Source: a bacterium (GTDB lineage Bacteria; Zhuqueibacterota; Zhuqueibacteria; Residuimicrobiales; Oceaniaggregativiventaceae). From it: a stretch of DNA of 64,000 nt. The translations under genes were made by a program, and so were the position numbers. The notes under the pieces are model-generated. The model had not been told where the DNA came from and ran no database searches. It saw nothing but the letters and a program-made list of their open reading frames with translations. Numbering within the stretch: the first letter of the stretch is position 1; every line of letters begins with the position of its first letter. Shown in pieces: positions 1-64,000 of the stretch. The DNA lies in assembly GCA_029565675.1 (NCBI GenBank), contig JAKQNP010000036.1, forward strand, positions 1,449 through 65,448, in the 5' to 3' direction.

Positions 1-6
1 CCTCAC

Positions 7-320
7 CATAGGTGTCAACTTAGTTCGTTTTGCCCCATTTTTTCTACTTCAACTGACCCCCGAGGGCACAACTTACAAGGCCCAACGGGCCGATTCATTT
101 TGGCAAATGGGTAAAGCCCATTGCATCCTCCATTCGTTTAGCCGGAGCCCTGCAGACCCCGGAAAGATGAATCGCCCCTTTGGGGCTGGTACATTTTTAC
201 AATACCCAACGCGGATAAGTTTCCTGCATTCCATAGTTGATGTGTAAATTATTGATAATGGTAAAGGGTGGAATTCATGATGAAGTTACCCTTAAGTTGA
301 CGGCTTTTGTGCCCTCACCA
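7..320. repeat. Non-coding nested inverted-repeat element (MITE/REP-like)
   Basis: GTCAACTTA (14-22) vs TAAGTTGAC (293-301); GAGGGCACAA (62-71) vs TTGTGCCCTC (307-316); CGATTCAT (91-98) vs ATGAATCG (167-174); short hairpins GCCCAACGGGC (80-90), AATGGGTAAAGCCCATT (106-122), GCCCCTTTGGGGC (174-186). Confidence 0.45.
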
Positions 321-346
321 ACCTCTAAATGAACCAATAACTAAAA

Positions 347-1087
347 CTACTGATCCAGAAAACTCTCGATTTGCTTTTTTAAATCTTCCGGATTTACCTC
401 TTTGTTTTTCAGGAGCAATTTTTGAAGTTTCTCCTTGGCTCCCTCATTATGCCTTGCAGTAAGCAGCCAGCTATCTACCACCAGCCTGAGAAGCACCACA
501 AGCACTGCTGCTGCAAACCCCGATTGCATGATGATAAAAAAGAACCCGGCAAGAATAGTGGCAAACTGCTGAATAAATATCCGGATATAAGGCTGAATGA
601 ACATGCCCTGTATGGTTTGCTGCTGATACTTTGCCGGTATGGCCCAATGGCGGATGGCATAGGTAATTTGGGTAACCGCCTGAATGGCAAACAACAGCAC
701 AAATTCCTGCTGCCGGAAAAGCCATCCGTAATTATGCAACAGGCTGAACCCGCTTTCAAACGCCGGCACCTTGTAGGTAAAAAACGAAAAGATGAAAATG
801 GACTGCCCGGCTACAAATGCATAATAATGCACCATAAAAAACAGGATGACCCCCGGGTGCTGAAGCGATTCTTTGGGGTTGGTTTGTTCCTCAAGCTGCT
901 GCGCTTTGCCCACCCGCAGCACCACCCCCATTTTAAACATGTGGATGATACCGATGATGATGGTTTCAAAAAAATAGGCCATTACCACAAACAGCGGATC
1001 CCAATGCCAGAAAATTAGCCCCCACAGCATGAGGATTGCCTGCAGAAAGGCAAATGAATTATATCGGTTGGGGAGGAGTTCCTTCAT
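347..1087 (-). CDS. DUF6498-like integral membrane protein
   Basis: 246 aa with several hydrophobic segments; WDPLFVVMAYFFETIIIG, FFMVHY and PYIRIFIQQF motifs resemble DUF6498. Confidence 0.65.
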   Translation of the reverse strand: MKELLPNRYNSFAFLQAILMLWGLIFWHWDPLFVVMAYFFETIIIGIIHMFKMGVVLRVGKAQQLEEQTNPKESLQHPGVILFFMVHYYAFVAGQSIFIFSFFTYKVPAFESGFSLLHNYGWLFRQQEFVLLFAIQAVTQITYAIRHWAIPAKYQQQTIQGMFIQPYIRIFIQQFATILAGFFFIIMQSGFAAAVLVVLLRLVVDSWLLTARHNEGAKEKLQKLLLKNKEVNPEDLKKQIESFLDQ

Positions 1088-1219
1088 GGTATTTTGGAAA
1101 GTATTCCTGAATTAAAGAGGGGAAGATATTAAATAATATCAGGATATTCTTTTCCAAACAACATTAACCACAAGGATTTTTTTCGATCTAAATATCCAAC
1201 AAGAGAAAAATAATCATTA

Positions 1220-2287
1220 TCAAAACTTGTTTAATTGATTGCACCAATGGTCAAAATCTTCTTTTTTCGGTATTATAAAATGTTGTACTACGAAAAAGCT
1301 CAATGGCAGGTTATGCTTTTGATTAAGCATTTGTGCTTCAAACATTTTCAATCGCTGTTTTAAAGTTGGCAAATAAAGTGCAGTTCTGCGGTCATTTATT
1401 TCTTGCTCTGTATTTCCCTTAATTGTGCCAAAACCTACACAAAAATTTTCCCGGGGCAGATTTGCATAATTATGCTCAAATCCCAATTTGCTTTTACCCA
1501 GTGAGTCATACTCTAATACCTGAAAATTTAACCCTCCAAGTTTGAAGGTTGAATTTGCCCGTTCAAGTAAGTCTGCCGCCACGCTGTTGTTAATATTTCC
1601 ATTTCGCACTGCTTCTTTAATATATTCGCTAAAGTCATATTTTCTGGAGTTTGTTCCCTCGGACTGATGTACCAGCAAATAAAAATAAATGGGTGAAATA
1701 ATATCAAACGTATCAATTCCAATTTTACGCTCGGTGGGTATTCCTTTATATTCTTTGAAAATTTCCAGCAAGGAATCCACAACAGCATGGTCGGTTATAG
1801 TCATGGAATCCCTGTAGGCGGTATAACCATTTTCCTTGAGCCTGTACTTCCTGTCCATTTGGGTAAGCCGGTACATTTTGGCACGTAATGCTTTATCAAT
1901 ACCAACATCCAAAGTATAACTATCTATTTCCTTTAAAAATTGTTTACCCTCTTTCGCAGCCAGAAATATTTTTATAATTGAGTCCTTATTATTTTTAAAA
2001 CGATTCGTTGACAACCCAAGTTCTATTACCTTTTTAAAGGAAAGATAGCTTTGGCGATAATCTTTTAGCAGAATACTGATATAACCATAATTGTATAGGT
2101 TACTGGCAAATTGCGGTGCATCTTTTAAGGTAAATGCATTTTTATAGGCTGCCTGGGCTGTAGGGAAATCGCCATTATAAAAACCCATTTCAGCTTCATT
2201 AATATACTCATAATATCTTGCAACAACCTGGCTTTTCAGGTTAAATTGGAAAATGATCAGAAGAAAAGTAATGGATAGTTTAATCAT
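1220..2287 (-). CDS. Secreted hypothetical protein, N-terminal TPR-like and DUF6624-like C-terminal region
   Basis: Signal-peptide-like N terminus; YYEYINEAE..AQAAYKNAF helical repeats; MDRKYR / GIPTERKIG / LLVHQ / INDRRTALYLP resemble the DUF6624 pattern; AT-rich. Confidence 0.55.
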   Translation of the reverse strand: MIKLSITFLLIIFQFNLKSQVVARYYEYINEAEMGFYNGDFPTAQAAYKNAFTLKDAPQFASNLYNYGYISILLKDYRQSYLSFKKVIELGLSTNRFKNNKDSIIKIFLAAKEGKQFLKEIDSYTLDVGIDKALRAKMYRLTQMDRKYRLKENGYTAYRDSMTITDHAVVDSLLEIFKEYKGIPTERKIGIDTFDIISPIYFYLLVHQSEGTNSRKYDFSEYIKEAVRNGNINNSVAADLLERANSTFKLGGLNFQVLEYDSLGKSKLGFEHNYANLPRENFCVGFGTIKGNTEQEINDRRTALYLPTLKQRLKMFEAQMLNQKHNLPLSFFVVQHFIIPKKEDFDHWCNQLNKF

Positions 2288-2478
2288 AAAAGAGGTTTAG
2301 AAGAAAAGATTAAGGAAGAAACAAATACCATCATTATGTTAAATATCGAGGTATCTTTTATGGTATTACAAACTAAAATTAAAGGGCAGATTGTTAAGGG
2401 TTTTGCAAAGGATGAAAGGGAGGAGATACTTTAACAATGGGTTTTGAGAAGTATTTCCGGAAAATTAAAATCACAAAT

Positions 2479-2510
2479 CATGCGCATCATATAAAACATG
2501 CGTATCTTTG
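2479..2510 (+). promoter_or_regulatory. Bacteroidota -7 promoter element with overlapping repeated operator of the TA operon
   Basis: TATCTTTG (2503-2510) fits TAnnTTTG; CATGCGCATC (2479-2488) and CATGCGTATC (2497-2506) form an 18-bp-period repeat. Confidence 0.5.
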
Positions 2511-2528
2511 GTCGTAAATCTCCATTTG

Positions 2529-2777
2529 ATGAAAAGCAGGCTGAATATTACCATTGATGAGGCGCTTATTGATGAGGCCAAACAGTATGCTGAAACCCAC
2601 CGCATTTCGCTATCAAGCCTTATTGAGGATAGTTTGAGGAAAATAGTAAGGCGGCAGCAGCCCAAAAAGCAAAATGTGCTTGATTTAATTAAAAAACTGC
2701 CAAAGCCAACAGGTAATACCGAATTGTATTCGACAGAACAATATTTAGAAGAAAACAAGGCGAAGTATGGCTTCTAA
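2529..2777 (+). CDS. Ribbon-helix-helix antitoxin (DUF6364/VapB-like)
   Basis: MKSRLNITIDEALIDEAKQYA..ISLSSLIEDSL RHH pattern; overlaps the downstream PIN gene; start moved to ATG 2529. Confidence 0.8.
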   Translation: MKSRLNITIDEALIDEAKQYAETHRISLSSLIEDSLRKIVRRQQPKKQNVLDLIKKLPKPTGNTELYSTEQYLEENKAKYGF

Positions 2778-3195
2778 ACTGTTTTTGGATGCCAATATAT
2801 TGTTGGATATCACCCTTCAGCGTCAGGGTTTTGTTCAGGCTTCGGCTATACTTGCTGCCGGCATTAACGGAACGATTAAATTATATACCACCCCCGCTGT
2901 GCTGCACGTGGTCGCTTATTACACCAAACGGCATTATTCTGAAGAGCAAACCAAACAGATTTTTTCGGCATTACTGAACGATGTAACCATCATTGATTGT
3001 TACCACGAAACTGCCTTGCTTGCCATTCATTCCGGTATCAATGATTTGGAAGATGCGCTTCAATACTACACCGCATTGACTCATCGCCTCCATGCTTTTA
3101 TTTCGTCGGATAAAAAATTAAAGAAAATGGCATTACCCGTATTGCCTGTGTACACCGCAGAAGAGTGGTTAGTTACGTTTGAACCCAAGGATTGA
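2767..3195 (+). CDS. vapC: PIN-domain toxin (VapC family)
   Basis: LFLDANILLD N-terminal motif, DLEDALQY and ISSDKKL acidic residues; coupled to an RHH antitoxin. Confidence 0.85.
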   Translation: MASKLFLDANILLDITLQRQGFVQASAILAAGINGTIKLYTTPAVLHVVAYYTKRHYSEEQTKQIFSALLNDVTIIDCYHETALLAIHSGINDLEDALQYYTALTHRLHAFISSDKKLKKMALPVLPVYTAEEWLVTFEPKD

Positions 3196-3214
3196 TTATC
3201 GCAGATTCTTAAGT

Positions 3215-3222
3215 TATTTTTG
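3215..3222 (+). promoter_or_regulatory. Bacteroidota -7 promoter element
   Basis: TATTTTTG fits TAnnTTTG, 26 bp upstream of ATG 3248. Confidence 0.4.
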
Positions 3223-3247
3223 ATTCATCCCCCCAAAACTGAACTTT

Positions 3248-4198
3248 ATGCAACACAATCCCATTTGCCAACTCTTCTCCATCCGCTACCCCATCATCCA
3301 GGCCGGTATGATTTGGGCAAGCGGCTGGAAACTCGCGAGCGCAGTTAGCAACGCCGGTGGGCTCGGCCTGCTTGGCGCCGGCAGCATGTACCCCGAAGTG
3401 CTTCGGGAGCATATTCAAAAATGCAAAGCAGCCACCGATAAGCATTTTGGGGTGAACCTGCCCTTGCTGTACCCGGATATCGACAAGCATGTACAGATCA
3501 TCATCGAAGAAAAAGTACCCATTGTATTTACCAGCGCTGGCAATCCCAAAACCTGGACGGCCCTGCTGAAGCAGCATGGCATAAAAGTGGTGCATGTGGT
3601 TAGCAGCAGCAAGTTTGCCGGGAAGGCGCAGGAAGCGGGCTGCGATGCCGTGGTGGCCGAAGGTTTTGAAGCCGGCGGGCACAACGGGCGCGAGGAAACC
3701 ACTACCATGGTGCTGATTCCGGCAGTGGTAAAGGCGGTTACCATTCCGGTAATTGCGGCAGGCGGCATTGCCACAGGCGCCCAAATGGCAGCGGCACTTT
3801 GTCTTGGCGCATCGGGGGTGCAGGTAGGTAGCCGTTTTGTGGCTACGCCCGAAGCATCTTCGCACCTTGCCTTTAAAGAAGCGGTGGTAAATGCGGGAGA
3901 AGGCGATACGCTGCTGTCCTTAAAACAACTCACCCCGGTCCGGCTGCTGAAGAATAAATTTTTCAATGAAGTGTATGAAGCCGAAACCCGCGGGGCCACC
4001 AAAGAAGAACTGGCGCAACTGCTTGGCCGTGCGAGGGCAAAAAAGGGCATGTTTGAAGGGGACCTTGAGGAAGGCGAACTGGAAATAGGGCAGGTAAGTG
4101 CACTGATTAAGGAAATAAAACCGGCAGGGGAAATTGTGGAAGAACTGTGGCAACAATGCCGGGCAACTTTTCAATCTTTCAAACAGATCATGGAATAA
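3248..4198 (+). CDS. Nitronate monooxygenase / FabK-like FMN-dependent oxidoreductase
   Basis: YPIIQAGM, AVSNAGGLG, EGFEAGGHNG, PVIAAGGIATG, GVQVGSRF motifs. Confidence 0.9.
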   Translation: MQHNPICQLFSIRYPIIQAGMIWASGWKLASAVSNAGGLGLLGAGSMYPEVLREHIQKCKAATDKHFGVNLPLLYPDIDKHVQIIIEEKVPIVFTSAGNPKTWTALLKQHGIKVVHVVSSSKFAGKAQEAGCDAVVAEGFEAGGHNGREETTTMVLIPAVVKAVTIPVIAAGGIATGAQMAAALCLGASGVQVGSRFVATPEASSHLAFKEAVVNAGEGDTLLSLKQLTPVRLLKNKFFNEVYEAETRGATKEELAQLLGRARAKKGMFEGDLEEGELEIGQVSALIKEIKPAGEIVEELWQQCRATFQSFKQIME

Positions 4199-4241
4199 TC
4201 AAAATGGAATAACTACATTGCTTTTTCTAAAAAAACACCTT

Positions 4242-5606
4242 ATGAACGAAGTAAAAATTTTGCTCCCCGAAAGCGAAATACCCACACACTGGTACAACAT
4301 ACAGGCAGATATGCCCAACAAGCCGCTGCCGCCGCTGCACCCGGGAACCAAACAGCCCGTTGGCCCGCAGGACCTTGCCCCGCTTTTTCCCATGGAACTG
4401 ATCAAGCAGGAAGTAAGCCAGGAACCCTTTATTGAAATACCCGACGAAGTGCGGGATATTTACCGTCAGTGGCGCCCATCACCCTTGTTCAGGGCTCGCA
4501 GGCTGGAAAAAGCACTGGATACCCCTGCCAAAATTTACTACAAATACGAAGGGGTTAGCCCAAGCGGCAGCCATAAAACCAATACCGCCGTTGCGCAGGC
4601 CTACTACAACAAGCAGGAAGGTGTAAAAAAGATTACTACCGAAACCGGCGCCGGTCAGTGGGGAACCGCCCTCAGCATTGCCTGCCAGATGTTTGGCATT
4701 GAGTGCGATGTATATATGGTGCGCATCAGTTTTAACCAGAAGCCTTACCGGAAAGCGCTGATGAATGCTTTTGGCGCCACGGTGTACAGTTCGCCAACCA
4801 ACCGTACTCAGGCGGGCCGCAACATTCTTGCCAGCGACCCCGATACCGCCGGCAGCCTCGGCATTGCCATCAGCGAAGCCATTGAAATGGCGGTGCAGGA
4901 TGAACATACCAAATATGCCTTGGGCAGTGTATTGAACCATGTACTTACGCACCAAACCATCATCGGGCAGGAATGCCTGAAGCAAATGGAAATGGCCGGC
5001 GATTTCCCGGACATTATTATTGCTCCTTTGGGAGGCGGCAGCAATTTTGCCGGCATCTCGTTCCCGTTTGTCGCCGATAAAATAAACGGCGCCGATATTG
5101 ATATTATCCCTGTCGAACCCTCATCCTGTCCGACCATGACCCGCGCACCATTCGGCTATGACCACGGCGATACCGCCCAGATGACCCCCTTGCTGGCCAT
5201 GCACTCACTCGGTCACAATTTTGTTCCTGCGCCGATACATGCCGGCGGTTTGCGCTACCACGGCGTCGCGCCGCTGATCAGCCATGTCATTCGGCAAAAA
5301 CTCGCCACTCCGCGTTCGATCGACCAATTGGAATGCTACGCAGCGGCAGTGCAATGGGCGCGGACTGAGGGTTTTATCCCGGCTCCGGAAACCAGCCATG
5401 CTATTGCTGCCGCTATTCAGGAAGCCAAAAAAGCCAAAGAAGAAGGCAAGGAAAAAGTTATCCTCTTCAACTGGAGCGGCCATGGTTTGTTGGACCTGAT
5501 CGGCTACGACAAGTACTTTAACGGCCAACTGACCAACTATTCGCTGCCGCAGGAAGAGATCGATGCTGCTACTGAAATCATGAAAAAATACCCCAAGCCC
5601 GCTTGA
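4242..5606 (+). CDS. trpB2: Tryptophan synthase beta-like PLP enzyme (TrpB2); possibly chimeric
   Basis: SGSHKTNTA (PLP lysine), TETGAGQWG, GGGSNFAG, IHAGGLRYHG, PAPETSHA, SGHGLLDL; start placed at MNEVKILL. Confidence 0.92.
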   Translation: MNEVKILLPESEIPTHWYNIQADMPNKPLPPLHPGTKQPVGPQDLAPLFPMELIKQEVSQEPFIEIPDEVRDIYRQWRPSPLFRARRLEKALDTPAKIYYKYEGVSPSGSHKTNTAVAQAYYNKQEGVKKITTETGAGQWGTALSIACQMFGIECDVYMVRISFNQKPYRKALMNAFGATVYSSPTNRTQAGRNILASDPDTAGSLGIAISEAIEMAVQDEHTKYALGSVLNHVLTHQTIIGQECLKQMEMAGDFPDIIIAPLGGGSNFAGISFPFVADKINGADIDIIPVEPSSCPTMTRAPFGYDHGDTAQMTPLLAMHSLGHNFVPAPIHAGGLRYHGVAPLISHVIRQKLATPRSIDQLECYAAAVQWARTEGFIPAPETSHAIAAAIQEAKKAKEEGKEKVILFNWSGHGLLDLIGYDKYFNGQLTNYSLPQEEIDAATEIMKKYPKPA

Positions 5607-5732
5607 AAGGGGAGTGCTGTTCGTTGTTTTGCCGGGCATTTGGTGAGCTTTGGTCAACTGGTTTTGATCTGAACGCGATGCAGGCACAAAGACAGCTTTT
5701 GTACTCATGCGGATTGCAGTTTGCAGGAAGGG

Positions 5733-5771
5733 AAAGAGGTGCACGGCAGGTATTTGCGGTGCACCTTTTTT
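5733..5771. terminator. Probable bidirectional intrinsic terminator between convergent genes
   Basis: AGGTGCAC ... GTGCACCT stem, A-rich on the left and followed by a T run. Confidence 0.55.
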
Positions 5772-5774
5772 GTA

Positions 5775-7607
5775 TCAGCGCAGGGTTTCGGTTACTTGCA
5801 AAGTTTTAAAATCATAGTGCCGTTTGCGGCCTTTGTAAAGGATCGTCAGCTCCTGGCTGTCTACGCCGGCCTGCAAATAGGGTCCGTCGAACAATTTGAA
5901 CTGCGAGTAATCGACCGGCCGGCCATCGATTTTGCGCTGGTCGGGATAAACGAATTCGAGTTTTTTGCCGTCTATATTGGTAAAAGTCACCGCGACCTTG
6001 CCGCTTTGCATCTGCCCTTGCGGAATGCGTTTGCGCAGAACCTGAGCGAATTTTTCGAATGATCCGATTTCCGCTTTGGAACGCACTTCGATTACATAGC
6101 CGTTCTGCAAATGCCAACTGCGCAAGCGATAGTTGCGCAGCAACATGTCATCGCCGCCTTCATGTGTGCCGGTCGCCTGGTTCCAGATCTGCTGTTTGAG
6201 TTGGTATTCTTTGCTCCACTCGCCGGGTTGCAGCGGATACCAGCCGACAAAAGTGTCCCCGGCTTTGCACAGAATCCAGCCGCTGTCATCGATCAGACGT
6301 TGATCCAGATTGGCCGGGAAAAAGCCATCGATGTGATTCGATGTGGTGCCGATCGGGATGTCATAAAGCACCAGCAGAGTGTTTTTGTGCTGAAAGGTGA
6401 ACTCGTGATAAGAGCCGCCTGTCCATTTGTTTGGATTGTTGTAGGTGGCTTTTGACGCAGTGATGCCAGCCATCGAAGTTTTCGCTTCCTCGGGGAAAAA
6501 GGTGCCGATTTCACGAAACGACCAGTAGGGGTGAAGACCAAAAATCACCGAGTAGGGTTTGCCGCTGTCGTAGCGCACTGACCATGTTTGTTGTTGGATC
6601 GGCTGCAGCAGATCGCCGTGCAAAGAACCGATCACATAGTCTTTGGTCATATACGTTGTTTTGTAGACCGGCGGATTGAGCTCTGTGCCATAGCGGATGT
6701 TGTTGCGGACTCGCTTGCGCTCTTTGTGCACATAGGGAGTTTCGCGATCGTTGGCGATCAAGTAGATGATATAGGGCATTTCATAGCCGGATAGCAGAGG
6801 ATAGAGTATCCAGCCGCTGAATTGCGGATCGCCGGCAGCGAAATAAACATAGGCAAAAGGCGAAGAAGTGGACGTGGCGAAATTCATCAAATTGGGTTCA
6901 TAAATGCGGCTGTGACCGCCGCCGTATTGCTGCTTGAGATGCTCGGCGGCAAAATCGGCAAGAAAATAGTCGGCCAACATGGTGCCGAGTTGCTTGACGG
7001 CCGGATCCTGCGCATGACCCGCGAGCAGGGTAGCCGCGATCATATACTCTGCCAGGTAATCGGGTGAATCGAACTCGCCCTGGCCCCTGCTGGTGGTCAA
7101 TTCAGCCCAGGAAAACAAGTACTCTTTGCTTTCGCGACGATTTTCTTCCGAACTGCGGCCGTTATACCACTCCGATCCAGGCAGATCAGGCCATTGCTCA
7201 GCCGCCAAAAAGAGGGTGGCATAATACATGGCCCAGTGGTTTTCGGTATCGCCTCGGGAGGGAGCATAGGTCTTCCATGCTAATCGTACTGCTGCTGCTG
7301 CCTCGGCTGACATTTTATCCTTGCCGGCCAGATAGGTGCCGATGCAGGGAAACATCCAAAACATGTCACCGCTGGGATTTTGCAGCGACGAGATGACCAT
7401 CGAGTCTGCCAGGGTGATATTGTTCCCGGTCGCGTAGCGGGCGGCCGCGACGTTCAGGTTGACCCGTGTCGAAGTATCCAGATGAGCAATCGCCCAGCGC
7501 ACCCGCTGTTGAAAAGCCGCGCGATACTCGGCTTCGCTTTGCAGCCTTGCCTGCGCAAATACCGGCAATGCAAGAGCCAGCAGGACGATCGAAAAAAGAC
7601 GTTTCAT
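5775..7607 (-). CDS. Secreted hypothetical protein, possible (alpha/alpha)-toroid plus beta-sandwich carbohydrate-active enzyme
   Basis: Signal peptide MKRLFSIVLLALALPVFA; helical N-half with GDTENHWAM and GEFDSPDY; beta-rich C-half; function not recognised. Confidence 0.7.
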   Translation of the reverse strand: MKRLFSIVLLALALPVFAQARLQSEAEYRAAFQQRVRWAIAHLDTSTRVNLNVAAARYATGNNITLADSMVISSLQNPSGDMFWMFPCIGTYLAGKDKMSAEAAAAVRLAWKTYAPSRGDTENHWAMYYATLFLAAEQWPDLPGSEWYNGRSSEENRRESKEYLFSWAELTTSRGQGEFDSPDYLAEYMIAATLLAGHAQDPAVKQLGTMLADYFLADFAAEHLKQQYGGGHSRIYEPNLMNFATSTSSPFAYVYFAAGDPQFSGWILYPLLSGYEMPYIIYLIANDRETPYVHKERKRVRNNIRYGTELNPPVYKTTYMTKDYVIGSLHGDLLQPIQQQTWSVRYDSGKPYSVIFGLHPYWSFREIGTFFPEEAKTSMAGITASKATYNNPNKWTGGSYHEFTFQHKNTLLVLYDIPIGTTSNHIDGFFPANLDQRLIDDSGWILCKAGDTFVGWYPLQPGEWSKEYQLKQQIWNQATGTHEGGDDMLLRNYRLRSWHLQNGYVIEVRSKAEIGSFEKFAQVLRKRIPQGQMQSGKVAVTFTNIDGKKLEFVYPDQRKIDGRPVDYSQFKLFDGPYLQAGVDSQELTILYKGRKRHYDFKTLQVTETLR

Positions 7608-8626
7608 GGTTGCTCCTCATTCGTTTTGATGGTCAATCCCCAGACATGCCCTTTGTCGACGCCGATAAAATTCCACGATTTGCCGCTGTCTTCCGACAGA
7701 TAAACGCCGCTGTTGATGGTTCCGGCATAGATGCGTCGGCCGTTGAACGGATCGACCGCCAGAGAATGAATGTCGAGATCGTCCAATCCGCGAAAATGGT
7801 GTTTCCATGTCTTGCCGCTGTCCGTCGACTGGTACACACCGGTTTGGAACCCGCCGGCATACATGGTGGTCGGCTGCTGCGGATCAAAAGCGAGGGCGTA
7901 GAAGGTATTGTGCATGACTCCTGTATCGCATTTTTCCCAGTTCTCCCCGTTATTCAGAGAAGCATAGATACCGTTATCCTCAGTACCGGCAAACATCAGT
8001 TCCGGCTTTTGCGGATTCTGCACGACGATGCGGATGTTGCGCACCGCCAATCCCAAACGCTGCCATTTTTGCCCGGCATCGGTGCTGCGATAGACGCCGT
8101 CCTCGGTTGAAATGACGATTGTGTCTGGATTGCGGCTGTCGAGAAACAGGGAAGAGACAAACGTCGCATCCACATTGTTAAGTCCGAGGTTGTGTTGTGT
8201 CCAGCTGTGTCCGCCATCGATGCTTTTGTAAAAGCCATAGGGCGAAGTCGCGTACACGATGCTTGAATCTGTGGGGTGGAAGCGGATGTTGTTCACCTCG
8301 GTCATGCGCCAGTCGCTGGTTACTTTCCAGGTCTTGCCGCCGTCCCACGACATCTGCACGCCGTTGTGCGTCGCCAAACCGAGAATCCTGCCATTGGCAG
8401 GCGCAAAACGATCGACGTTGTAAGCCCGATTGTTCGGCCGCCCGGAGAAATACCAGACGGTATCGGACAGCGAGCGATAAAACAAACCCGACTGCGTGTG
8501 ATTTTGACCGGTGTGGGTGTAGCTGGTTGACAGGGTAACGGCATAGACGGTTGCCTCACCGCTCTGCAGCGACCCGACAAACAGCACACAGAGCATAAAA
8601 AACAGGGGTGCTAACAATTTGGACAT
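7604..8626 (-). CDS. Secreted BNR/Asp-box beta-propeller protein
   Basis: Repeated SxDxGxxW boxes (SWDGGKTW, SIDGGHSW, STDAGQKW, STDSGKTW, SEDSGKSW); GAGG upstream of ATG 8626; ATGA overlap with next gene. Confidence 0.85.
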   Translation of the reverse strand: MSKLLAPLFFMLCVLFVGSLQSGEATVYAVTLSTSYTHTGQNHTQSGLFYRSLSDTVWYFSGRPNNRAYNVDRFAPANGRILGLATHNGVQMSWDGGKTWKVTSDWRMTEVNNIRFHPTDSSIVYATSPYGFYKSIDGGHSWTQHNLGLNNVDATFVSSLFLDSRNPDTIVISTEDGVYRSTDAGQKWQRLGLAVRNIRIVVQNPQKPELMFAGTEDNGIYASLNNGENWEKCDTGVMHNTFYALAFDPQQPTTMYAGGFQTGVYQSTDSGKTWKHHFRGLDDLDIHSLAVDPFNGRRIYAGTINSGVYLSEDSGKSWNFIGVDKGHVWGLTIKTNEEQP

Positions 8627-8829
8627 AAAGCATTCCTCATGTCTGGGTTTAAAACAAAAGGTGGTTTGCTTGATCCGGAAGGTGTTGCGCCTGTTTAAGG
8701 CGGTATTGTGAAGAGACAAATTTGCAGTTTGAGCGAAATATTAAATGTGACCTGCAGCAACTGATTAAGCACAATTTGATTTTTGCCACCTTTACGGTAC
8801 GAATTTTTCTCAATAAAACCAATGCTTTT

Positions 8830-9468
8830 TTAGCACTGGTGCTTCACCCATTCTGCCATGGAGCGGAATATTATCCAGGTCGATGCTGCCCCGGCGTCTC
8901 GATGGCCGAGGGAGCGTTCGCCGAGGGATTTCGCGCGACCTTGTTTTGCATGATAGCTTTTGGTCATCTCCAGGCCTTCATATGCAGCTTCCGCTGCGGC
9001 TTCGAGCATTTTGTGGATGCCGGATTCTGAATTCTTTCGCATCGCATCGACAGCAGGTGCAAGGGCATCAACCATGGTTTTGTCGCCCAATTGCGCACCG
9101 CCCCTGGTCTGCATCGCCTCGAGACTGCGCTGAAACAACTCGGCAAGATCCGCTGCATCGAGCTCTTGCCTTGGCACCATGGCCTTGGCTCCAGCCATAA
9201 ACAAGCTGCCAAAGATCACTCCGGATGCTCCCCCCATAGACATCAGCATTGATCTTCCTGCCAGCACAAAAATTGTACAGGGATCTGGAATTTTATCAAG
9301 ATTGTTTAAAGCCTCGAGAACGTTCTCCATACCGACCACCATCCCAATACCGTGGTCTCCATCACCGATCGCACTGTCCAACTCGGTTAAATAATCCTTA
9401 TTTTCGATTATTTTTCCTGCTATATAAATAAGCAGTTCTCTGATGTCTTTGCCGTTCAGCGTTTCCAT
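8830..9468 (-). CDS. dhaL: Dihydroxyacetone kinase-family subunit DhaL
   Basis: LDSAIGDGDHG, GGASG, GDKTMVDAL, GRAKSLGERSLGHRDAGA; start at METLNG. Confidence 0.9.
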   Translation of the reverse strand: METLNGKDIRELLIYIAGKIIENKDYLTELDSAIGDGDHGIGMVVGMENVLEALNNLDKIPDPCTIFVLAGRSMLMSMGGASGVIFGSLFMAGAKAMVPRQELDAADLAELFQRSLEAMQTRGGAQLGDKTMVDALAPAVDAMRKNSESGIHKMLEAAAEAAYEGLEMTKSYHAKQGRAKSLGERSLGHRDAGAASTWIIFRSMAEWVKHQC

Positions 9469-9490
9469 ATCACTTTCTCGACTCAACGAT

Positions 9491-10486
9491 TCAACGGTGG
9501 TTGCTGTAATAGGGGCTCCAGCAGGGCATGTCAAAATATTTCTGCAGCTCATCGTCCAGTTTAAAAAGCGTAATCGATGCGCCGGCCATCTCCTGACAGG
9601 TGATATAAGAGTTGACCTCCATATCATGCACCGCGATTCCTTTCTGCTGCAGGAGCAAATCCAGGCGTCGGTTCATGATATAGAGCTCTGCCAAAGTAGT
9701 CGACCCCAATCCGTTGACCAGAGTGCAGACCTTGTCTTGCACCCCGATGCCGGAATCTTGCAGAATCTTTTCTACCAGGGTATCGACGATTTTGTCGGCG
9801 CTCTGCAGCCTGACCCGTTTGATACCCGGCTCGCCATGAACACCCATGCCAAACTCGATTTCGTCCTCCGGCAGGGTAAAGGATGGTTTTTTTTCTCCCG
9901 GAATCGTGGCACCCGCCAGTGCAACACCGATGCTGTAGGTATGGTCTCGCGCTTTTGCGGTAATGCGATACGCCTCCTCGAGTGAGAGTCCGGCACCAGT
10001 GGCTGCGCCGCCGATTTTGATGACAAAAACATCGCCGGCAATCCCGCGACGGTCGGTTTTTCTGTCTTCGGGTGCCGAGGCCACATCGTCCCATACCCGG
10101 ACTGTCCGCGAGGGAATTCCCATATCCTCGAGCATCTCCACAGCCAGTTCAAAATTCAGGTTGTCGCCGCTATAGTTGCCGTAGACAAACAGGACGCCTT
10201 TTCCTCTTTCGACCGACAGCGCGGTTTTAATAATTGTGTTCGGATCCGGTGAAGCAAAGATGTTGCCACAGGCCGCTGCATCCGCCAGATTATCGCCGAC
10301 GAACATGGCGAACATCGGTTCATGACCGCTGCCGCCGCCTATAACAAAGGCCACCTTGTCTTTGGGCTCTTTAATTTTGATCCCCTTGATCGCTTCAACC
10401 CGCTCAAACCGGTCGGCATATGCGGCAATGAATCCATCCAGGGTTTCGTTGACCACCTCTTTGGGATCGTTGATGATTTTTTTCAA
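9491..10486 (-). CDS. dhaK: Dihydroxyacetone kinase-family subunit DhaK
   Basis: GGGSGHEP, GNIFASP, NYSGDNLNF, RRGIAG, GMGVHGEPG, LVNGLGST. Confidence 0.92.
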   Translation of the reverse strand: MKKIINDPKEVVNETLDGFIAAYADRFERVEAIKGIKIKEPKDKVAFVIGGGSGHEPMFAMFVGDNLADAAACGNIFASPDPNTIIKTALSVERGKGVLFVYGNYSGDNLNFELAVEMLEDMGIPSRTVRVWDDVASAPEDRKTDRRGIAGDVFVIKIGGAATGAGLSLEEAYRITAKARDHTYSIGVALAGATIPGEKKPSFTLPEDEIEFGMGVHGEPGIKRVRLQSADKIVDTLVEKILQDSGIGVQDKVCTLVNGLGSTTLAELYIMNRRLDLLLQQKGIAVHDMEVNSYITCQEMAGASITLFKLDDELQKYFDMPCWSPYYSNHR

Positions 10487-10516
10487 TCCGGTCTTCTCCT
10501 CAATTTTCAGCTAAGG

Positions 10517-11890
10517 TTACATTCGGTCAACAGCAATACCGCCGATATATTTGCAGCTTTCCTCCAGAATGTTCGCGAATTTTCCGTGCACTGCGGCGCA
10601 ATGATGGATATAGGGTCCTTCCACCAGTGTGCGTTCCCATTTGGGCCAATCATCGACTTCCAGCCAGAAATAGGTCCCTTTGGTTCGCGGACCGTCTGTG
10701 CCGCGACCTTCGCCGATGAACAGGCGATACTCGCCATGGTCGCCGTCAAAGCGGCAGACCGTGACGTCGCCGCTGCGAATCTTCCATTCGCCGACTCCAT
10801 ACTTGTGGCTCGGGAAGATATAATGATGGGTCAGTGTTTTGGGGCTCTCGGCCAGAGAAGGCGGAAAATTGCCGCAATGCCAGAGCAGTTCGGCGTTGTC
10901 ATTGGCGGGGTGACGCACGGTGAGGTCGGAAAAGAAGACTGGAGAAGTTGACAGGGATGCCGCTTGCAGCAAAGCAGCGGTGATGGCGCCGTGGATATCG
11001 GTTTCACACGTTACGGGAATTCCCTCCTCGGCCAGCATGCCGTTGACTGCGCAGGGCATAATGCCGATCCCTTTTTGCATCGCATGCCAGCACTGAATGG
11101 CGGCACATGCACAACCGTGCTGTTCACACATACCGCGAATCGCCAGCTTCAGAGCCACCAGTTTTTCCAGGTCATCCGCATCCTTGGCATCGATCTGGAT
11201 CATCGCGCGGATTTTTCTTGCAGTCTCTGCAAACGCAGCATTCTTATTGGCGAGTAAACTCTTGATCTCCTCGATCAGATCGATGAGGGAGACGGGAAAT
11301 ATTTGCACCCCAAAGCGTTCCAAGAGTTCCCCCTCGTTGCAGATGACCGACCAAAAAGCGTCTGGCCGGGTGCCGAGTTGGAGAATGCGCAGCTGGCGGA
11401 ATGCCTTGACTGCTGCACAAACTGCGACAAAATTGCGGTAGCCTTGGGCAAAAACCGGGGCATCCACCCAGGAATTCTCGATGTAGGTGAAAGGTATATT
11501 GAATCTTCGCAATACTTTGCCGGTGGCAAAGAGGCCGCATTGTGTATCACGGGTGCGCAAGCCGTCCGCCAAAGGAGCATCGTCTCGTGGGCCCCAGAGA
11601 AGGACCGGTTTGCCCACGGTTTTTGCCAACTTGGCCACCAGATCTTCGGTGCCAAAATTGCAGTGCGGAAAAAAGAGGCCGTCGACGAGATGATCCTCCA
11701 TCTTTTTCCTGATGGCCGGCAAGTCATGTTCATCGAAAAGCAGTCCCTCATCATTGATGTCATCGATATCGACAATTTCCGCCTGCCAAGCGGATATTTT
11801 CTTGTGAACGAGGGTCCGATAGCGCAACGCCTCTTCCTTGCTGAACACATCTCTTCTGGTGGGGACATAACCGATGGTGACAGTTTGCAT
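10517..11890 (-). CDS. L-fucose/L-arabinose isomerase family protein
   Basis: HCNFGTE, DTQCG, AIQCW, CETDIHGAIT, LWHCG, CRFDGD, PYIHH; start 11890 or 11908. Confidence 0.85.
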   Translation of the reverse strand: MQTVTIGYVPTRRDVFSKEEALRYRTLVHKKISAWQAEIVDIDDINDEGLLFDEHDLPAIRKKMEDHLVDGLFFPHCNFGTEDLVAKLAKTVGKPVLLWGPRDDAPLADGLRTRDTQCGLFATGKVLRRFNIPFTYIENSWVDAPVFAQGYRNFVAVCAAVKAFRQLRILQLGTRPDAFWSVICNEGELLERFGVQIFPVSLIDLIEEIKSLLANKNAAFAETARKIRAMIQIDAKDADDLEKLVALKLAIRGMCEQHGCACAAIQCWHAMQKGIGIMPCAVNGMLAEEGIPVTCETDIHGAITAALLQAASLSTSPVFFSDLTVRHPANDNAELLWHCGNFPPSLAESPKTLTHHYIFPSHKYGVGEWKIRSGDVTVCRFDGDHGEYRLFIGEGRGTDGPRTKGTYFWLEVDDWPKWERTLVEGPYIHHCAAVHGKFANILEESCKYIGGIAVDRM

Positions 11891-11915
11891 GGCCGCACTC
11901 TCGTCCATAAGTAAA

Positions 11916-11988
11916 AGTTACGTTGTGTGGTTTTCCCTGTTGGGAAACCACGCGGATTTGGATAGGCATGAACATGCCGTCACACAAC
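11916..11988. repeat. Hairpin repeat copy 1 (related to 14126-14160)
   Basis: GTGGTTTTCCC-TGTT-GGGAAACCAC stem; 28/35 ungapped identity to 14126-14160; GGCATGAACATGCC hairpin and GTTGTGTG/CACACAAC outer pairing. Confidence 0.5.
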
Positions 11989-12145
11989 AAGAGCGTCTGT
12001 GACTGTTATTGTTTTAACTTATCTGTGACAGAACAATCGAGTTGCCACCGATTTTGGTTGCCCTGAACACCCGACCCGTGCATTTTATTCATAAATATAC
12101 TTGATGGTAAAGTTCGATCTCGAACTCCAGGGAGACATTTCGATT

Positions 12146-12454
12146 TTACCTTATCCTTTTGGATACATGGTTTTCTTGGTATGCAAAAACATAGTAATAA
12201 AAAGGGAGACTATCAGCTTCTGTGTTGAAACAGGATTGCTTGTGACAGGTGTTGTCGTCGTTGTATTCGAATAGTTCGACTAGATTTGGAGCAAGTGATC
12301 CCTCGTAAGTGGTTAATTTTTTTAGGACAGGCGCATGGGGTGGATAACAGCCGCCAGTGTTGGCTGAATCATTGGGACCGAGAGGGTCAAAAATTTTTTC
12401 GCAACTGAGCAGGAATACAATGCTCAACAAAATTTGCACTAGGAGTTTTTTCAT
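12146..12454 (-). pseudogene. Lipoprotein, probably truncated
   Basis: Strong GAGGAGG RBS and lipobox LLSC; stops after 102 aa although protein-like sequence (NRNVSLEFEI..) continues in frame past the TAA. Confidence 0.5.
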
Positions 12455-12700
12455 TTTTTACCTCCTCTTCCCGCGATCGTGCTTTAGAGATTGCGCGCTC
12501 AGAAGCAGCTGGCAAAATCGATCGCAATCCGGTCCTTGTCCGGCGTGATCAGTTATTCGTTCGCATCGCCATTTTGCAGAATGGGCCGGCGAGCAGCTGC
12601 ACCGCACATGAAACGAGACAGCCGTTTTTTATTTGCTCATAAAGATCTTGGCATCAAAGGCGCTTTCTGTTTTCAATCGTTGTCGAAAGGGACAATCCGT

Positions 12701-13306
12701 TCAATCATCGACCGAGTGGCCAACAACTTGCGTGTACATCACTCTTTCGTCCGTTTTCAAGCCCAGCAGAGCGTGCAATTTATCGCGATCGACCATTCCC
12801 AGCACGACCGTGCTCAGGTTTGCAGCGGCACAGTACAGATAGACATTCTGGCTGATAAATCCCGTATCCGTTCCCGCGACAAACCGCCGCCGATCCTCGT
12901 CTTTGCCAAGAACCATTTTCATGCGGGAATAATCAGCGACATAGATCAGTCCGACAGGTGCCGAATGCATCATGGCCTGCGTGCCTATACTCTCCCGGAT
13001 ATCCTGTGCAAGCACAGGCATAAGACTGTGCTCAGTTTCGTCGTAGAGAAACACCCCCTGCGGCAAGGCGACATAGACCCGGATCGCCTGCGTATTCGAG
13101 GCGGATGGGGCTGTCCTTCTGCTCTTGCTCTGATCTGTTTCTTGCCGGGTGATGCCGCAGGCCGCCCACAGCAGGTTGGAGAGCCCTTGCAACGAAAGCG
13201 GTTCAGCTTTCCATTTCCGTTTTGAGCGTCGTTCGGCCAGCGCTTTCATCAGCGGGAAATCGAGGTCGAGCTGCGGGCTTGGAAGCTTGATGCCGGTATC
13301 GGTCAT
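12701..13306 (-). CDS. SagB/ThcOx-type nitroreductase family protein
   Basis: ALAERRSKR, LSNLLWAACG, RTAPSA, DTGFISQNVYL motifs. Confidence 0.88.
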   Translation of the reverse strand: MTDTGIKLPSPQLDLDFPLMKALAERRSKRKWKAEPLSLQGLSNLLWAACGITRQETDQSKSRRTAPSASNTQAIRVYVALPQGVFLYDETEHSLMPVLAQDIRESIGTQAMMHSAPVGLIYVADYSRMKMVLGKDEDRRRFVAGTDTGFISQNVYLYCAAANLSTVVLGMVDRDKLHALLGLKTDERVMYTQVVGHSVDD

Positions 13307-14006
13307 GATTCCATCATTGTGGTTTGGTGTGAATACGTGCAATGACTTGGTTTAAATCTTGTGCTCATTTGTCCGCACCGCGGCCAATTCAGTCAGGCGA
13401 TTTTCGAAAAGAAGCCTTTTTTCTAACGATACTCAATCCTTCTTTTATTTGCAAGGCGTTTCCACCATCCAGGGATCGATGTAGATGTGGCGATATTTTT
13501 GCAGATTCTCTCGTTTGAATTTTGCCATAAGACCGATCCGGTATTGACGGGGGAATCGAATGTCTGAAAAAAATGGTTCCTGCGGCTGGATACGATAGTC
13601 GATATCGGAGCGGGATGGTTCGGGATCTGGGCGGCGTGGAGAGTGGTTGAATTTCTGCAGGGTGTGTGATGCCCAAAAAGATGGAAAGGGTCTTTCTGCG
13701 TTACAGCCTATTGCTTTAAATTGTGCAAGGTCAGAGTTGTCAGAACGATTTGATCTGATGTGTTCAAATCAGACTGATTTTTCTGTTCGGCGGCAGTTTC
13801 AGGATCCCAAAATGGTTTTCGCTGTTTTTTTTTAAGAGGTAACATCGCTGAAGATTTGTTTTGAATCGAATGGAAATGCATCCAATGGATTTCACCAATA
13901 CATGGGTATCGATTAGTGTGAAATCGTCTTTCGTTTCCATTCACTCGAATAAACAGAAGGCCCGGGACAACTGTACAATTCAGTAACAAAATAGTTGTGG
14001 TCACTC

Positions 14007-14030
14007 GTGTCCCATCGTCAGATGGGACAC
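14007..14030. repeat. Perfect 10-bp-stem hairpin
   Basis: GTGTCCCATC-GTCA-GATGGGACAC; shares GTGTCCC/GGGACAC with the hairpin at 14139-14159. Confidence 0.5.
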
Positions 14031-14101
14031 CTTTCACCAAATCGAACAATATCTTAAACTTGTAATGATTTTGGTCTAGTATCGATTTGAATGGTATCCG
14101 A

Positions 14102-14560
14102 TTAAATTATCGCTGTAATTATTAGAGTTAAGTTGGGCGGTGTCCCTTGTTGGGACACCAGTGAGTTGTGGTCTTTGATGATTTTACAGATACCAACAAC
14201 CGGAGTTCTTATCGATCTGCCTTGATAGGCATTGCGCAAATCCGACGAATCTGGATAAGCCTTATCCATCGGCAGCAAATATTTCGTAATCTGAATGGCT
14301 GGTACGGTTTTGCCATATTTGTCAAAATGATTCGATATTGTCCAGGCTTGTTCGTTTTTCGAAAAATAGTCCTCGACAAAGGCGATTTCATCAGCCGAAA
14401 CGATTTCATCATGATTTCCGAAACGATCCGCCAGCCGTTCAATTGAGATGAAGGCTCTTTCGTTTGTTTGCTGATAGGAAGTGATTTCCTCGCTGCACTC
14501 GATAAAAAACGATGAAAAAATGAAGGTAAATAAGAGGTATTTGATTTTTTGATTGTTCAT
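14102..14560 (-). CDS. Hypothetical exported protein, possibly truncated
   Basis: GAGG upstream; hydrophobic N terminus ending IEC; 3' end runs through hairpin repeat copy 2; in-frame continuation is full of stops. Confidence 0.45.
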   Translation of the reverse strand: MNNQKIKYLLFTFIFSSFFIECSEEITSYQQTNERAFISIERLADRFGNHDEIVSADEIAFVEDYFSKNEQAWTISNHFDKYGKTVPAIQITKYLLPMDKAYPDSSDLRNAYQGRSIRTPVVGICKIIKDHNSLVSQQGTPPNLTLIITAII

Positions 14561-14575
14561 CAAATATACCCTCAG

Positions 14576-14720
14576 TGCATGGTTTCTTTCAAATGATAAC
14601 CAATTTCTTCAAAATGCGCAAGAGGCTTCGGGGAATTCTCATTTTCCAAACCAGAAGATATTACCGCAGGGTAGAGGCCGAAACGAAGAAAAAGAGTATA
14701 AATTCGCTCGATTTTTTGGG
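14576..14720 (+). pseudogene. Degenerate C-terminal fragment of a tyrosine integrase
   Basis: AWFLSNDNQFLQNAQEASGNSH, then a frameshift to QTRRYYRRVEAETKKKSINSLDF; resembles box II xQELLGHSxxxTTxxY; points toward the tRNA 3' end. Confidence 0.5.
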
Positions 14721-14747
14721 AACAATTTGGGAAGAATTTGGGGACGC
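14715..14747 (+). repeat. Three 11-bp tandem repeats, integrase arm-type-site-like
   Basis: TTTGGGAACAA TTTGGGAAGAA TTTGGGGACGC. Confidence 0.55.
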
Positions 14748-14783
14748 AATTGTCAAAAAGGTCTTAAAATGGGCTTTGGGGGC

Positions 14784-14819
14784 AAAAAAGAAGCCACTCA
14801 CAAGGTGCTGTAAGTGGCT
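14784..14819 (-). terminator. Intrinsic terminator downstream of tRNA-Leu
   Basis: Minus strand AGCCACTTACAG-CAC-CTTGTGAGTGGCT followed by TCTTTTTT. Confidence 0.6.
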
Positions 14820-14828
14820 GTTATTATG

Positions 14829-14914
14829 TGCCGAGGGCGGGAATCGAACCCGCATGCAGTGTGAGCTGCGCTGGATTTTGAGTCCAGTGCGTCTACCAAT
14901 TCCGCCACCTCGGC
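14829..14914 (-). tRNA. tRNA-Leu(CAA)
   Basis: Reverse complement GCCGAGGTGGCGGAATTGGTAGACGCACTGGACTCAAAATCCAGC...GCGGGTTCGATTCCCGCCCTCGGCA; anticodon CAA, long variable arm, CCA not encoded. Confidence 0.96.
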
Positions 14915-15239
14915 CTGCTTGGCAAGTCGTACAATATACTAACTCTGATTTAAAGTGTCAATACAAAAATGGCTGACTGGAAATTGGGGATTTTTCATCG
15001 ACCGACATACAGGATCAAAAAGATGGTGCATGAAACCATTTGATTTTTACCCTAAAAAACAATAAATTGTCCTTTGTTTCGATCGATGTTGCATTGCAAT
15101 CTGGTTCCATCAGCAGGCCATCTTTCCTTTTGCAATGCAACGGAATTTTTTATGTCAGCCAAATGGTTTTAAACCAATAAATCTGTTGCTCCATGAGACG
15201 GTGTGATCCGAAAACCGCTTACCTTATTTGGGAGTTGAT

Positions 15240-16466
15240 ATGAACAAACAGACCATCGATGATCTCAAATTGAACGGCAAACGCGTTCTGGTGCGAGTCG
15301 ATTTCAATGTGCCGCTTACCACGGAAGGCAAGGTGGGCGATGACAAGCGCATCGTCGCTGCTCTGCCGACCATTAAAAAAGTCATTCAATCCGGCGGCAA
15401 GGCCATCATTATGTCCCATCTGGGGCGACCGGACGGTAAAGCGATGCCCGAATTTTCGCTCAAACCGGTGGCCGTGCATCTGGCCAATTTGCTCGATCAG
15501 AGTGTGATCTTTGCTCCAGACTGCGTCGGCAAAGAGGTGGAAAAACTGGTGGCGGAGATGAAACCCGGGGAGGTGCTGTTGCTGGAGAATCTGCGCTTTC
15601 ATCCGGAAGAAGAAGGCAAAAAAGACGGCGTCAAGATGAGCAAAGAGGATCGTCAGTGGTTTATCGACGGTTTGGCAAAACTCGCCGATCTCTATATCAA
15701 TGACGCTTTCGGCACTGCACACCGTGCACACGCCTCTATGGCTGGCGTGCCGAAAAAGTTGGGCCAGGGTGCGGCAGGCTATTTGATGCAAAAAGAGCTC
15801 GACTATTTTTCCCGTGTATTTGACGGCCCGGAAAAACCGCTGATGGCCATTCTCGGCGGCGCCAAAGTCAGCGACAAGCTGTTGGTGATCGACAATCTGT
15901 TGAAGAAAGTTGATGCGCTTTTTATCGGCGGCGCCATGGCTTACACCTTTCTCAAAGCTCAGGGAACCAAAGTCGGCAAATCCCGCGTTGAAGAGGATCT
16001 GGTCGACAAAGCCAGAGAAATCCTTGCCACCGTAAAAAGCAAAAAGGTTAAATTCTACCTGCCTATCGATCACATTGTCGCCGATGCTTTCCCGGAAGAG
16101 GGAAAAGTGGTAAACTCATCGGTCACTGCCGATGCGAATATTCCCGACGGCATGATGGGATTGGACATCGGGCCCAAAACCATCGAATTGTATCGAAAGG
16201 AATTGGCAACCGCAAAGACCATTATCTGGAACGGGCCGGTAGGCGTCTTTGAAGTCAAGGGGTTTGAGAAAGGCACCTATACGATCGCCGAAATCCTGGC
16301 CAACAGCGGCGCGACCACAGTGATCGGCGGCGGAGATTCGGCCAGCGCTGTGAAGAAAGCCGGTTTGGCCAAACAGATGAGCCATGTTTCCACCGGCGGC
16401 GGCGCCACTCTCGAACTGATGGAAGGCAAGGATTTGCCCGGGGTGGCGGCGCTCAGCGACCGTTGA
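15240..16466 (+). CDS. pgk: Phosphoglycerate kinase
   Basis: [58 protein letters not shown]; GGAG RBS. Confidence 0.98.
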
Positions 16467-16517
16467 TCGGTTTCTTCTGCGGCACTGCCCATTTTTACAC
16501 GCAAAGCAATCTTCTGC

Positions 16518-16558
16518 AGGGTTGTCGGGGTCAACAAACCTCGACAACCCTTTTGTTT
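16518..16558 (+). terminator. Intrinsic terminator after pgk
   Basis: AGGGTTGTCGGGG ... CCTCGACAACCCT stem followed by TTTGTTT. Confidence 0.65.
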
Positions 16559-16572
16559 TATAATTGAAAAAC

Positions 16573-18549
16573 TCAGCCGAGAATGGGCAAAGTGGCGTCG
16601 CCGCGCAAAAAGAGGGGAATCTGCTGCAGCGGCGCTTCGACATCAATTTCCTGGCCGCCGGCAATTTTTTTGTCGCTCCACACCGCCCTCCATTCGGTGC
16701 CAGCCGGAAGATAGACGGATCGGCTTCGTTTGCCTTCGTACAAAACCGGCGCCACCAGCAAATCCGGGCCAAACATAAAGGCATCGTCGATTTCCCAACT
16801 CTTTGCATCGTCTGGAAAATCGAAAAAGAGCGGGCGCATCATCGGTAGACCGGTCTCGTGGGCAACGCGCATGTGGGCGAGGATATAGGGGCGCAGCCTT
16901 TCGCGCATGAGCAACACCTCGCGAATGATGGCAAAAGCCTTTTTCCCGAACGACCAGACTTCATTGGGGCCGCCGTTGAAATCCTTTTCGGGCAGACGGT
17001 TGCCGTGCAACCGGAACAACGGACAGAAAGCTCCATATTGAAACCAGCGCACAATGAGCTCGCGAAAACCTTCATCCTCGGGGTCGCCCCCGATAAATCC
17101 GCCGATATCAGTAGTCCACCAGGGTATGCCGCTCACCGCCATATTCAGGCCGGCGCGCACCTGGCTGCGCAGATCTTCAAATGTCGAATAAAGATCCCCG
17201 GACCAGACCGCCCCGCCGTAGCGCTGGCTGCCTGCCCAGGCAGAACGGCAAAGACAGATGATCTCGGTTTCTCCCTCGGCCTTCATGCCCTCATAAAAGC
17301 CGCGCACATGCAGCAGGGGATAGATATTGCCGACCGCCAGACCGGGTCCCAGATGATAGCGCAAATGGTCTGGATGAATGGGATAGGTTTCCGGTTCACA
17401 GGCGTCCAGCCACCATATCTTGATGCCATAGCGGTAGAGATTGTCTCGTACGATCCGCCAAAAATGTTTGCGGGCGTCTGGATGGGTGGCATCGTAATAA
17501 TGGATGTAGGCGGGACCGGGAACCGAGCGATCGACAAAAAGTTGATGCGCCAATTGGCCTCGTTCCGTCTGGATCAGGTACCCCCTGGCCGCCATTTCCG
17601 CAAAGTTGCGGCTGAGCACATTAAAAGCCGGCCAGATGGATATCATGACGCGAATGCCCATTTCCTGCAGTTCGCGCATCATGGCCTCCGGATCGGGCCA
17701 GTCCGCCGGATCGAGTTCCAGGTCTCCCAAATAGATCGAATAGAAAAAATCGATGACCAGAACGGATAGCGGCAGATCTCTGCGCCGGTACTCGCGGGCA
17801 ACCTCCAGCAATTCAGCCTGAGTGCGGTAGCGCAGTTTGCTTTGCCAGAATCCGGCGGCCCATTCGGGCAGCATCGGCGGCAATCCCGTTGCTTGCACAT
17901 AACTCGTGACGATTTCCGCCGGGTAATCACCAGCGGTTACCCAGTAGTCGATTTGCTCCGTCGCCTCCGCTACCCAGCGGGTGTGATTGCGTGCAAATTC
18001 CGCCCGTCCTATAGCAGGATTGTTCCACAAAAACCCATAGCCGCGATTCGACAGCAAAAAGGGAATCGAAACCTCGGTGTTTTTTTGCATCAGGTCGATA
18101 GTGCATCCCTTTTGATCCAGAAACGGAAGCGGGTGTTGGCCCATGCCGTAAAAACGTTCGTTGTCATGAGCTTGCCAGTTCACGGTGGTGTGAAACAGAT
18201 TGCCGCCGGTGGATCGATAATCGCGGGCCGGCAACATGAAATGCAGCGGCTGTTCGGTGAGCAGCTCTTGACCCGTGTCAGCGCGGGAAAAGGCGATTCG
18301 TCCCTTTTCATCGATGCGGATGCGCAGCTTGCCGTTGACCGCTTGGGCAACGGATTGCACGGATTCGATTTTCAACACCGGATTGGAGCAGGGGAGCAGT
18401 GCCTGCGGAAGATCGTCGCGGATCTCGCGGTTGCGCGTGGCGCGCAACCGAATGCTGTTTTCTCCCCAGGCTTCGATGCGGACTATTTCGTTGCTCAATT
18501 TAACGTACAGAACACCATCAACGACATCAAATTGCGCGTTCATCGCCAC
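16573..18549 (-). CDS. Glycoside hydrolase family 31 (alpha-xylosidase-like)
   Basis: [17 protein letters not shown] nucleophile region, [29 protein letters not shown]. Confidence 0.93.
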
Positions 18550-18604
18550 TCCTCAATGCTTGATTGATCGTTAAAAAATTGTATAGGAGATTCGAGAAGA
18601 CCAT

Positions 18605-19339
18605 TCAGCCGGTTGTCTGGCAGTTTTTGTCCAGCTGATAGATTGCTGCTTTCATATCTTTGCTGTAAGGAGCGGAAAAGCTAAGGAATTCATGGGTGGT
18701 CGGGTGAGACAGTGAAAGTTCGGCCGCATGCAAGGCCAGACGTGCCAGGAGCGCCTTTTCCTCGTGGGCGCCGGTTCGGTAACCTTTTTTAATCCGCGAA
18801 AGCCACAAGGGTTCGCCGTTTCCGTAAAGAGGATCGGCCACCACCGGATATCCGATCGATGCCAAATGTACACGTATCTGATGGGTGCGGCCCGTCAACG
18901 GTTGGATTTGCAGCAAGGCAAAGGCGCCCAAATGCTGCAAAACATGAACACGGCTGACCGAACTCTTACCGCTTTTCAAATCGACCCGGGTCCGGTGTTG
19001 CCGATCTGCGTCGGCCGACAGGGGCAGATCGATCAGTTGGTCATCCCAGGGGGGATTTCCGACAACGAGGGCGTGATAAAATTTGGTGACTTTGTGTTCC
19101 TGGAATTGATCGTTCAAAGCCCGGTGACAAATCTCATTGCGCGGCAGGACAACCACTCCGCTGGTCTCTTTGTCGATCCGATGAACCACCCACAATTTAC
19201 CCCAGCGCAGCTCAAGAAGAGGCAACAAGTGCGGTACCTTGGGTTCGAAACGATCAGCGAGGCAGGCGATACCGGCAGGCTTGTTGATGGCCAACAGGTC
19301 GGCATCGTCGTATAACACTGCAATGGAGTTTGGTTTCAT
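18605..19339 (-). CDS. RluA-family pseudouridine synthase
   Basis: INKPAG, VHRIDKETSG, TGRTHQIRVH, ADPLYG, LALHA. Confidence 0.93.
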   Translation of the reverse strand: MKPNSIAVLYDDADLLAINKPAGIACLADRFEPKVPHLLPLLELRWGKLWVVHRIDKETSGVVVLPRNEICHRALNDQFQEHKVTKFYHALVVGNPPWDDQLIDLPLSADADRQHRTRVDLKSGKSSVSRVHVLQHLGAFALLQIQPLTGRTHQIRVHLASIGYPVVADPLYGNGEPLWLSRIKKGYRTGAHEEKALLARLALHAAELSLSHPTTHEFLSFSAPYSKDMKAAIYQLDKNCQTTG

Positions 19340-19373
19340 GGACAAATTCCTGCTGTCATTCGGTGGCTTTGGT

Positions 19374-20180
19374 CTATCCTCTATCCATGACTGATTCACC
19401 ATAGTCGATGGCGATGGTGTCGCCGTTGATCCATTGCACATCCATCGAGCACAACGATGCGATGGCATTGGCGACATCGGCTGGCGTGGTCAACCGGCCA
19501 GCCGGATTACGCCGCAAGGTTGCTTCGATCATCGCCTCGTATCCGGGAATTTTCTGCAACGCCGGGGTATTGGTGACGCCGGCTTTGAGGGCATTGCAGG
19601 TCACACCGATTGGACCAAGTTCGAGAGCCAATTGCCGGATATGAGCTTCGAGAGCTGCTTTGGCCGCCGAGACAGCGCCATAATAAGGCAGTACAGTATG
19701 GCTGCCGTGACTGGTCATGGCAAATATTCTGGATCCATAGCCGAGCAAGTTTTGCCAAAACAACTCTTGTGCCCAATAAATCAGGGAATGCGCCATGACA
19801 TTCATGGTCATGGCGACATTGTCCGGCGCGATGCATTTGCTTGCGTCCTTGTCGATAAATAGTTTGAGAGAACCGAAAGCCAAAGAGTGCAACATGACTT
19901 TGATATGCTGGCCGCGCGGAATCTTTTTTCGGATTTCAGCCACAACCTCGGCGCGTTTTTTACCATCGGCGGCATTGATGTTAAAATAGGTCGCACAACC
20001 GCCAGCTGTTTTAATTTTCACGATCAATTCTTCGACTTGTGGTTGGGTCGATTTGCGGTCGAGGTGCACACCAAAGATATGGTATCCCTCATGTGCCAGG
20101 CGCAGCGCTGCAGCTGCCCCGAAACCGCTGCTGGCCCCGAGAATCAACGCATAACAGCTGTCGGTTTTGTGTTCTTTCAT
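19374..20180 (-). CDS. SDR family enoyl-ACP reductase (FabL-like)
   Basis: LGASSGFG Rossmann motif, YGAVSAAK (Yx6K) active site, NPAGRLTTP, WINGDTI. Confidence 0.8.
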   Translation of the reverse strand: MKEHKTDSCYALILGASSGFGAAAALRLAHEGYHIFGVHLDRKSTQPQVEELIVKIKTAGGCATYFNINAADGKKRAEVVAEIRKKIPRGQHIKVMLHSLAFGSLKLFIDKDASKCIAPDNVAMTMNVMAHSLIYWAQELFWQNLLGYGSRIFAMTSHGSHTVLPYYGAVSAAKAALEAHIRQLALELGPIGVTCNALKAGVTNTPALQKIPGYEAMIEATLRRNPAGRLTTPADVANAIASLCSMDVQWINGDTIAIDYGESVMDRG

Positions 20181-20598
20181 TTTTACCTCGTTTTATGGTC
20201 TCCGGGCCGTCGCATAGGTGGATGCAGTGGACTGAAGAGAGATCCGCCATCTCGGCTCAGGAGTAGAGCAGGTTCAGGCATAACTGCTGTGTTCAGCGCA
20301 ATTGATTTCGATCGATTAAAAAAGAGTGAACGACTCTTGCAGCGATGCATTTTATCAGCCGTAATTTACGAAAAATGCAGCAAACCGCCAATATCGAAAT
20401 CTAGTATAAATCAGCACCCCGGCAAAATGCCGGCAGTCGGACTTTGTATTTGAAATCTCGGCGTCAGTTTTGTATATTGATTTCCTAGCCTGAAAAACTG
20501 CTTGTTTCTCAGCGATTAGATTTTTAATTTATTTGAATATGATTCATTTTATGTAAAATATCCTAGCAGCGCCAAACAGGATTGACAGCTTGGAGACC

Positions 20599-22626
20599 AT
20601 GATGGATTCGATTAAAATTATTCCCAGCGATGAACTGCGCGCCATTTTGTGGCGATTCGCTGATCGCTATGATCTGCAGATGGTGATGCAGTCCGCACGA
20701 ACAGTGGCGCGGGGCGCTGTTGCGCGGGCGGTTGCCAATGGTGCCCGCAAGTCGCATGAATGGTCATCGGAAAAAGCACAGCTGCTCGATGCTTTCGATG
20801 AATCAGGAATCACTGCTCTTTTTATGGATCCCCGGTACGGCGGTTATATCGAGGGGCCGAAAAACCTGGCACTCGCGCTCGTTGCTTTCGAGCTCTCCTG
20901 GGTAGATGCTGGTGCCGCCACCAGCAGTCTCGCTGGCAATCTGGCATTGGCTCCGATCCATGAGCGCGGAACAGAAGAGCAGCGAGAAAACTACATGTCG
21001 GCGGCTGTTCCGCCGAGTGGCGGAGAAAAACGCACCGCCCGTCGCGGGGCATTTGGACTCACTGAACCATTGCCGTATGTTGGAGTGGAAACCGGAATTC
21101 TGAGCGGTAAAATGCGTATTGCGGAATGGTCTGACTCTACTGCTGAGCCGATTCTGCAGATCGAGAAACGGGGTCGATTTATCACGAATATGGATTTTGC
21201 TGATTTTGTTTGCGTGGCGGTTGAGAGCGACGATGAGCGTCTTAAAGGCAGCTGTATGGTGATTCTCGAAACGGGCGACCAGGGTACCTTTGATCGGGGC
21301 GCTCCGACCTTGAAACTGGTACATCAGCTCTCCTCAACCCGCGATCCAATTTTTAGCCTGCGCGTTCCGGCGAGCCGTATCATCGGCGGCTATGAAATCA
21401 AGGATGGCACTGTGGTTCCCCGTTTTTCACACAGCGAGATCATTGAAGCGGTTTTCAAACGGACTCGTGTTACCGTGGCATTGATGAGCGCAGCAAAATT
21501 GCTCAGCTCCGTAGAACCGATCATCCGTTATCAGCGCAGCAGATTCCGCGGCGGCAATCTCGAACCCGGTTCACCGCGCTACGAACTCGGAATTCAACAA
21601 AAAGACGACGCCGTGCAACGCCTGGCCGCGATTTGGGCCATGGGTGAAGCATCGGCTTCCCTGGGATTCACCGCCGCCAGGGTTTTTGATCTCCTCGATC
21701 CGCTCGAAAAGGAGAAAGATCGCCTCTTTCATGAGCAAGGCATCGAGCGCGGTCGACAAGAATTGAAGCAAATTATCAAACTGCAGCAACAACTGCTTGA
21801 AATCAAAAAGACAGGTCAAAAACCATCGGAAGACGACCTGTTGTTGCGCTATATCGAAATCGATGCGCTTGCCAACGTGCTGTGCCCGGCAAGCAAACTC
21901 TGGTGCACTGGCCAGGGCGCCACCATGATGCGCGAAGCCGTCAGCCTGATGGGCGGCTATGGCATTACCGAAGATTGTCCCGGATTTCTCGGACAAAAAT
22001 GGCAGGATGCCCAACTGGAAGCAACCTATGAAGGACCGGAAGCCGTACAACGGCGACAATTGTCCTTTACCATGACCAATCCGGTTTTCTTGTTCATGAT
22101 GCGCGGCTGGATTGCGGACTTGGCGGAAACCGAAATCCAGCATCCCGGCACGGGAGCCGCCGGTCTGGGTCAGAGCTTTGACCTCTGGCTCGCGACTCTG
22201 GAGTTTCTGCAGTCTCATGCCGACGACAACAATGGCAAACTTTACAGCAGTTCACGGCACGGCGTCACTTTCCCGCTCGCCGATGCCTTGTGCTGGTTGC
22301 TCGCTGCTTTTTATCAGCTCCAGGATCTCATCCATCTCGAAGAAGCAGGAGCAGAAAGTCCTTCTTTGGCGGAAGAACTTCCAGGAGCGATTGTATTTCT
22401 GCGCGATCTCTGCATGCTGCAAAGCTGTCGCTCCTGCGGCGAAGCACTCCGCTTGCTCTCGGAATTGGTGCATGGATATACCCTTGATCAGCAGATGGTC
22501 GACCGATTCGTTGCTGAACGCAGCGCCATCGAACGATCGTTCCATGGCCTTGGGGAGGCAAAAGAACGCGCCGGCCGTTCTTTGACTTGCATTATGATTC
22601 CTGAAACCTTGGATTATCCAGTATAG
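20599..22626 (+). CDS. Acyl-CoA dehydrogenase family protein with long insertions/extension
   Basis: AFGLTEP, KRGRFITN, EAVSLMGGYG, ATYEGPEAVQR; about 675 aa. Confidence 0.88.
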   Translation: MMDSIKIIPSDELRAILWRFADRYDLQMVMQSARTVARGAVARAVANGARKSHEWSSEKAQLLDAFDESGITALFMDPRYGGYIEGPKNLALALVAFELSWVDAGAATSSLAGNLALAPIHERGTEEQRENYMSAAVPPSGGEKRTARRGAFGLTEPLPYVGVETGILSGKMRIAEWSDSTAEPILQIEKRGRFITNMDFADFVCVAVESDDERLKGSCMVILETGDQGTFDRGAPTLKLVHQLSSTRDPIFSLRVPASRIIGGYEIKDGTVVPRFSHSEIIEAVFKRTRVTVALMSAAKLLSSVEPIIRYQRSRFRGGNLEPGSPRYELGIQQKDDAVQRLAAIWAMGEASASLGFTAARVFDLLDPLEKEKDRLFHEQGIERGRQELKQIIKLQQQLLEIKKTGQKPSEDDLLLRYIEIDALANVLCPASKLWCTGQGATMMREAVSLMGGYGITEDCPGFLGQKWQDAQLEATYEGPEAVQRRQLSFTMTNPVFLFMMRGWIADLAETEIQHPGTGAAGLGQSFDLWLATLEFLQSHADDNNGKLYSSSRHGVTFPLADALCWLLAAFYQLQDLIHLEEAGAESPSLAEELPGAIVFLRDLCMLQSCRSCGEALRLLSELVHGYTLDQQMVDRFVAERSAIERSFHGLGEAKERAGRSLTCIMIPETLDYPV

Positions 22627-22634
22627 GTCAATTG

Positions 22635-24488
22635 ATGATGAGCGAAACAGACCGCCAGCAGATGCAGGTCGATATTGCGTGTGTGGGATTTGGCCCCGCC
22701 ACTGCCGGATTTCTCTATACGATCAACCAGCAATTGCTCAATCCGGACGGCACACCCAAACTAGAAAGCCGCGTGATGCCAGGCATGCCTCTGCAGATTG
22801 TCTGCTATGAGCGCAGTGATGACCTCGGCTTTGGTGTCTCTGGTGTGGTATCCCATGCTGAATCGATGCGCGCGAGTTTGGCAGGCGTTAAATCGAGCGA
22901 CATTCCCATGCTGACAGCGGTGAAACACGAGCACCTTTATTACCTGCTCGATCCGGTCGGAGCCAGCCGCAGAAGCTCAGGTGTGCGCTTTCTCGACACC
23001 CTGGTACAGCTGTGTCGCTGGACTCCATGGTTCCGCGATCGCGCGTTTCGCATGCCGTTCATCCCCGGTTTTCTCGCCAAACATGGGGGATGGATCTTTT
23101 CCATCGGCCAGTTCAGCCAATGGCTTGCCGGGCAGATCATGTCTACCGGTCTGATCCAATTGTGGCCGGGGACACCAGTCAGCGAACCGCTTTTTGACAG
23201 CGATCGCGTTCGCGGTATCCGGCTTCTGGATCAGGGTACGGATCTGAATGGTGCTCCGACAGAGGGTTTTATGGCCGGCATGGATATTCTGGCTGATTTG
23301 AGCGTGGTTGGAGATGGACCGGTCGGCACAGTGGGAATGCAATTGGATGACCATTTTGGCCTGCCTCCGGGGCATGAACGCAAAGATTGGGCGCTCGGCA
23401 TCAAGGCGGTCGTCGAATTGGCTGAAGATACCCAACTTCAAGAAGGCTCGGTTTTTCATACGTTTGGTTTTCCAGAACCTGAAATATTCGGTTTTATTTA
23501 TATCCATCCCAATCGTTTGGCATCTCTGGGTATTTTTGTTCCTTCATGGCTGGACAATCCGGTTCGCACAGGCTATCGCTATTTGCAGCACTGGATGCGC
23601 CATCCAATGTTGGCCAAGTTGCTCAAGGGATCTACTCTGCGTTCCTGGGGCGCCAAATCGCTGCAAGAATCAGGGCGTCTTGGTGAGCCCTTCTGGGTCG
23701 GTGATGGATTTGTGCGAATTGGCGAGGGATCGGGCAGCACCAATATTTTCACCAATTCCGGCGTCGACGAAGCCTGGCATACCGGCAAACTGCTTGCCGA
23801 TGCAATTGTCGAATTGTATGGCTGCGGAAAAGAGATCAACAAACAAAACTTGCAAGAGACTTATGTAAAACATCGGCGCTCCGACAGGCTGGAAAAAGAA
23901 GCGAAAATCGCGGCTCACAGCCGCGATGGTTTTCAAAAAGGGCTGCTTTGGGGCTTGTTGGGTATGATGCTTACCCACCTTACGCGCGGGAAATTGTCGT
24001 TGCCGATTGCGCGGCAATCGACGCAAGAGAGGCTGCCCAATTTCGAAAGATTTTATAAAAAGAAAATCACCGCTTCTCAGTGGGATACTTTGCAACAACA
24101 AGCCGACCAAAAAGGAATCGCCATGAATGAATTGGTCATGGCGCAGGCCGGCTGGCCTGAAATACCCTTTGATGGTCGGCTGATGATGTCGCATCAGGAT
24201 GCGATGCTCATCGGCGGCAAGGTCCAGGCACCGGGGGGGTATCGAGATCATGTCAGCTTTTTGAATCCACAGATCTGCCGATCTTGCCGTTTTAAGCTCT
24301 GCATCGAAATGTGTTCCGGAGAGGCGATCACGCCCGGACCGCAAGGTGTACCCCTGTTTGACCGCGATAAATGCATTCATTGCGGCGCTTGCACATGGAA
24401 TTGTACCCAGTGGTTGGATGTGGCAAAACAAAAAACAAATATCGGATTTTCAGCCGGCACCGGCGGACTGCATTCCAGCGAAAACTGA
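22635..24488 (+). CDS. ETF:quinone oxidoreductase-like flavoprotein with C-terminal ferredoxin (FixC/FixX-like fusion)
   Basis: DIACVGFGPA FAD motif, WGAKSLQESG, RIGEGSG, C-terminal CRSC..CIEMC and CIHCGAC..NC. Confidence 0.85.
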   Translation: MMSETDRQQMQVDIACVGFGPATAGFLYTINQQLLNPDGTPKLESRVMPGMPLQIVCYERSDDLGFGVSGVVSHAESMRASLAGVKSSDIPMLTAVKHEHLYYLLDPVGASRRSSGVRFLDTLVQLCRWTPWFRDRAFRMPFIPGFLAKHGGWIFSIGQFSQWLAGQIMSTGLIQLWPGTPVSEPLFDSDRVRGIRLLDQGTDLNGAPTEGFMAGMDILADLSVVGDGPVGTVGMQLDDHFGLPPGHERKDWALGIKAVVELAEDTQLQEGSVFHTFGFPEPEIFGFIYIHPNRLASLGIFVPSWLDNPVRTGYRYLQHWMRHPMLAKLLKGSTLRSWGAKSLQESGRLGEPFWVGDGFVRIGEGSGSTNIFTNSGVDEAWHTGKLLADAIVELYGCGKEINKQNLQETYVKHRRSDRLEKEAKIAAHSRDGFQKGLLWGLLGMMLTHLTRGKLSLPIARQSTQERLPNFERFYKKKITASQWDTLQQQADQKGIAMNELVMAQAGWPEIPFDGRLMMSHQDAMLIGGKVQAPGGYRDHVSFLNPQICRSCRFKLCIEMCSGEAITPGPQGVPLFDRDKCIHCGACTWNCTQWLDVAKQKTNIGFSAGTGGLHSSEN

Positions 24489-24547
24489 CAAAAGCCTGGT
24501 TCTGGCAAGCGAAAATTGCCTGGTAATTGCAATATTGGAGAAATCAA

Positions 24548-25357
24548 ATGTCTTTCTTTCACATCGTGGTTTGCTCAGGCGTGGCACCAGACCCGCTGCA
24601 AACTCTTTTACCCGTTTCTGACCATTCTGCACCGGCTCTAAAAAACGAACAGATGCTGCCGCATCTTCTCGATCCGTGGGCTGAACACAGCTTGTTTGAA
24701 GCTGCAAATTTGGCCAAAAATAACCCGCAGAGCAAAGTATGGTTGGTCAGTATGGCACCAAGAGCCAAACTATCCCAGGTGATGATGAAGGTCGCACAAA
24801 AAGCGTCTTTTGAACTGGTCGCGTTAGATGCCCCCTCGAACGGGTTCACCGACAGCTTTGCTGCCGCTGAAAAATTGGCTGAGACCATCCGATCCATTCC
24901 CTCGCTCGATTTCAATCGTCTGCTGTTGTTTGGAGGCTGGGAATCGGCATCGCGCGCTTCCGGCACCACCCTGCAAATGACCGGCGAGCTTTTGAATATT
25001 TGTGATCAATTTCAAGGAGTAGATGAACTGGAAGTTACAAATGACGGCAGCCTAAGGGTTTTGGAGCGCCTGGAAGGAGGGGAACATCAGATTTCCCTCT
25101 GCGCGGGGCCACCGGCCGTATTGGGATGGGCGACCGGTAATTTGCCCGAGCCGCCCAACAATCCGCAGGTTGGCATGACAAATATGCGGCAGATCATGCC
25201 GGCATTGCAAAAAGCGCAGGCGTTTGGCTATCCCGCTGACGCACTCCAGTTTACATCTGTGGCTTTGCCACAGCAAAAGCGCGATACAGAACTTGTAAAA
25301 GATAAAAATCCACAAGAAATCGCTCGCGAAATCGTCGACTGGATGAGGCGGCAATAG
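24548..25357 (+). CDS. etfB: Electron transfer flavoprotein beta subunit (divergent)
   Basis: APDP, LDPWAEHSLFEAA, LLLFGGWESA, VLERLEGG; position in an ACAD/ETF-QO operon. Confidence 0.78.
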   Translation: MSFFHIVVCSGVAPDPLQTLLPVSDHSAPALKNEQMLPHLLDPWAEHSLFEAANLAKNNPQSKVWLVSMAPRAKLSQVMMKVAQKASFELVALDAPSNGFTDSFAAAEKLAETIRSIPSLDFNRLLLFGGWESASRASGTTLQMTGELLNICDQFQGVDELEVTNDGSLRVLERLEGGEHQISLCAGPPAVLGWATGNLPEPPNNPQVGMTNMRQIMPALQKAQAFGYPADALQFTSVALPQQKRDTELVKDKNPQEIAREIVDWMRRQ

Positions 25358-25371
25358 AAGAGAGGAACAGA

Positions 25372-26400
25372 ATGGAGCGTTTTTTATACTTGCTGCACCA
25401 CGAAAACGATGGTTCATTTGCAGATCGCGCCCTTGAGGGATTGGCATTCGCCAAAGCTTTAGCCGCACAAGTCGGCGGTGATTTACACGTTGCTGTTTGC
25501 GGCGAGCAGGCGACAAAAGCAGCGCACAATTTGGCTGGCGCAAGTCAGCAACCGATTCTTGTGGTGGAAGGGGCAGAGTTTGCGTTTCCGCGCTTTGCCA
25601 CCGATGCAGCAGCATTGACCGCGATTTGCGAAACAGCTGCGCCGACAGTCGTGTTGGCTTGCAGCACAACCCGCATGACGCGCGTGCTTGCGGCGGTTGC
25701 CTGTCGCTGCAAAGGCGCCATCGATACGCACATTACCGGGGTTTCTGTTAATGGCGGTCAACTCAGCGTGCAGCGCTGGTATTACCGCCAAAGAATTCAG
25801 GCAGAACAATGCCGCAGTAAGCGTCCATGGTTTATGCTTTTCGAAGGCGGCATGGCACCGGCCTGGCAAATTCAGACCGGCACAGTGCAAATCCAAAAGG
25901 TCGAGTGTCGTTTGCCGGCCGACAAGATTCGCACCATCGTCGAAGGGAAACGAACTCCGAGCGGCGAAAGCCAGACCATAAGACCGGCAGCAAACTTGCT
26001 TTTTGTGGCGGGTGCCGGATGGACCAAAAAACAATCCGACGGTCAGACACACCCAGACCAGGCAGCATCGCTGATCCGCACGTTTTTACAGCTCGGTGGC
26101 GCATCTCTAGGCAGCACGAAATCTCTGGTGGATCTCAAAGGTGAGGGACAGACGGTTTTGCCGTTCTTGACCCACCTCAATCAGGTCGGCCAGACCGGGT
26201 CGACCCCTCGCCATCCGAAAGGCCTGGCCACCTGTTGTCACGGCGAAGAGCCGCATGTCGTGGGTTGGAGATTTATCAATGAAAGGCGTGCAATAAATTT
26301 AGATGCCAATTGCGGCTGGGCGCAAGGCAAAGCCGATGTGCTCTATGTGGCAGATGCGTTTGCGGTGTTGGAAGAGATCAACAAGCTGTTGCAGGAGTGA
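25372..26400 (+). CDS. etfA: Electron transfer flavoprotein alpha subunit (divergent)
   Basis: LFVAGAG, GASLGSTKSLVD, QVGQTG, AINLD, ADVLYVAD. Confidence 0.82.
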   Translation: MERFLYLLHHENDGSFADRALEGLAFAKALAAQVGGDLHVAVCGEQATKAAHNLAGASQQPILVVEGAEFAFPRFATDAAALTAICETAAPTVVLACSTTRMTRVLAAVACRCKGAIDTHITGVSVNGGQLSVQRWYYRQRIQAEQCRSKRPWFMLFEGGMAPAWQIQTGTVQIQKVECRLPADKIRTIVEGKRTPSGESQTIRPAANLLFVAGAGWTKKQSDGQTHPDQAASLIRTFLQLGGASLGSTKSLVDLKGEGQTVLPFLTHLNQVGQTGSTPRHPKGLATCCHGEEPHVVGWRFINERRAINLDANCGWAQGKADVLYVADAFAVLEEINKLLQE

Positions 26401-26519
26401 CTCTCTGGTGCAAGCAGGTCGCCAGTCCTCGCTTCTGGCGGCAACGAACGGGTGAACGATTGTTGTTTTCATGGCCATACCGTCCAAACCGGTCGGGTTC
26501 GGGAGCAACGGCAGGCATT

Positions 26520-27374
26520 TCAGCGAAAGAACTTTTGTACCGAGCGTTTTTTTTCCCATTCCTTGATGTTGCGGTACAAGACGGTCTGTTTAAACGCATC
26601 GAAAGAGTAGGAGAGCCGCAAACTGCTTTCGAGCATGCTTATCGACAGGCGCTGACTGCGGCGGTACCCAACCAGTTGCAAGGCATTGTGCAGAACCTCA
26701 ACCAGGTCGTGTCCACGCGCGATGATCCAGGGATCGTGTTTTTCTTGGTGCAAGTGCTCGATTTTCTCTTGTAAATCTTCGAATTTGACCTCGACCACAT
26801 TGGAATTTTTCACCACCTGGCGGAGAAACGCTGTTTTGTCGATTTGCAAGGTTTCTCTATCGAGCACTCTGTTCAACTCGATATCCTTGAAGCTGATATT
26901 CAGCCTATGTTTGATTGAAACACATCGCACCAGTCCGATAAAATAGGCAGAGTCGAGGAGAATTTGGCGCAGTTCTTTATGCCGGCGTTTTTCAAACTCT
27001 CGCAACCGTTCTTCGTCCATATATTCAGCGACCAGCTTGTTGAACGCATGAGATTTAACGATGAGAGTTTCCAGGTCGTGGGTATCGGTGAGGAAGAGGT
27101 GTTCCGTTTGTTGGAGATTGCCAAGCACGGTATCATAGTCGCGGTCTACAATGGCAAGCACCTGGTCAAAATCAGTCGCTGCGAGCAATTTCAGCGCTTC
27201 AGTCGCATTGTTTTTGCCAAACGCGATTTCTATTTTGCAGTTTTCTTCGATCACAAAATTTTTAAACATGCGCGCATCGTCCGGACCTTCGACGATTAAA
27301 AACATCCCTGAATATTGGGTGGCTTTCATGCGAATGGTGTTGGCGATGGAATGCGGCGTCAGAAATTCACTCAT
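26520..27374 (-). CDS. DUF4435 TOPRIM-like nuclease (PARIS AriB-like)
   Basis: LIVEGPDD, IVDRDYD, TDTHDLE, RGHD motifs; ATGA overlap with the upstream ATPase. Confidence 0.85.
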   Translation of the reverse strand: MSEFLTPHSIANTIRMKATQYSGMFLIVEGPDDARMFKNFVIEENCKIEIAFGKNNATEALKLLAATDFDQVLAIVDRDYDTVLGNLQQTEHLFLTDTHDLETLIVKSHAFNKLVAEYMDEERLREFEKRRHKELRQILLDSAYFIGLVRCVSIKHRLNISFKDIELNRVLDRETLQIDKTAFLRQVVKNSNVVEVKFEDLQEKIEHLHQEKHDPWIIARGHDLVEVLHNALQLVGYRRSQRLSISMLESSLRLSYSFDAFKQTVLYRNIKEWEKKRSVQKFFR

Positions 27375-28666
27375 TCGGTTGGTCCTTTGAGTTCCACAGT
27401 CAAATCCCAGCGATCGTGGATCAATTGCGGGGAATGAGTCGAGATGATCACATCCAGTTCCGCCACCTGCGTGACTTGCTGCAAATCGTGCAAAAACGCT
27501 TCCTGCCACAACACATGCAGGGAAAGTTCGGGCTCATCGATCAGGATCAGGCTGTCCGAGTCGGTTTTAAACAGCAATTCGTACAACAAAACGATTTCAT
27601 GTTGTTCGCCGGAGGAGAGATCCGACGGCTCCAACTCGTTATGGGTGCTGGAAAAGAAGCGAAAACCGCTGTGTTTGGAAATTTCCATCCATTTGTAATC
27701 GAATAAATGGTTGACCGTATTCTTGAACAATTCAATTTTATCCGCCAGCTGATCGAGAATCGCCAGTTTTTTTTCGACATCATTCATATAGATCGTCAAC
27801 ATGACCAGTGCGGTTTCATCGATGTTTTCCGGCAACTCGAAAGAAAAATCCTCGGAATCCAAAATGCCGACGTTGATGAAGCGCAGCCGCTTTTTTTCCA
27901 GATCCCTCAGTTGCCGGCGCAAATCGTTTTCCTGGCGGACTTGATCAGAGTCGAGCTGCTGCAGCATCCGTTGTGGAAAAGTGCGATCCAGCGATTGCGA
28001 AAGGGCTGCGTATTCGGCGAGTCTGGAATTGATCACCCCGACAATTTCGTTGGAATATTCGATAACCGACGGCAACGGCGTCTGCTCCTCAACAGATGAC
28101 CCCGCAGCCGATCGGCTGAATTGCATCAAACGCTGTGCCTCGATCATGCGTACCGGAATACTGCTGCGCAACTTTTGCAGCCACTCGGGTTGTTGGATGG
28201 CCGGGGCAGGGTAGATCAGTTCATAAATTTCAGCCGCTTTTTCCAAAAAATCTTTAAAGGTGGTTGGTTCCTGCAACTCTTCCAATTGCCAAATCTGCTG
28301 CGGAGACAATGCAGATTTGCCGATAGACCGCCGACGGTGTTTTTTTCCGGTGACAATCGGCTTGAGCGAAAAAGAGTTTTCAGCAAAAGAAAACACGACT
28401 TCTTCAGTGAGAAGAGTTTCGGCGTGCATCTTTTTATGGATGCGAAATTCACGCTCATCATCAAAACGAATGGCGATTTTGTCGAAAGGAATTTTAACAA
28501 GATAGAAATTATTCTCGCTAAACAGCGATTGGATCAGGCGCAGAACGCTGGTTTTGCCATAGCCGTTCGGACCGTGGATGATGGTGATCCGGTCTTGACC
28601 AAACAGCGGGATCTCGTGGTTGAACAGGCCGAACAGGTTGTCGATGGTAATATGGGTGATGCGCAT
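27371..28666 (-). CDS. ABC/AAA_15-type ATPase (PARIS AriA-like)
   Basis: Walker A HGPNGYGKT, signature LSSGEQ, Walker B ILIDEPELSLH, STHS; coiled-coil insert. Confidence 0.88.
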   Translation of the reverse strand: MRITHITIDNLFGLFNHEIPLFGQDRITIIHGPNGYGKTSVLRLIQSLFSENNFYLVKIPFDKIAIRFDDEREFRIHKKMHAETLLTEEVVFSFAENSFSLKPIVTGKKHRRRSIGKSALSPQQIWQLEELQEPTTFKDFLEKAAEIYELIYPAPAIQQPEWLQKLRSSIPVRMIEAQRLMQFSRSAAGSSVEEQTPLPSVIEYSNEIVGVINSRLAEYAALSQSLDRTFPQRMLQQLDSDQVRQENDLRRQLRDLEKKRLRFINVGILDSEDFSFELPENIDETALVMLTIYMNDVEKKLAILDQLADKIELFKNTVNHLFDYKWMEISKHSGFRFFSSTHNELEPSDLSSGEQHEIVLLYELLFKTDSDSLILIDEPELSLHVLWQEAFLHDLQQVTQVAELDVIISTHSPQLIHDRWDLTVELKGPTE

Positions 28667-28749
28667 AGGATTGTTCCTCTGTTTTATGCAAACTGACTCG
28701 CAATTAAACTTAAAAAATTTCATCTTTTAATCAAGATAAAAGTCAGGAG

Positions 28750-30015
28750 ATGACAATGCCAGGACGCCAACGTTTGCAGGACGCTCTCAACCATCGTCAG
28801 CCGGATGCCATTCCCGTCGATCTGGGCGCCAGTTCGGTGACCGGAATCCATGTTTCTTGCGTGGCCGGATTGCGCGACTACTATAAACTGGAGAAAAGGC
28901 TGGTCAAAGTTCACGAACCTTACCAGATGCTCGGATTGGTGGAGGATGATTTGCTCGACGCCCTGGGCGTTGATGTCGTCGGTCTCGGCGCTCCAGAGAA
29001 TATTTTCGGTTTTGCCAATGAAAATTGGCGCCCTTATACCCTCGATTCAGGATTGCAGGTCTTGGTATCGGAACACATGCAAACGACCCGCGACCAAAAC
29101 GGCGATACACTGATCTACCCGAAAGGCGATTTGACTGCCATGCCCAGCGGCCGCATGCCCCAAAACGGCTATTTTTTTGACACGATCGTCCGGCAGCACC
29201 CTATCGACGAGACCCATTTGAATCCGGCCGACAACCTGGAAGAGTTTACGCTTGTCGGCGAAAAAGAACTGAGCTATTATGCTCGTGAAATCGCCAATTT
29301 ACGCGATAATCCGCGCGGTGTTCTGGCTTCTTTCGGTGGCACCGCGCTTGGCGACATCGCCTTGGTCCCAGCGCCTTTTCTCAAGGATCCCAAAGGCATT
29401 CGCGACATCGAGGAATGGTATGTATCCACAGTCATCAGGCAGGATTTTATCAGGCAGATTTTTCAACAGCAGACCGACATCGCTCTGCAGAATTTGGCCA
29501 AATTGTGGGAAACGGTCGGTGATCGGGTCGACGCGCTGTTTATTTGCGGCACCGATTTCGGCACGCAAAATTCGACTTTTTGTTCCGAAGAAACCTATCG
29601 CGAACTCTATATGCCGTATTATCGCCGGATCAACGATTGGATCCATGCGCATACCACCTGGAAAACTTTTAAACACTCGTGCGGGGCTGTTGCGCCATTG
29701 ATCGATGCCATGATCGAATCCGGTTTTGATATTCTGAATCCGGTGCAATTGACTGCCCGCGGCATGGATGCCAGGAAATTGAAAGCAGAGTACGGCGATC
29801 GGCTGGTCTTTTGGGGTGGTGGAATCGACACCCAATCGACATTGCCGTTTGGACGACCCGATGAGGTACGCCGTCAGGTTCTTGAACGCTGTGAAATTCT
29901 CGGCCGCGACGGTGGTTTTGTTTTCAACGCGGTACACAACATACAAGCCAATACGCCGATCAAAAATATCGTTGCCATGTTTGATGCGGTGCGGGAATTC
30001 AACGGTCGGCGTTGA
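28750..30015 (+). CDS. Uroporphyrinogen decarboxylase family (MtaA/CmuA-like) protein
   Basis: HRQPDAIPVDLG, GTDFGTQ, FKHSCG, FWGGGIDTQ, GFVFNAVHNIQ; GGAG RBS. Confidence 0.88.
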   Translation: MTMPGRQRLQDALNHRQPDAIPVDLGASSVTGIHVSCVAGLRDYYKLEKRLVKVHEPYQMLGLVEDDLLDALGVDVVGLGAPENIFGFANENWRPYTLDSGLQVLVSEHMQTTRDQNGDTLIYPKGDLTAMPSGRMPQNGYFFDTIVRQHPIDETHLNPADNLEEFTLVGEKELSYYAREIANLRDNPRGVLASFGGTALGDIALVPAPFLKDPKGIRDIEEWYVSTVIRQDFIRQIFQQQTDIALQNLAKLWETVGDRVDALFICGTDFGTQNSTFCSEETYRELYMPYYRRINDWIHAHTTWKTFKHSCGAVAPLIDAMIESGFDILNPVQLTARGMDARKLKAEYGDRLVFWGGGIDTQSTLPFGRPDEVRRQVLERCEILGRDGGFVFNAVHNIQANTPIKNIVAMFDAVREFNGRR

Positions 30016-30215
30016 CCTGAAGGTCGGTATGCGATCGCCAGCCCGATGACCGTGGTTTTTTCTGCGCAGGTGCTCACGCCTACCCGGGAATCGGTTGCGT
30101 TTTTCGCGATTTGTCCGTAAATTCGGTTGTTAGCCATGCGGTGCAGATTCACGGCATTGGTACGCGGCCGGATAAACCGTTTATCCGCCCAAGTTGGTTT
30201 CTTTCCGAGGTCTGA

Positions 30216-31568
30216 GTGGCTGAAAAACTTAAAATTCTGCTGATCGATGATGACTATGTCTTGCGCTCTGCTTGCGAAGCCTTTCTGAATGACGCGGGTT
30301 ATGCCGTTTACAGCGGCAAAAATCCGGAAGAGGGACTCAAGTTGATGCGCGATATCAATTTCGATGTCTTGATAACCGATTTCCGCATGCCTGGCATGAA
30401 TGGCATCGATTTCATGCGTGCGGTTCAACAATCGAGCCCCCAAACCGACATCATCATGATGACCGGCTATGCGACCATCGAACACGCCGTTGAAGCCATG
30501 CGTCTCGGCGCATTCGATTATCTGCAAAAGCCTTTTGAGCCGGGCCAGTTGTTGGAGACGGTCAACAAACTGGTCGCCCAGCGGCGACAGCTGGGAAAAA
30601 GCGGCGAGAGCGAATTTCGCTTTCAATTCGACGGCCAAAGCGTCAGCATTATCGCCAAGAGCAAAGCCATGCACGACATTTTTCGCCTGGTGGAAAAAGT
30701 TGCTCCCACTGACAGCACGGTTTTAATCCTCGGCGAGAGCGGTACCGGCAAGGAATCGATCGCCAGAGCCTTGCATGCGCTCAGCTTGCGCAGCAAAAAA
30801 CCTTTTTTTACCATGGATTGCGGTTCATTGGTCGAATCCCTGTTCGAAAGCGAACTTTTCGGCCATGTCAAAGGCTCTTTTACCGGCGCCATTGCCACCA
30901 AACATGGCGCTTTTGAGCTTGCCGATGGCGGTACTTTTTTCTTTGACGAAATCGGCAATATTTCCCTCAATGTGCAGGCCAAAATCCTGCGCGCCATCCA
31001 GGAAAAGGAGATCCGCCGGATCGGCAGCACAGAAACCATACCCGTCGATGTCAGGGTTATTGCGGCGACCAATCTTGATTTGCAGCAAGCGGTTGAACGC
31101 GGTGAATTCCGCGAAGATCTCTATTACCGTTTGAGCGTCATTCCCATCCACTTGCCCAGTTTGCGCGAACGAAAAGATGATATTCCGCTTTTGTTGCACT
31201 ATTTCATCCAGAAAAACAATCTGCGCCGCCATCGAAAACCGATCCAGTCTATCGACGACAATGCTCTGGCTGCTCTGTTGCACTATGACTGGCCGGGGAA
31301 TATCCGCGAATTGCAAAACATCGTTGAACGCATCGCCATTATCGAGGACAGCTCGACGATCAGTCTGGCCAGTCTGCCGCCTGCCCTGCAGATCAATGCC
31401 GTTGTGCCGAATGACACCGCGCCGACTTTGTCGATCGCCCAAATTGAAAAACAACATATCGCCAACACCCTGCGCACAACCGGGCACAACATCAGCCAGA
31501 CCGCGCGCTTGCTGGGAATCGACCGCAAAACGCTGTATGACAAGATCCGACGCTACGAACTCGATTGA
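30216..31568 (+). CDS. Sigma54-dependent response regulator (NtrC/AtoC type)
   Basis: REC (LIDDD, TDFRMP, KPF), GESGTGKE, ESELFGHVKGSFTGA, FFDEIG, WPGNIRELQN, C-terminal Fis HTH. Confidence 0.96.
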   Translation: MAEKLKILLIDDDYVLRSACEAFLNDAGYAVYSGKNPEEGLKLMRDINFDVLITDFRMPGMNGIDFMRAVQQSSPQTDIIMMTGYATIEHAVEAMRLGAFDYLQKPFEPGQLLETVNKLVAQRRQLGKSGESEFRFQFDGQSVSIIAKSKAMHDIFRLVEKVAPTDSTVLILGESGTGKESIARALHALSLRSKKPFFTMDCGSLVESLFESELFGHVKGSFTGAIATKHGAFELADGGTFFFDEIGNISLNVQAKILRAIQEKEIRRIGSTETIPVDVRVIAATNLDLQQAVERGEFREDLYYRLSVIPIHLPSLRERKDDIPLLLHYFIQKNNLRRHRKPIQSIDDNALAALLHYDWPGNIRELQNIVERIAIIEDSSTISLASLPPALQINAVVPNDTAPTLSIAQIEKQHIANTLRTTGHNISQTARLLGIDRKTLYDKIRRYELD

Positions 31569-31573
31569 TTCAA

Positions 31574-31643
31574 CTGGGGAATTATTCTACACTTTTTGGC
31601 AAGATTTTTATCTTTAGCGCTGGAGTGGGGAGAAAATCCACAC
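31574..31643 (+). promoter_or_regulatory. Two candidate enhancer (UAS) sites for the sigma54 activator
   Basis: CTGGGGAATTATTCTACAC (31574-31592) and GTGGGGAGAAAATCCACAC (31625-31643), imperfect dyads 51 bp apart. Confidence 0.5.
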
Positions 31644-31848
31644 TTTGGCTTTTCGCTTCTTAATCCGCAATTTTAAAACTATCATCAACCAACTGATCAA
31701 GGGTGTCGCTTTATCCTGCAACACGAGGTTCACCCCGCTCGATTTCACCAAAAGAATACTGATATATCTAATTAAATAACAACGCTATAGATGAAAACTA
31801 AATCCGTCGCGCCGTCTAAAATAGCGGATTGGAAGCGTGCTTTTAATG

Positions 31849-31865
31849 TTGGCATGGTATTTGTA
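31849..31865 (+). promoter_or_regulatory. Sigma54 -24/-12 promoter
   Basis: TTGGCATGGTATTTGTA vs consensus YTGGCACGRNNNTTGCW (GT instead of GC at -12); lies upstream of the hydrogenase operon. Confidence 0.6.
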
Positions 31866-31982
31866 GGTAAATTGAATCTTGACTGTTCTCACATCTGCCT
31901 GACAGTTCGCGCACATTTCTGCAAAGCGCCAAATCGAGCAGGCCAATCTGATTTTGAAATTTTTTGGGAAGTGCATTGGATC

Positions 31983-32390
31983 ATGAATTGTCTGTTTATT
32001 TTGCCTAAACCGCAGGCCTTGCACCAGGAGCTGTTCCGCTCCTTGCGCGAAGATCAAATCCCATTCGAAGTGATCCATGACACCATGGGAGGCATCGAAA
32101 TGACCCGAATGCGTCATTTCGATGTGATCGTTCTGAAAGCCAACAGCGAGCGGTTACAAGTTGAGCAGACTATCAGGTTGCTCAAAGGATGCGATCCGAC
32201 AGCAAAAGTGATCGTGACCACCGCGGTCAATTCGAAATCGCTTGAAGCGAAGATTCGCAAGCAGAATATCTACTATTTCCATCTGGAGTCTTTTGGCACA
32301 CAAGACCTCAGGCTGGCGATTCAGACTGCTTGTCGCAACAGCAACAACAGTGCGTTTTCTGCCGGGTGCTGTGACAAACAAGGGAATTGA
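31983..32390 (+). CDS. Atypical (pseudo-)receiver domain protein
   Basis: CheY-like pattern FDVIVL..IRLLKGCDPTAKVIVTT..IYYFHL.SF; phospho-Asp and conserved Lys positions are replaced. Confidence 0.65.
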   Translation: MNCLFILPKPQALHQELFRSLREDQIPFEVIHDTMGGIEMTRMRHFDVIVLKANSERLQVEQTIRLLKGCDPTAKVIVTTAVNSKSLEAKIRKQNIYYFHLESFGTQDLRLAIQTACRNSNNSAFSAGCCDKQGN

Positions 32391-32533
32391 CAAAAACCGC
32401 GGTTTTTTTGCTGGAACTGCGGCACAGAATTTTCCGCAATTTTGTTATAACGAACAACACAACCTGTTTGCAGCCAGCAGAGTCCTTACGCGGAACAGTG
32501 CTGATATGCAATAATGATGAAAAGAGGAGAACC

Positions 32534-32998
32534 ATGGAGACGAAGACAATTTTGGCAAAATATCCTGAGCACGATCCGTCCGTGCTCATCGCGCTGCTGC
32601 AGGATATTCAAGAAACCTATGGCTATCTGCCGGAAAGTGAATTGCATGCTGTTGCTCAATATACCGATATGCCGGTTAGCCGGGTCTATGGCGTTGCGAC
32701 TTTTTACAACCAGTTTCGTCTCAAACCACTGGGAAAAACCGTCATTCGCGTCTGTCGCGGCACAGCTTGTCATGTCAAAGGATCGCTCGATATTTTGCGC
32801 ACTGTGGAGAGCGAGTTGGGCATTTCAGCCGGCGACACAACCAAGGATATGAAATACACCATTGAAACCGTTGCTTGTATCGGTGCCTGCAGCATTGCCC
32901 CGGTCATCACCATCAGCGGCGAATTCCACGGTGGTCTTACGGTCAAGAGTGTGCAAAAATTGCTGGCGTCCTACCAAAAGAAAGCAGAAGAGGAGTGA
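32534..32998 (+). CDS. hydC: NuoE-like [2Fe-2S] subunit of hydrogenase 1
   Basis: VATFY, CRGTACHVKG, ACIGACSIAP; GAGGAG RBS. Confidence 0.93.
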   Translation: METKTILAKYPEHDPSVLIALLQDIQETYGYLPESELHAVAQYTDMPVSRVYGVATFYNQFRLKPLGKTVIRVCRGTACHVKGSLDILRTVESELGISAGDTTKDMKYTIETVACIGACSIAPVITISGEFHGGLTVKSVQKLLASYQKKAEEE

Positions 32999-33004
32999 TC
33001 GTCG

Positions 33005-34999
33005 ATGAAATCGTTTGCAAAAATATACCATGGCTGTTGGCACACGCCGGACAATCCCTGTCGATTCTTCGTCGATTGCATCAACAATGGTCCGCATTGC
33101 AACCAGTCGGCTGAAGCAAAAGAAGAATTGTCGGCATACAAAAAGGAATTGCTGCTGGAACACCATGCCCAGCCGGTGATTATGGTCGGCATGGGCACTT
33201 GTGGTCTGGCCAACGGCGCCCAGGCGGTCTATGACAAATTGCGCGAAGAACTGACTGCTCGGCAGATCGATGCGCAGCTGTGGTCGACAGGGTGTGTTGG
33301 TTTTTGTTCCATGGAAGTGATCGTCGACATCAAACTGCCAAAGTCAGCGCGAGTTTCATATGCCCGAGTCACTCCGGCTGATGTGCCGGCTATTTTGGAT
33401 GCAGCCTTTATTCAGGACAAGATCGATACTGATCGTCTTCTGGGTGTCTATAAGACCGGCAATGGCAAGTCTGTCAATGGTTTCACAGCCATTGACGATG
33501 TGCCGTTTTTCAAGAAACAGAAAAAACTGGTCCTTGCCAATTGCGGAGTGATCAATCCGGAGAGCATCGATCAGTATTTGGCGCGCGACGGTTATCGCGC
33601 CTTGGCCAAGATTTTGAGCACCATGTCGCCCGTCGACGTGATTGAAGAGATCAAGAAATCGGGATTGCGCGGTCGCGGAGGCGGGGGATTTCCCACCGGC
33701 AAAAAATGGGAGTTCGCTTACAAAGAAAAAAGCGAACAAAAATATCTGATCTGCAATGCAGATGAAGGTGATCCAGGCGCCTTTATGGATCGCGCGGTTT
33801 TGGAAGGCGATCCCCATCGGGTGGTGGAAGGGATGATCATCGCCGCCTATGCAATCGGCGCCAGCCAGGGATATATCTACTGTCGTGCAGAGTATCCTCT
33901 TGCCATACAGCGTCTGGAGAAAACGATCCACGATGCAGAAGCCTATGGGCTTATGGGCGACAACATTCTGGGCAGCGGCTTTTCCTTTCATTTAAAGATC
34001 AAAAAGGGCGCCGGTGCATTTGTTTGCGGTGAGGAAACTGCCCTGATCAATTCGATCGAAGGCAAACGCGGCATGCCCAGGCCCCGACCGCCTTTTCCGG
34101 CGGTGGCCGGTCTTTTCGGTAAACCGACCGTTGTCAACAATGTCGAGACCTTTGCCAATGTCTCGACCATTGTTCTCGGTGGTGCTGATGCTTACGCAGC
34201 AATTGGCACCGCCAATTCAAAAGGGACCAAGATTTTTGCTCTTTCAGGCAAGGTGTGCAACACCGGCCTGGTCGAAGTACCGATGGGCACAACTTTGCGC
34301 GAGGTGATATTCGATATTGGCGGGGGGATTCCGAACGGCAAAGAGTTCAAAGCCGTGCAAATCGGCGGGCCTTCCGGCGGTGCTCTGCCGGAATCGGTAA
34401 TCGATACCGCAGTCGATTACGAAAGCCTCAAATCGATTGGTGCGATGATGGGATCCGGCGGCCTGGTGGTGATGGACGAGACGACTTGCATGGTCGATTT
34501 GGCCAAATATTTTATGACCTTTATCGCCAGCGAATCGTGCGGCAAATGCATCCCGTGTCGAGAAGGAACCAAACGGTTGCTCGAAATACTCGAGCGACTG
34601 ACACAATCGTATCGCAGCGAAAAGTCACCGGAAGATGCGCTGTTGCGTTTCCAGGGCATGGTCTATATGGAGCGTCTGGCTGATGTGATCAAGAATACGT
34701 CGCTGTGCGGCCTTGGTCAGACTGCCGCCAATCCGGTATTGAGCACACTTCGCTATTTTCGCGACGAGTATGAAGCTCATCTGTATGACCGCAAGTGTCC
34801 AGCTGGTCATTGCCGGGAATTGTTAACCTATCATATCGATACCGACAAGTGCACGGGCTGCACCTTATGCGCCCGCAAATGTCCCCAGGGTGCCATAATC
34901 GGTGAAGTGAAAAAAGCGCATTATATCATCGAAGACAAATGTGTTCGCTGTGACATCTGCCGTCAAAACTGCAAATTCGACGCAATTTACGTGGAATAA
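33005..34999 (+). CDS. hydB: NuoF-like NADH/FMN subunit of hydrogenase 1, bifurcating-type signature
   Basis: GRGGGGFPTG, ADEGDPGAFMDR, GAFVCGEE, GGPSGG, ESCGKCIPCREG, C-terminal 2x[4Fe-4S]; N-terminal thioredoxin-like GMGTCG..TGCVGFC. Confidence 0.95.
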   Translation: MKSFAKIYHGCWHTPDNPCRFFVDCINNGPHCNQSAEAKEELSAYKKELLLEHHAQPVIMVGMGTCGLANGAQAVYDKLREELTARQIDAQLWSTGCVGFCSMEVIVDIKLPKSARVSYARVTPADVPAILDAAFIQDKIDTDRLLGVYKTGNGKSVNGFTAIDDVPFFKKQKKLVLANCGVINPESIDQYLARDGYRALAKILSTMSPVDVIEEIKKSGLRGRGGGGFPTGKKWEFAYKEKSEQKYLICNADEGDPGAFMDRAVLEGDPHRVVEGMIIAAYAIGASQGYIYCRAEYPLAIQRLEKTIHDAEAYGLMGDNILGSGFSFHLKIKKGAGAFVCGEETALINSIEGKRGMPRPRPPFPAVAGLFGKPTVVNNVETFANVSTIVLGGADAYAAIGTANSKGTKIFALSGKVCNTGLVEVPMGTTLREVIFDIGGGIPNGKEFKAVQIGGPSGGALPESVIDTAVDYESLKSIGAMMGSGGLVVMDETTCMVDLAKYFMTFIASESCGKCIPCREGTKRLLEILERLTQSYRSEKSPEDALLRFQGMVYMERLADVIKNTSLCGLGQTAANPVLSTLRYFRDEYEAHLYDRKCPAGHCRELLTYHIDTDKCTGCTLCARKCPQGAIIGEVKKAHYIIEDKCVRCDICRQNCKFDAIYVE

Positions 35000-35019
35000 T
35001 CAAGCCAGAGAGGATTCCG

Positions 35020-36732
35020 ATGATTGTAACAATAAATGGCAAAGAGTTATGGGCCAATCCGGGCGATACGATCCTCAATGTCGCTCAGCGCGAAGGAATA
35101 AAAATTCCAACTTTGTGCTATCTCAAGGGTTTTACGCCGACCGGCTCTTGTCGTATCTGTGTGGTTGAAGTTGAAGGCCAACGCAATCTGGTGCCGTCCT
35201 GTGCGCAGCCGGTGACCGAAGGCATGCGGGTGTTGACCAACTCAACCAAAGTGCGGCGGGCGCGAAAGACGATTATCGAGTTGTTGATCGCCAATCATCC
35301 GCAGGACTGCCTGGTGTGCGTGCGCAACGGCAACTGCGAGCTGCAAGACTTGGCTTCTGAATATGGGGTGCGCGATTACCGCTACACCGGTGAACGGCGG
35401 ATGAACAAAAAAGACATCGCCAGCCCGTCAATCGAACGCGATCCCAACAAGTGTATCCTGTGCGGCCGTTGTGTTCGGGTTTGTCACGAGACACAAAATG
35501 TCGGTGCGATTGACCTCGCACGCCGAGGTTTTTCTTCGTATGTCACCCCGGCAATGGACAGCAGTCTGAATACCAGTCCGTGTGTCTATTGCGGACAGTG
35601 CATCACGGTATGTCCAGTGGGTGCGCTGACGGAAAAGAGCCATGAAAAGTTGGTCTGGGAAGCCATCAACGATCCGAATCGCATTGTCATCGCACAAACC
35701 GCACCCTCTGTCCGCGTGGCACTCGGCGAAGAATTTGGCATGGAACCAGGGAGCATTGTGACGGGTAAAATGACCGCGGCATTGCGGCGTATGGGCGTCG
35801 ATATGGTTTTCGATACGAATTTCGGTGCTGACCTGACCATTATGGAAGAAGGTGCGGAGTTGATCAGCCGTTTGAAAAACGGCGGGAAAATTCCACTCTT
35901 GACTTCGTGCAGTCCTGGCTGGGTCAAATACGTCGAGACCTTTTATCCCGATCTCCTGGAACATGTCTCCACCTGCAAATCGCCGCAGGAGATGACCGGT
36001 GCGATTATCAAATCCTTTTATGCACAAAAAATGAATATCGATCCGGCCAAGATTTTTGTGGTCTCGGTGATGCCGTGTACCGCAAAGAAATTTGAATCCC
36101 AGCGCCCGGAACTCGGCTTCAACTATCCAGACGTGGATGCGGTGTTGACAACACGCGAGATGGCACGGATGATCAAGAATTCCGGCATCGACTTTCATAA
36201 ACTTCCGGACGACCATTTTGATGATCCGCTGGGCGAGTCGACCGGTGCCGGCGCCATCTTCGGCGCAACCGGTGGTGTCATGGAAGCTGCCTTGCGCACA
36301 GCCCATTTCTTTTTGACCGGCAAAGAAATGAACGATATCGAGTTTTCGCCGATTCGTGGGCTGGACGGCGTGCGGCGCGCCACGGTCTTTATCAACGACA
36401 TCGAGTTGCACGTAGCGGCTGTAAGCGGATTGAAGAATATCGATTCCTTTTTGGACGATATCCGCAGCGGCAAGTCGGAATTTGCATTCATCGAAGTCAT
36501 GGCCTGCCCCGGCGGCTGCATCAATGGTGGAGGACAGCCATTGCCTGCCGATCCGGAAAAAGTCAAAAAACGCGCTGAGGCGATATACGAAATCGATCGC
36601 GCAACTGCACGGCGGTGTTCGCATCAGAACAGCTCGATTCAGAAGCTCTACCAAGAATTTCTCGGCGAGCCCAACAGCCACAAATCGCACGAGCTGTTGC
36701 ATACACATTTTGTCAGCAGAGAGATCCAATGA
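35020..36732 (+). CDS. hydA: [FeFe]-hydrogenase group A catalytic subunit 1
   Basis: H-cluster motifs TSCSPGW, MPCTAKKFE, EVMACPGGCINGGGQP; N-terminal [2Fe-2S], His-ligated and two [4Fe-4S] motifs. Confidence 0.96.
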   Translation: MIVTINGKELWANPGDTILNVAQREGIKIPTLCYLKGFTPTGSCRICVVEVEGQRNLVPSCAQPVTEGMRVLTNSTKVRRARKTIIELLIANHPQDCLVCVRNGNCELQDLASEYGVRDYRYTGERRMNKKDIASPSIERDPNKCILCGRCVRVCHETQNVGAIDLARRGFSSYVTPAMDSSLNTSPCVYCGQCITVCPVGALTEKSHEKLVWEAINDPNRIVIAQTAPSVRVALGEEFGMEPGSIVTGKMTAALRRMGVDMVFDTNFGADLTIMEEGAELISRLKNGGKIPLLTSCSPGWVKYVETFYPDLLEHVSTCKSPQEMTGAIIKSFYAQKMNIDPAKIFVVSVMPCTAKKFESQRPELGFNYPDVDAVLTTREMARMIKNSGIDFHKLPDDHFDDPLGESTGAGAIFGATGGVMEAALRTAHFFLTGKEMNDIEFSPIRGLDGVRRATVFINDIELHVAAVSGLKNIDSFLDDIRSGKSEFAFIEVMACPGGCINGGGQPLPADPEKVKKRAEAIYEIDRATARRCSHQNSSIQKLYQEFLGEPNSHKSHELLHTHFVSREIQ

Positions 36733-38762
36733 AAAAAGTCGTCTGGACAATCGAAGAACGCTGCAAGCAGTGTTATACCTGCATCCGTGAATGTCCAGCC
36801 AAAGCCATCAAAGTTGAAAAAGGACAGGCCGAAGTCATCGAAGAGCGGTGCATCGGTTGTGGTCATTGCGTCCGCGTTTGCACGCAAAAAGCCAAGGCGG
36901 TGCTGAACAGCGTGCAGGCGACGCTGGTCTTTTTGACCCAAGAAAAACCGGTTGCGGCGCTTTTGGCGCCGTCTTTTCCGGCGGCTTATTCCCACATCGA
37001 TCCCGAAAAAATCGTGGGTGCTTTGCGGGAATGCGGATTTAAAGTGGTCATCGAAGTGGCCTTCGGCGCCGATCTGATCAATCAGGAAATCGCCAAACTG
37101 GCCAAAACCAGCACACAGCATCAGTGGCAGGGAACCAAAAGACCGATTATCGCCTCTTCATGCCCGGCGGTGGTCAATTACATCGAAAAGTATGTACCGG
37201 ACCTCATCGACAATATCATGCCGACTGTTTCTCCGATGGTTGCGGCCGGCAGGGCGGTGAGGAGGATCTATGGCAGCGACATGCGCCTGGTTTTTATCGG
37301 ACCCTGCGTTGCTAAAAAAATGGAAATCCAGAACAGCGAGGTGAGCGATGCCGTCGATGAAGTGCTCACTTTCCAGGAGATGGAACAGCTGTTCAACGAT
37401 CTGCATGTGAATCCAGAAGAGGCGATGCCGTCCTGGTTCGATCCTCCGCACCCCTTTCTTGGCCGGATTTATCCGATCAGCGGCGGATTGATCCGCAGTT
37501 CCGGATTGCCTTATGATCTGATGGACAACGAGATCATTATGGCGGAAGGCAAACAACATGTTCTCAATGTCCTTGAATGCGTGCAGAACGGCGAAATTAA
37601 AGCGCAAGTGGTGGACCTGCTCTTTTGTGAAGGGTGCATAAACGGTCCGTTTATCGATCAGAACACCAATTATTTCACCCGCAAACAAAAAATCGTTGAA
37701 TATGCCGAGACCCGTCGTGAACGCAGCAACTATGCCGAGTGGGCGCAATATCTGGAGCGCTGCAAATCGATTAAAATAGATCGCAGTTACCATCGCCAAG
37801 AGATTCATAGCGTTCGCGTGCCGGAAGGCAAGATCAAAGAGATTTTTGCCCAAATCAACAAATTTTCGAAAGATGATGAGCTCAATTGCGGTGCCTGTGG
37901 CTACACCACCTGCCGCGACTACGCCAGAGCCGTCCATCAAGGTTTGGCCGAACGGGAAATGTGCTTGCCGTTTCTCATCGAAAATTTGAAAAAGACAAAA
38001 TTTGAATTGCAGGATTCATTGCGCGAGTTGGCGGAAACGCAAGAGATGCTCATTCAGCACGAAAAACTCGCATCTGTTGGCCAATTGGCCGCTGGTGTCG
38101 CGCACGAAGTCAATAACCCGCTCGGTTCGATCATGCTTTATGCCCATCTGATTTTGAAAGAATTGGGCGAGCAGAACGAGCACAGCGGCGATTTGAAGTT
38201 TATCATGGAAGAAGCCAAACGCTGCCAAAAAATAGTGGCTGGTTTGTTGAATTTCAGCCGCCAGGGGCAGCTCAATTTGCGCAATCATCGGTTGCAGGAT
38301 ATCGTGAGCAAAATGGTCGAGGTCATCAGCAAACAAACCCTATTCAGGGATATCACCATCAATGTTGACATCGACGAAAATCTCGACGAAATCGAAATCG
38401 ACAGCGATCAGCTCTATCAGGTCTTTCTCAACCTTGCGGTCAATGCAGCAGAGGCCATGCCTGATGGCGGTACGCTGACCATTTCCGCATCGACCGATGA
38501 GAAAAAAGAGAAACTGACCATCCAGATCAGCGACACCGGTGTGGGTATCAAACCAGAGAATTTCAACAAATTGTTCACGCCCTTTTTTACCACGAAACAA
38601 ATTGGCAAGGGGACTGGTTTGGGCCTGGCAATCGTCTATGGCATCATCAAAATGCACCGCGGCAATGTCGTGGTCAAAAGCGAAGTGAACAAGGGAACGA
38701 CATTCACCATCATGTTGCCCCTGCAGACCCATGTGGTCACCAATGAAATCCTGCTGCAATAA
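36729..38762 (+). CDS. Sensory [FeFe]-hydrogenase (group C) fused to a histidine kinase
   Basis: 2x[4Fe-4S], ASSCP, GPCVAKKME, LLFCEGCINGP, LNCGACGYTTC..C, then AAGVAHEVNNPL H-box and NLAVNA/DTGVG/PFFTTK/GTGLGL; ATGA overlap with hydA. Confidence 0.92.
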   Translation: MKKVVWTIEERCKQCYTCIRECPAKAIKVEKGQAEVIEERCIGCGHCVRVCTQKAKAVLNSVQATLVFLTQEKPVAALLAPSFPAAYSHIDPEKIVGALRECGFKVVIEVAFGADLINQEIAKLAKTSTQHQWQGTKRPIIASSCPAVVNYIEKYVPDLIDNIMPTVSPMVAAGRAVRRIYGSDMRLVFIGPCVAKKMEIQNSEVSDAVDEVLTFQEMEQLFNDLHVNPEEAMPSWFDPPHPFLGRIYPISGGLIRSSGLPYDLMDNEIIMAEGKQHVLNVLECVQNGEIKAQVVDLLFCEGCINGPFIDQNTNYFTRKQKIVEYAETRRERSNYAEWAQYLERCKSIKIDRSYHRQEIHSVRVPEGKIKEIFAQINKFSKDDELNCGACGYTTCRDYARAVHQGLAEREMCLPFLIENLKKTKFELQDSLRELAETQEMLIQHEKLASVGQLAAGVAHEVNNPLGSIMLYAHLILKELGEQNEHSGDLKFIMEEAKRCQKIVAGLLNFSRQGQLNLRNHRLQDIVSKMVEVISKQTLFRDITINVDIDENLDEIEIDSDQLYQVFLNLAVNAAEAMPDGGTLTISASTDEKKEKLTIQISDTGVGIKPENFNKLFTPFFTTKQIGKGTGLGLAIVYGIIKMHRGNVVVKSEVNKGTTFTIMLPLQTHVVTNEILLQ

Positions 38763-38788
38763 CTGCAATCCCTTGAAAGGAATCCTTG

Positions 38789-39187
38789 ATGGCGCAAAAA
38801 ATACTCATCATTGACGACGATTTCGATCTGGTTGAAATCAATAAGGCTTTTTTACAAAAAGCGGGATTTCAGGTCGACTGTGCGTACAATGGCCAAGAGG
38901 GATTACAAAAAATCCGCACTTTTGCGCCTCATCTGATCATCCTCGATGTGATGATGACTTCGGTAGGCGAGGGATTTGAGGTCGCTCGTAAAATCAGAAT
39001 GGACAAAGAGATGGGCAAGATACCGATCCTGATGCTCTCGTCGGTGAACAGAGAAGTGGGATTTCGCCTTCGCATCGGCCCGGATGAAGATTGGAATCCT
39101 GTCAATGCATTTATCGATAAACCAGTCGATTATGACAAATTGATCAACAAGGTAACGGAAATCTTGAATAGCCAGAAAGAGAGTTAA
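38789..39187 (+). CDS. Single-domain response regulator
   Basis: IIDDD, ILDVMM, MLSS, DKP. Confidence 0.92.
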   Translation: MAQKILIIDDDFDLVEINKAFLQKAGFQVDCAYNGQEGLQKIRTFAPHLIILDVMMTSVGEGFEVARKIRMDKEMGKIPILMLSSVNREVGFRLRIGPDEDWNPVNAFIDKPVDYDKLINKVTEILNSQKES

Positions 39188-39193
39188 AACATC

Positions 39194-39592
39194 ATGAAAC
39201 ACAAAATATTGCTCGTCGACGATGATGTCGATTTGATCAATCTCTACCAGCCGATCTTGCAGAACGCAGGATTTGAGGTTGAGGTTGCCTTCAACGCCGA
39301 AGAGGGAATCCAGAAATTCAGCCAATTCAAACCAGAAGCCATGCTCGTCGACCTAGCCATGGAACATTTTGATTCCGGCTTTGTTTTGTGCAAGAAAATC
39401 AAAAGCTTGCCAGAAGGCAAGAACATTCCGGTCGTGATCATGACGGCTGCTGCGCATGAGACCGGTATCCGCTTTTCCACTCAGACTGAAGAGGAAAAGA
39501 ATTGGATCAAGGCCGATGATTATCTGGACAAGCCCATCTCTGCGCGCGATTTGCTGCAATATGTGACTGAAAAATTGTTCAAAAATCGATGA
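39194..39592 (+). CDS. Single-domain response regulator
   Basis: LVDDD, LVDLAM, IMTA, DKP. Confidence 0.92.
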   Translation: MKHKILLVDDDVDLINLYQPILQNAGFEVEVAFNAEEGIQKFSQFKPEAMLVDLAMEHFDSGFVLCKKIKSLPEGKNIPVVIMTAAAHETGIRFSTQTEEEKNWIKADDYLDKPISARDLLQYVTEKLFKNR

Positions 39593-41070
39593 GAATCGAC
39601 AAGGCCAAAATTCTTGTTGTCGACGATGAAATGGGAATGCGCGAAGGTATCAAGCGCCTTTTAGAGATCGAAAACCATCAAGTCGATACCGCGGAAACCG
39701 GTGCCCAGGGCATTTCACTGGGCACGGCATTTGAATACGATCTCTATCTTTTGGATTTGAAAATTGGCGATTGCGACGGTACCGAGGTTTTGCGCCAGAT
39801 CAAGGCTCGCTATCCCGAAGCGATTTGCGTCATTGTCACTGCCTATGCCTCTATCGATACGGCGGTTGAGACCACGCGCTTGGGTGCTTATCACTATATC
39901 GCCAAACCGTTTTCACCAGAAGAGCTCTATCACCTGGTCGGCCGGGCGTTGGAGCGACGCTGGTATATTCTGGAAGCACGGCGATTGCGCGAAGAACAAG
40001 AGCGACGGCTCATGGAAGTGGCGCACGAAAAATCGCGTATCCGCACCATCATCAACACGATCGACGACGGAATTGTGGTCGTCAATCAAGAAAAACAAAT
40101 CGTTCTCTGGAATCCGCGCTTTGTGAAATTGCTGGAAATCGACCGTAAAATCAATGTCGGCGATCTTGTTTTTGACATCCTGCCCGAAAACCTGCACGAA
40201 CAATTCAATCAAATGTTTGCCGGGCAAACGGAATTAAAAGCGATCAAACAAGAGGTCGTAATTCATGCGCCGGCCAAACTGGTGATCATGGTGAACACCA
40301 CGCCGATCATCAACACGTCCGGCGAAATGCTGGGTGTGGTTTCGGTTCTACGCGATATATCAGAACTGAAGCAACTCGATCTGCTCAAATCACAATTCAT
40401 CAACATGGCCGCACATGAACTCAAAGCTCCTTTGAGCGCCATCAAAGGCTACGTCGAGCTCTTGATCGATCGGACCCTCGGCGAAACCCTCGAAAGCTAT
40501 AAACAACAGCTCGATCGCTCGCGCGAACGCATCGATGCGCTTGTCAGTTTGATCAATGATTTGCTCAACATTTCGCGCATGGAAGCCGGAACGATCCGCC
40601 GGGATATCGAGCCGATCGATTTGAGCAACCTGTTGACCCATACTGTGGAGTTTTTCCACACCGATATGGACAAACGATCCCTGACTCTCGATTCATCTAT
40701 CGAACCAAATCTGGTTATGGATGCGGATCGCGAAGAGATCCAACGCGTTTTTACCAATCTCATCTCCAATGCCATCAAATACAACAAAGAAAACGGCAAA
40801 ATTACGGTCAACGCACAGCGTGATAATGGGTATATCCGGGTGCAAATCGCCGATACCGGCATCGGGCTTAAACCGGAAGAAAAAGAACACCTATTTGAAG
40901 AATTCTTCCGCGCCAAAAATCCGCTGACCCGCAACATCACCGGCACGGGTCTGGGATTGACCATTTTGAAAAAAATCGTCGATTCTTACGCCGGACGGAT
41001 CGAGGTTGAAAGCGAATTCGAATCCGGTTCAACTTTTACAGTTATTTTGCCGACAAACCAAATTAATTAA
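39589..41070 (+). CDS. Hybrid REC-PAS-HisKA-HATPase sensor kinase
   Basis: N-terminal REC (VVDDE, LLDLK, AKPF), PAS (IDDGIVVVN..WNP..LRDIS), AAHELKAPL, NLISNAIKY, DTGIG, GTGLGL. Confidence 0.93.
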   Translation: MRIDKAKILVVDDEMGMREGIKRLLEIENHQVDTAETGAQGISLGTAFEYDLYLLDLKIGDCDGTEVLRQIKARYPEAICVIVTAYASIDTAVETTRLGAYHYIAKPFSPEELYHLVGRALERRWYILEARRLREEQERRLMEVAHEKSRIRTIINTIDDGIVVVNQEKQIVLWNPRFVKLLEIDRKINVGDLVFDILPENLHEQFNQMFAGQTELKAIKQEVVIHAPAKLVIMVNTTPIINTSGEMLGVVSVLRDISELKQLDLLKSQFINMAAHELKAPLSAIKGYVELLIDRTLGETLESYKQQLDRSRERIDALVSLINDLLNISRMEAGTIRRDIEPIDLSNLLTHTVEFFHTDMDKRSLTLDSSIEPNLVMDADREEIQRVFTNLISNAIKYNKENGKITVNAQRDNGYIRVQIADTGIGLKPEEKEHLFEEFFRAKNPLTRNITGTGLGLTILKKIVDSYAGRIEVESEFESGSTFTVILPTNQIN

Positions 41071-41165
41071 ATCGATTCGCTTCAAGCGCTTCTCCTCTGA
41101 CACTGCCGCTCACTCGGAAAATACCTTGATTTTTAAGTTAAAAACCCTTAATTATATAGTTATTT

Positions 41166-41196
41166 TCACTGCTGTCCGGTTACCGGACAGCAGTGA
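41166..41196. repeat. Perfect 15-bp-arm palindrome
   Basis: TCACTGCTGTCCGGT-T-ACCGGACAGCAGTGA. Confidence 0.75.
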
Positions 41197-41430
41197 GTTG
41201 TTTTATCGCGCGTGCCTGGATTCGGTGTAATTGGATTTGCTGTTCACACAGAATTTGCGGTTTCCCCCAGATTTTGCGTGATCCTGACCGGTTCTGGTTT
41301 CGGGGAGCAAGAATCAGAATAATCCAGCCCATCAGAAGATATTTTTGCAGTGATCGAGTCGACCGATGTGGGTAAAGATAAGGACTGTTGTCGGTGAACC
41401 CAGGTCGAGTGGGTCAAAAGAGGAGAGGGT

Positions 41431-41775
41431 ATGCGCCTGCTGCAAATCCTACAAAATGCCGGTTTATCGTTATTGACGCAGCCGTTTTCTGGAGATCCTG
41501 ACGTCACTCTGGGGTGCTGTTCGGATGTACTCAGCGATGTGATGGCTCGTGCAGAAAAAGGCAGTTTATGGATTACCCATCAGACCAACGAGAATGTGTT
41601 GGCGATCGCCTTTTTTAAAGAATTGGCTGGTGTGGTTTTTCCAGATCGTTTGCAGCCCACTCCAGACATCATCGCCAAGGCAAATGAAAAAAAGATCGTT
41701 TTGCTCTCCAGCACAGAACCTGCTTTCCAAATTGCCGGGCTCTTGTATGCGCAAGGCCTGCGAGGAAAAAAATAG
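41431..41775 (+). CDS. DRTGG-domain protein
   Basis: CSDVLSDVMA, LWITHQTNENVLAIA pattern; GAGGAG RBS. Confidence 0.8.
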   Translation: MRLLQILQNAGLSLLTQPFSGDPDVTLGCCSDVLSDVMARAEKGSLWITHQTNENVLAIAFFKELAGVVFPDRLQPTPDIIAKANEKKIVLLSSTEPAFQIAGLLYAQGLRGKK

Positions 41776-42558
41776 ATGCTGAGGTGGTACACAGCTGATT
41801 TGCATGTTCACACTGTCTTGTCTGCCTGTGCCGAACTATCGATGGGACCGAAGGATATCGTCCTTGCCGCAATCGACCATGGCCTTGACCTGATCGCCAT
41901 CACCGATCACAACTCGATTGAAAATGTCCATGCCGTGCTCACGGCTGCCAAAGGAACCACCCTCAGCGTTATCCCGGGGATGGAAGTCTCAACCGCCGAT
42001 AAAATTCATCTGGTCGTTCTGTTTCCAGATCTGACCGCTGCTGCAGAGTTTCAAAATTTTGTCTATTCGCGATTGCCTGTCGGCCACTATGACGAGGAGC
42101 TATACGGACCGCAGATTGTCTGCGATCAACACGATCATATCGTCGACACCAATCACAAAATGCTCATACTCGGCATACAAGCTTCTCTTGATGAAGTCGC
42201 CGACCAGGCAGTTGCCTGCGGCGGATTGATCTATCCCGCTCATATCGATCGTTCAGCTTACAGCATTTTAAACAAATACCCATCGATCCCGGCCGAGCTG
42301 CCGTTTGTCGCAGTGGAACTTTCTGCACATGGCAGTCCTGCACAGATGATTGCTCAACATCCTGAGGTCGCCAACTATCCGATGGTTTTTGCCTCGGATG
42401 CTCACGATATTTCGGCAATCGGCTCTACTGTTACGCATTTCTTGATGAGATCACCCACTTTCTCTGAGATCAAGAAGGCTTTTTATGCTGAACAGGGGCG
42501 CAGGGTTTCGATCGAACCGGTGCGATCACAACAAGCCTTTCATGACCCTGTCCCATGA
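41776..42558 (+). CDS. PHP-domain phosphoesterase
   Basis: DLHVHT, ITDHN, GMEV, PAHIDR, SDAH. Confidence 0.9.
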   Translation: MLRWYTADLHVHTVLSACAELSMGPKDIVLAAIDHGLDLIAITDHNSIENVHAVLTAAKGTTLSVIPGMEVSTADKIHLVVLFPDLTAAAEFQNFVYSRLPVGHYDEELYGPQIVCDQHDHIVDTNHKMLILGIQASLDEVADQAVACGGLIYPAHIDRSAYSILNKYPSIPAELPFVAVELSAHGSPAQMIAQHPEVANYPMVFASDAHDISAIGSTVTHFLMRSPTFSEIKKAFYAEQGRRVSIEPVRSQQAFHDPVP

Positions 42559-42565
42559 GGAAAAC

Positions 42566-43114
42566 GTGCGCGAATTGTCGCTGCATATTTTGGATATTGT
42601 AACCAATGCCATCGAAGCGGAGGCCAACCGCGTCATCATCGGCATCCGCGAATCTCAGGCTGACGATACCTTGATCATCCGGGTGCGCGATAACGGACGC
42701 GGCATGCCTGAAGAGTTGGTCAAAAAGGTGTCCGATCCCTTTGTGACGACGCGAACCACCCGCGCGGTCGGGATGGGAATTTCGCTGGCCAAGCATGCCA
42801 CATTGGCGGCCAAAGGCGCCTTTGATCTCAAATCAACTCTGGGCAAAGGCACGGAGTTGTGGATGCGCTTTCGCCTGAACTGTTTGAACCGGGTGCCGTT
42901 GGGAGACATGGCCGAAACTGTGGTCAATTTGATCATCGGCACTCCTGATTTGCATCTGGCCTATCATCATCGCACCGATAAGGGCGATTTTCTCTTCGAC
43001 TCGTATTGGATTTTGGCACGCATGGCAGAAAACAATTGGACGCTTTATCAAACAATGGCACCCGCATCTGAATATATTCGGCAAAATTTGGTAAAAATCG
43101 ATTCGGTCGGTTGA
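42566..43114 (+). CDS. Stand-alone HATPase_c (GHKL) ATP-binding protein
   Basis: RELSLHILDIVTNAIEA, DNGRGM, DPFVTTR, GMGISL, GKGT; GTG start after GAGG. Confidence 0.85.
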   Translation: MRELSLHILDIVTNAIEAEANRVIIGIRESQADDTLIIRVRDNGRGMPEELVKKVSDPFVTTRTTRAVGMGISLAKHATLAAKGAFDLKSTLGKGTELWMRFRLNCLNRVPLGDMAETVVNLIIGTPDLHLAYHHRTDKGDFLFDSYWILARMAENNWTLYQTMAPASEYIRQNLVKIDSVG

Positions 43115-43213
43115 AAATTTCTCCCAAACGTCAACATTGTTATCTGATACAATCGACGGGGTGATGCCCTGCGGCATAATACCCCAAACTGCGAAACCTC
43201 AGGAGGAAATGAA

Positions 43214-43576
43214 GTGAAAACATTAGCGGATTTGCGCGCGATTAAAGAAAAGGCCAAACAGGAATTAGCCTCCCGTGAACAAACTGCCAAATATCGGTTG
43301 GTGGTTGCCATGGGAACCTGTGGCATTGCTGCTGGAGCGCGAACGGTCATGACCGCCATCATCGATGAGATCAGCAAGCGCGGCATTACCGACACGATCG
43401 TCACGCAAACCGGTTGCCTTGGTTATTGCGATCAAGAGCCCCTGGTGCAAGTGATTCAGCCGGATAAAAGCGTGATCACCTATGGCAAAATCACGCCTGA
43501 ACTCGCCCGGCGGATTGTTGCTGAACATATTGGAAAAGGTAACGTTATCAGCGAACAGGTTTTCATGCAGAGCTAA
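43214..43576 (+). CDS. Thioredoxin-like [2Fe-2S] ferredoxin subunit (HndB/HydD-like)
   Basis: AMGTCGIAAGA, TGCLGYCDQEP; AGGAGG RBS. Confidence 0.9.
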   Translation: MKTLADLRAIKEKAKQELASREQTAKYRLVVAMGTCGIAAGARTVMTAIIDEISKRGITDTIVTQTGCLGYCDQEPLVQVIQPDKSVITYGKITPELARRIVAEHIGKGNVISEQVFMQS

Positions 43577-43606
43577 ACAAGTCGGTATAACTGAAGGAGA
43601 GGAATA

Positions 43607-44083
43607 ATGCCCGATCTGAGCCGTATCGATGAAATTGTCGCGAGCTATCAATCGACCAAAAGTCCATTGATATACATCTTAAAAGATGTGCAAAAAGAGT
43701 TCGGATTTCTTTCCGAATCGGTCTTAACCCAGGTTGCCCGCGTGACACGCATCCCCTTGAGCGATATTTATGGGGTCGCCACCTTTTACAGCTTGTTCAC
43801 CACCAAACCCAAAGGACAGCATATTGTGCGCTGCTGCAACAACGCGCCTTGTTGGGTTAATGGATCCGAAGAAGTGCTGCAAAAAATCAAGGAATATCTG
43901 GAAATCGAGACCGGCGAGACCACTGGGGATGGAACTTTTACGCTTGAATTCACCAGTTGCCTGGGCCTCTGTGCGGTTGCGCCGGTTATGATGATCGATG
44001 ACCAGGTGTTTGGCAATTTGACTCCGGAAAAAGCGGTTGCGATTCTGCGCGATTATAAAACGAAAGGATCGGCAAATGCATAG
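43607..44083 (+). CDS. hydC: NuoE-like [2Fe-2S] subunit of hydrogenase 2
   Basis: VATFYS, CNNAPCWVNG, SCLGLCAVAP. Confidence 0.93.
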   Translation: MPDLSRIDEIVASYQSTKSPLIYILKDVQKEFGFLSESVLTQVARVTRIPLSDIYGVATFYSLFTTKPKGQHIVRCCNNAPCWVNGSEEVLQKIKEYLEIETGETTGDGTFTLEFTSCLGLCAVAPVMMIDDQVFGNLTPEKAVAILRDYKTKGSANA

Positions 44084-45677
44084 GATGCATGTAATTATAG
44101 CAATGGATCCGCATACCATTGCACAAGGTGCGCGATCGATTAAAGATGCGTTGGTCAAAAATCTCGAACTGGCCGGTCTGAGCAACGAAATCAAGGTTGT
44201 CGAAACCGGAAGTTTGGGCATCTACAACAAAGGCGTGGTGCTGGTGGTTTTCCCTGATGGTATCTATTACACCGGTGTTAAAATCGCCGATCTCTCCGAA
44301 ATTATTTCTGAACATCTGGTAAAAGGCCGGGTGGTAGAGCGGCTGCACTATCGCGATATCCCTGAAGAGAGTCGCGCTGAGGAAAAAGCTCCACGTTTCG
44401 GCAAGCAATTGCGCGTGGTTCTGAAGAATGCCGGAATTATTGATCCGGAGAGCATCGAAGAATACATTGCACAGGATGGCTATGAGGCATATGGCAAAGC
44501 GCTGACCGAAATGAAACCTGCCGACGTGCTGCAAACGGTAAAAGATTCAGGCATGTTGGGCCGTGGCGGCGCCTTTTTTCCCACAGGTGTAAAATGGGGA
44601 TTTGCAGCTGCTGAAAAGGCAAAAGAGAAGTATATTATCTGCAACGCAGACGAAGGAGAACCGGGTACATTTAAGGATCGCTTGATTCTCGAAGGCGATC
44701 CGCATGCGGTTCTGGAAGGAATGTGTCTGGCCGGGTATGCGGTTGGTGCGACCATGGGGTATGTTTATATCCGCGGCGAATATTACATGTCGATTGCGCG
44801 CGTTCGGCGCGCCATCGAACAAGCGCGTAAAAACGGACTGCTGGGCAAAAATATTTTCGGCAGCGGCTTTAGCTTTGACATCGAAGTACGAGAGGGCGCG
44901 GGCGCCTATATTTGCGGTGAAGAGACCGCTTTAATCGAATCGATCGAGGGCAAACGCGGCGAACCGCGCGACAAACCGCCTTTTCCGCCATCGGTTGGTC
45001 TTTGGGGCAAACCAACGATCGTCAACAATGTGGAAACTTTGGCGACCGTCCCGCAGATACTGCTCAAAGGAGCGGCGTGGTACAAATCTCTTGGAACTGA
45101 ATCAACCCCGGGAACCAAAGTGTTTACTCTGGTCGGCAACATCAACAATCCGGGCCTGATCGAAGTACCGCTGGGTATCACTCTGCGCGAAATCATCTAT
45201 GATATCGGTCACGGCATTCCCAACGGCCGCGGTTTCAAGCTGGCGCAGTTGGGCGGTACCACAGGCGGCATTCTGACCAGCGAACATCTCGATCTGCCTT
45301 TTGATCTTGTCAATCTTCGATCGATCGATGCCGGTCTGGGTTCGGGGGCATTGCTGGTGGTCGACGATACGCATAATGTCGTCGAACTGGTGCAAAATTT
45401 TGCCGAATTTTTCAATCACGAATCGTGCGGCAAGTGCACCATGTGTCGCGAGGGCACGGGGCGACTCGTCGAACTGCTGCACAAACTCACATCAGGCTGT
45501 GGAGCCGAAAGCGACATCGCTTTGATCGAACGGCTGGCCAGCGCCATGATGAAAAGCGCTTTTTGCGGTTTGGGACAAGCCGCACCGGTGCCGATTCTCG
45601 GTTGCCTTCGCTATTTCCGAGATGAGTTTACCGCTTTGGCACAGCAAAAACGCCAACAGATACCGGCAAACGCTTGA
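44076..45677 (+). CDS. hydB: NuoF-like subunit of hydrogenase 2, non-bifurcating-type signature
   Basis: GRGGAFFPTG, ADEGEPGTFKDR, GAYICGEE, GGTTGG, ESCGKCTMCREG; no C-terminal ferredoxin domain. Confidence 0.93.
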   Translation: MHRMHVIIAMDPHTIAQGARSIKDALVKNLELAGLSNEIKVVETGSLGIYNKGVVLVVFPDGIYYTGVKIADLSEIISEHLVKGRVVERLHYRDIPEESRAEEKAPRFGKQLRVVLKNAGIIDPESIEEYIAQDGYEAYGKALTEMKPADVLQTVKDSGMLGRGGAFFPTGVKWGFAAAEKAKEKYIICNADEGEPGTFKDRLILEGDPHAVLEGMCLAGYAVGATMGYVYIRGEYYMSIARVRRAIEQARKNGLLGKNIFGSGFSFDIEVREGAGAYICGEETALIESIEGKRGEPRDKPPFPPSVGLWGKPTIVNNVETLATVPQILLKGAAWYKSLGTESTPGTKVFTLVGNINNPGLIEVPLGITLREIIYDIGHGIPNGRGFKLAQLGGTTGGILTSEHLDLPFDLVNLRSIDAGLGSGALLVVDDTHNVVELVQNFAEFFNHESCGKCTMCREGTGRLVELLHKLTSGCGAESDIALIERLASAMMKSAFCGLGQAAPVPILGCLRYFRDEFTALAQQKRQQIPANA

Positions 45678-45707
45678 TCTCGCGAATGACCGGAGTCAGT
45701 GACTGTC

Positions 45708-47465
45708 ATGGAGGAAGATAACGTGAAATCGATTAATGTCATGATAGATGGAACAAAAGTCACCGTTCCTGAGGGGACCACAGTTCTGGATGCGGCCAAA
45801 AAGGCCAACATTAAAATTCCGGTGCTGTGCTATCATCCCGATTTGCCGCCGGTTGCTGCCTGCCGCCTCTGCGTGGTGGAGGTCAAAGGCGATCGCTTGT
45901 TGCGCACCGCTTGCAGCTGGCAATGCCGCGAAGGCATGGAAATTTCCACCAAAAGCGCCCTGGTGCGCGAATCCCGCAAGGTGGCGCTCGAATTGCTGCT
46001 TTCCCGTCACCCTATGAAATGCACCGAATGTGTGCGCAACGGCAACTGCGAATTGCAGGATGTGGCCAATTTGCTGGGCATTCGCGAGAATCCTTTTGAA
46101 TACAACGAGAGAAAAGGCGAATTGGATCTTTCCAGCAAATCGATCGTGCGCGACCCGGCCAAATGTATTCTATGCCGGCGTTGCATTCGCACGTGCGAAC
46201 TGGTACAAAGCGTCAGTGCCATCGGTCTGGAAGGCAGAGGTTATGACGTGTGGGTGGACACTCCATTTGGCAAGGGAATTGCCGATGGACCATGCGTGGC
46301 ATGCGGCCAATGCATCGACCGCTGTCCGGTCGGTGCCCTCTATGAAACCAGCCATGTGGATCGCGTCTGGCGTGCTCTGGACAACCCGCAGAAGCACGTG
46401 GTCATACAGACTGCCCCGGCTGTGCGCGTCGCCGTCAGTGAAGAGTTCGGCCTCGAACCAGGCGCATTGACAACCAAACAGATGGTGGCCGGTTTGCGAC
46501 GGCTCGGATTCGACCGCGTTTTTGATACCAATTTTACGGCAGATTTGACGATCATCGAAGAAGGACATGAATTGATCGGCAGAATTAAAAAAGGCGGCAA
46601 ATTTCCGATGTTGACCTCTTGCAGCCCGGGATGGATCAATTTTATCGAGCACTTTTTCCCACAGCTGCTGCCCCATGTCAGTTCATGCAAATCGCCGCAG
46701 CAGATGTTCGGAGCTTTGGCCAAAACCTATTACGCACAAAAATTCGGTATCGATCCCAAAAACATTTTTAGCGTGTCGATGATGCCATGCACTGCCAAAA
46801 AATATGAAGCGGATCGTCCGGAAATGAATGCCAGTGGTTATCAAGACGTCGATGCCGTTCTGACAACCCGGGAGGTGGCGGTCATGATGAAACAAGTCGG
46901 TGTCGATCTGCCCAACATGCATGAAGAAGAATATGATGATCCGCTGGGTGTGTCAACCGGTGCCGCGGTCATTTTCGGCAATACCGGTGGGGTCATGGAA
47001 GCGGCGCTGCGCACGGTTTACGAAGTGGTGACCGAGAAAAAACTGGAGGATCTGGAGATCAATGCTGTCAGAGGAATGGAAGGCATCCGCGAGGCGGAAA
47101 TCGATCTCAATGGTCTGAAAGTCAAAGCAGCGGTGGCAAACGGCCTCTACAACGCCCGCCAGCTTTTGGACAAGATTGTTGACGGCACTGCGGATTACCA
47201 TTTTATCGAAATTATGGCTTGCCCCGGTGGCTGTATCGGCGGCGGCGGCCAGCCGATCCCGACATCAAAGGAAATCCGCGCAAAACGGATCGAAGCGATC
47301 TATGAAGAAGATCGCGGTTACGAATTGCGCAAATCTCATGAAAATCCAGCTGTTCAAAAGCTGTACAAGGAGTTTCTGGGTGAACCCAATGGGCACAAGG
47401 CACACGAACTCTTGCACACCCATTACACACCCAAGTCGCAATACGAATCAGATACTGCTGCTTGA
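45708..47465 (+). CDS. hydA: [FeFe]-hydrogenase group A catalytic subunit 2
   Basis: TSCSPGW, MPCTAKKYE, EIMACPGGCIGGGGQP; full N-terminal FeS set; exact start uncertain (45699/45708/45723). Confidence 0.96.
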   Translation: MEEDNVKSINVMIDGTKVTVPEGTTVLDAAKKANIKIPVLCYHPDLPPVAACRLCVVEVKGDRLLRTACSWQCREGMEISTKSALVRESRKVALELLLSRHPMKCTECVRNGNCELQDVANLLGIRENPFEYNERKGELDLSSKSIVRDPAKCILCRRCIRTCELVQSVSAIGLEGRGYDVWVDTPFGKGIADGPCVACGQCIDRCPVGALYETSHVDRVWRALDNPQKHVVIQTAPAVRVAVSEEFGLEPGALTTKQMVAGLRRLGFDRVFDTNFTADLTIIEEGHELIGRIKKGGKFPMLTSCSPGWINFIEHFFPQLLPHVSSCKSPQQMFGALAKTYYAQKFGIDPKNIFSVSMMPCTAKKYEADRPEMNASGYQDVDAVLTTREVAVMMKQVGVDLPNMHEEEYDDPLGVSTGAAVIFGNTGGVMEAALRTVYEVVTEKKLEDLEINAVRGMEGIREAEIDLNGLKVKAAVANGLYNARQLLDKIVDGTADYHFIEIMACPGGCIGGGGQPIPTSKEIRAKRIEAIYEEDRGYELRKSHENPAVQKLYKEFLGEPNGHKAHELLHTHYTPKSQYESDTAA

Positions 47466-47470
47466 TCTCG

Positions 47471-47511
47471 AAAAATCGCTCTGCGCTGTTTAGGCGCAGA
47501 GCGATTTTTTT
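47471..47511 (+). terminator. Intrinsic terminator ending the hydrogenase locus
   Basis: AAAAATCGCTCTGCGC-TGTTTAG-GCGCAGAGCGATTTTTTT. Confidence 0.85.
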
Positions 47512-47577
47512 AACAGGTTGCCCAATTCTTTATGACCCCAAGATTCGCGGGTAAATCACAAACGCGAAGGAGTCCCT

Positions 47578-48657
47578 ATGGCTCATCGAACTTCGCAAGT
47601 GCTGATCCTAACGATCAATCCGGGTTCCACCTCAAGCAAAATCGCGATTTTCCGTGGGCGAAAACAAGTCGCACAACAAACACTTTTGCACTCTGCCGCT
47701 GATCTGCAAAAGTTCGAGACAATCTGGCAGCAATTCGATATCCGCGCACAAGCCATCCAGAATTTTTTAAAGGAAGAACACTATCTCGGCAAAGAGTTTA
47801 CCGGAGTTGTCGGCAGAGGTGGATTGCTTAAGCCCCTGCGCAGCGGAACCTATCTTGTCAATGAATCGATGATTCTCGATGCCAAGGCCGGTGTGCAGGG
47901 ACAACACATCGCCAACCTCGGCTGCGCTCTTGCTGATCATTTCGCCCGACTGCTCAACTGCAAAGCCTATGTGGTTGACCCGGTGTCGGTCGATGAATTC
48001 GAGCCTGTCGCCCGCTTTTCCGGACATCCGCTGATCGAACGACGAACCCTCTCGCATGCCCTCAATATTCGCGCGGCAACGTTTTTTATCGCCAGGGTTC
48101 TGGGAATCGATGCTCTGCACAGCAACATGGTGGTCGCACACTTGGGCGGCGGTATTTCAATCGCCGCTGTAAGAAACAGCCGCATTATCGATGTCAACGA
48201 CGCTTCAAGCGATGGACCATTTTCTCCGAACCGCACCGGCGGTTTGCCTCTGCAGCCCTTTATTGATCTCTGCTTTTCATCCAAATACTCAATCCGCGAA
48301 ATTCGAAACCTGGTGGCTGGAAACGGTGGCCTTTTTGCATACCTGGGCACCACGGACGTTCCGGAAATTGAACAGAGAATCGATAACGGCGACGAATTAT
48401 CCCGACACGTTTTTGCGGCGATGGCTTATCAAATCAGCAAAGAAATCGGTGCCATGGCTGCCGTGTTGGGTGGAAAACTCGATGCCATCGTTTTTACCGG
48501 CGGACTATCGCATTCTCAGCGGTTAATCGACCTGGTGCGCAGCCATATCCAGTTTTTGGCACCGGTGCATGTTCTTGCCGGTGAAATGGAAATGGAAGCT
48601 ATGGCTGATGGTTTGTTGCGGGTTCTGGAGGGGATCGAAAGTTTGCAGGTCTATTGA
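47578..48657 (+). CDS. buk: Butyrate kinase (copy 1)
   Basis: INPGSTSSK, GRGGLL, VDPVSVDE, AHLGGGISI, GPFSPNRTG, FTGGL. Confidence 0.93.
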   Translation: MAHRTSQVLILTINPGSTSSKIAIFRGRKQVAQQTLLHSAADLQKFETIWQQFDIRAQAIQNFLKEEHYLGKEFTGVVGRGGLLKPLRSGTYLVNESMILDAKAGVQGQHIANLGCALADHFARLLNCKAYVVDPVSVDEFEPVARFSGHPLIERRTLSHALNIRAATFFIARVLGIDALHSNMVVAHLGGGISIAAVRNSRIIDVNDASSDGPFSPNRTGGLPLQPFIDLCFSSKYSIREIRNLVAGNGGLFAYLGTTDVPEIEQRIDNGDELSRHVFAAMAYQISKEIGAMAAVLGGKLDAIVFTGGLSHSQRLIDLVRSHIQFLAPVHVLAGEMEMEAMADGLLRVLEGIESLQVY

Positions 48658-48709
48658 GACCACTCCAAGGGGTGCTCCGCTGGCACGATTCAACGAAACA
48701 GGGACCTTT

Positions 48710-49663
48710 ATGGTAAAAAAAATGATCACCAAACTCGACCAAATATTACAGCAAGCCAGAAAGGGCGACCCGATCAGGGTGGCCGTAGCTGCCGCACAAG
48801 ATGAAGCAGCCCTTTCAGCAGTGCTGAATGCTTTGGAGATGGGCATTGTGCAGGCCGAATTGTTTGGCGATGCCAACGAGATCAAAATAATTGCTGACAA
48901 TCCACAGCTGCTGAAAAAAGCAACCGTGCATTCTGCTGCAAATCCTTTGCAGGCAGCAGAGCAGGCCATTCAGGCGATCCGCAACGGCCAGGCAGAGCTT
49001 TTGCTCAAAGGACAAATAAAGACCGCCGAGTTGCTGCGCCGGGTCCTGGATGCGGAAACCGGTTTGCGGACCGGTCAATTGTTGAGCGATGTGTTCGTCT
49101 GTGAGTGGCCGACAGCCAGGCGAACCAGACTGATCATGATAACCGACGGTGGAGTCAACCTTAAGCCGTCCTTGAATGATAAGATACAAATCCTCACCAA
49201 TGCCGTCGGGGTCTGCCAGGCTTTGGGCAATCCTCTCCCCAAAGTGGCCATACTCAGTGCGATTGAAACCATAAATCCCAATCTGCAATCGACGCAAGAC
49301 GCTGCCATCCTGACCAAAATGAACCAACGCGGACAGATCCCGGGCTGCATTGTCGATGGTCCACTGGCGCTGGACAACGCTTTATCCGCCGAAGCAGCTG
49401 CCATCAAGGGTATTCACTCTGCCGTTGCCGGTGCAGCAGATATTTTGCTCTGTCCGGACATCGAATCTGCCAACATTCTTGCCAAATCCACCACCTATTT
49501 TGCGCGACTGCGGCTTGCCCACGTCTTGATCGGTGCCAAGGTGCCGGTGCTGATTCCTTCTCGTGCGGATACAGCCGACAGCAAGCTCTTGTCAATTGCG
49601 CTCGGAAAAATCGTTTACCACCATCAAATAGAAGCTGGTGGCCAATCGAGAAAAATGCAGTAA
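48710..49663 (+). CDS. ptb: Phosphate butyryl/acyltransferase (copy 1)
   Basis: LLKG, ITDGGVN, VDGPLALDNA, PDIESANILAK, SRAD. Confidence 0.88.
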   Translation: MVKKMITKLDQILQQARKGDPIRVAVAAAQDEAALSAVLNALEMGIVQAELFGDANEIKIIADNPQLLKKATVHSAANPLQAAEQAIQAIRNGQAELLLKGQIKTAELLRRVLDAETGLRTGQLLSDVFVCEWPTARRTRLIMITDGGVNLKPSLNDKIQILTNAVGVCQALGNPLPKVAILSAIETINPNLQSTQDAAILTKMNQRGQIPGCIVDGPLALDNALSAEAAAIKGIHSAVAGAADILLCPDIESANILAKSTTYFARLRLAHVLIGAKVPVLIPSRADTADSKLLSIALGKIVYHHQIEAGGQSRKMQ

Positions 49664-49932
49664 CCCAGCGGAAAAAGACCCATATGCCCTCTGCTGTTTA
49701 GTCCATTCAAGGTTGTCGACAGGAGATCGTTCATCAGGTCAAAGTTGTGCGCAGCGATGTCGTCAAGAGATTGGACGCAGTGCAAAAAAGAAATTGTAAA
49801 TCTGAATCAAATGGTTTAATTTACCTGGAAATAACGACCCTTGTTTCTTTTCGCTGTTTCGCTGTGAGCTGATAAAATTGCGCAGCAACACCTGTCAAAC
49901 TTGATCCCTTACTTTCACAGGAGTCGTGCCGA

Positions 49933-50727
49933 TTGAACAAGAATTTTTTCAACGAAAAATTACGCGTCGTTGGACAACAATTCTCTCAATTTATGATCAA
50001 TTTGCACGATATGTTCGAATTGTTCGGCCGTTCTTTTGCGCTTCTTTTTAACCGACCGGCCTACTTTCGCGACACACTTGCGCAAATGCACAGCATCGGC
50101 GTGCGCAGTCTGCCAATCGTCGTTCTGGTTTGCACCTTTACCGGCATGGTATTGGCATTGCAAGCTGGTTACGCAATGGCGATCTATGGAGCCAAGATGT
50201 ATGTCGGCTCTTTGGTCAGCATCTCTTTGTTGCGCGAGCTCGGACCCGTCTTGACGGCAGTCGTGGTTGCCGGCAGAGTGGGAGCCGGCATCGCCGCGGA
50301 AATCGGTTCGATGCAGGTCACCGAACAAATCGACGCGATGCGGGCTTTGGGTACCAATCCAGTTAAAAAACTGTCCAGCACCCGGCTGGTGGCCATTCTC
50401 ATCATGTTGCCGATCCTGACCTTCATCGGCAATGGGGTGGGCATTCTCGGCGCCTTGTTGATTGCCGTGGGCAATCTCAACATCGCCGGTTCCTTCTTTT
50501 GGACAACCGTATTTAACGCAATCACTTTCGAAGATCTCTTAAACAGTTTGCTTAAGCCAATTGCCTTTGCGATGATTATTTCGACAATCGGATGTTTCAT
50601 GGGGTTTCATGCATCAGGTGGTACCAAGGGGGTTGGCGAGGCAACGACTCGTTCGGTGGTTGTTTCCATCGTGTTGATTTTTCTGGTCGATTTTTTGATT
50701 ACCAATTTCATTCTAACCATCAGCTGA
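49933..50727 (+). CDS. mlaE: MlaE-family ABC permease
   Basis: RELGPVLTA, GRVGAGIAAEIGSM, EQIDAM, GVGEATTRSVV. Confidence 0.93.
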   Translation: MNKNFFNEKLRVVGQQFSQFMINLHDMFELFGRSFALLFNRPAYFRDTLAQMHSIGVRSLPIVVLVCTFTGMVLALQAGYAMAIYGAKMYVGSLVSISLLRELGPVLTAVVVAGRVGAGIAAEIGSMQVTEQIDAMRALGTNPVKKLSSTRLVAILIMLPILTFIGNGVGILGALLIAVGNLNIAGSFFWTTVFNAITFEDLLNSLLKPIAFAMIISTIGCFMGFHASGGTKGVGEATTRSVVVSIVLIFLVDFLITNFILTIS

Positions 50728-50740
50728 TCGGCACATCATT

Positions 50741-51481
50741 ATGGCTGAGCACGACAAGATCTTGCTGCGAGAGGTCTATAAAGAATTCGGCAGCACCAAG
50801 GTTTTGCAAGGGCTAAACCTGGCGATCAGAGCTGGCGAAACTCTGGTCGTCATGGGCCGCAGCGGCTGCGGAAAGAGCGTGATGCTCAAAATTTTGCTCG
50901 GATTAATCCTGCCCGACAGCGGAGAAATAGTCATCGACGACCAGGAAATCACGCAGCTATCGGAAAAAGATCTGGTGCCTATCCGGCAGAAAATAGGCAT
51001 GCTTTTTCAGGGGTCAGCGCTATTCGATTCACTGACTGTCGGCGAAAATGTCGGGTACGCTTTGAAAGAACATTTCAAAATGCCGACAGAAGAAATTCAG
51101 CAAGTGGTCAAGAAAAACCTGAGCTTTGTGGACTTGGCCGGTGCCGAGGATTTGATGCCGGCAGCATTGTCGGGGGGAATGAAAAAGCGGGTTGCTCTGG
51201 CTCGCGCAATGGCTTATCAGCCTGAAATTTTGCTTTACGATGAGCCAACCACCGGATTGGATCCGATCACTGCGACAACCATCAACGCTCTGATACGAAA
51301 GACACAACAAGAATTGGGTGTCACTTCGATCGTCGTGACGCACGAATTGGACAGCGGCTTCAGTGTAGCCGACCGAATTGCGGTCATCAATGATGGGGTG
51401 ATCATCGAAATTGGATCGTTACACGAAGTTCAAAAAAGCAAAAATAATTTTGTAAAACTTTTTTTGGCAGGTCCAAAATGA
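50741..51481 (+). CDS. mlaF: MlaF-family ABC ATPase
   Basis: GRSGCGKS, FQGSALFDS, LSGGMKKRVALARA, YDEPTTGLDP. Confidence 0.93.
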   Translation: MAEHDKILLREVYKEFGSTKVLQGLNLAIRAGETLVVMGRSGCGKSVMLKILLGLILPDSGEIVIDDQEITQLSEKDLVPIRQKIGMLFQGSALFDSLTVGENVGYALKEHFKMPTEEIQQVVKKNLSFVDLAGAEDLMPAALSGGMKKRVALARAMAYQPEILLYDEPTTGLDPITATTINALIRKTQQELGVTSIVVTHELDSGFSVADRIAVINDGVIIEIGSLHEVQKSKNNFVKLFLAGPK

Positions 51482-52446
51482 ACAGACGAGAGCAACAAGA
51501 ACGGAAACACGAGATCAAAGTTGGATTTACCATATTGTTGGGATTGTCTATTCTCGTTTTTACCATTCTCTATGTCGGACAAAACAAGGGCGTTCTGCGG
51601 CCGCGGTATCGGTTGCATTGCATGATGTCCAGGGTCAATGGTTTGCAGAGCGGCGCCCCGGTGCAATTGGCCGGCGTTCGTGTCGGTTCGGTCATCAGTG
51701 TTGAATTTTCGCCCTCCTATGAAGATCGCAAGATCGAGGTTATTCTGGAAATCGACAAGGTTGTGCAGCCGCGGATCCGCCAGGATTCAGAAGCCTATAT
51801 TGGCACCATGGGACTGTTGGGCGATAAATATGTCGGCATAAGTATGGGATCTATGGCCCTGCCGGTGTTGAATGAAGGGGAGATGCTCACGAGCAGCGAC
51901 CCGGTTGATATTGAGAAACTGATCGATGAAGGGGTGGATGTCTTTGCCGCTTTGCGCAAAACCAGCGAGTCGCTGACCGACATCACCCATAAAATCGATG
52001 AAGGCCGCGGAACCCTTGGCATGCTGATCAATGATCCGCGCATGTACTATGACATCGATCGCATTCTTCTGTTGCTCGAGAGTTTGACCATCAAGGTTGA
52101 AAAAGGCAAAGGATCGATGGCAAAATTGTTTTCTGATCCCCGTCTCTATGATGAGCTTGCGCAAACCCTTTTTTCGACCCGCCAAATGGTCGACAGCTTG
52201 CGACAGGGGCAAGGCTCGATGGGGCAATTGCTCACCGATCGCAGTTTGTATGACAACTTGACGGTTAGCACTGAAAACATCAAATCGCTAACCGAACGCC
52301 TGGAAGACGGGCAGGGGAGCATGGGCAAAGTGCTCGTCGATGAACAGCTCTACAAGCAATTGCAGTCGGTGGTTACACAGCTTGACAGCTTGGTCACAGA
52401 CATCAAAAAGAATCCTAAGCGCTATCTTAAAGTCGAAATCTTTTAA
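51478..52446 (+). CDS. mlaD: MlaD/MCE family protein with helical repeats
   Basis: N-terminal TM, NGLQSGAPVQLAGVRVGSV, GLLGDKYV; four GxG(T/S)(L/M)xxLxxD..Y repeats. Confidence 0.9.
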   Translation: MNRREQQERKHEIKVGFTILLGLSILVFTILYVGQNKGVLRPRYRLHCMMSRVNGLQSGAPVQLAGVRVGSVISVEFSPSYEDRKIEVILEIDKVVQPRIRQDSEAYIGTMGLLGDKYVGISMGSMALPVLNEGEMLTSSDPVDIEKLIDEGVDVFAALRKTSESLTDITHKIDEGRGTLGMLINDPRMYYDIDRILLLLESLTIKVEKGKGSMAKLFSDPRLYDELAQTLFSTRQMVDSLRQGQGSMGQLLTDRSLYDNLTVSTENIKSLTERLEDGQGSMGKVLVDEQLYKQLQSVVTQLDSLVTDIKKNPKRYLKVEIF

Positions 52447-52452
52447 TTTTTT

Positions 52453-52905
52453 ATGAGTCTCGTTTTAGTGGCCCGAATAACCGACAGAAACCCAGTTGAT
52501 CTTGCACAGAACAGCGTGCAGCGGATCGATCGCTGGCTGCACCATGTTTGCTTGTTTAAAACTCGCACACAGGCAGCCAGGGCATGTGAAGAAAGAAGGG
52601 TAAAGGTCAATGGCGAGACCATTAAAGCGGCAAAAAATATCCGGCCTGGAGATCAAGTGACCATTCGTTATCCCAACGGCCGCTTTGTCGATTATCAGAT
52701 CTTGGCATTGGCGCCAAAGAGCATGCCCAAGCAACAAGCGCGTGAATGCTATGACACACAAGAACGACAGGTCAGCGAGGAGATGCGCGAGTTGTTGCAG
52801 CTGTTCAATGCGAGCTATAAGCCGGTAAAAAGCAAATACAAAGGCCGGCCGACCAAAAGAGAACGCCGCACGATGGATGGTTTCAAACGCAAACAACAGA
52901 CTTGA
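52453..52905 (+). CDS. hslR: S4-domain RNA-binding protein (Hsp15-like)
   Basis: RIDRWL..LFKTRTQA, VKVNG, GRPTKRERR. Confidence 0.85.
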   Translation: MSLVLVARITDRNPVDLAQNSVQRIDRWLHHVCLFKTRTQAARACEERRVKVNGETIKAAKNIRPGDQVTIRYPNGRFVDYQILALAPKSMPKQQARECYDTQERQVSEEMRELLQLFNASYKPVKSKYKGRPTKRERRTMDGFKRKQQT

Positions 52906-53016
52906 GCAGGGTTCTGGTGCATCAATTTGTTAAGCCAAGGACTGTACACAGCAAAATTATTGTCCGACATGTGACATTTTCTTAAATAAATACCATGCGG
53001 GACATTTAAAACCACC

Positions 53017-53045
53017 TTGACATTGATTGCCTGTTTAATTATGAT
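53017..53045 (+). promoter_or_regulatory. Sigma70 promoter of gdhA
   Basis: TTGACA-17 bp-TATGAT. Confidence 0.7.
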
Positions 53046-53233
53046 TGAGTCAAGTCGCGCTTGTGGTTTTTGCCGGCGATTGCAGCACCGACTGCCGGCT
53101 TAATGCGAGTTGCGAAAGCGCTTTGTTTACGATGCGTGTCAATTTGATCGCATAACATCACCTTGTCTTCGGTGCGCAGACAAGAAAGCTTTTTATCACC
53201 GCACCACCCAATCCCCAATCACAGGAGTTAGCC

Positions 53234-54493
53234 ATGTCACAAAACAGCGTTTTCGAGATGGCGCTCGAGCAACTCGGCGATGCTGCCAAGCGTTTGAAAT
53301 TGGATTCCAGCATCCAGCGCGTGCTCAGCCATCCAGAACGCGAGCTGACAGTCGCCTGTCCGGTGGTGATGGACGATGGCCGGATCGAAGTGTTTACCGG
53401 GCATCGCGTCCAGCACTCCAGTGCTCGCGGTCCGTGCAAAGGCGGAATCCGTTTTCACCAAAATGTCGATATCGATGAAGTGCGTGCGCTTGCTATGTGG
53501 ATGACCTGGAAATGCGCTGTGGTCAATATCCCCTATGGCGGTGCCAAAGGCGGAGTGCAAGTCGATGTGACCAAATTGACCCCCAATGAAATCCGCCGTC
53601 TTACCAGGCGTTTCACCGTGGGTATCATGCCAATCATAGGCCCGCACAGCGATATTCCAGCACCAGATGTCAACACCAATGCCGAGACCATGGGCTGGAT
53701 TATGGACACAGTGAGCATGTTTCAGGGCAGCACGGTTCTCGATATCGTCACCGGCAAATCGATCGATCTCGGAGGTTCGCTGGGACGTCGGGAAGCGACC
53801 GGCCGCGGGGTGATGTTCAATACCCTGGAACTGCTCAAACGCGAAAAACGGGATCCCAAAAAGACCACTGTTGCTGTGCAGGGATTTGGCAACGTGGGAT
53901 CGGTCAGCGCCGACTTGCTGAACAAGGAAGGCTGCCGTGTTTTGGCGGTCAGCGACGTCAGCAGTGCCTATTATTGCGAAAAAGGCTTGCCTATCGCCGA
54001 TATGATCCAATATTGCAGCACATCCAAAAACCATCTCCTGGAAGGATTCACCGCCCCTGGAGTGAGCAAAATCGGCATGGACGAACTGCTGGAACTCGAC
54101 GTGAATGTTTTGATTCCCGCAGCGCTCGAAAAACAGATCACGCCCAAGAACGCCGATCGCATTAGGGCCGAGTACATCGTCGAAGGCGCCAATGGACCAA
54201 CCATGCCGGAAGCTGAACGTCTGTTGCTTAAAAAAGGTAAAATCATCGTTCCGGATATTTTGGCCAACAGTGGCGGTGTGGTGGTATCCTATTTCGAATG
54301 GGTGCAAAGCATTCAGTCGTTCTTCTGGGATGAAGAAGAGGTCAATCGCAACCTCCAAAGGGTGATTGTCAGCAGTTTTGATGCGGTCTGGAAAATGCAC
54401 GAAAAAGAATCTACAGATATGCGCAACGCCGCGATGATGATCGCCGTCGGACGTGTTGCACAAGCAATCAAACAGCGCGGTATTTTTCCATGA
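53234..54493 (+). CDS. gdhA: Glu/Leu/Phe/Val dehydrogenase (glutamate dehydrogenase)
   Basis: GPCKGGIRF, PYGGAKGG, DIPAPDV, GRREATGRG, QGFGNVG, EGANGP, NSGGVVVSYFEW. Confidence 0.95.
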   Translation: MSQNSVFEMALEQLGDAAKRLKLDSSIQRVLSHPERELTVACPVVMDDGRIEVFTGHRVQHSSARGPCKGGIRFHQNVDIDEVRALAMWMTWKCAVVNIPYGGAKGGVQVDVTKLTPNEIRRLTRRFTVGIMPIIGPHSDIPAPDVNTNAETMGWIMDTVSMFQGSTVLDIVTGKSIDLGGSLGRREATGRGVMFNTLELLKREKRDPKKTTVAVQGFGNVGSVSADLLNKEGCRVLAVSDVSSAYYCEKGLPIADMIQYCSTSKNHLLEGFTAPGVSKIGMDELLELDVNVLIPAALEKQITPKNADRIRAEYIVEGANGPTMPEAERLLLKKGKIIVPDILANSGGVVVSYFEWVQSIQSFFWDEEEVNRNLQRVIVSSFDAVWKMHEKESTDMRNAAMMIAVGRVAQAIKQRGIFP

Positions 54494-54710
54494 TCTCTGT
54501 CCTGCAATTGCGTTGATCACTGCCTGCAGCACCACCTACCGCTGCAGGCTTTTTTTTCTCTCCCTTAACCGCATGGCTGGCTGCAAATCTCTGATAATCG
54601 ACGTGTCCAGATTTTCAACGTTAAATGCGCTTGATACCTTGCACCACATTTTCGCTTGATTTTCGCTTTCAGATTGTAGATATTGATAAATGTATTGAGG
54701 GAATTCCGCG

Positions 54711-55235
54711 ATGGGCAAAATTCGCATGCCTGACCCCGTTTGTCGCATTGCAGCAATCTGTCATCGCCCTGATGCTCCGGTTGATCGTCTCGAAGATGAA
54801 TTGCAAAACCTGTTCGGCGCGATCCTGCACAAAAGCGATACGCTTCTTTTTGATCACACCGATTACTATCAGAAGGAGATGGGCGATCAGTTGCGAAAGT
54901 ATTTTGTTTCTTTTGCCGATTTCATCGATCCCAACGAATTGGCAGAAAGCAAATGCCAGACCAATCGGCTGGAAGAGAGTTGGCAAAAGGAAAAACGACG
55001 AACTGTTAATCTCGACCCGGGATACGTCGAACTGCCCAAGTTGGTTCTTGCCAGCAGCAAAAATTTTGCGCATCGCATCTATATTGGCCAAGGAATCTAT
55101 GGCGATGTGCAACTGGTCTGGAGACAAGGGCGATTTGTTGGCAACAATTGGACTTACCCCGATTATTTGGAACCCATGACGCTGCATTTTTTTACCGGCG
55201 TTCGCGAATATCTGCACCAGATGCTCATGGAGTGA
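54711..55235 (+). CDS. DUF4416 family protein
   Basis: HTDYYQKEMG, RTVNLDPGY, LASSKNFAHRIY, WTYPDY. Confidence 0.85.
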   Translation: MGKIRMPDPVCRIAAICHRPDAPVDRLEDELQNLFGAILHKSDTLLFDHTDYYQKEMGDQLRKYFVSFADFIDPNELAESKCQTNRLEESWQKEKRRTVNLDPGYVELPKLVLASSKNFAHRIYIGQGIYGDVQLVWRQGRFVGNNWTYPDYLEPMTLHFFTGVREYLHQMLME

Positions 55236-55239
55236 TGTG

Positions 55240-56259
55240 ATGGCGATCAGCTATGAGGATGCGGGAGTCAGTTTGCAGGCAGCAGATGACTCAACCAAAA
55301 GAATTTCCGCTTTGGCAAAAACCACGTTCGGTCCACAAGTTCTCAAAGATATCGGCCTGTTTGCCGGATTCTATCAGCCAGAGTGGCAGAAATATCAAAC
55401 ACCAGTGCTGGTTTCCAGCATCGATGGGGTAGGGACAAAGCTCAAGATTGCCTTTCTCCTCAATCGACATCATACCGTTGGACAGGACTTGGTGAACCAC
55501 TGTGTCAATGATATTATGACTTCTGGTGCCGATCCGCTCTTTTTCCTGGATTATATCGGCGCACAAAAACTGCATCCGGATATTGCCGAAAAGATTATCG
55601 CCGGCATGGCGCAAGCTTGCCGTGAAAACAAATGCGCATTGATCGGCGGCGAAACCGCTGAAATGCCAGGCTTCTACCAGACCGGCGAATATGATCTGGC
55701 GGGCTGCATCATCGGCATAGTCGACAAAGATCAAGTTATCGACGGCAGCCGAATTGCCGTAGGCGATCACTTGATTGCCCTTTCTTCAAACGGATTCCAT
55801 ACCAATGGTTATTCGCTGGTACGTAAAGTATTACTTGAAGTTCAAAAAGTCGACTTGCGCCGGGAAGTGAAAGAGTTGCGCGGCAGCTGGGGCGATATTT
55901 TGTTGAAAGTTCATCGCAGCTATCGGCAAGCCATTTCCGCGGTGCGGGATTTGCAAGGCTTGGTGGGAATCAGCCATATCACCGGCGGCGGAATCGTGGG
56001 CAACACGCGCCGATTGTTGCGTCCAGGATTGGAACTCGCAATCGACTGGACAGCATGGGAGTGGTTGCCGGAATTCCGGTTGCTGCAAAAACTCGGCGAT
56101 ATTGCTGACGAGGAGATGCGTCAGGTGTTCAATCTAGGGATCGGGTTGGTTTTGATCGTTCAACCCGATGAAACCAAAAGTGTCATCAATCGGCTGGTTG
56201 CTCTGCATGAACAACCAATGATTATCGGACAGGTCATCGAACAGGCTCAGGCTAAATGA
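55240..56259 (+). CDS. purM: Phosphoribosylformylglycinamidine cyclo-ligase
   Basis: YEDAGV, DGVGTK, GGETAEMP, GFHTNGYSL, HITGGG, VFNLGIG. Confidence 0.97.
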   Translation: MAISYEDAGVSLQAADDSTKRISALAKTTFGPQVLKDIGLFAGFYQPEWQKYQTPVLVSSIDGVGTKLKIAFLLNRHHTVGQDLVNHCVNDIMTSGADPLFFLDYIGAQKLHPDIAEKIIAGMAQACRENKCALIGGETAEMPGFYQTGEYDLAGCIIGIVDKDQVIDGSRIAVGDHLIALSSNGFHTNGYSLVRKVLLEVQKVDLRREVKELRGSWGDILLKVHRSYRQAISAVRDLQGLVGISHITGGGIVGNTRRLLRPGLELAIDWTAWEWLPEFRLLQKLGDIADEEMRQVFNLGIGLVLIVQPDETKSVINRLVALHEQPMIIGQVIEQAQAK

Positions 56260-57281
56260 ACTCATTTTTGCCGAACAAAAACGTGACCGTTCTTGGAGCA
56301 GGGAGTTGGGGTATCACTTTAGCGGTCTATCTCGACCGTCTAGGCTATCAGACCACGTTATGGGAATTCGACTGCCAGGCAGCAGACAGCCTGGCTAGCG
56401 AACGCATTCGGGCAGCCATCTTGCCGGGAATCTCGATTCCGGAGACTGTCCTGATCACCTCTGATCTGCAAGCCAGCCTGACAAATTGCGAACTGGCGTT
56501 TTTGGTTTTGCCTTCTCATGCAGCTCGCACGGTGCTGCAAAAAATCGCCACATTGCCGATTTCCAGAAATTTTTATCTGGTCAGCTGCATCAAAGGCATT
56601 GAAAATGGCTCTCTGCTGCGAATGACGGAATTGGTTCGGCTCTGTATTCCCAGCTTTTCGCCGACAAAATTGGCTGTTCTTTCCGGCCCAAGCCATGCCG
56701 AGGAAGTCAGTCGAAATATTCCGACAGCTGTTGTCATTGCTTCTGAAAGTTTGCATACAGCCGAGCAGCTGCAGGAAGCATTGGCCAGTCAAATGTTTCG
56801 TCTTTACACCAGTCCGGATGTCATTGGTGTGGAATTGGGTGGTTCGCTGAAAAATGTCATCGCCATAGCCGCCGGCATTTGCGATGGAGCAGGTTTTGGG
56901 GACAACACCAAGGCGGCTTTGCAGCCCCGCGGCTTGGCGGAAATCACGCGTCTCGGCAAAGCCATGGGGGCTGAAGCGGTGACTTTTTCCGGACTTTCCG
57001 GGATGGGAGATCTCATCGTCACCTGCATGAGCCGACATAGTCGCAATCGCTATGTCGGCGAACAGATTGGCAAGGGTTTGAAACTGCCGCAGGTTCTGCA
57101 ATCCATGTCAATGGTTGCCGAAGGTGTTCGTACCTGTAGATCCGCCGTGCAGTTGGCCAAAAAGTATCGCGTGGAGATGCCGATTTGTCGTGAAGTCTAT
57201 CACGTTTTGTTTGAGGGCAAATCGCCGAGCGCCGCAGTCGGATCGTTGATGACGCGCACAGCACGACCCGAAGCGGATTGA
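56256..57281 (+). CDS. gpsA: NAD(P)H-dependent glycerol-3-phosphate dehydrogenase
   Basis: GAGSWG, KGIE, SGPSHAEEV, LKNVIAIAAG, GMGDLIVTC.SRHSRN. Confidence 0.96.
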   Translation: MNSFLPNKNVTVLGAGSWGITLAVYLDRLGYQTTLWEFDCQAADSLASERIRAAILPGISIPETVLITSDLQASLTNCELAFLVLPSHAARTVLQKIATLPISRNFYLVSCIKGIENGSLLRMTELVRLCIPSFSPTKLAVLSGPSHAEEVSRNIPTAVVIASESLHTAEQLQEALASQMFRLYTSPDVIGVELGGSLKNVIAIAAGICDGAGFGDNTKAALQPRGLAEITRLGKAMGAEAVTFSGLSGMGDLIVTCMSRHSRNRYVGEQIGKGLKLPQVLQSMSMVAEGVRTCRSAVQLAKKYRVEMPICREVYHVLFEGKSPSAAVGSLMTRTARPEAD

Positions 57282-57459
57282 TTCTCCTGATTTATCGTTT
57301 TGCCCTGCAACGAGGTCAGGCCCCGCTGCCACAAATGTTCAGCCAGAAGCGATGCGCTATAGAGACCGACGCAAAGCCAAAGAGCACAAAGTATGAGCTG
57401 TTCAGCTGGGCTCGAATTCTATTGCAACAGAACCTGAATGAAAAAACGGAGGATGAACC

Positions 57460-58296
57460 ATGTTTAAAAACATCCTGCTCGCCGTTGACGGATCCAATTA
57501 TTCCGATACCGTGATCGCTCATGGTATCGAATTGGCCAAAGCATTTAAAAGCCATATATCGGTTTTGACGGTCTCGGATATCCGCATATTCGAGTGGGCA
57601 AGCGCCATTGGTGCCGATGGTTTTGTACCGGTCATTCCAACTGGCATCTACAAAGAGGAATCCAGCCGTTTGCTCGATGAAAAATCGGATAAGATACTGG
57701 CCAAAACCGCCCATCTACTGGAAAAAGAAAATCTCGCTTTTGAAACCTCCAAAGTGGTTGGCGCACCTGTTGATGCCATTCTGGAGCATTCCTTAACGGC
57801 TGATCTGGTGATTATGGGAAAGCGCGGTGAATACGAAAGATGGGACAACAAGGCTCTTGGCGCGACCGTCGAATCAGTCGGCCGCTCGATTCGCAAACCT
57901 TTAATCGTCAGCAAAAGAACTTTTCAACCGATCCGCCGAGTTTTGATAGCCTATGATGGTTCGGATCACGCCAACCGCGCTTTGCAATACGCCGGCCACA
58001 TCGCGGAGGCGTTGTGCGCTCAGATCCATATCCTGGTGGTGACTGATGACCGCGAGCTGGGAGAACATTTTGCCAAAGAAGCTGAAAACTACCTGATCAA
58101 CTACCAAGTCACTTTGCAAACCACCATCCAGGAAGGCAGCCCGGACAAAGTCATTTGCGAAATAGCGGCGAATGAGAAAGTAGACTTGATCGCAATCGGT
58201 GCATATGGCCGATCGCGAATCAAAGAGACCATTTTGGGCAGCACGACAGAACATATCCTGCGATTATCGACCTGTCCGGTTTTGTTGGCAAGGTGA
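57460..58296 (+). CDS. Tandem-domain universal stress protein
   Basis: ILLAVDGS and LIAYDGS domain starts; GAYGRSR..LGSTT..PVL. Confidence 0.92.
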
Positions 58297-58319
58297 TGAA
58301 GAAAAAGAAAGGACTCTCC

Positions 58320-59615
58320 ATGGCCCCAAGGACCACGATTGCTGAAATTTCCCGCTACGACGGACAAACCGTGACTCTGTCCGGCTGGCTTTACAACAAA
58401 ACCCACAAAGGCAAATTGATCTTTATGATGCTCCGCGACGGCACCGGTTTTATTCAAGCGGTGATCTTTAAAGACAATTTTACCGAAACCTTCTTTGAGG
58501 AGCTGCAACGCCTGCCGCAAGAATCCTCGATCAAAGTTACCGGTCAGGTGCGAGCGGACAAACGCGCGCGCGGCGGCTATGAACTGCAAGCATCGGAAGT
58601 TGACGTCGTCCAGATGGCGCAGGAATATCCCATCAGCCCGAAAGAGCATGGCATCGACTTTTTAATGGATCAGCGTCATCTTTGGCTGCGTTCCAGTAAA
58701 CCACATGCCATTCTGAAAGTTCGACATCAGGTCATTGCTGCATGTCGCGAATATTTTAACAATTTGGGTTTCCTGCTTTTGGACGCCCCAATCTTTACGC
58801 CAGCCGCCTGCGAAGGCACGACAACCCTTTTTGAAACCGATTATTTTGACGACAAAGCCTATTTAACCCAGAGCGGACAGCTCTATATGGAAGCAGGCGC
58901 CATGGCTTTTGGCAAAGTATATTGTTTGGGCCCCACATTCCGTGCCGAAAAAAGCAAGACGCGCCGCCACTTGACCGAATTCTGGATGATCGAGCCGGAG
59001 GTCGCCTATTGCGATCTGGATCAGGATATGGATCTGGCTGAAGGGATGATTCTGCACATCCTCGAGCAGGTGCTGCAAAAAAACCGCGATGAACTCGAAC
59101 TCCTCGAGCGCGATATCAGCAAACTGGAAATCATCAAACGACCCTTCCCGCGCATCACATATGATGAAGCCGTCCAGATTTTGGCGAAATCGGGCAACGA
59201 ATTTGTCTATGGCAACGATTTTGGCGCCCCGGATGAAACGGTGATCTCTGAAAAGTACACTTCGCCAATCATGGTGACGAGATATCCTGCCAGTGTCAAA
59301 GCCTTTTATATGAAGAATGATCCAGACGACCCCCAAAAAGCGCTCTGTGTCGACATGCTGGCGCCGGAAGGCTATGGCGAAATTATCGGTGGCGGCCAAC
59401 GCGAAGACGACTATGATACATTGCTGCAAAAGATCAAATCGCATGGTTTGCCGATCGAACCATTTGAGTGGTATCTGGACTTGCGGCGATATGGCAGCGT
59501 GCCGCATGCCGGGTTTGGTCTGGGAATAGAAAGAACTGTTGCCTGGATATGCGGAATCAAACACGTTCGCGAAGCTATCCCATTCCCGCGAACCATGTCG
59601 CGAATTTATCCATGA
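58320..59615 (+). CDS. asnS: Asparagine--tRNA ligase
   Basis: [58 protein letters not shown]. Confidence 0.96.
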
Positions 59616-59625
59616 GGATAACTGC

Positions 59626-59901
59626 ATGAACTCCCGTGCTGTTGTCGTTGTATCTGGTCGAGTGCAGGGGGTAGGTTACCGCTATTTTGCTCTGCACCAG
59701 GCCCGTTTGTACGAATTGGTAGGAACGGTCAGAAACCAGAACGATGGATCGGTTTGCGTGACAGTTGAAGGAAAGCGCGAAACCCTTGAAATCTATTTGC
59801 AAAAACTAAAAGAGGGTCCGAAATTTGCTCAAGTCGTTGATATCGCGGTTGATTGGCAACACGCAACCGGCGAATTTAAGGACTTTGCAGTTCGAATTTG
59901 A
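59626..59901 (+). CDS. acyP: Acylphosphatase
   Basis: SGRVQGVGYR, GTVRNQNDGSV, GP. Confidence 0.93.
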   Translation: MNSRAVVVVSGRVQGVGYRYFALHQARLYELVGTVRNQNDGSVCVTVEGKRETLEIYLQKLKEGPKFAQVVDIAVDWQHATGEFKDFAVRI

Positions 59902-59914
59902 TCAAGAGGCGAAC

Positions 59915-60442
59915 ATGACCAATCTCAGTTCACTGATTCGCAATGTCCCCGATTTCCCCAAACCGGGTATCCAATTCAAGGACATCACCACTCTGATCCA
60001 GGATGCGCGCGGTTTTCATCAGGCGATCGACCAAATGGTGGCTGTGTATGCCGGAGAAAAAATCAATTGTCTTGTCGGCGTCGAAGCACGTGGCTTCATC
60101 TTTGCATCGGCAATGGCTTGGCAGATGGGAGTGGGGATGGCTCTGGTTCGCAAACCCGGCAAACTTCCGGCTGCAACCTTATCAGAGAGTTTTTCATTGG
60201 AATACGGCCAAGATGCGCTTGAAATACACAGTGATGCCCTGGCGGCAAACAGCAAAGTGGTGATTGTCGACGATTTATTGGCGACCGGCGGCACCATGCT
60301 GGCTGCAGTTCGCCTGGTTGAACGTTTGCAGGCAAAGGTGGTCGGCTGTTCATTTCTGATAGAATTGGATAGGTTGGGTGGGCGCCAAGTCCTGCAAGGC
60401 TATCGTGTCGAATCGCTGCTGCATTATTTCGACTCTGAATGA
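59915..60442 (+). CDS. apt: Adenine phosphoribosyltransferase
   Basis: PDFPKPGIQFKDIT, EARGF, RKPGKLP, LEYG, VDDLLATGGT. Confidence 0.96.
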   Translation: MTNLSSLIRNVPDFPKPGIQFKDITTLIQDARGFHQAIDQMVAVYAGEKINCLVGVEARGFIFASAMAWQMGVGMALVRKPGKLPAATLSESFSLEYGQDALEIHSDALAANSKVVIVDDLLATGGTMLAAVRLVERLQAKVVGCSFLIELDRLGGRQVLQGYRVESLLHYFDSE

Positions 60443-60572
60443 CACGATGTCCGGATGGCAAAAACTTTCACCGACGAATTTTTCGCTTAAGGAGATGAAG
60501 GCGACCTGGCCTGCTCAATTTTCCGCTATCGGTTTTTGGGGCTGTGTTCGAAATCGGTGAGAACAATAATTC

Positions 60573-60601
60573 TTGATTTTTTATAAATGATTTATTATAA
60601 T
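60573..60601 (+). promoter_or_regulatory. Sigma70 promoter of the second buk-ptb operon
   Basis: TTGATT-17 bp-TATAAT. Confidence 0.7.
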
Positions 60602-60808
60602 TAAGTAAAATGTTCGCATTGTGTTGTTATATTACGCACTGATTGTTTTATTTTAAGAACTACTTGAAGCGTTTTTTGACACAGCCAGGTTCAGATCTCG
60701 GCAACCAATTTGGCACAGCATGATCGGCGCCATCCGCAAAGGGCATGCATTTCGATTCGACCGTACTGGATGAAAAATCGATAACCAGTAACGAAACAAG
60801 GAGTTGAG

Positions 60809-61900
60809 ATGTCTCGGATACTGGCCATAAACCCCGGGTCAACTTCGACCAAGATTGCCCTGTATGAAGATGAGACTGAACGCTTTGCGGGCAATTTGCA
60901 CCATTCTGCACAAGACCTGGGGGTCTATTCACACATTATTGAACAATATCCATTTCGGCTGCAAGCCATTCAAAATTTGCTTGAAGAGAGACAGGTTTCT
61001 CTCGAGCAAATTGATGCTTTTGTCGGCAGAGGTGGTTTGCTAGAGCCGATCTGCAGCGGCACCTACCTGGTCGATGAAGAGATGTTGGCTGATTTGCGCG
61101 CGGCTGTGCATGGAGAGCATGCTTCGAATCTTGGCGCGCTTTTGGCGTATGAGATGGCGCAAAGCGTACAAAAATCAGCGTTTATTGTCGATCCGGTCGT
61201 GGTGGATGAGCGGCAGGATCTGGCCCGGTTTTCCGGACATCCGGATTTGCCGCGCCGCAGCATTTTTCATGCGCTCAATCACAAAGCTGTCGGGCGCAAA
61301 GCCGCGCTGCAGCTCGGCAAAGCATACCAGGATGTCAATTTGATCATTGCCCATCTCGGCGGCGGCATCTCGATCGCCGCACATCAGCGTGGCCGGGTTG
61401 TCGACGTCAACAACGCGCTCGATGGTGATGGTCCCTTTTCACCGGAGCGCTCCGGCTCTTTGCCTGTAGCTGATCTGGTGCGCCTTTGTTTTTCCGGCAA
61501 AAAAGACCGTGAAACCATTCTACGGATGATAACCGGACGGGGTGGCGTTGTCGCCTATACCGGCACCAACAACCTGCAGGAACTTCGCGAACGAATCGCC
61601 AAGGGCGATCAGTTTTGCAAAACCGTCTATGAGGCGATGATTTATCAGGTAGCCAAAGAGATCGGCGCTCAGAGCGTGGTCTTGCAGGGCGATATCGACG
61701 CGATCGTTATTACCGGCGGCATTGCCAACGACAGCGTTTTTGTGAATCGTTTGGCCGAATATTGCCGCCAGCTGGCGCCAATTCTCCTATTCCCGGGCGA
61801 AGAAGAGATGCAAGCCTTGGTGTTCGGTGTCCTGCGCGTTTTACGCGGCCAGGAAGAGGCCAGGCGCTATCAGCCGAAAAGGACGGCTTGCGCATGTTGA
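60809..61900 (+). CDS. buk: Butyrate kinase (copy 2)
   Basis: INPGSTSTK, GRGGLL, HASNLG, HALNHKA, HLGGGIS, GPFSPERSG, PGEEEM. Confidence 0.95.
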   Translation: MSRILAINPGSTSTKIALYEDETERFAGNLHHSAQDLGVYSHIIEQYPFRLQAIQNLLEERQVSLEQIDAFVGRGGLLEPICSGTYLVDEEMLADLRAAVHGEHASNLGALLAYEMAQSVQKSAFIVDPVVVDERQDLARFSGHPDLPRRSIFHALNHKAVGRKAALQLGKAYQDVNLIIAHLGGGISIAAHQRGRVVDVNNALDGDGPFSPERSGSLPVADLVRLCFSGKKDRETILRMITGRGGVVAYTGTNNLQELRERIAKGDQFCKTVYEAMIYQVAKEIGAQSVVLQGDIDAIVITGGIANDSVFVNRLAEYCRQLAPILLFPGEEEMQALVFGVLRVLRGQEEARRYQPKRTACAC

Positions 61901-62811
61901 ACACCTTCGAAGAAATCCTGGCTGCAGTGCGCGGAAAAGCCAAAAAAACCATCGCCATCGCCATGGCAGAGGATGAAGATGTTCTATCAGCGGTTTCGAT
62001 GGCCAGTGCGGCAGGACTGGCGGATTTTGTTTTGGTCGGCGACAAGCAACAGATTATAGCTTGTGGGAGTCGGCAGGGGATCGATGCAGAAAAGTATGAC
62101 ATCGTGCAATCAGACAGCGAACAACAGTCGGTGGTGCGAGCGATCCAACTGGTTCGAGAACACCTGGCTGATGCGCTGATGAAAGGGAAATGCACGACTG
62201 CAACATTATTGAAAGGGGTATTGCACAAAGAGCACGGCTTGCGCAGCGGGAATCTTCTTTGCCATTTGGCAGTGTTTGAGACAGTGCATTATCACAAACT
62301 GATCTACATGACCGATGCGGCAATGAATATTGCACCTGATCTCCAACAAAAGGTTATGATTCTTGAAAATGCGGTCACTTTTTTTCGTGCGATCAACGGC
62401 ACAGATCCAAAAGTCGCCCTGATCGCGGCTATTGAAAAAGTGAATCCAGATGCCATGCTGTGCACAGAACATGCAGCGATCATTGCGCAAATGGCACAAC
62501 GCGGTCAGATCCGCCATGCCATGGTTGACGGACCATTTGCGGTCGATAATGCAGTCAGCGCCAAATCGTGTGCCGTTAAAGGCATCGACTCACCAATCGG
62601 CGGCGATGCGGATATCCTCGTTCTTCCGGATATCGAGGCGGCCAATGTGTTCTATAAAACAATGACCTATCTTGGAGGATCAAAAACCGCTGGATTGATC
62701 ATCGGCGCCCAAGTTCCGATCGTTCTCACGTCACGCGCCGATAGCGATGAAACAAAATTTCTTTCCATTGCCCTTGCGCTGGCTGCCAGCATACGGCGAC
62801 CGACTGCATAA
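61894..62811 (+). CDS. ptb: Phosphate butyryltransferase (copy 2)
   Basis: LMKG, TDAAMNIAP, VDGPFAVDNA, PDIEAANVFYK, LTSRAD. Confidence 0.92.
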   Translation: MLNTFEEILAAVRGKAKKTIAIAMAEDEDVLSAVSMASAAGLADFVLVGDKQQIIACGSRQGIDAEKYDIVQSDSEQQSVVRAIQLVREHLADALMKGKCTTATLLKGVLHKEHGLRSGNLLCHLAVFETVHYHKLIYMTDAAMNIAPDLQQKVMILENAVTFFRAINGTDPKVALIAAIEKVNPDAMLCTEHAAIIAQMAQRGQIRHAMVDGPFAVDNAVSAKSCAVKGIDSPIGGDADILVLPDIEAANVFYKTMTYLGGSKTAGLIIGAQVPIVLTSRADSDETKFLSIALALAASIRRPTA

Positions 62812-62992
62812 GAGACATCTTTGAGCCAACTGCTTGAATTTCTGCATTCTTCGTCGATTTATGGACGGATACTACCGCATCGCTGCCCTGCATTTGTTTC
62901 TTGCAATGGTTTCGCGTGTCAATTCACCTGTCAACAAGCGGCCCATGCCATTTCATTGCAAGTTGGACTTTTACCATGAGGCGAAAGTTGAG

Positions 62993-64000
62993 ATGAAAAA
63001 AACCAGGACTTTATTATTTGTGTCGGCTCTACTCTGTGCATCGGTTCTGCTCAATTATGGCACCGTGCAGGCTGTTGAAAAAAACTGGTCTGATGGCGAT
63101 CCTTCGTTCACCCAAACCCTGATCAGCGGCGGTGGATTGACCATGAACAGCACCATCACACTGGAGCCGCAATTGGCAACTTCAGCCACAACCGATTCTT
63201 TAAGTGTCATGCTGCACGGGTTGCTGTGGTCATGGCCGAGAGCTACAGTTGAAGTGGTTTCCGCCAAAGATATCGACTATCGTCAAGTGGCCAATCAAGA
63301 GCTCTACCTGATCACAGACGCTTTGGCAAATCGAATTTTTGAGTACAATGCTACCGAAAAGCGGGAAGTCTGGACGTTCGGCAGCAACCGGCCGGGCACG
63401 CCCAGCTATCTGGACCGCCCTGTTGATGCTTATATCTACAAAGAATCAGATCTTTTCAAGATCTTGATCACTGATCAGGGTCGCAACCGGGTTTTAAAAA
63501 TCGATAAAGAATCGCAATCGGTCACCTGGTTTTATGGCGACCCCAACGGTGCACCCGGCAGCGAAACCGGTCGTTTGAATTCACCAACTGATGCACAGAA
63601 AATACCGGATCGCGCAGAAATACTGATCGCCGATACGGGCAACAATCGAGTCTTGATCGTCGATGAAAACTCCAAAGCCATTATCTGGGAATTCGGTACA
63701 GGTGAGCTCGCCTCACCCGTTGATGTGGAGTATGTCCCGGAGTTGGACGCGGTTTTGATTGCGGATCAGAGCCAGCACCGAGTAATTTTGGTGCAAAGGT
63801 CTGATAAAACAGTCATCAGGCAATTCGGTGTAAAAGGAGTACCCGCAAGCGGCTCGGCCGGTCTGAACGCCCCGACCGATGCCGACTATCTTTCCAATGG
63901 CAACATTCTCATTGCCGACACCAACAATGAACGGTTGATCGAAGTCAACGCAGCAGGCGAGATTGTCTGGCAATTTCATCGCCCCCTCGCCGCCTTGCAA
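62993..64000 (+). CDS. Secreted NHL-repeat beta-propeller protein (partial, runs off the window)
   Basis: Not in the ORF track because it has no stop; my translation gives MKKTRTLLFVSALLCAS.. and repeats ITDQGRNRV, LNSPTDA..IADTGNNRV, IADQSQHRV, LNAPTDA..IADTNNER. Confidence 0.88.
   Translation, partial: MKKTRTLLFVSALLCASVLLNYGTVQAVEKNWSDGDPSFTQTLISGGGLTMNSTITLEPQLATSATTDSLSVMLHGLLWSWPRATVEVVSAKDIDYRQVANQELYLITDALANRIFEYNATEKREVWTFGSNRPGTPSYLDRPVDAYIYKESDLFKILITDQGRNRVLKIDKESQSVTWFYGDPNGAPGSETGRLNSPTDAQKIPDRAEILIADTGNNRVLIVDENSKAIIWEFGTGELASPVDVEYVPELDAVLIADQSQHRVILVQRSDKTVIRQFGVKGVPASGSAGLNAPTDADYLSNGNILIADTNNERLIEVNAAGEIVWQFHRPLAALQ

What the first reader, a model, noticed from the sequence alone, without database searches (positions are those of the whole stretch)
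30216..47465. Candidate complete H2-sensing phosphorelay positioned between two functionally different [FeFe]-hydrogenases
Seen, all on one strand: sigma54 activator, enhancer-like sites and a -24/-12 promoter, pseudo-receiver, hydCBA-1, sensory hydrogenase-kinase, two stand-alone receivers, REC-PAS-kinase, DRTGG-PHP-HATPase, ferredoxin, hydCBA-2, terminator. Known: group C [FeFe]-hydrogenases are proposed H2 sensors, but their output pathways are, to my knowledge, largely undemonstrated. Inference: H2 read by the H-cluster sets kinase activity, passes through the receivers and hybrid kinase to the NtrC-type activator, and switches expression between a bifurcating and a non-bifurcating enzyme. 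This is my best candidate for an undescribed system in the window.
Basis: partly seen in the sequence, partly recalled or inferred. Interest (0 to 1): 0.82.

Follow-up and report, generated by a model that had tools for sequence, protein, structure and literature searches.

The report
Sigma-54-controlled hydrogenase island with hydrogen-sensor kinase
An uncultured anaerobe encodes two different hydrogen-producing enzymes around a hydrogenase-like sensor fused to a signalling kinase, and here, unusually for this widespread but untested sensor family, a DNA-binding activator with its promoter and binding sites lies alongside, so the path from sensor to gene can be tested.

Summary
The gene list is real at the stated coordinates. 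Corrections: DRTGG, PHP and HATPase are three genes; a strong terminator (41165-41197) splits the island into two transcription units here; no Hpt domain exists, so it is not a canonical phosphorelay.

Comparison with 18 genomes of the same order supports the promoter. A -24/-12 element lies 51-60 nt before the pseudo-receiver gene in 14 of 15 loci. A palindromic enhancer site lies 120-136 nt further up in 11 of 15. The NtrC-type activator is adjacent in 13 of 16.

HydB-1 meets the published bifurcating criteria; HydB-2 meets the non-bifurcating ones.

The sensor-kinase fusion is a catalogued, untested class (HydDB C1 concept; 'BfuT' 2024), and this scan has met it on other DNA. In 80 distant metagenome loci the conserved core is sensor-kinase, receiver and receiver-kinase. 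The sigma-54 activator is lineage-specific (3 of 24).

Family resemblance suggests branched wiring: the sensor kinase serves the activator and the second kinase's receiver, and the second kinase serves the two single receivers. It does not favour the linear relay. A switch between the two enzymes is not supported: one sigma-54 promoter, and no gap between the gene sets in 7 of 14 relatives.

HydE, HydF and HydG were not found in this genome or in a closed relative.

The parts
30216..31568 (+). NtrC-type sigma-54 activator (receiver, AAA+ with GSFTGA, HTH_8)
   Evidence: Pfam. The best NCBIfam resemblance is ZraR/AtoC, below their cut-offs. Adjacent in 13 of 16 order loci.
31574..31643 (.). Two palindromic enhancer-like sites (31574-31592 with 3 mismatches, 31625-31643 with 1 mismatch to GTGTGGA-N5-TCCACAC)
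   Evidence: A site within 2 mismatches lies 120-136 nt before the promoter in 11 of 15 relatives. Only two sites with 1 mismatch or fewer exist in the 4.4-Mb genome, and both are in this locus.
31850..31864 (+). -24/-12 (sigma-54) promoter, TGGCAT-N5-TTGT
   Evidence: It is the only exact TGGCAY-N5-TTGW match in the window. The same element lies 51-60 nt before the pseudo-receiver gene in 14 of 15 relatives, and the 15th has a one-letter variant.
31983..32390 (+). Pseudo-receiver (receiver fold; no acidic pair, no conserved Lys; Lys at the phospho-acceptor place in this genome)
   Evidence: No Pfam hit. Conserved in 15 of 16 order loci. Alignment. hhalign to receivers gives probability 67%, E 5e-5. 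AF2 pLDDT 77 with (beta-alpha)5 topology. The listed top Foldseek PDB hits are almost all receiver or receiver-like (CheY-fold) domains, TMq 0.64-0.77.
32534..36732 (+). hydC1-hydB1-hydA1, bifurcating-type HydABC
   Evidence: Pfam. HydB1 has PGAFMDR, GAGAF, GGPSG, a C-terminal 2x[4Fe-4S] domain and N-terminal Cys. HydA1 scores over the cut-off of NF040763. Best PDB matches are T. kivui and A. woodii HydA1.
36729..38762 (+). Sensor-type [FeFe]-hydrogenase domain fused to a histidine kinase (HydS-HK). Its start overlaps the hydA1 stop (ATGA).
   Evidence: Pfam. Motifs are SSCP, GPC and LFCEGC, with the four H-cluster Cys, Cx2Cx4Cx16C, the H-box His and the G boxes invariant in 12 diverse homologues. 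There is no PAS domain.
38786..39592 (+). Two single-domain receivers (REC1 38786-39187, REC2 39194-39592)
   Evidence: Pfam. The acceptor Asp and the Lys-Pro are invariant. They are PhoB/YycF-like and each other's closest relative.
39589..41070 (+). Receiver-PAS-histidine kinase (HK2)
   Evidence: Pfam. The transmitter is PnpS/PhoR/WalK-like and its receiver AtoC/NtrX/NtrC-like. A second kinase lies within 3 kb of the sensor in 49 of 55 distant loci.
40643..40661 (.). Third copy of the enhancer palindrome (1 mismatch), inside the HK2 gene and 770 bp before the second gene set
   Evidence: Not found within 2 mismatches at this place in the related loci. Its role is unknown.
41165..41205 (+). 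Intrinsic-terminator-like hairpin between the two gene sets
41431..43576 (+). DRTGG protein, PHP phosphoesterase, stand-alone HATPase and thioredoxin-like [2Fe-2S] protein
   Evidence: Pfam, NCBIfam. The order is conserved in relatives. The same trio precedes the bifurcating set in L019, L021, L027 and L069.
43607..47465 (+). hydC2-hydB2-hydA2, non-bifurcating-type (NADH-only) HydABC
   Evidence: Pfam. HydB2 has PGTFKDR, GAGAY and GGTTG, no C-terminal Fer4 domain, and has lost the N-terminal Cys. HydA2 scores over the cut-off of NF040763.
47470..47511 (+). Terminator hairpin

Best explanation
This is a sigma-54-controlled [FeFe]-hydrogenase island of an uncultured bacterium of candidate phylum KSB1.

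Shown from sequence and comparison:
- An NtrC-type activator gene is followed by palindromic enhancer sites and a -24/-12 promoter.
- That promoter heads an operon for a pseudo-receiver, a bifurcating-type HydCBA, a sensor-type hydrogenase domain fused to a histidine kinase, two single receivers and a receiver-PAS-kinase.
- A non-bifurcating-type HydCBA set with four accessory genes follows.

Inferred:
- The degenerate H-cluster domain reacts with H2. The reducing equivalents pass through its FeS clusters to the C-terminal four-cysteine cluster, which sits directly on the kinase's signalling helix and sets autophosphorylation.
- The kinase (AtoS/ZraS-like) serves the two NtrC-class receivers: the activator and the N-terminal receiver of the second kinase.
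- The second kinase (PhoR/WalK-like) serves the two PhoB/YycF-like single receivers, which act as a side branch or phosphate sink.
- The phosphorylated activator switches on the operon, its own sensor included. Expression of the bifurcating enzyme therefore follows H2 pressure.

The sign of the response is unknown. So is whether the second hydrogenase set is under the same control.
For: - Domains.
- Sensor hallmarks. The proton-relay Cys is replaced (SSCP). The Met353 and Met497 equivalents are Gly and Leu. The four H-cluster Cys and the Cx2Cx4Cx16C motif are invariant in 12 homologues of 43-58% identity. These are the traits named for sensory enzymes in PMC8163306 (passages read).
- Promoter and enhancer. 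TGGCAY-N5-TTGW lies 51-60 nt before the first gene in 14 of 15 order loci. The palindrome within 2 mismatches lies 120-136 nt upstream in 11 of 15. The activator is adjacent in 13 of 16. rpoN is present. Only two sites with 1 mismatch or fewer exist in the genome, both here.
- Wiring by best family resemblance, all below family cut-offs. Sensor kinase: AtoS 234 bits, ZraS 207 bits. Activator: ZraR 410, AtoC 409. HK2: PnpS 276, PhoR 237, WalK 223. REC1 and REC2: YycF/PhoB. HK2 receiver: AtoC 78, NtrX 75, and AtoC is also the best match in the distant L035 and L064.
- The activator's receiver and the HK2 receiver are each other's closest (77 bits). REC1 and REC2 are each other's closest (95 bits).
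- Core conserved in 80 distant loci: a receiver lies next to the sensor in 60 of 72, and a second kinase within 3 kb in 49 of 55.
- Contigs of four RNA libraries from four studies lie on both gene sets with no or few differences. For example, 31905-32919 bridges the pseudo-receiver and hydC1.
Against: - No biochemical result exists for any kinase-fused member, and H2 dependence is assumed.
- HydE, HydF and HydG were not found in this genome (95.1% complete), nor in a closed, a 3-contig and a 5-contig genome of the order. How, or whether, the [2Fe] subcluster is made is therefore open.
- The activator is missing beside the module in most other lineages (3 of 24). Rex stands upstream instead in L086, L064 and Caldithrix (PMC5317091, passages). 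The module can therefore work without this activator.
- The resemblance-based wiring uses scores far below family cut-offs and is not a specificity test.
- The -12 element is TTGA/TTGT, not the textbook TTGC.
- RNA-library contigs cannot show starts, strand or level, and may hold DNA.
Confidence: 0.45

Rival explanations
1. Redox or turnover sensor, not an H2 sensor. The hydrogenase-like domain is a fourth subunit of HydABC-1 ('T' subunit), or a ferredoxin/NADH-pool reporter. Its FeS clusters report electron pressure to the kinase, possibly without a [2Fe] subcluster.
For: - The sensor's start overlaps the hydA1 stop.
- hydA lies directly upstream in 35 of 58 distant loci.
- PMC11406978 treats it as subunit BfuT (sections read).
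- HydEFG were not found in this genome or in a closed relative.
- Rex, an NADH sensor, accompanies the module elsewhere.
Against: - All four H-cluster cysteines and the Lys of the MPCxxK motif are invariant in 12 diverse homologues. That is hard to explain if no H-cluster is bound.
- 23 of 58 distant loci have no hydA directly upstream, so the sensor is not an obligate subunit.
Confidence: 0.22
2. Unlinked regulators. The NtrC-type activator answers to another, unidentified kinase or signal. The sensor-kinase, receiver and receiver-kinase module has a non-transcriptional output, for example single receivers that bind an enzyme or another target.
For: - The module recurs without any DNA-binding regulator within 8-10 kb in 21 of 24 distant loci (Pfam of the flanks of L035 and L044, and of L086 and L064).
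- In L078, L084 and L090 the activator has a further kinase gene next to it.
Against: - In this order the activator has no kinase gene of its own beside it, and it sits directly before the operon it apparently drives.
- The sensor kinase and the activator resemble matching families, AtoS/ZraS with AtoC/ZraR.
Confidence: 0.18
3. One reading: sensor kinase, then single receivers, then hybrid kinase, then activator, toggling expression between the bifurcating and the non-bifurcating enzyme.
For: - The gene order matches that path.
- The sensor module lies between a bifurcating-type and a non-bifurcating-type HydB in this order and in a second lineage of 45-48% identity. All 17 of 17 downstream HydB are of the non-bifurcating type.
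- In this genome a terminator separates the sets, and a further enhancer-like site lies before the second set.
Against: - There is no Hpt domain.
- The single receivers resemble partners of the second kinase, not of the first.
- No second -24/-12 element was found by the exact pattern.
- The gap between the sets is 0-49 bp in 7 of 14 relatives, which points to co-transcription.
- RNA-library contigs lie on both sets in the same samples.
Confidence: 0.1

Closest known systems
'BfuT' with a histidine-kinase domain in sub-type V BfuTABC clusters (Hydrogenedentota, Caldithrix abyssi DSM 13497, some Bacteroidota), mSystems 2024, PMC11406978 (sections 7 and passages of 8-9 read)
   Same: A group C hydrogenase-like protein with a His-kinase domain is encoded directly beside bifurcating-type hydCBA. 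The same paper defines a non-bifurcating sub-type II whose HydB lacks the B3, B4 and B5 clusters, as HydB-2 does here.
   Different: The main text holds no occurrence of 'response regulator' or 'sigma'. It describes no receivers, second kinase, pseudo-receiver, activator or promoter, and no adjacency of the two sub-types. Its supplements could not be seen.
HydDB [FeFe] group C1, 'histidine kinase-linked (putative)' (PMC5037454, table read)
   Same: The concept is the same: an [FeFe] hydrogenase homologue that may sense H2 and signal through a histidine kinase.
   Different: HydDB classification could not be run here. PMC11406978 reports that kinase-domain forms hit a C3 reference, so the subgroup label is uncertain.
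Thermotoga maritima HydS (group C, M2f) and T. mathranii HydS (group D, M2e), PMC8163306 (passages read)
   Same: N-terminal 2x[4Fe-4S], a short H-domain without the proton-relay Cys, Met353 replaced by Gly as in TmHydS, Met497 replaced by Leu as in TamHydS, and the C-terminal Cx2Cx4Cx16C motif.
   Different: There is no PAS domain. The four-Cys module is followed at once by HisKA and HATPase.
[quoted passage not shown]
   Same: It works like this: an H2-sensing hydrogenase homologue, a histidine kinase and a sigma-54 activator control hydrogenase operons.
   Different: The metal centre and protein family are unrelated. There sensor and kinase are separate proteins. The extra receivers, second kinase and pseudo-receiver have no counterpart that I know of.
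[quoted passage not shown]
   Same: HydB-2 shares the Thr/Lys pair in PGTFKDR and the Tyr at the Nqo1 Tyr180 place. It lacks GGPSG and the extra FeS domains.
   Different: HydB-2 keeps a cysteine-less N-terminal thioredoxin-like domain. It is accompanied by a separate [2Fe-2S] protein and the DRTGG/PHP/HATPase genes. Its activity is untested.

Membership tests
Putative sensory (group C-like) [FeFe]-hydrogenase | H-domain with the four H-cluster cysteine ligands | tested here: met
   C145, C193, C300 and C303 are invariant in 12 homologues. Fe_hyd_lg_C scores 180 bits.
Putative sensory (group C-like) [FeFe]-hydrogenase | Proton-relay Cys (CpI C299) not conserved; Met353 and Met497 replaced | tested here: met
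   SSCP aligns with TSCCP of CpI through hydA1. GPC replaces MPC, and LFCEGC replaces the ExMxCxxGC motif. The criterion comes from PMC8163306.
Putative sensory (group C-like) [FeFe]-hydrogenase | N-terminal 2x[4Fe-4S] and C-terminal Cx2Cx4Cx16C | tested here: met
   Fer4 and FeS (PF04060) hits. Eight plus four Cys are invariant.
Putative sensory (group C-like) [FeFe]-hydrogenase | PAS domain after the H-domain (M2f) | tested here: not met
   There is no PAS hit in the fusion protein. HisKA follows directly.
Putative sensory (group C-like) [FeFe]-hydrogenase | Binds an H-cluster and reacts slowly with H2 | not testable with these tools
   This needs the protein. HydEFG were not found in the genome.
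HydDB subgroup C1 or C3 | Nearest-neighbour classification by HydDB | not tested
   No HydDB tool was on hand.
HisKA-type histidine kinase (both kinases) | H-box His, N box, G1 and G2 boxes | tested here: met
   HisKA and HATPase_c hits. H459, N568, N572, D602/G604/G606 and G626-G632 are invariant.
NtrC-type sigma-54 enhancer-binding response regulator | Receiver with acceptor Asp, AAA+ domain with a GAFTGA-type loop, HTH_8 | tested here: met
   The loop reads GSFTGA.
NtrC-type sigma-54 enhancer-binding response regulator | Sigma-54 in the genome and a -24/-12 target promoter with upstream sites | tested here: met
   rpoN. The promoter and palindromes are conserved. The -12 element reads TTGA/TTGT, not TTGC.
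Canonical His-Asp-His-Asp phosphorelay | An Hpt or Spo0B-type phosphotransfer domain between two receivers | tested here: not met
   No Hpt family was hit in any ORF of 30216-47465. The only related hit is a weak HPTransfase match inside the HATPase region.
Electron-bifurcating HydABC (group A3) | HydB with Ala/Met (PGAFMDR), Phe (GAGAF), GGPSG and extra FeS domains (Losey et al. 2020) | tested here: met
   Met for HydB-1. HydB-2 fails all four criteria and instead fits the non-bifurcating pattern.
Receiver domain (for the small ORF 31983-32390) | (beta-alpha)5 fold | tested here: met
Receiver domain (for the small ORF 31983-32390) | Acidic pair, acceptor Asp and conserved Lys | tested here: not met
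   No acidic pair, and His in place of Lys, in all 9 sequences. At the acceptor place, 6 sequences have Asp, 2 have Asn and the window has Lys.

The most novel reading that the evidence does not exclude
The island is a hydrogen-pressure 'gearbox'. A kinase-fused [FeFe] sensor, wired to a sigma-54 activator and to a second kinase branch, sets the balance between a confurcating (NADH plus ferredoxin) and an NADH-only hydrogenase. Placing the sensor module between these two enzyme types has been kept or re-invented in at least two distant lineages. On top of this, these bacteria build working H-clusters without HydE, HydF and HydG, as was proposed for archaea.
Probability: 0.15. Interest if true: 0.8.

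Novelty: new variant of a known kind. Interest (0 to 1): 0.5.

Why it matters
No output pathway of any [FeFe] 'sensory' hydrogenase has been demonstrated. Most copies of the kinase-fused family have no DNA-binding partner nearby: 21 of 24 distant loci lack one.

In this order every element of a testable chain is encoded in one place:
- the sensor kinase;
- five candidate receivers;
- a sigma-54 activator;
- its palindromic sites;
- a defined promoter.

This allows phosphotransfer profiling, footprinting and in vitro transcription with recombinant parts, even though the organism is uncultured. The recurring position of the sensor between a bifurcating-type and an NADH-only-type hydrogenase suggests how fermenters and syntrophs might match H2 production to H2 pressure in digesters and sediments.

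Tried and rejected
- A loose -24/-12 pattern count in the window is at chance (85 matches against 88.9 expected). The single match was not used as evidence; phylogenetic footprinting replaced it.
- An exact-pattern search gave no second sigma-54 promoter before the second gene set. Extra matches in L096, L105 and L108 lie far from the intergenic regions.
- A weight-matrix scan for weaker promoters was sent as a script.
- L009, L010 and L011 match only the hydrogenase half or the kinase half. I left them out of all counts.
- L001-L007 are largely the same contigs as L095, L098, L099, L100, L102 and L109, judging by equal contig lengths. They are not counted twice.
- Two rows with an internal stop in my coordinates (L097 and L005) were dropped from alignments A3 and A4.
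- The literature search for DRTGG/PHP with hydrogenase gave nothing relevant (listing only). The function of that trio stays unknown.
- RNA-library contigs are used only for presence and bridging. Depth, uncovered bins and contig ends are not used.
- Complex prediction was not used. Kinase-receiver pairs tend to pass by likeness to solved structures, so it would not discriminate among the five receivers.
- A mirror-tree or covariation test of partner choice was considered and rejected, because all the genes are inherited together.
- The position '367' of T. maritima HydB in PMC7311640 did not map by offset onto a Phe/Tyr site in my alignments. I used the paper's own description (the Nqo1 tyrosine) instead, which maps to Tyr278 of HydB-2 by the 2fug offset.


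Full report
**Observation.**
- NtrC-type activator, 30216-31568.
- A small ORF without a Pfam hit, 31983-32390.
- hydC1, hydB1 and hydA1, 32534-36732.
- A protein with 2x Fer4, Fe_hyd_lg_C, the FeS four-Cys module, HisKA and HATPase_c, 36729-38762.
- Two single receivers, 38786-39592.
- REC-PAS-HisKA-HATPase, 39589-41070.
- DRTGG, PHP and HATPase proteins, as three ORFs, 41431-43114.
- A thioredoxin-like [2Fe-2S] protein, 43214-43576.
- hydC2, hydB2 and hydA2, 43607-47465.
- A terminator hairpin, 47470-47511.

Start and stop codons overlap at hydA1/sensor and at REC2/HK2 (coordinates). No ORF has an Hpt domain. The lineage is candidate phylum KSB1, judged by the names of the closest records. 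The genome has rpoN. It has four Fe_hyd_lg_C genes, three of them in this window.

**Promoter and enhancer.** The single match TGGCAT-N5-TTGT at 31850-31864 means little alone, because a loose pattern is at chance in the window (85 against 88.9 expected). I therefore fetched the orthologous region from 18 genomes of the same order.
- 16 of the 18 loci reach upstream of hydC1.
- 15 of those 16 have the small ORF, and 13 of 16 have the activator just before it.
- TGGCAY-N5-TTGW lies 51-60 nt before the small ORF in 14 of 15. The same-genus genome has TGGTAC-N5-TTGT at that place.
- In the window the distance is 133 nt.
- A palindrome near GTGTGGA-N5-TCCACAC (2 mismatches or fewer) lies 120-136 nt before the promoter in 11 of 15. 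The other four show weaker palindromes by eye.
- The window has two copies, at 31574 and 31625.
- In the whole 4.4-Mb genome only two sites have 1 mismatch or fewer. Both are in this locus: 31625, and 40643 inside the HK2 gene.

This is good comparative evidence for a sigma-54 promoter with activator sites.

**The small ORF.** It is conserved at 35-73% identity.
- Its profile finds mostly receiver domains in the PDB, weakly (best E 6e-4).
- hhalign to the single receivers gives probability 67%, E 5e-5.
- The AlphaFold model (pLDDT 77, pTM 0.72) has five beta-alpha units.
- The listed top Foldseek hits are almost all receiver or receiver-like (CheY-fold) domains, with TMq 0.64-0.77.
- All nine sequences lack the acidic pair and have His where receivers have Lys.
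- At the acceptor place, six have Asp, two have Asn and the window has Lys.

'Pseudo-receiver' is a fair name.

**The sensor kinase.** Aligned with hydA1, hydA2 and relatives, the H-domain reads SSCP, GPC and LFCEGC.
- By the CpI numbering visible, the proton-relay Cys299 is Ser, Met353 is Gly and Met497 is Leu.
- These are the traits described for sensory enzymes (PMC8163306, passages).
- In 12 homologues of 43-58% identity the following are invariant: eight N-terminal Cys, the four H-cluster Cys, the Cx2Cx4Cx16C motif, the phospho-His and the ATP-lid glycines.
- There is no PAS domain. The four-Cys module leads straight into the kinase helix.

**How common the family is, and what travels with it.**
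- The best 120 database hits all have the fused architecture. Their source names span KSB1, Calditrichia, Bacteroidota, Ignavibacteria and Spirochaetes.
- In 121 genomes sampled from the phylum, 87 match at E 1e-50 or better, but many match only the kinase half. By my count from that table, about 45 carry a full-length copy, often two or three. That tally includes one unpublished genome, G096, with a kinase-half match only; nothing here rests on it.
- In 80 metagenome loci of 42-60% identity, I labelled genes by tblastn with the window's proteins. A receiver follows the sensor within 300 bp in 60 of 72. A second kinase lies within 3 kb in 49 of 55. hydA lies directly upstream in 35 of 58.
- A sigma-54 activator lies within the locus in only 3 of the 24 loci that have 8 kb or more on both sides.
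- In L086 and L064, Rex stands before hydC, as reported for Caldithrix (PMC5317091).

The conserved core is therefore sensor kinase, receiver and receiver-kinase. The activator is a feature of this order.

**Wiring.** There is no Hpt domain, so the system is not a canonical relay. The best NCBIfam resemblances, all far below family cut-offs, form two matched sets.
- Set 1: the sensor kinase resembles AtoS/ZraS. The activator resembles ZraR/AtoC. The N-terminal receiver of HK2 resembles AtoC/NtrX/NtrC, and AtoC is also the best match in the distant L035 and L064.
- Set 2: the HK2 transmitter resembles PnpS/PhoR/WalK, and REC1 and REC2 resemble YycF/PhoB.
- By BLASTP, the activator's receiver and the HK2 receiver are each other's closest, and so are REC1 and REC2.

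This is resemblance, not a test.

**The two hydrogenases.** Both HydA score above the cut-off of NF040763, 'NADH-dependent [FeFe] hydrogenase, group A6'.
- HydB-1 has PGAFMDR, GAGAF, GGPSG, an N-terminal Cys-bearing domain and a C-terminal 2x[4Fe-4S] domain.
- HydB-2 has PGTFKDR, GAGAY and GGTTG, no Fer4 domain, and an N-terminal domain that has lost its Cys.
- These are the criteria of Losey et al. 2020 (PMC7311640, passages). They also match 'sub-type II' of PMC11406978.
- Across the loci, every HydB directly upstream of a sensor that my motif search caught has the Ala/Met and Phe signature (34 rows, 32 of them with GGPSG).
- All 17 of 17 HydB downstream of a sensor have PGTFKDR and no GGPSG.
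- These 17 come from this order and from a second lineage of 45-48% sensor identity, with the order hydCBA, sensor, REC, REC-PAS-HK, REC, hydCBA.

The position 'between two different hydrogenases' therefore recurs.

**The 'switch' idea.** I found only one conserved sigma-54 promoter.
- The gap between HK2 and the DRTGG gene is 0-49 bp in 7 of 14 relatives and 471-1331 bp in the other 7. In L097 a MurF-like gene fills it.
- The window has 360 bp with the terminator.
- Contigs from four RNA libraries of four studies, labelled sludge or digester metagenomes, lie on both sets with no or few differences. Bins with any depth, of 30: X1 29, X2 28, X4 22, X5 16.
- One such contig bridges 31905-32919 and another 43080-44342.

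This shows presence in RNA libraries, not regulation. Co-expression is at least as likely as a switch.

**Literature.** Searches found the HydDB class 'C1 histidine kinase-linked (putative)' and the BfuT description. They found no paper that links an [FeFe] sensor to a sigma-54 activator, to a defined promoter or to the receiver set. Supplements were closed and could hold gene-neighbourhood tables that show more. This scan has met the kinase-fused family on other DNA many times. Those notes agree that it is catalogued and untested, usually with no DNA-binding output.

**Caveat for any H2-sensing model.** HydF, HydG and HydE were not found in four genomes of the order: this one (95.1% complete), a one-contig genome, a three-contig genome and a five-contig genome. 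All four encode these hydrogenases. A sister genus has hydE, hydF and hydG together. Only 3 of 21 relatives have HydG above the cut-off. Maturase-less [FeFe] genomes have been reported for archaea and some eukaryotes (PMC11216029, passages).

**Verdict.** The sensor class is known. The sigma-54 output, the pseudo-receiver and the recurrent position between bifurcating and non-bifurcating sets make this a new variant worth a bench test.

Noticed in passing
whole genome G000; relatives G015, G104, G115, G004: HydE, HydF and HydG were not found in this genome (95.1% complete), nor in a closed one-contig, a three-contig and a five-contig genome of the same order that carry the same hydrogenase island. 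A sister genus (G004) has hydE-hydF-hydG together on C97:27675-33153. Only 3 of 21 relatives have HydG over the cut-off.
   Followed up: partly
window 35020-36732 and 45699-47465: Both catalytic HydA read TSCSPGW, that is, Ser at the CpI Cys300 place. A. woodii HydA1 (7q4v) reads the same, while T. kivui HydA1 and CpI read TSCCP. PMC11406978 notes Cys or Ser at this fifth position of motif P1.
   Followed up: partly
window 40643-40661: A near-perfect copy of the enhancer palindrome lies inside the HK2 coding region, 770 bp before the second gene set. It is one of only two sites with 1 mismatch or fewer in the 4.4-Mb genome. It was not found in the related loci within 2 mismatches.
   Followed up: partly
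L094, L097, L098, L101 between enhancer site and promoter: An A/T-rich block resembling CTCTCAAAAATGATAG recurs just downstream of the palindrome in several relatives. It may be a DNA-bending (IHF-like) site.
   Followed up: no
L002/L095, L003/L099, L006/L102, L096, L106: Some genomes of the order carry an extra receiver plus a REC-PAS-kinase pair (38% identical to HK2) between the pseudo-receiver and hydC1.
   Followed up: no
G004:C65:55805-60255; G014:C2:83947-88406; G016:C3:64839-69357; G118:C687:3752-8252: Tandem pairs of full-length sensor-kinase paralogues occur (44-47% identical to the window's sensor). Many genomes of the phylum have two or three copies.
   Followed up: no
window 47578-49663: An acetate/butyrate-kinase-like gene and a phosphate acyltransferase (PTA_PTB) gene follow the island. 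The kinase gene is kept downstream in L002, L003, L006 and L007.
   Followed up: no
window 32397-32414: A short palindrome followed by a T run lies right after the pseudo-receiver stop, before hydC1 (fold -17.3 kcal/mol, z -2.4). RNA-library contigs run across it.
   Followed up: partly
window 47828-48010: RNA-library contigs of X1 and X4 skip 181 bases inside the kinase-like gene. The shorter side of the joint is only 21 letters, so it may come from another strain or organism.
   Followed up: no
L019, L021, L027, L069: In another lineage the DRTGG-PHP-HATPase trio and a second, kinase-less HydS-like gene precede the bifurcating hydCBA that carries the sensor kinase.
   Followed up: no
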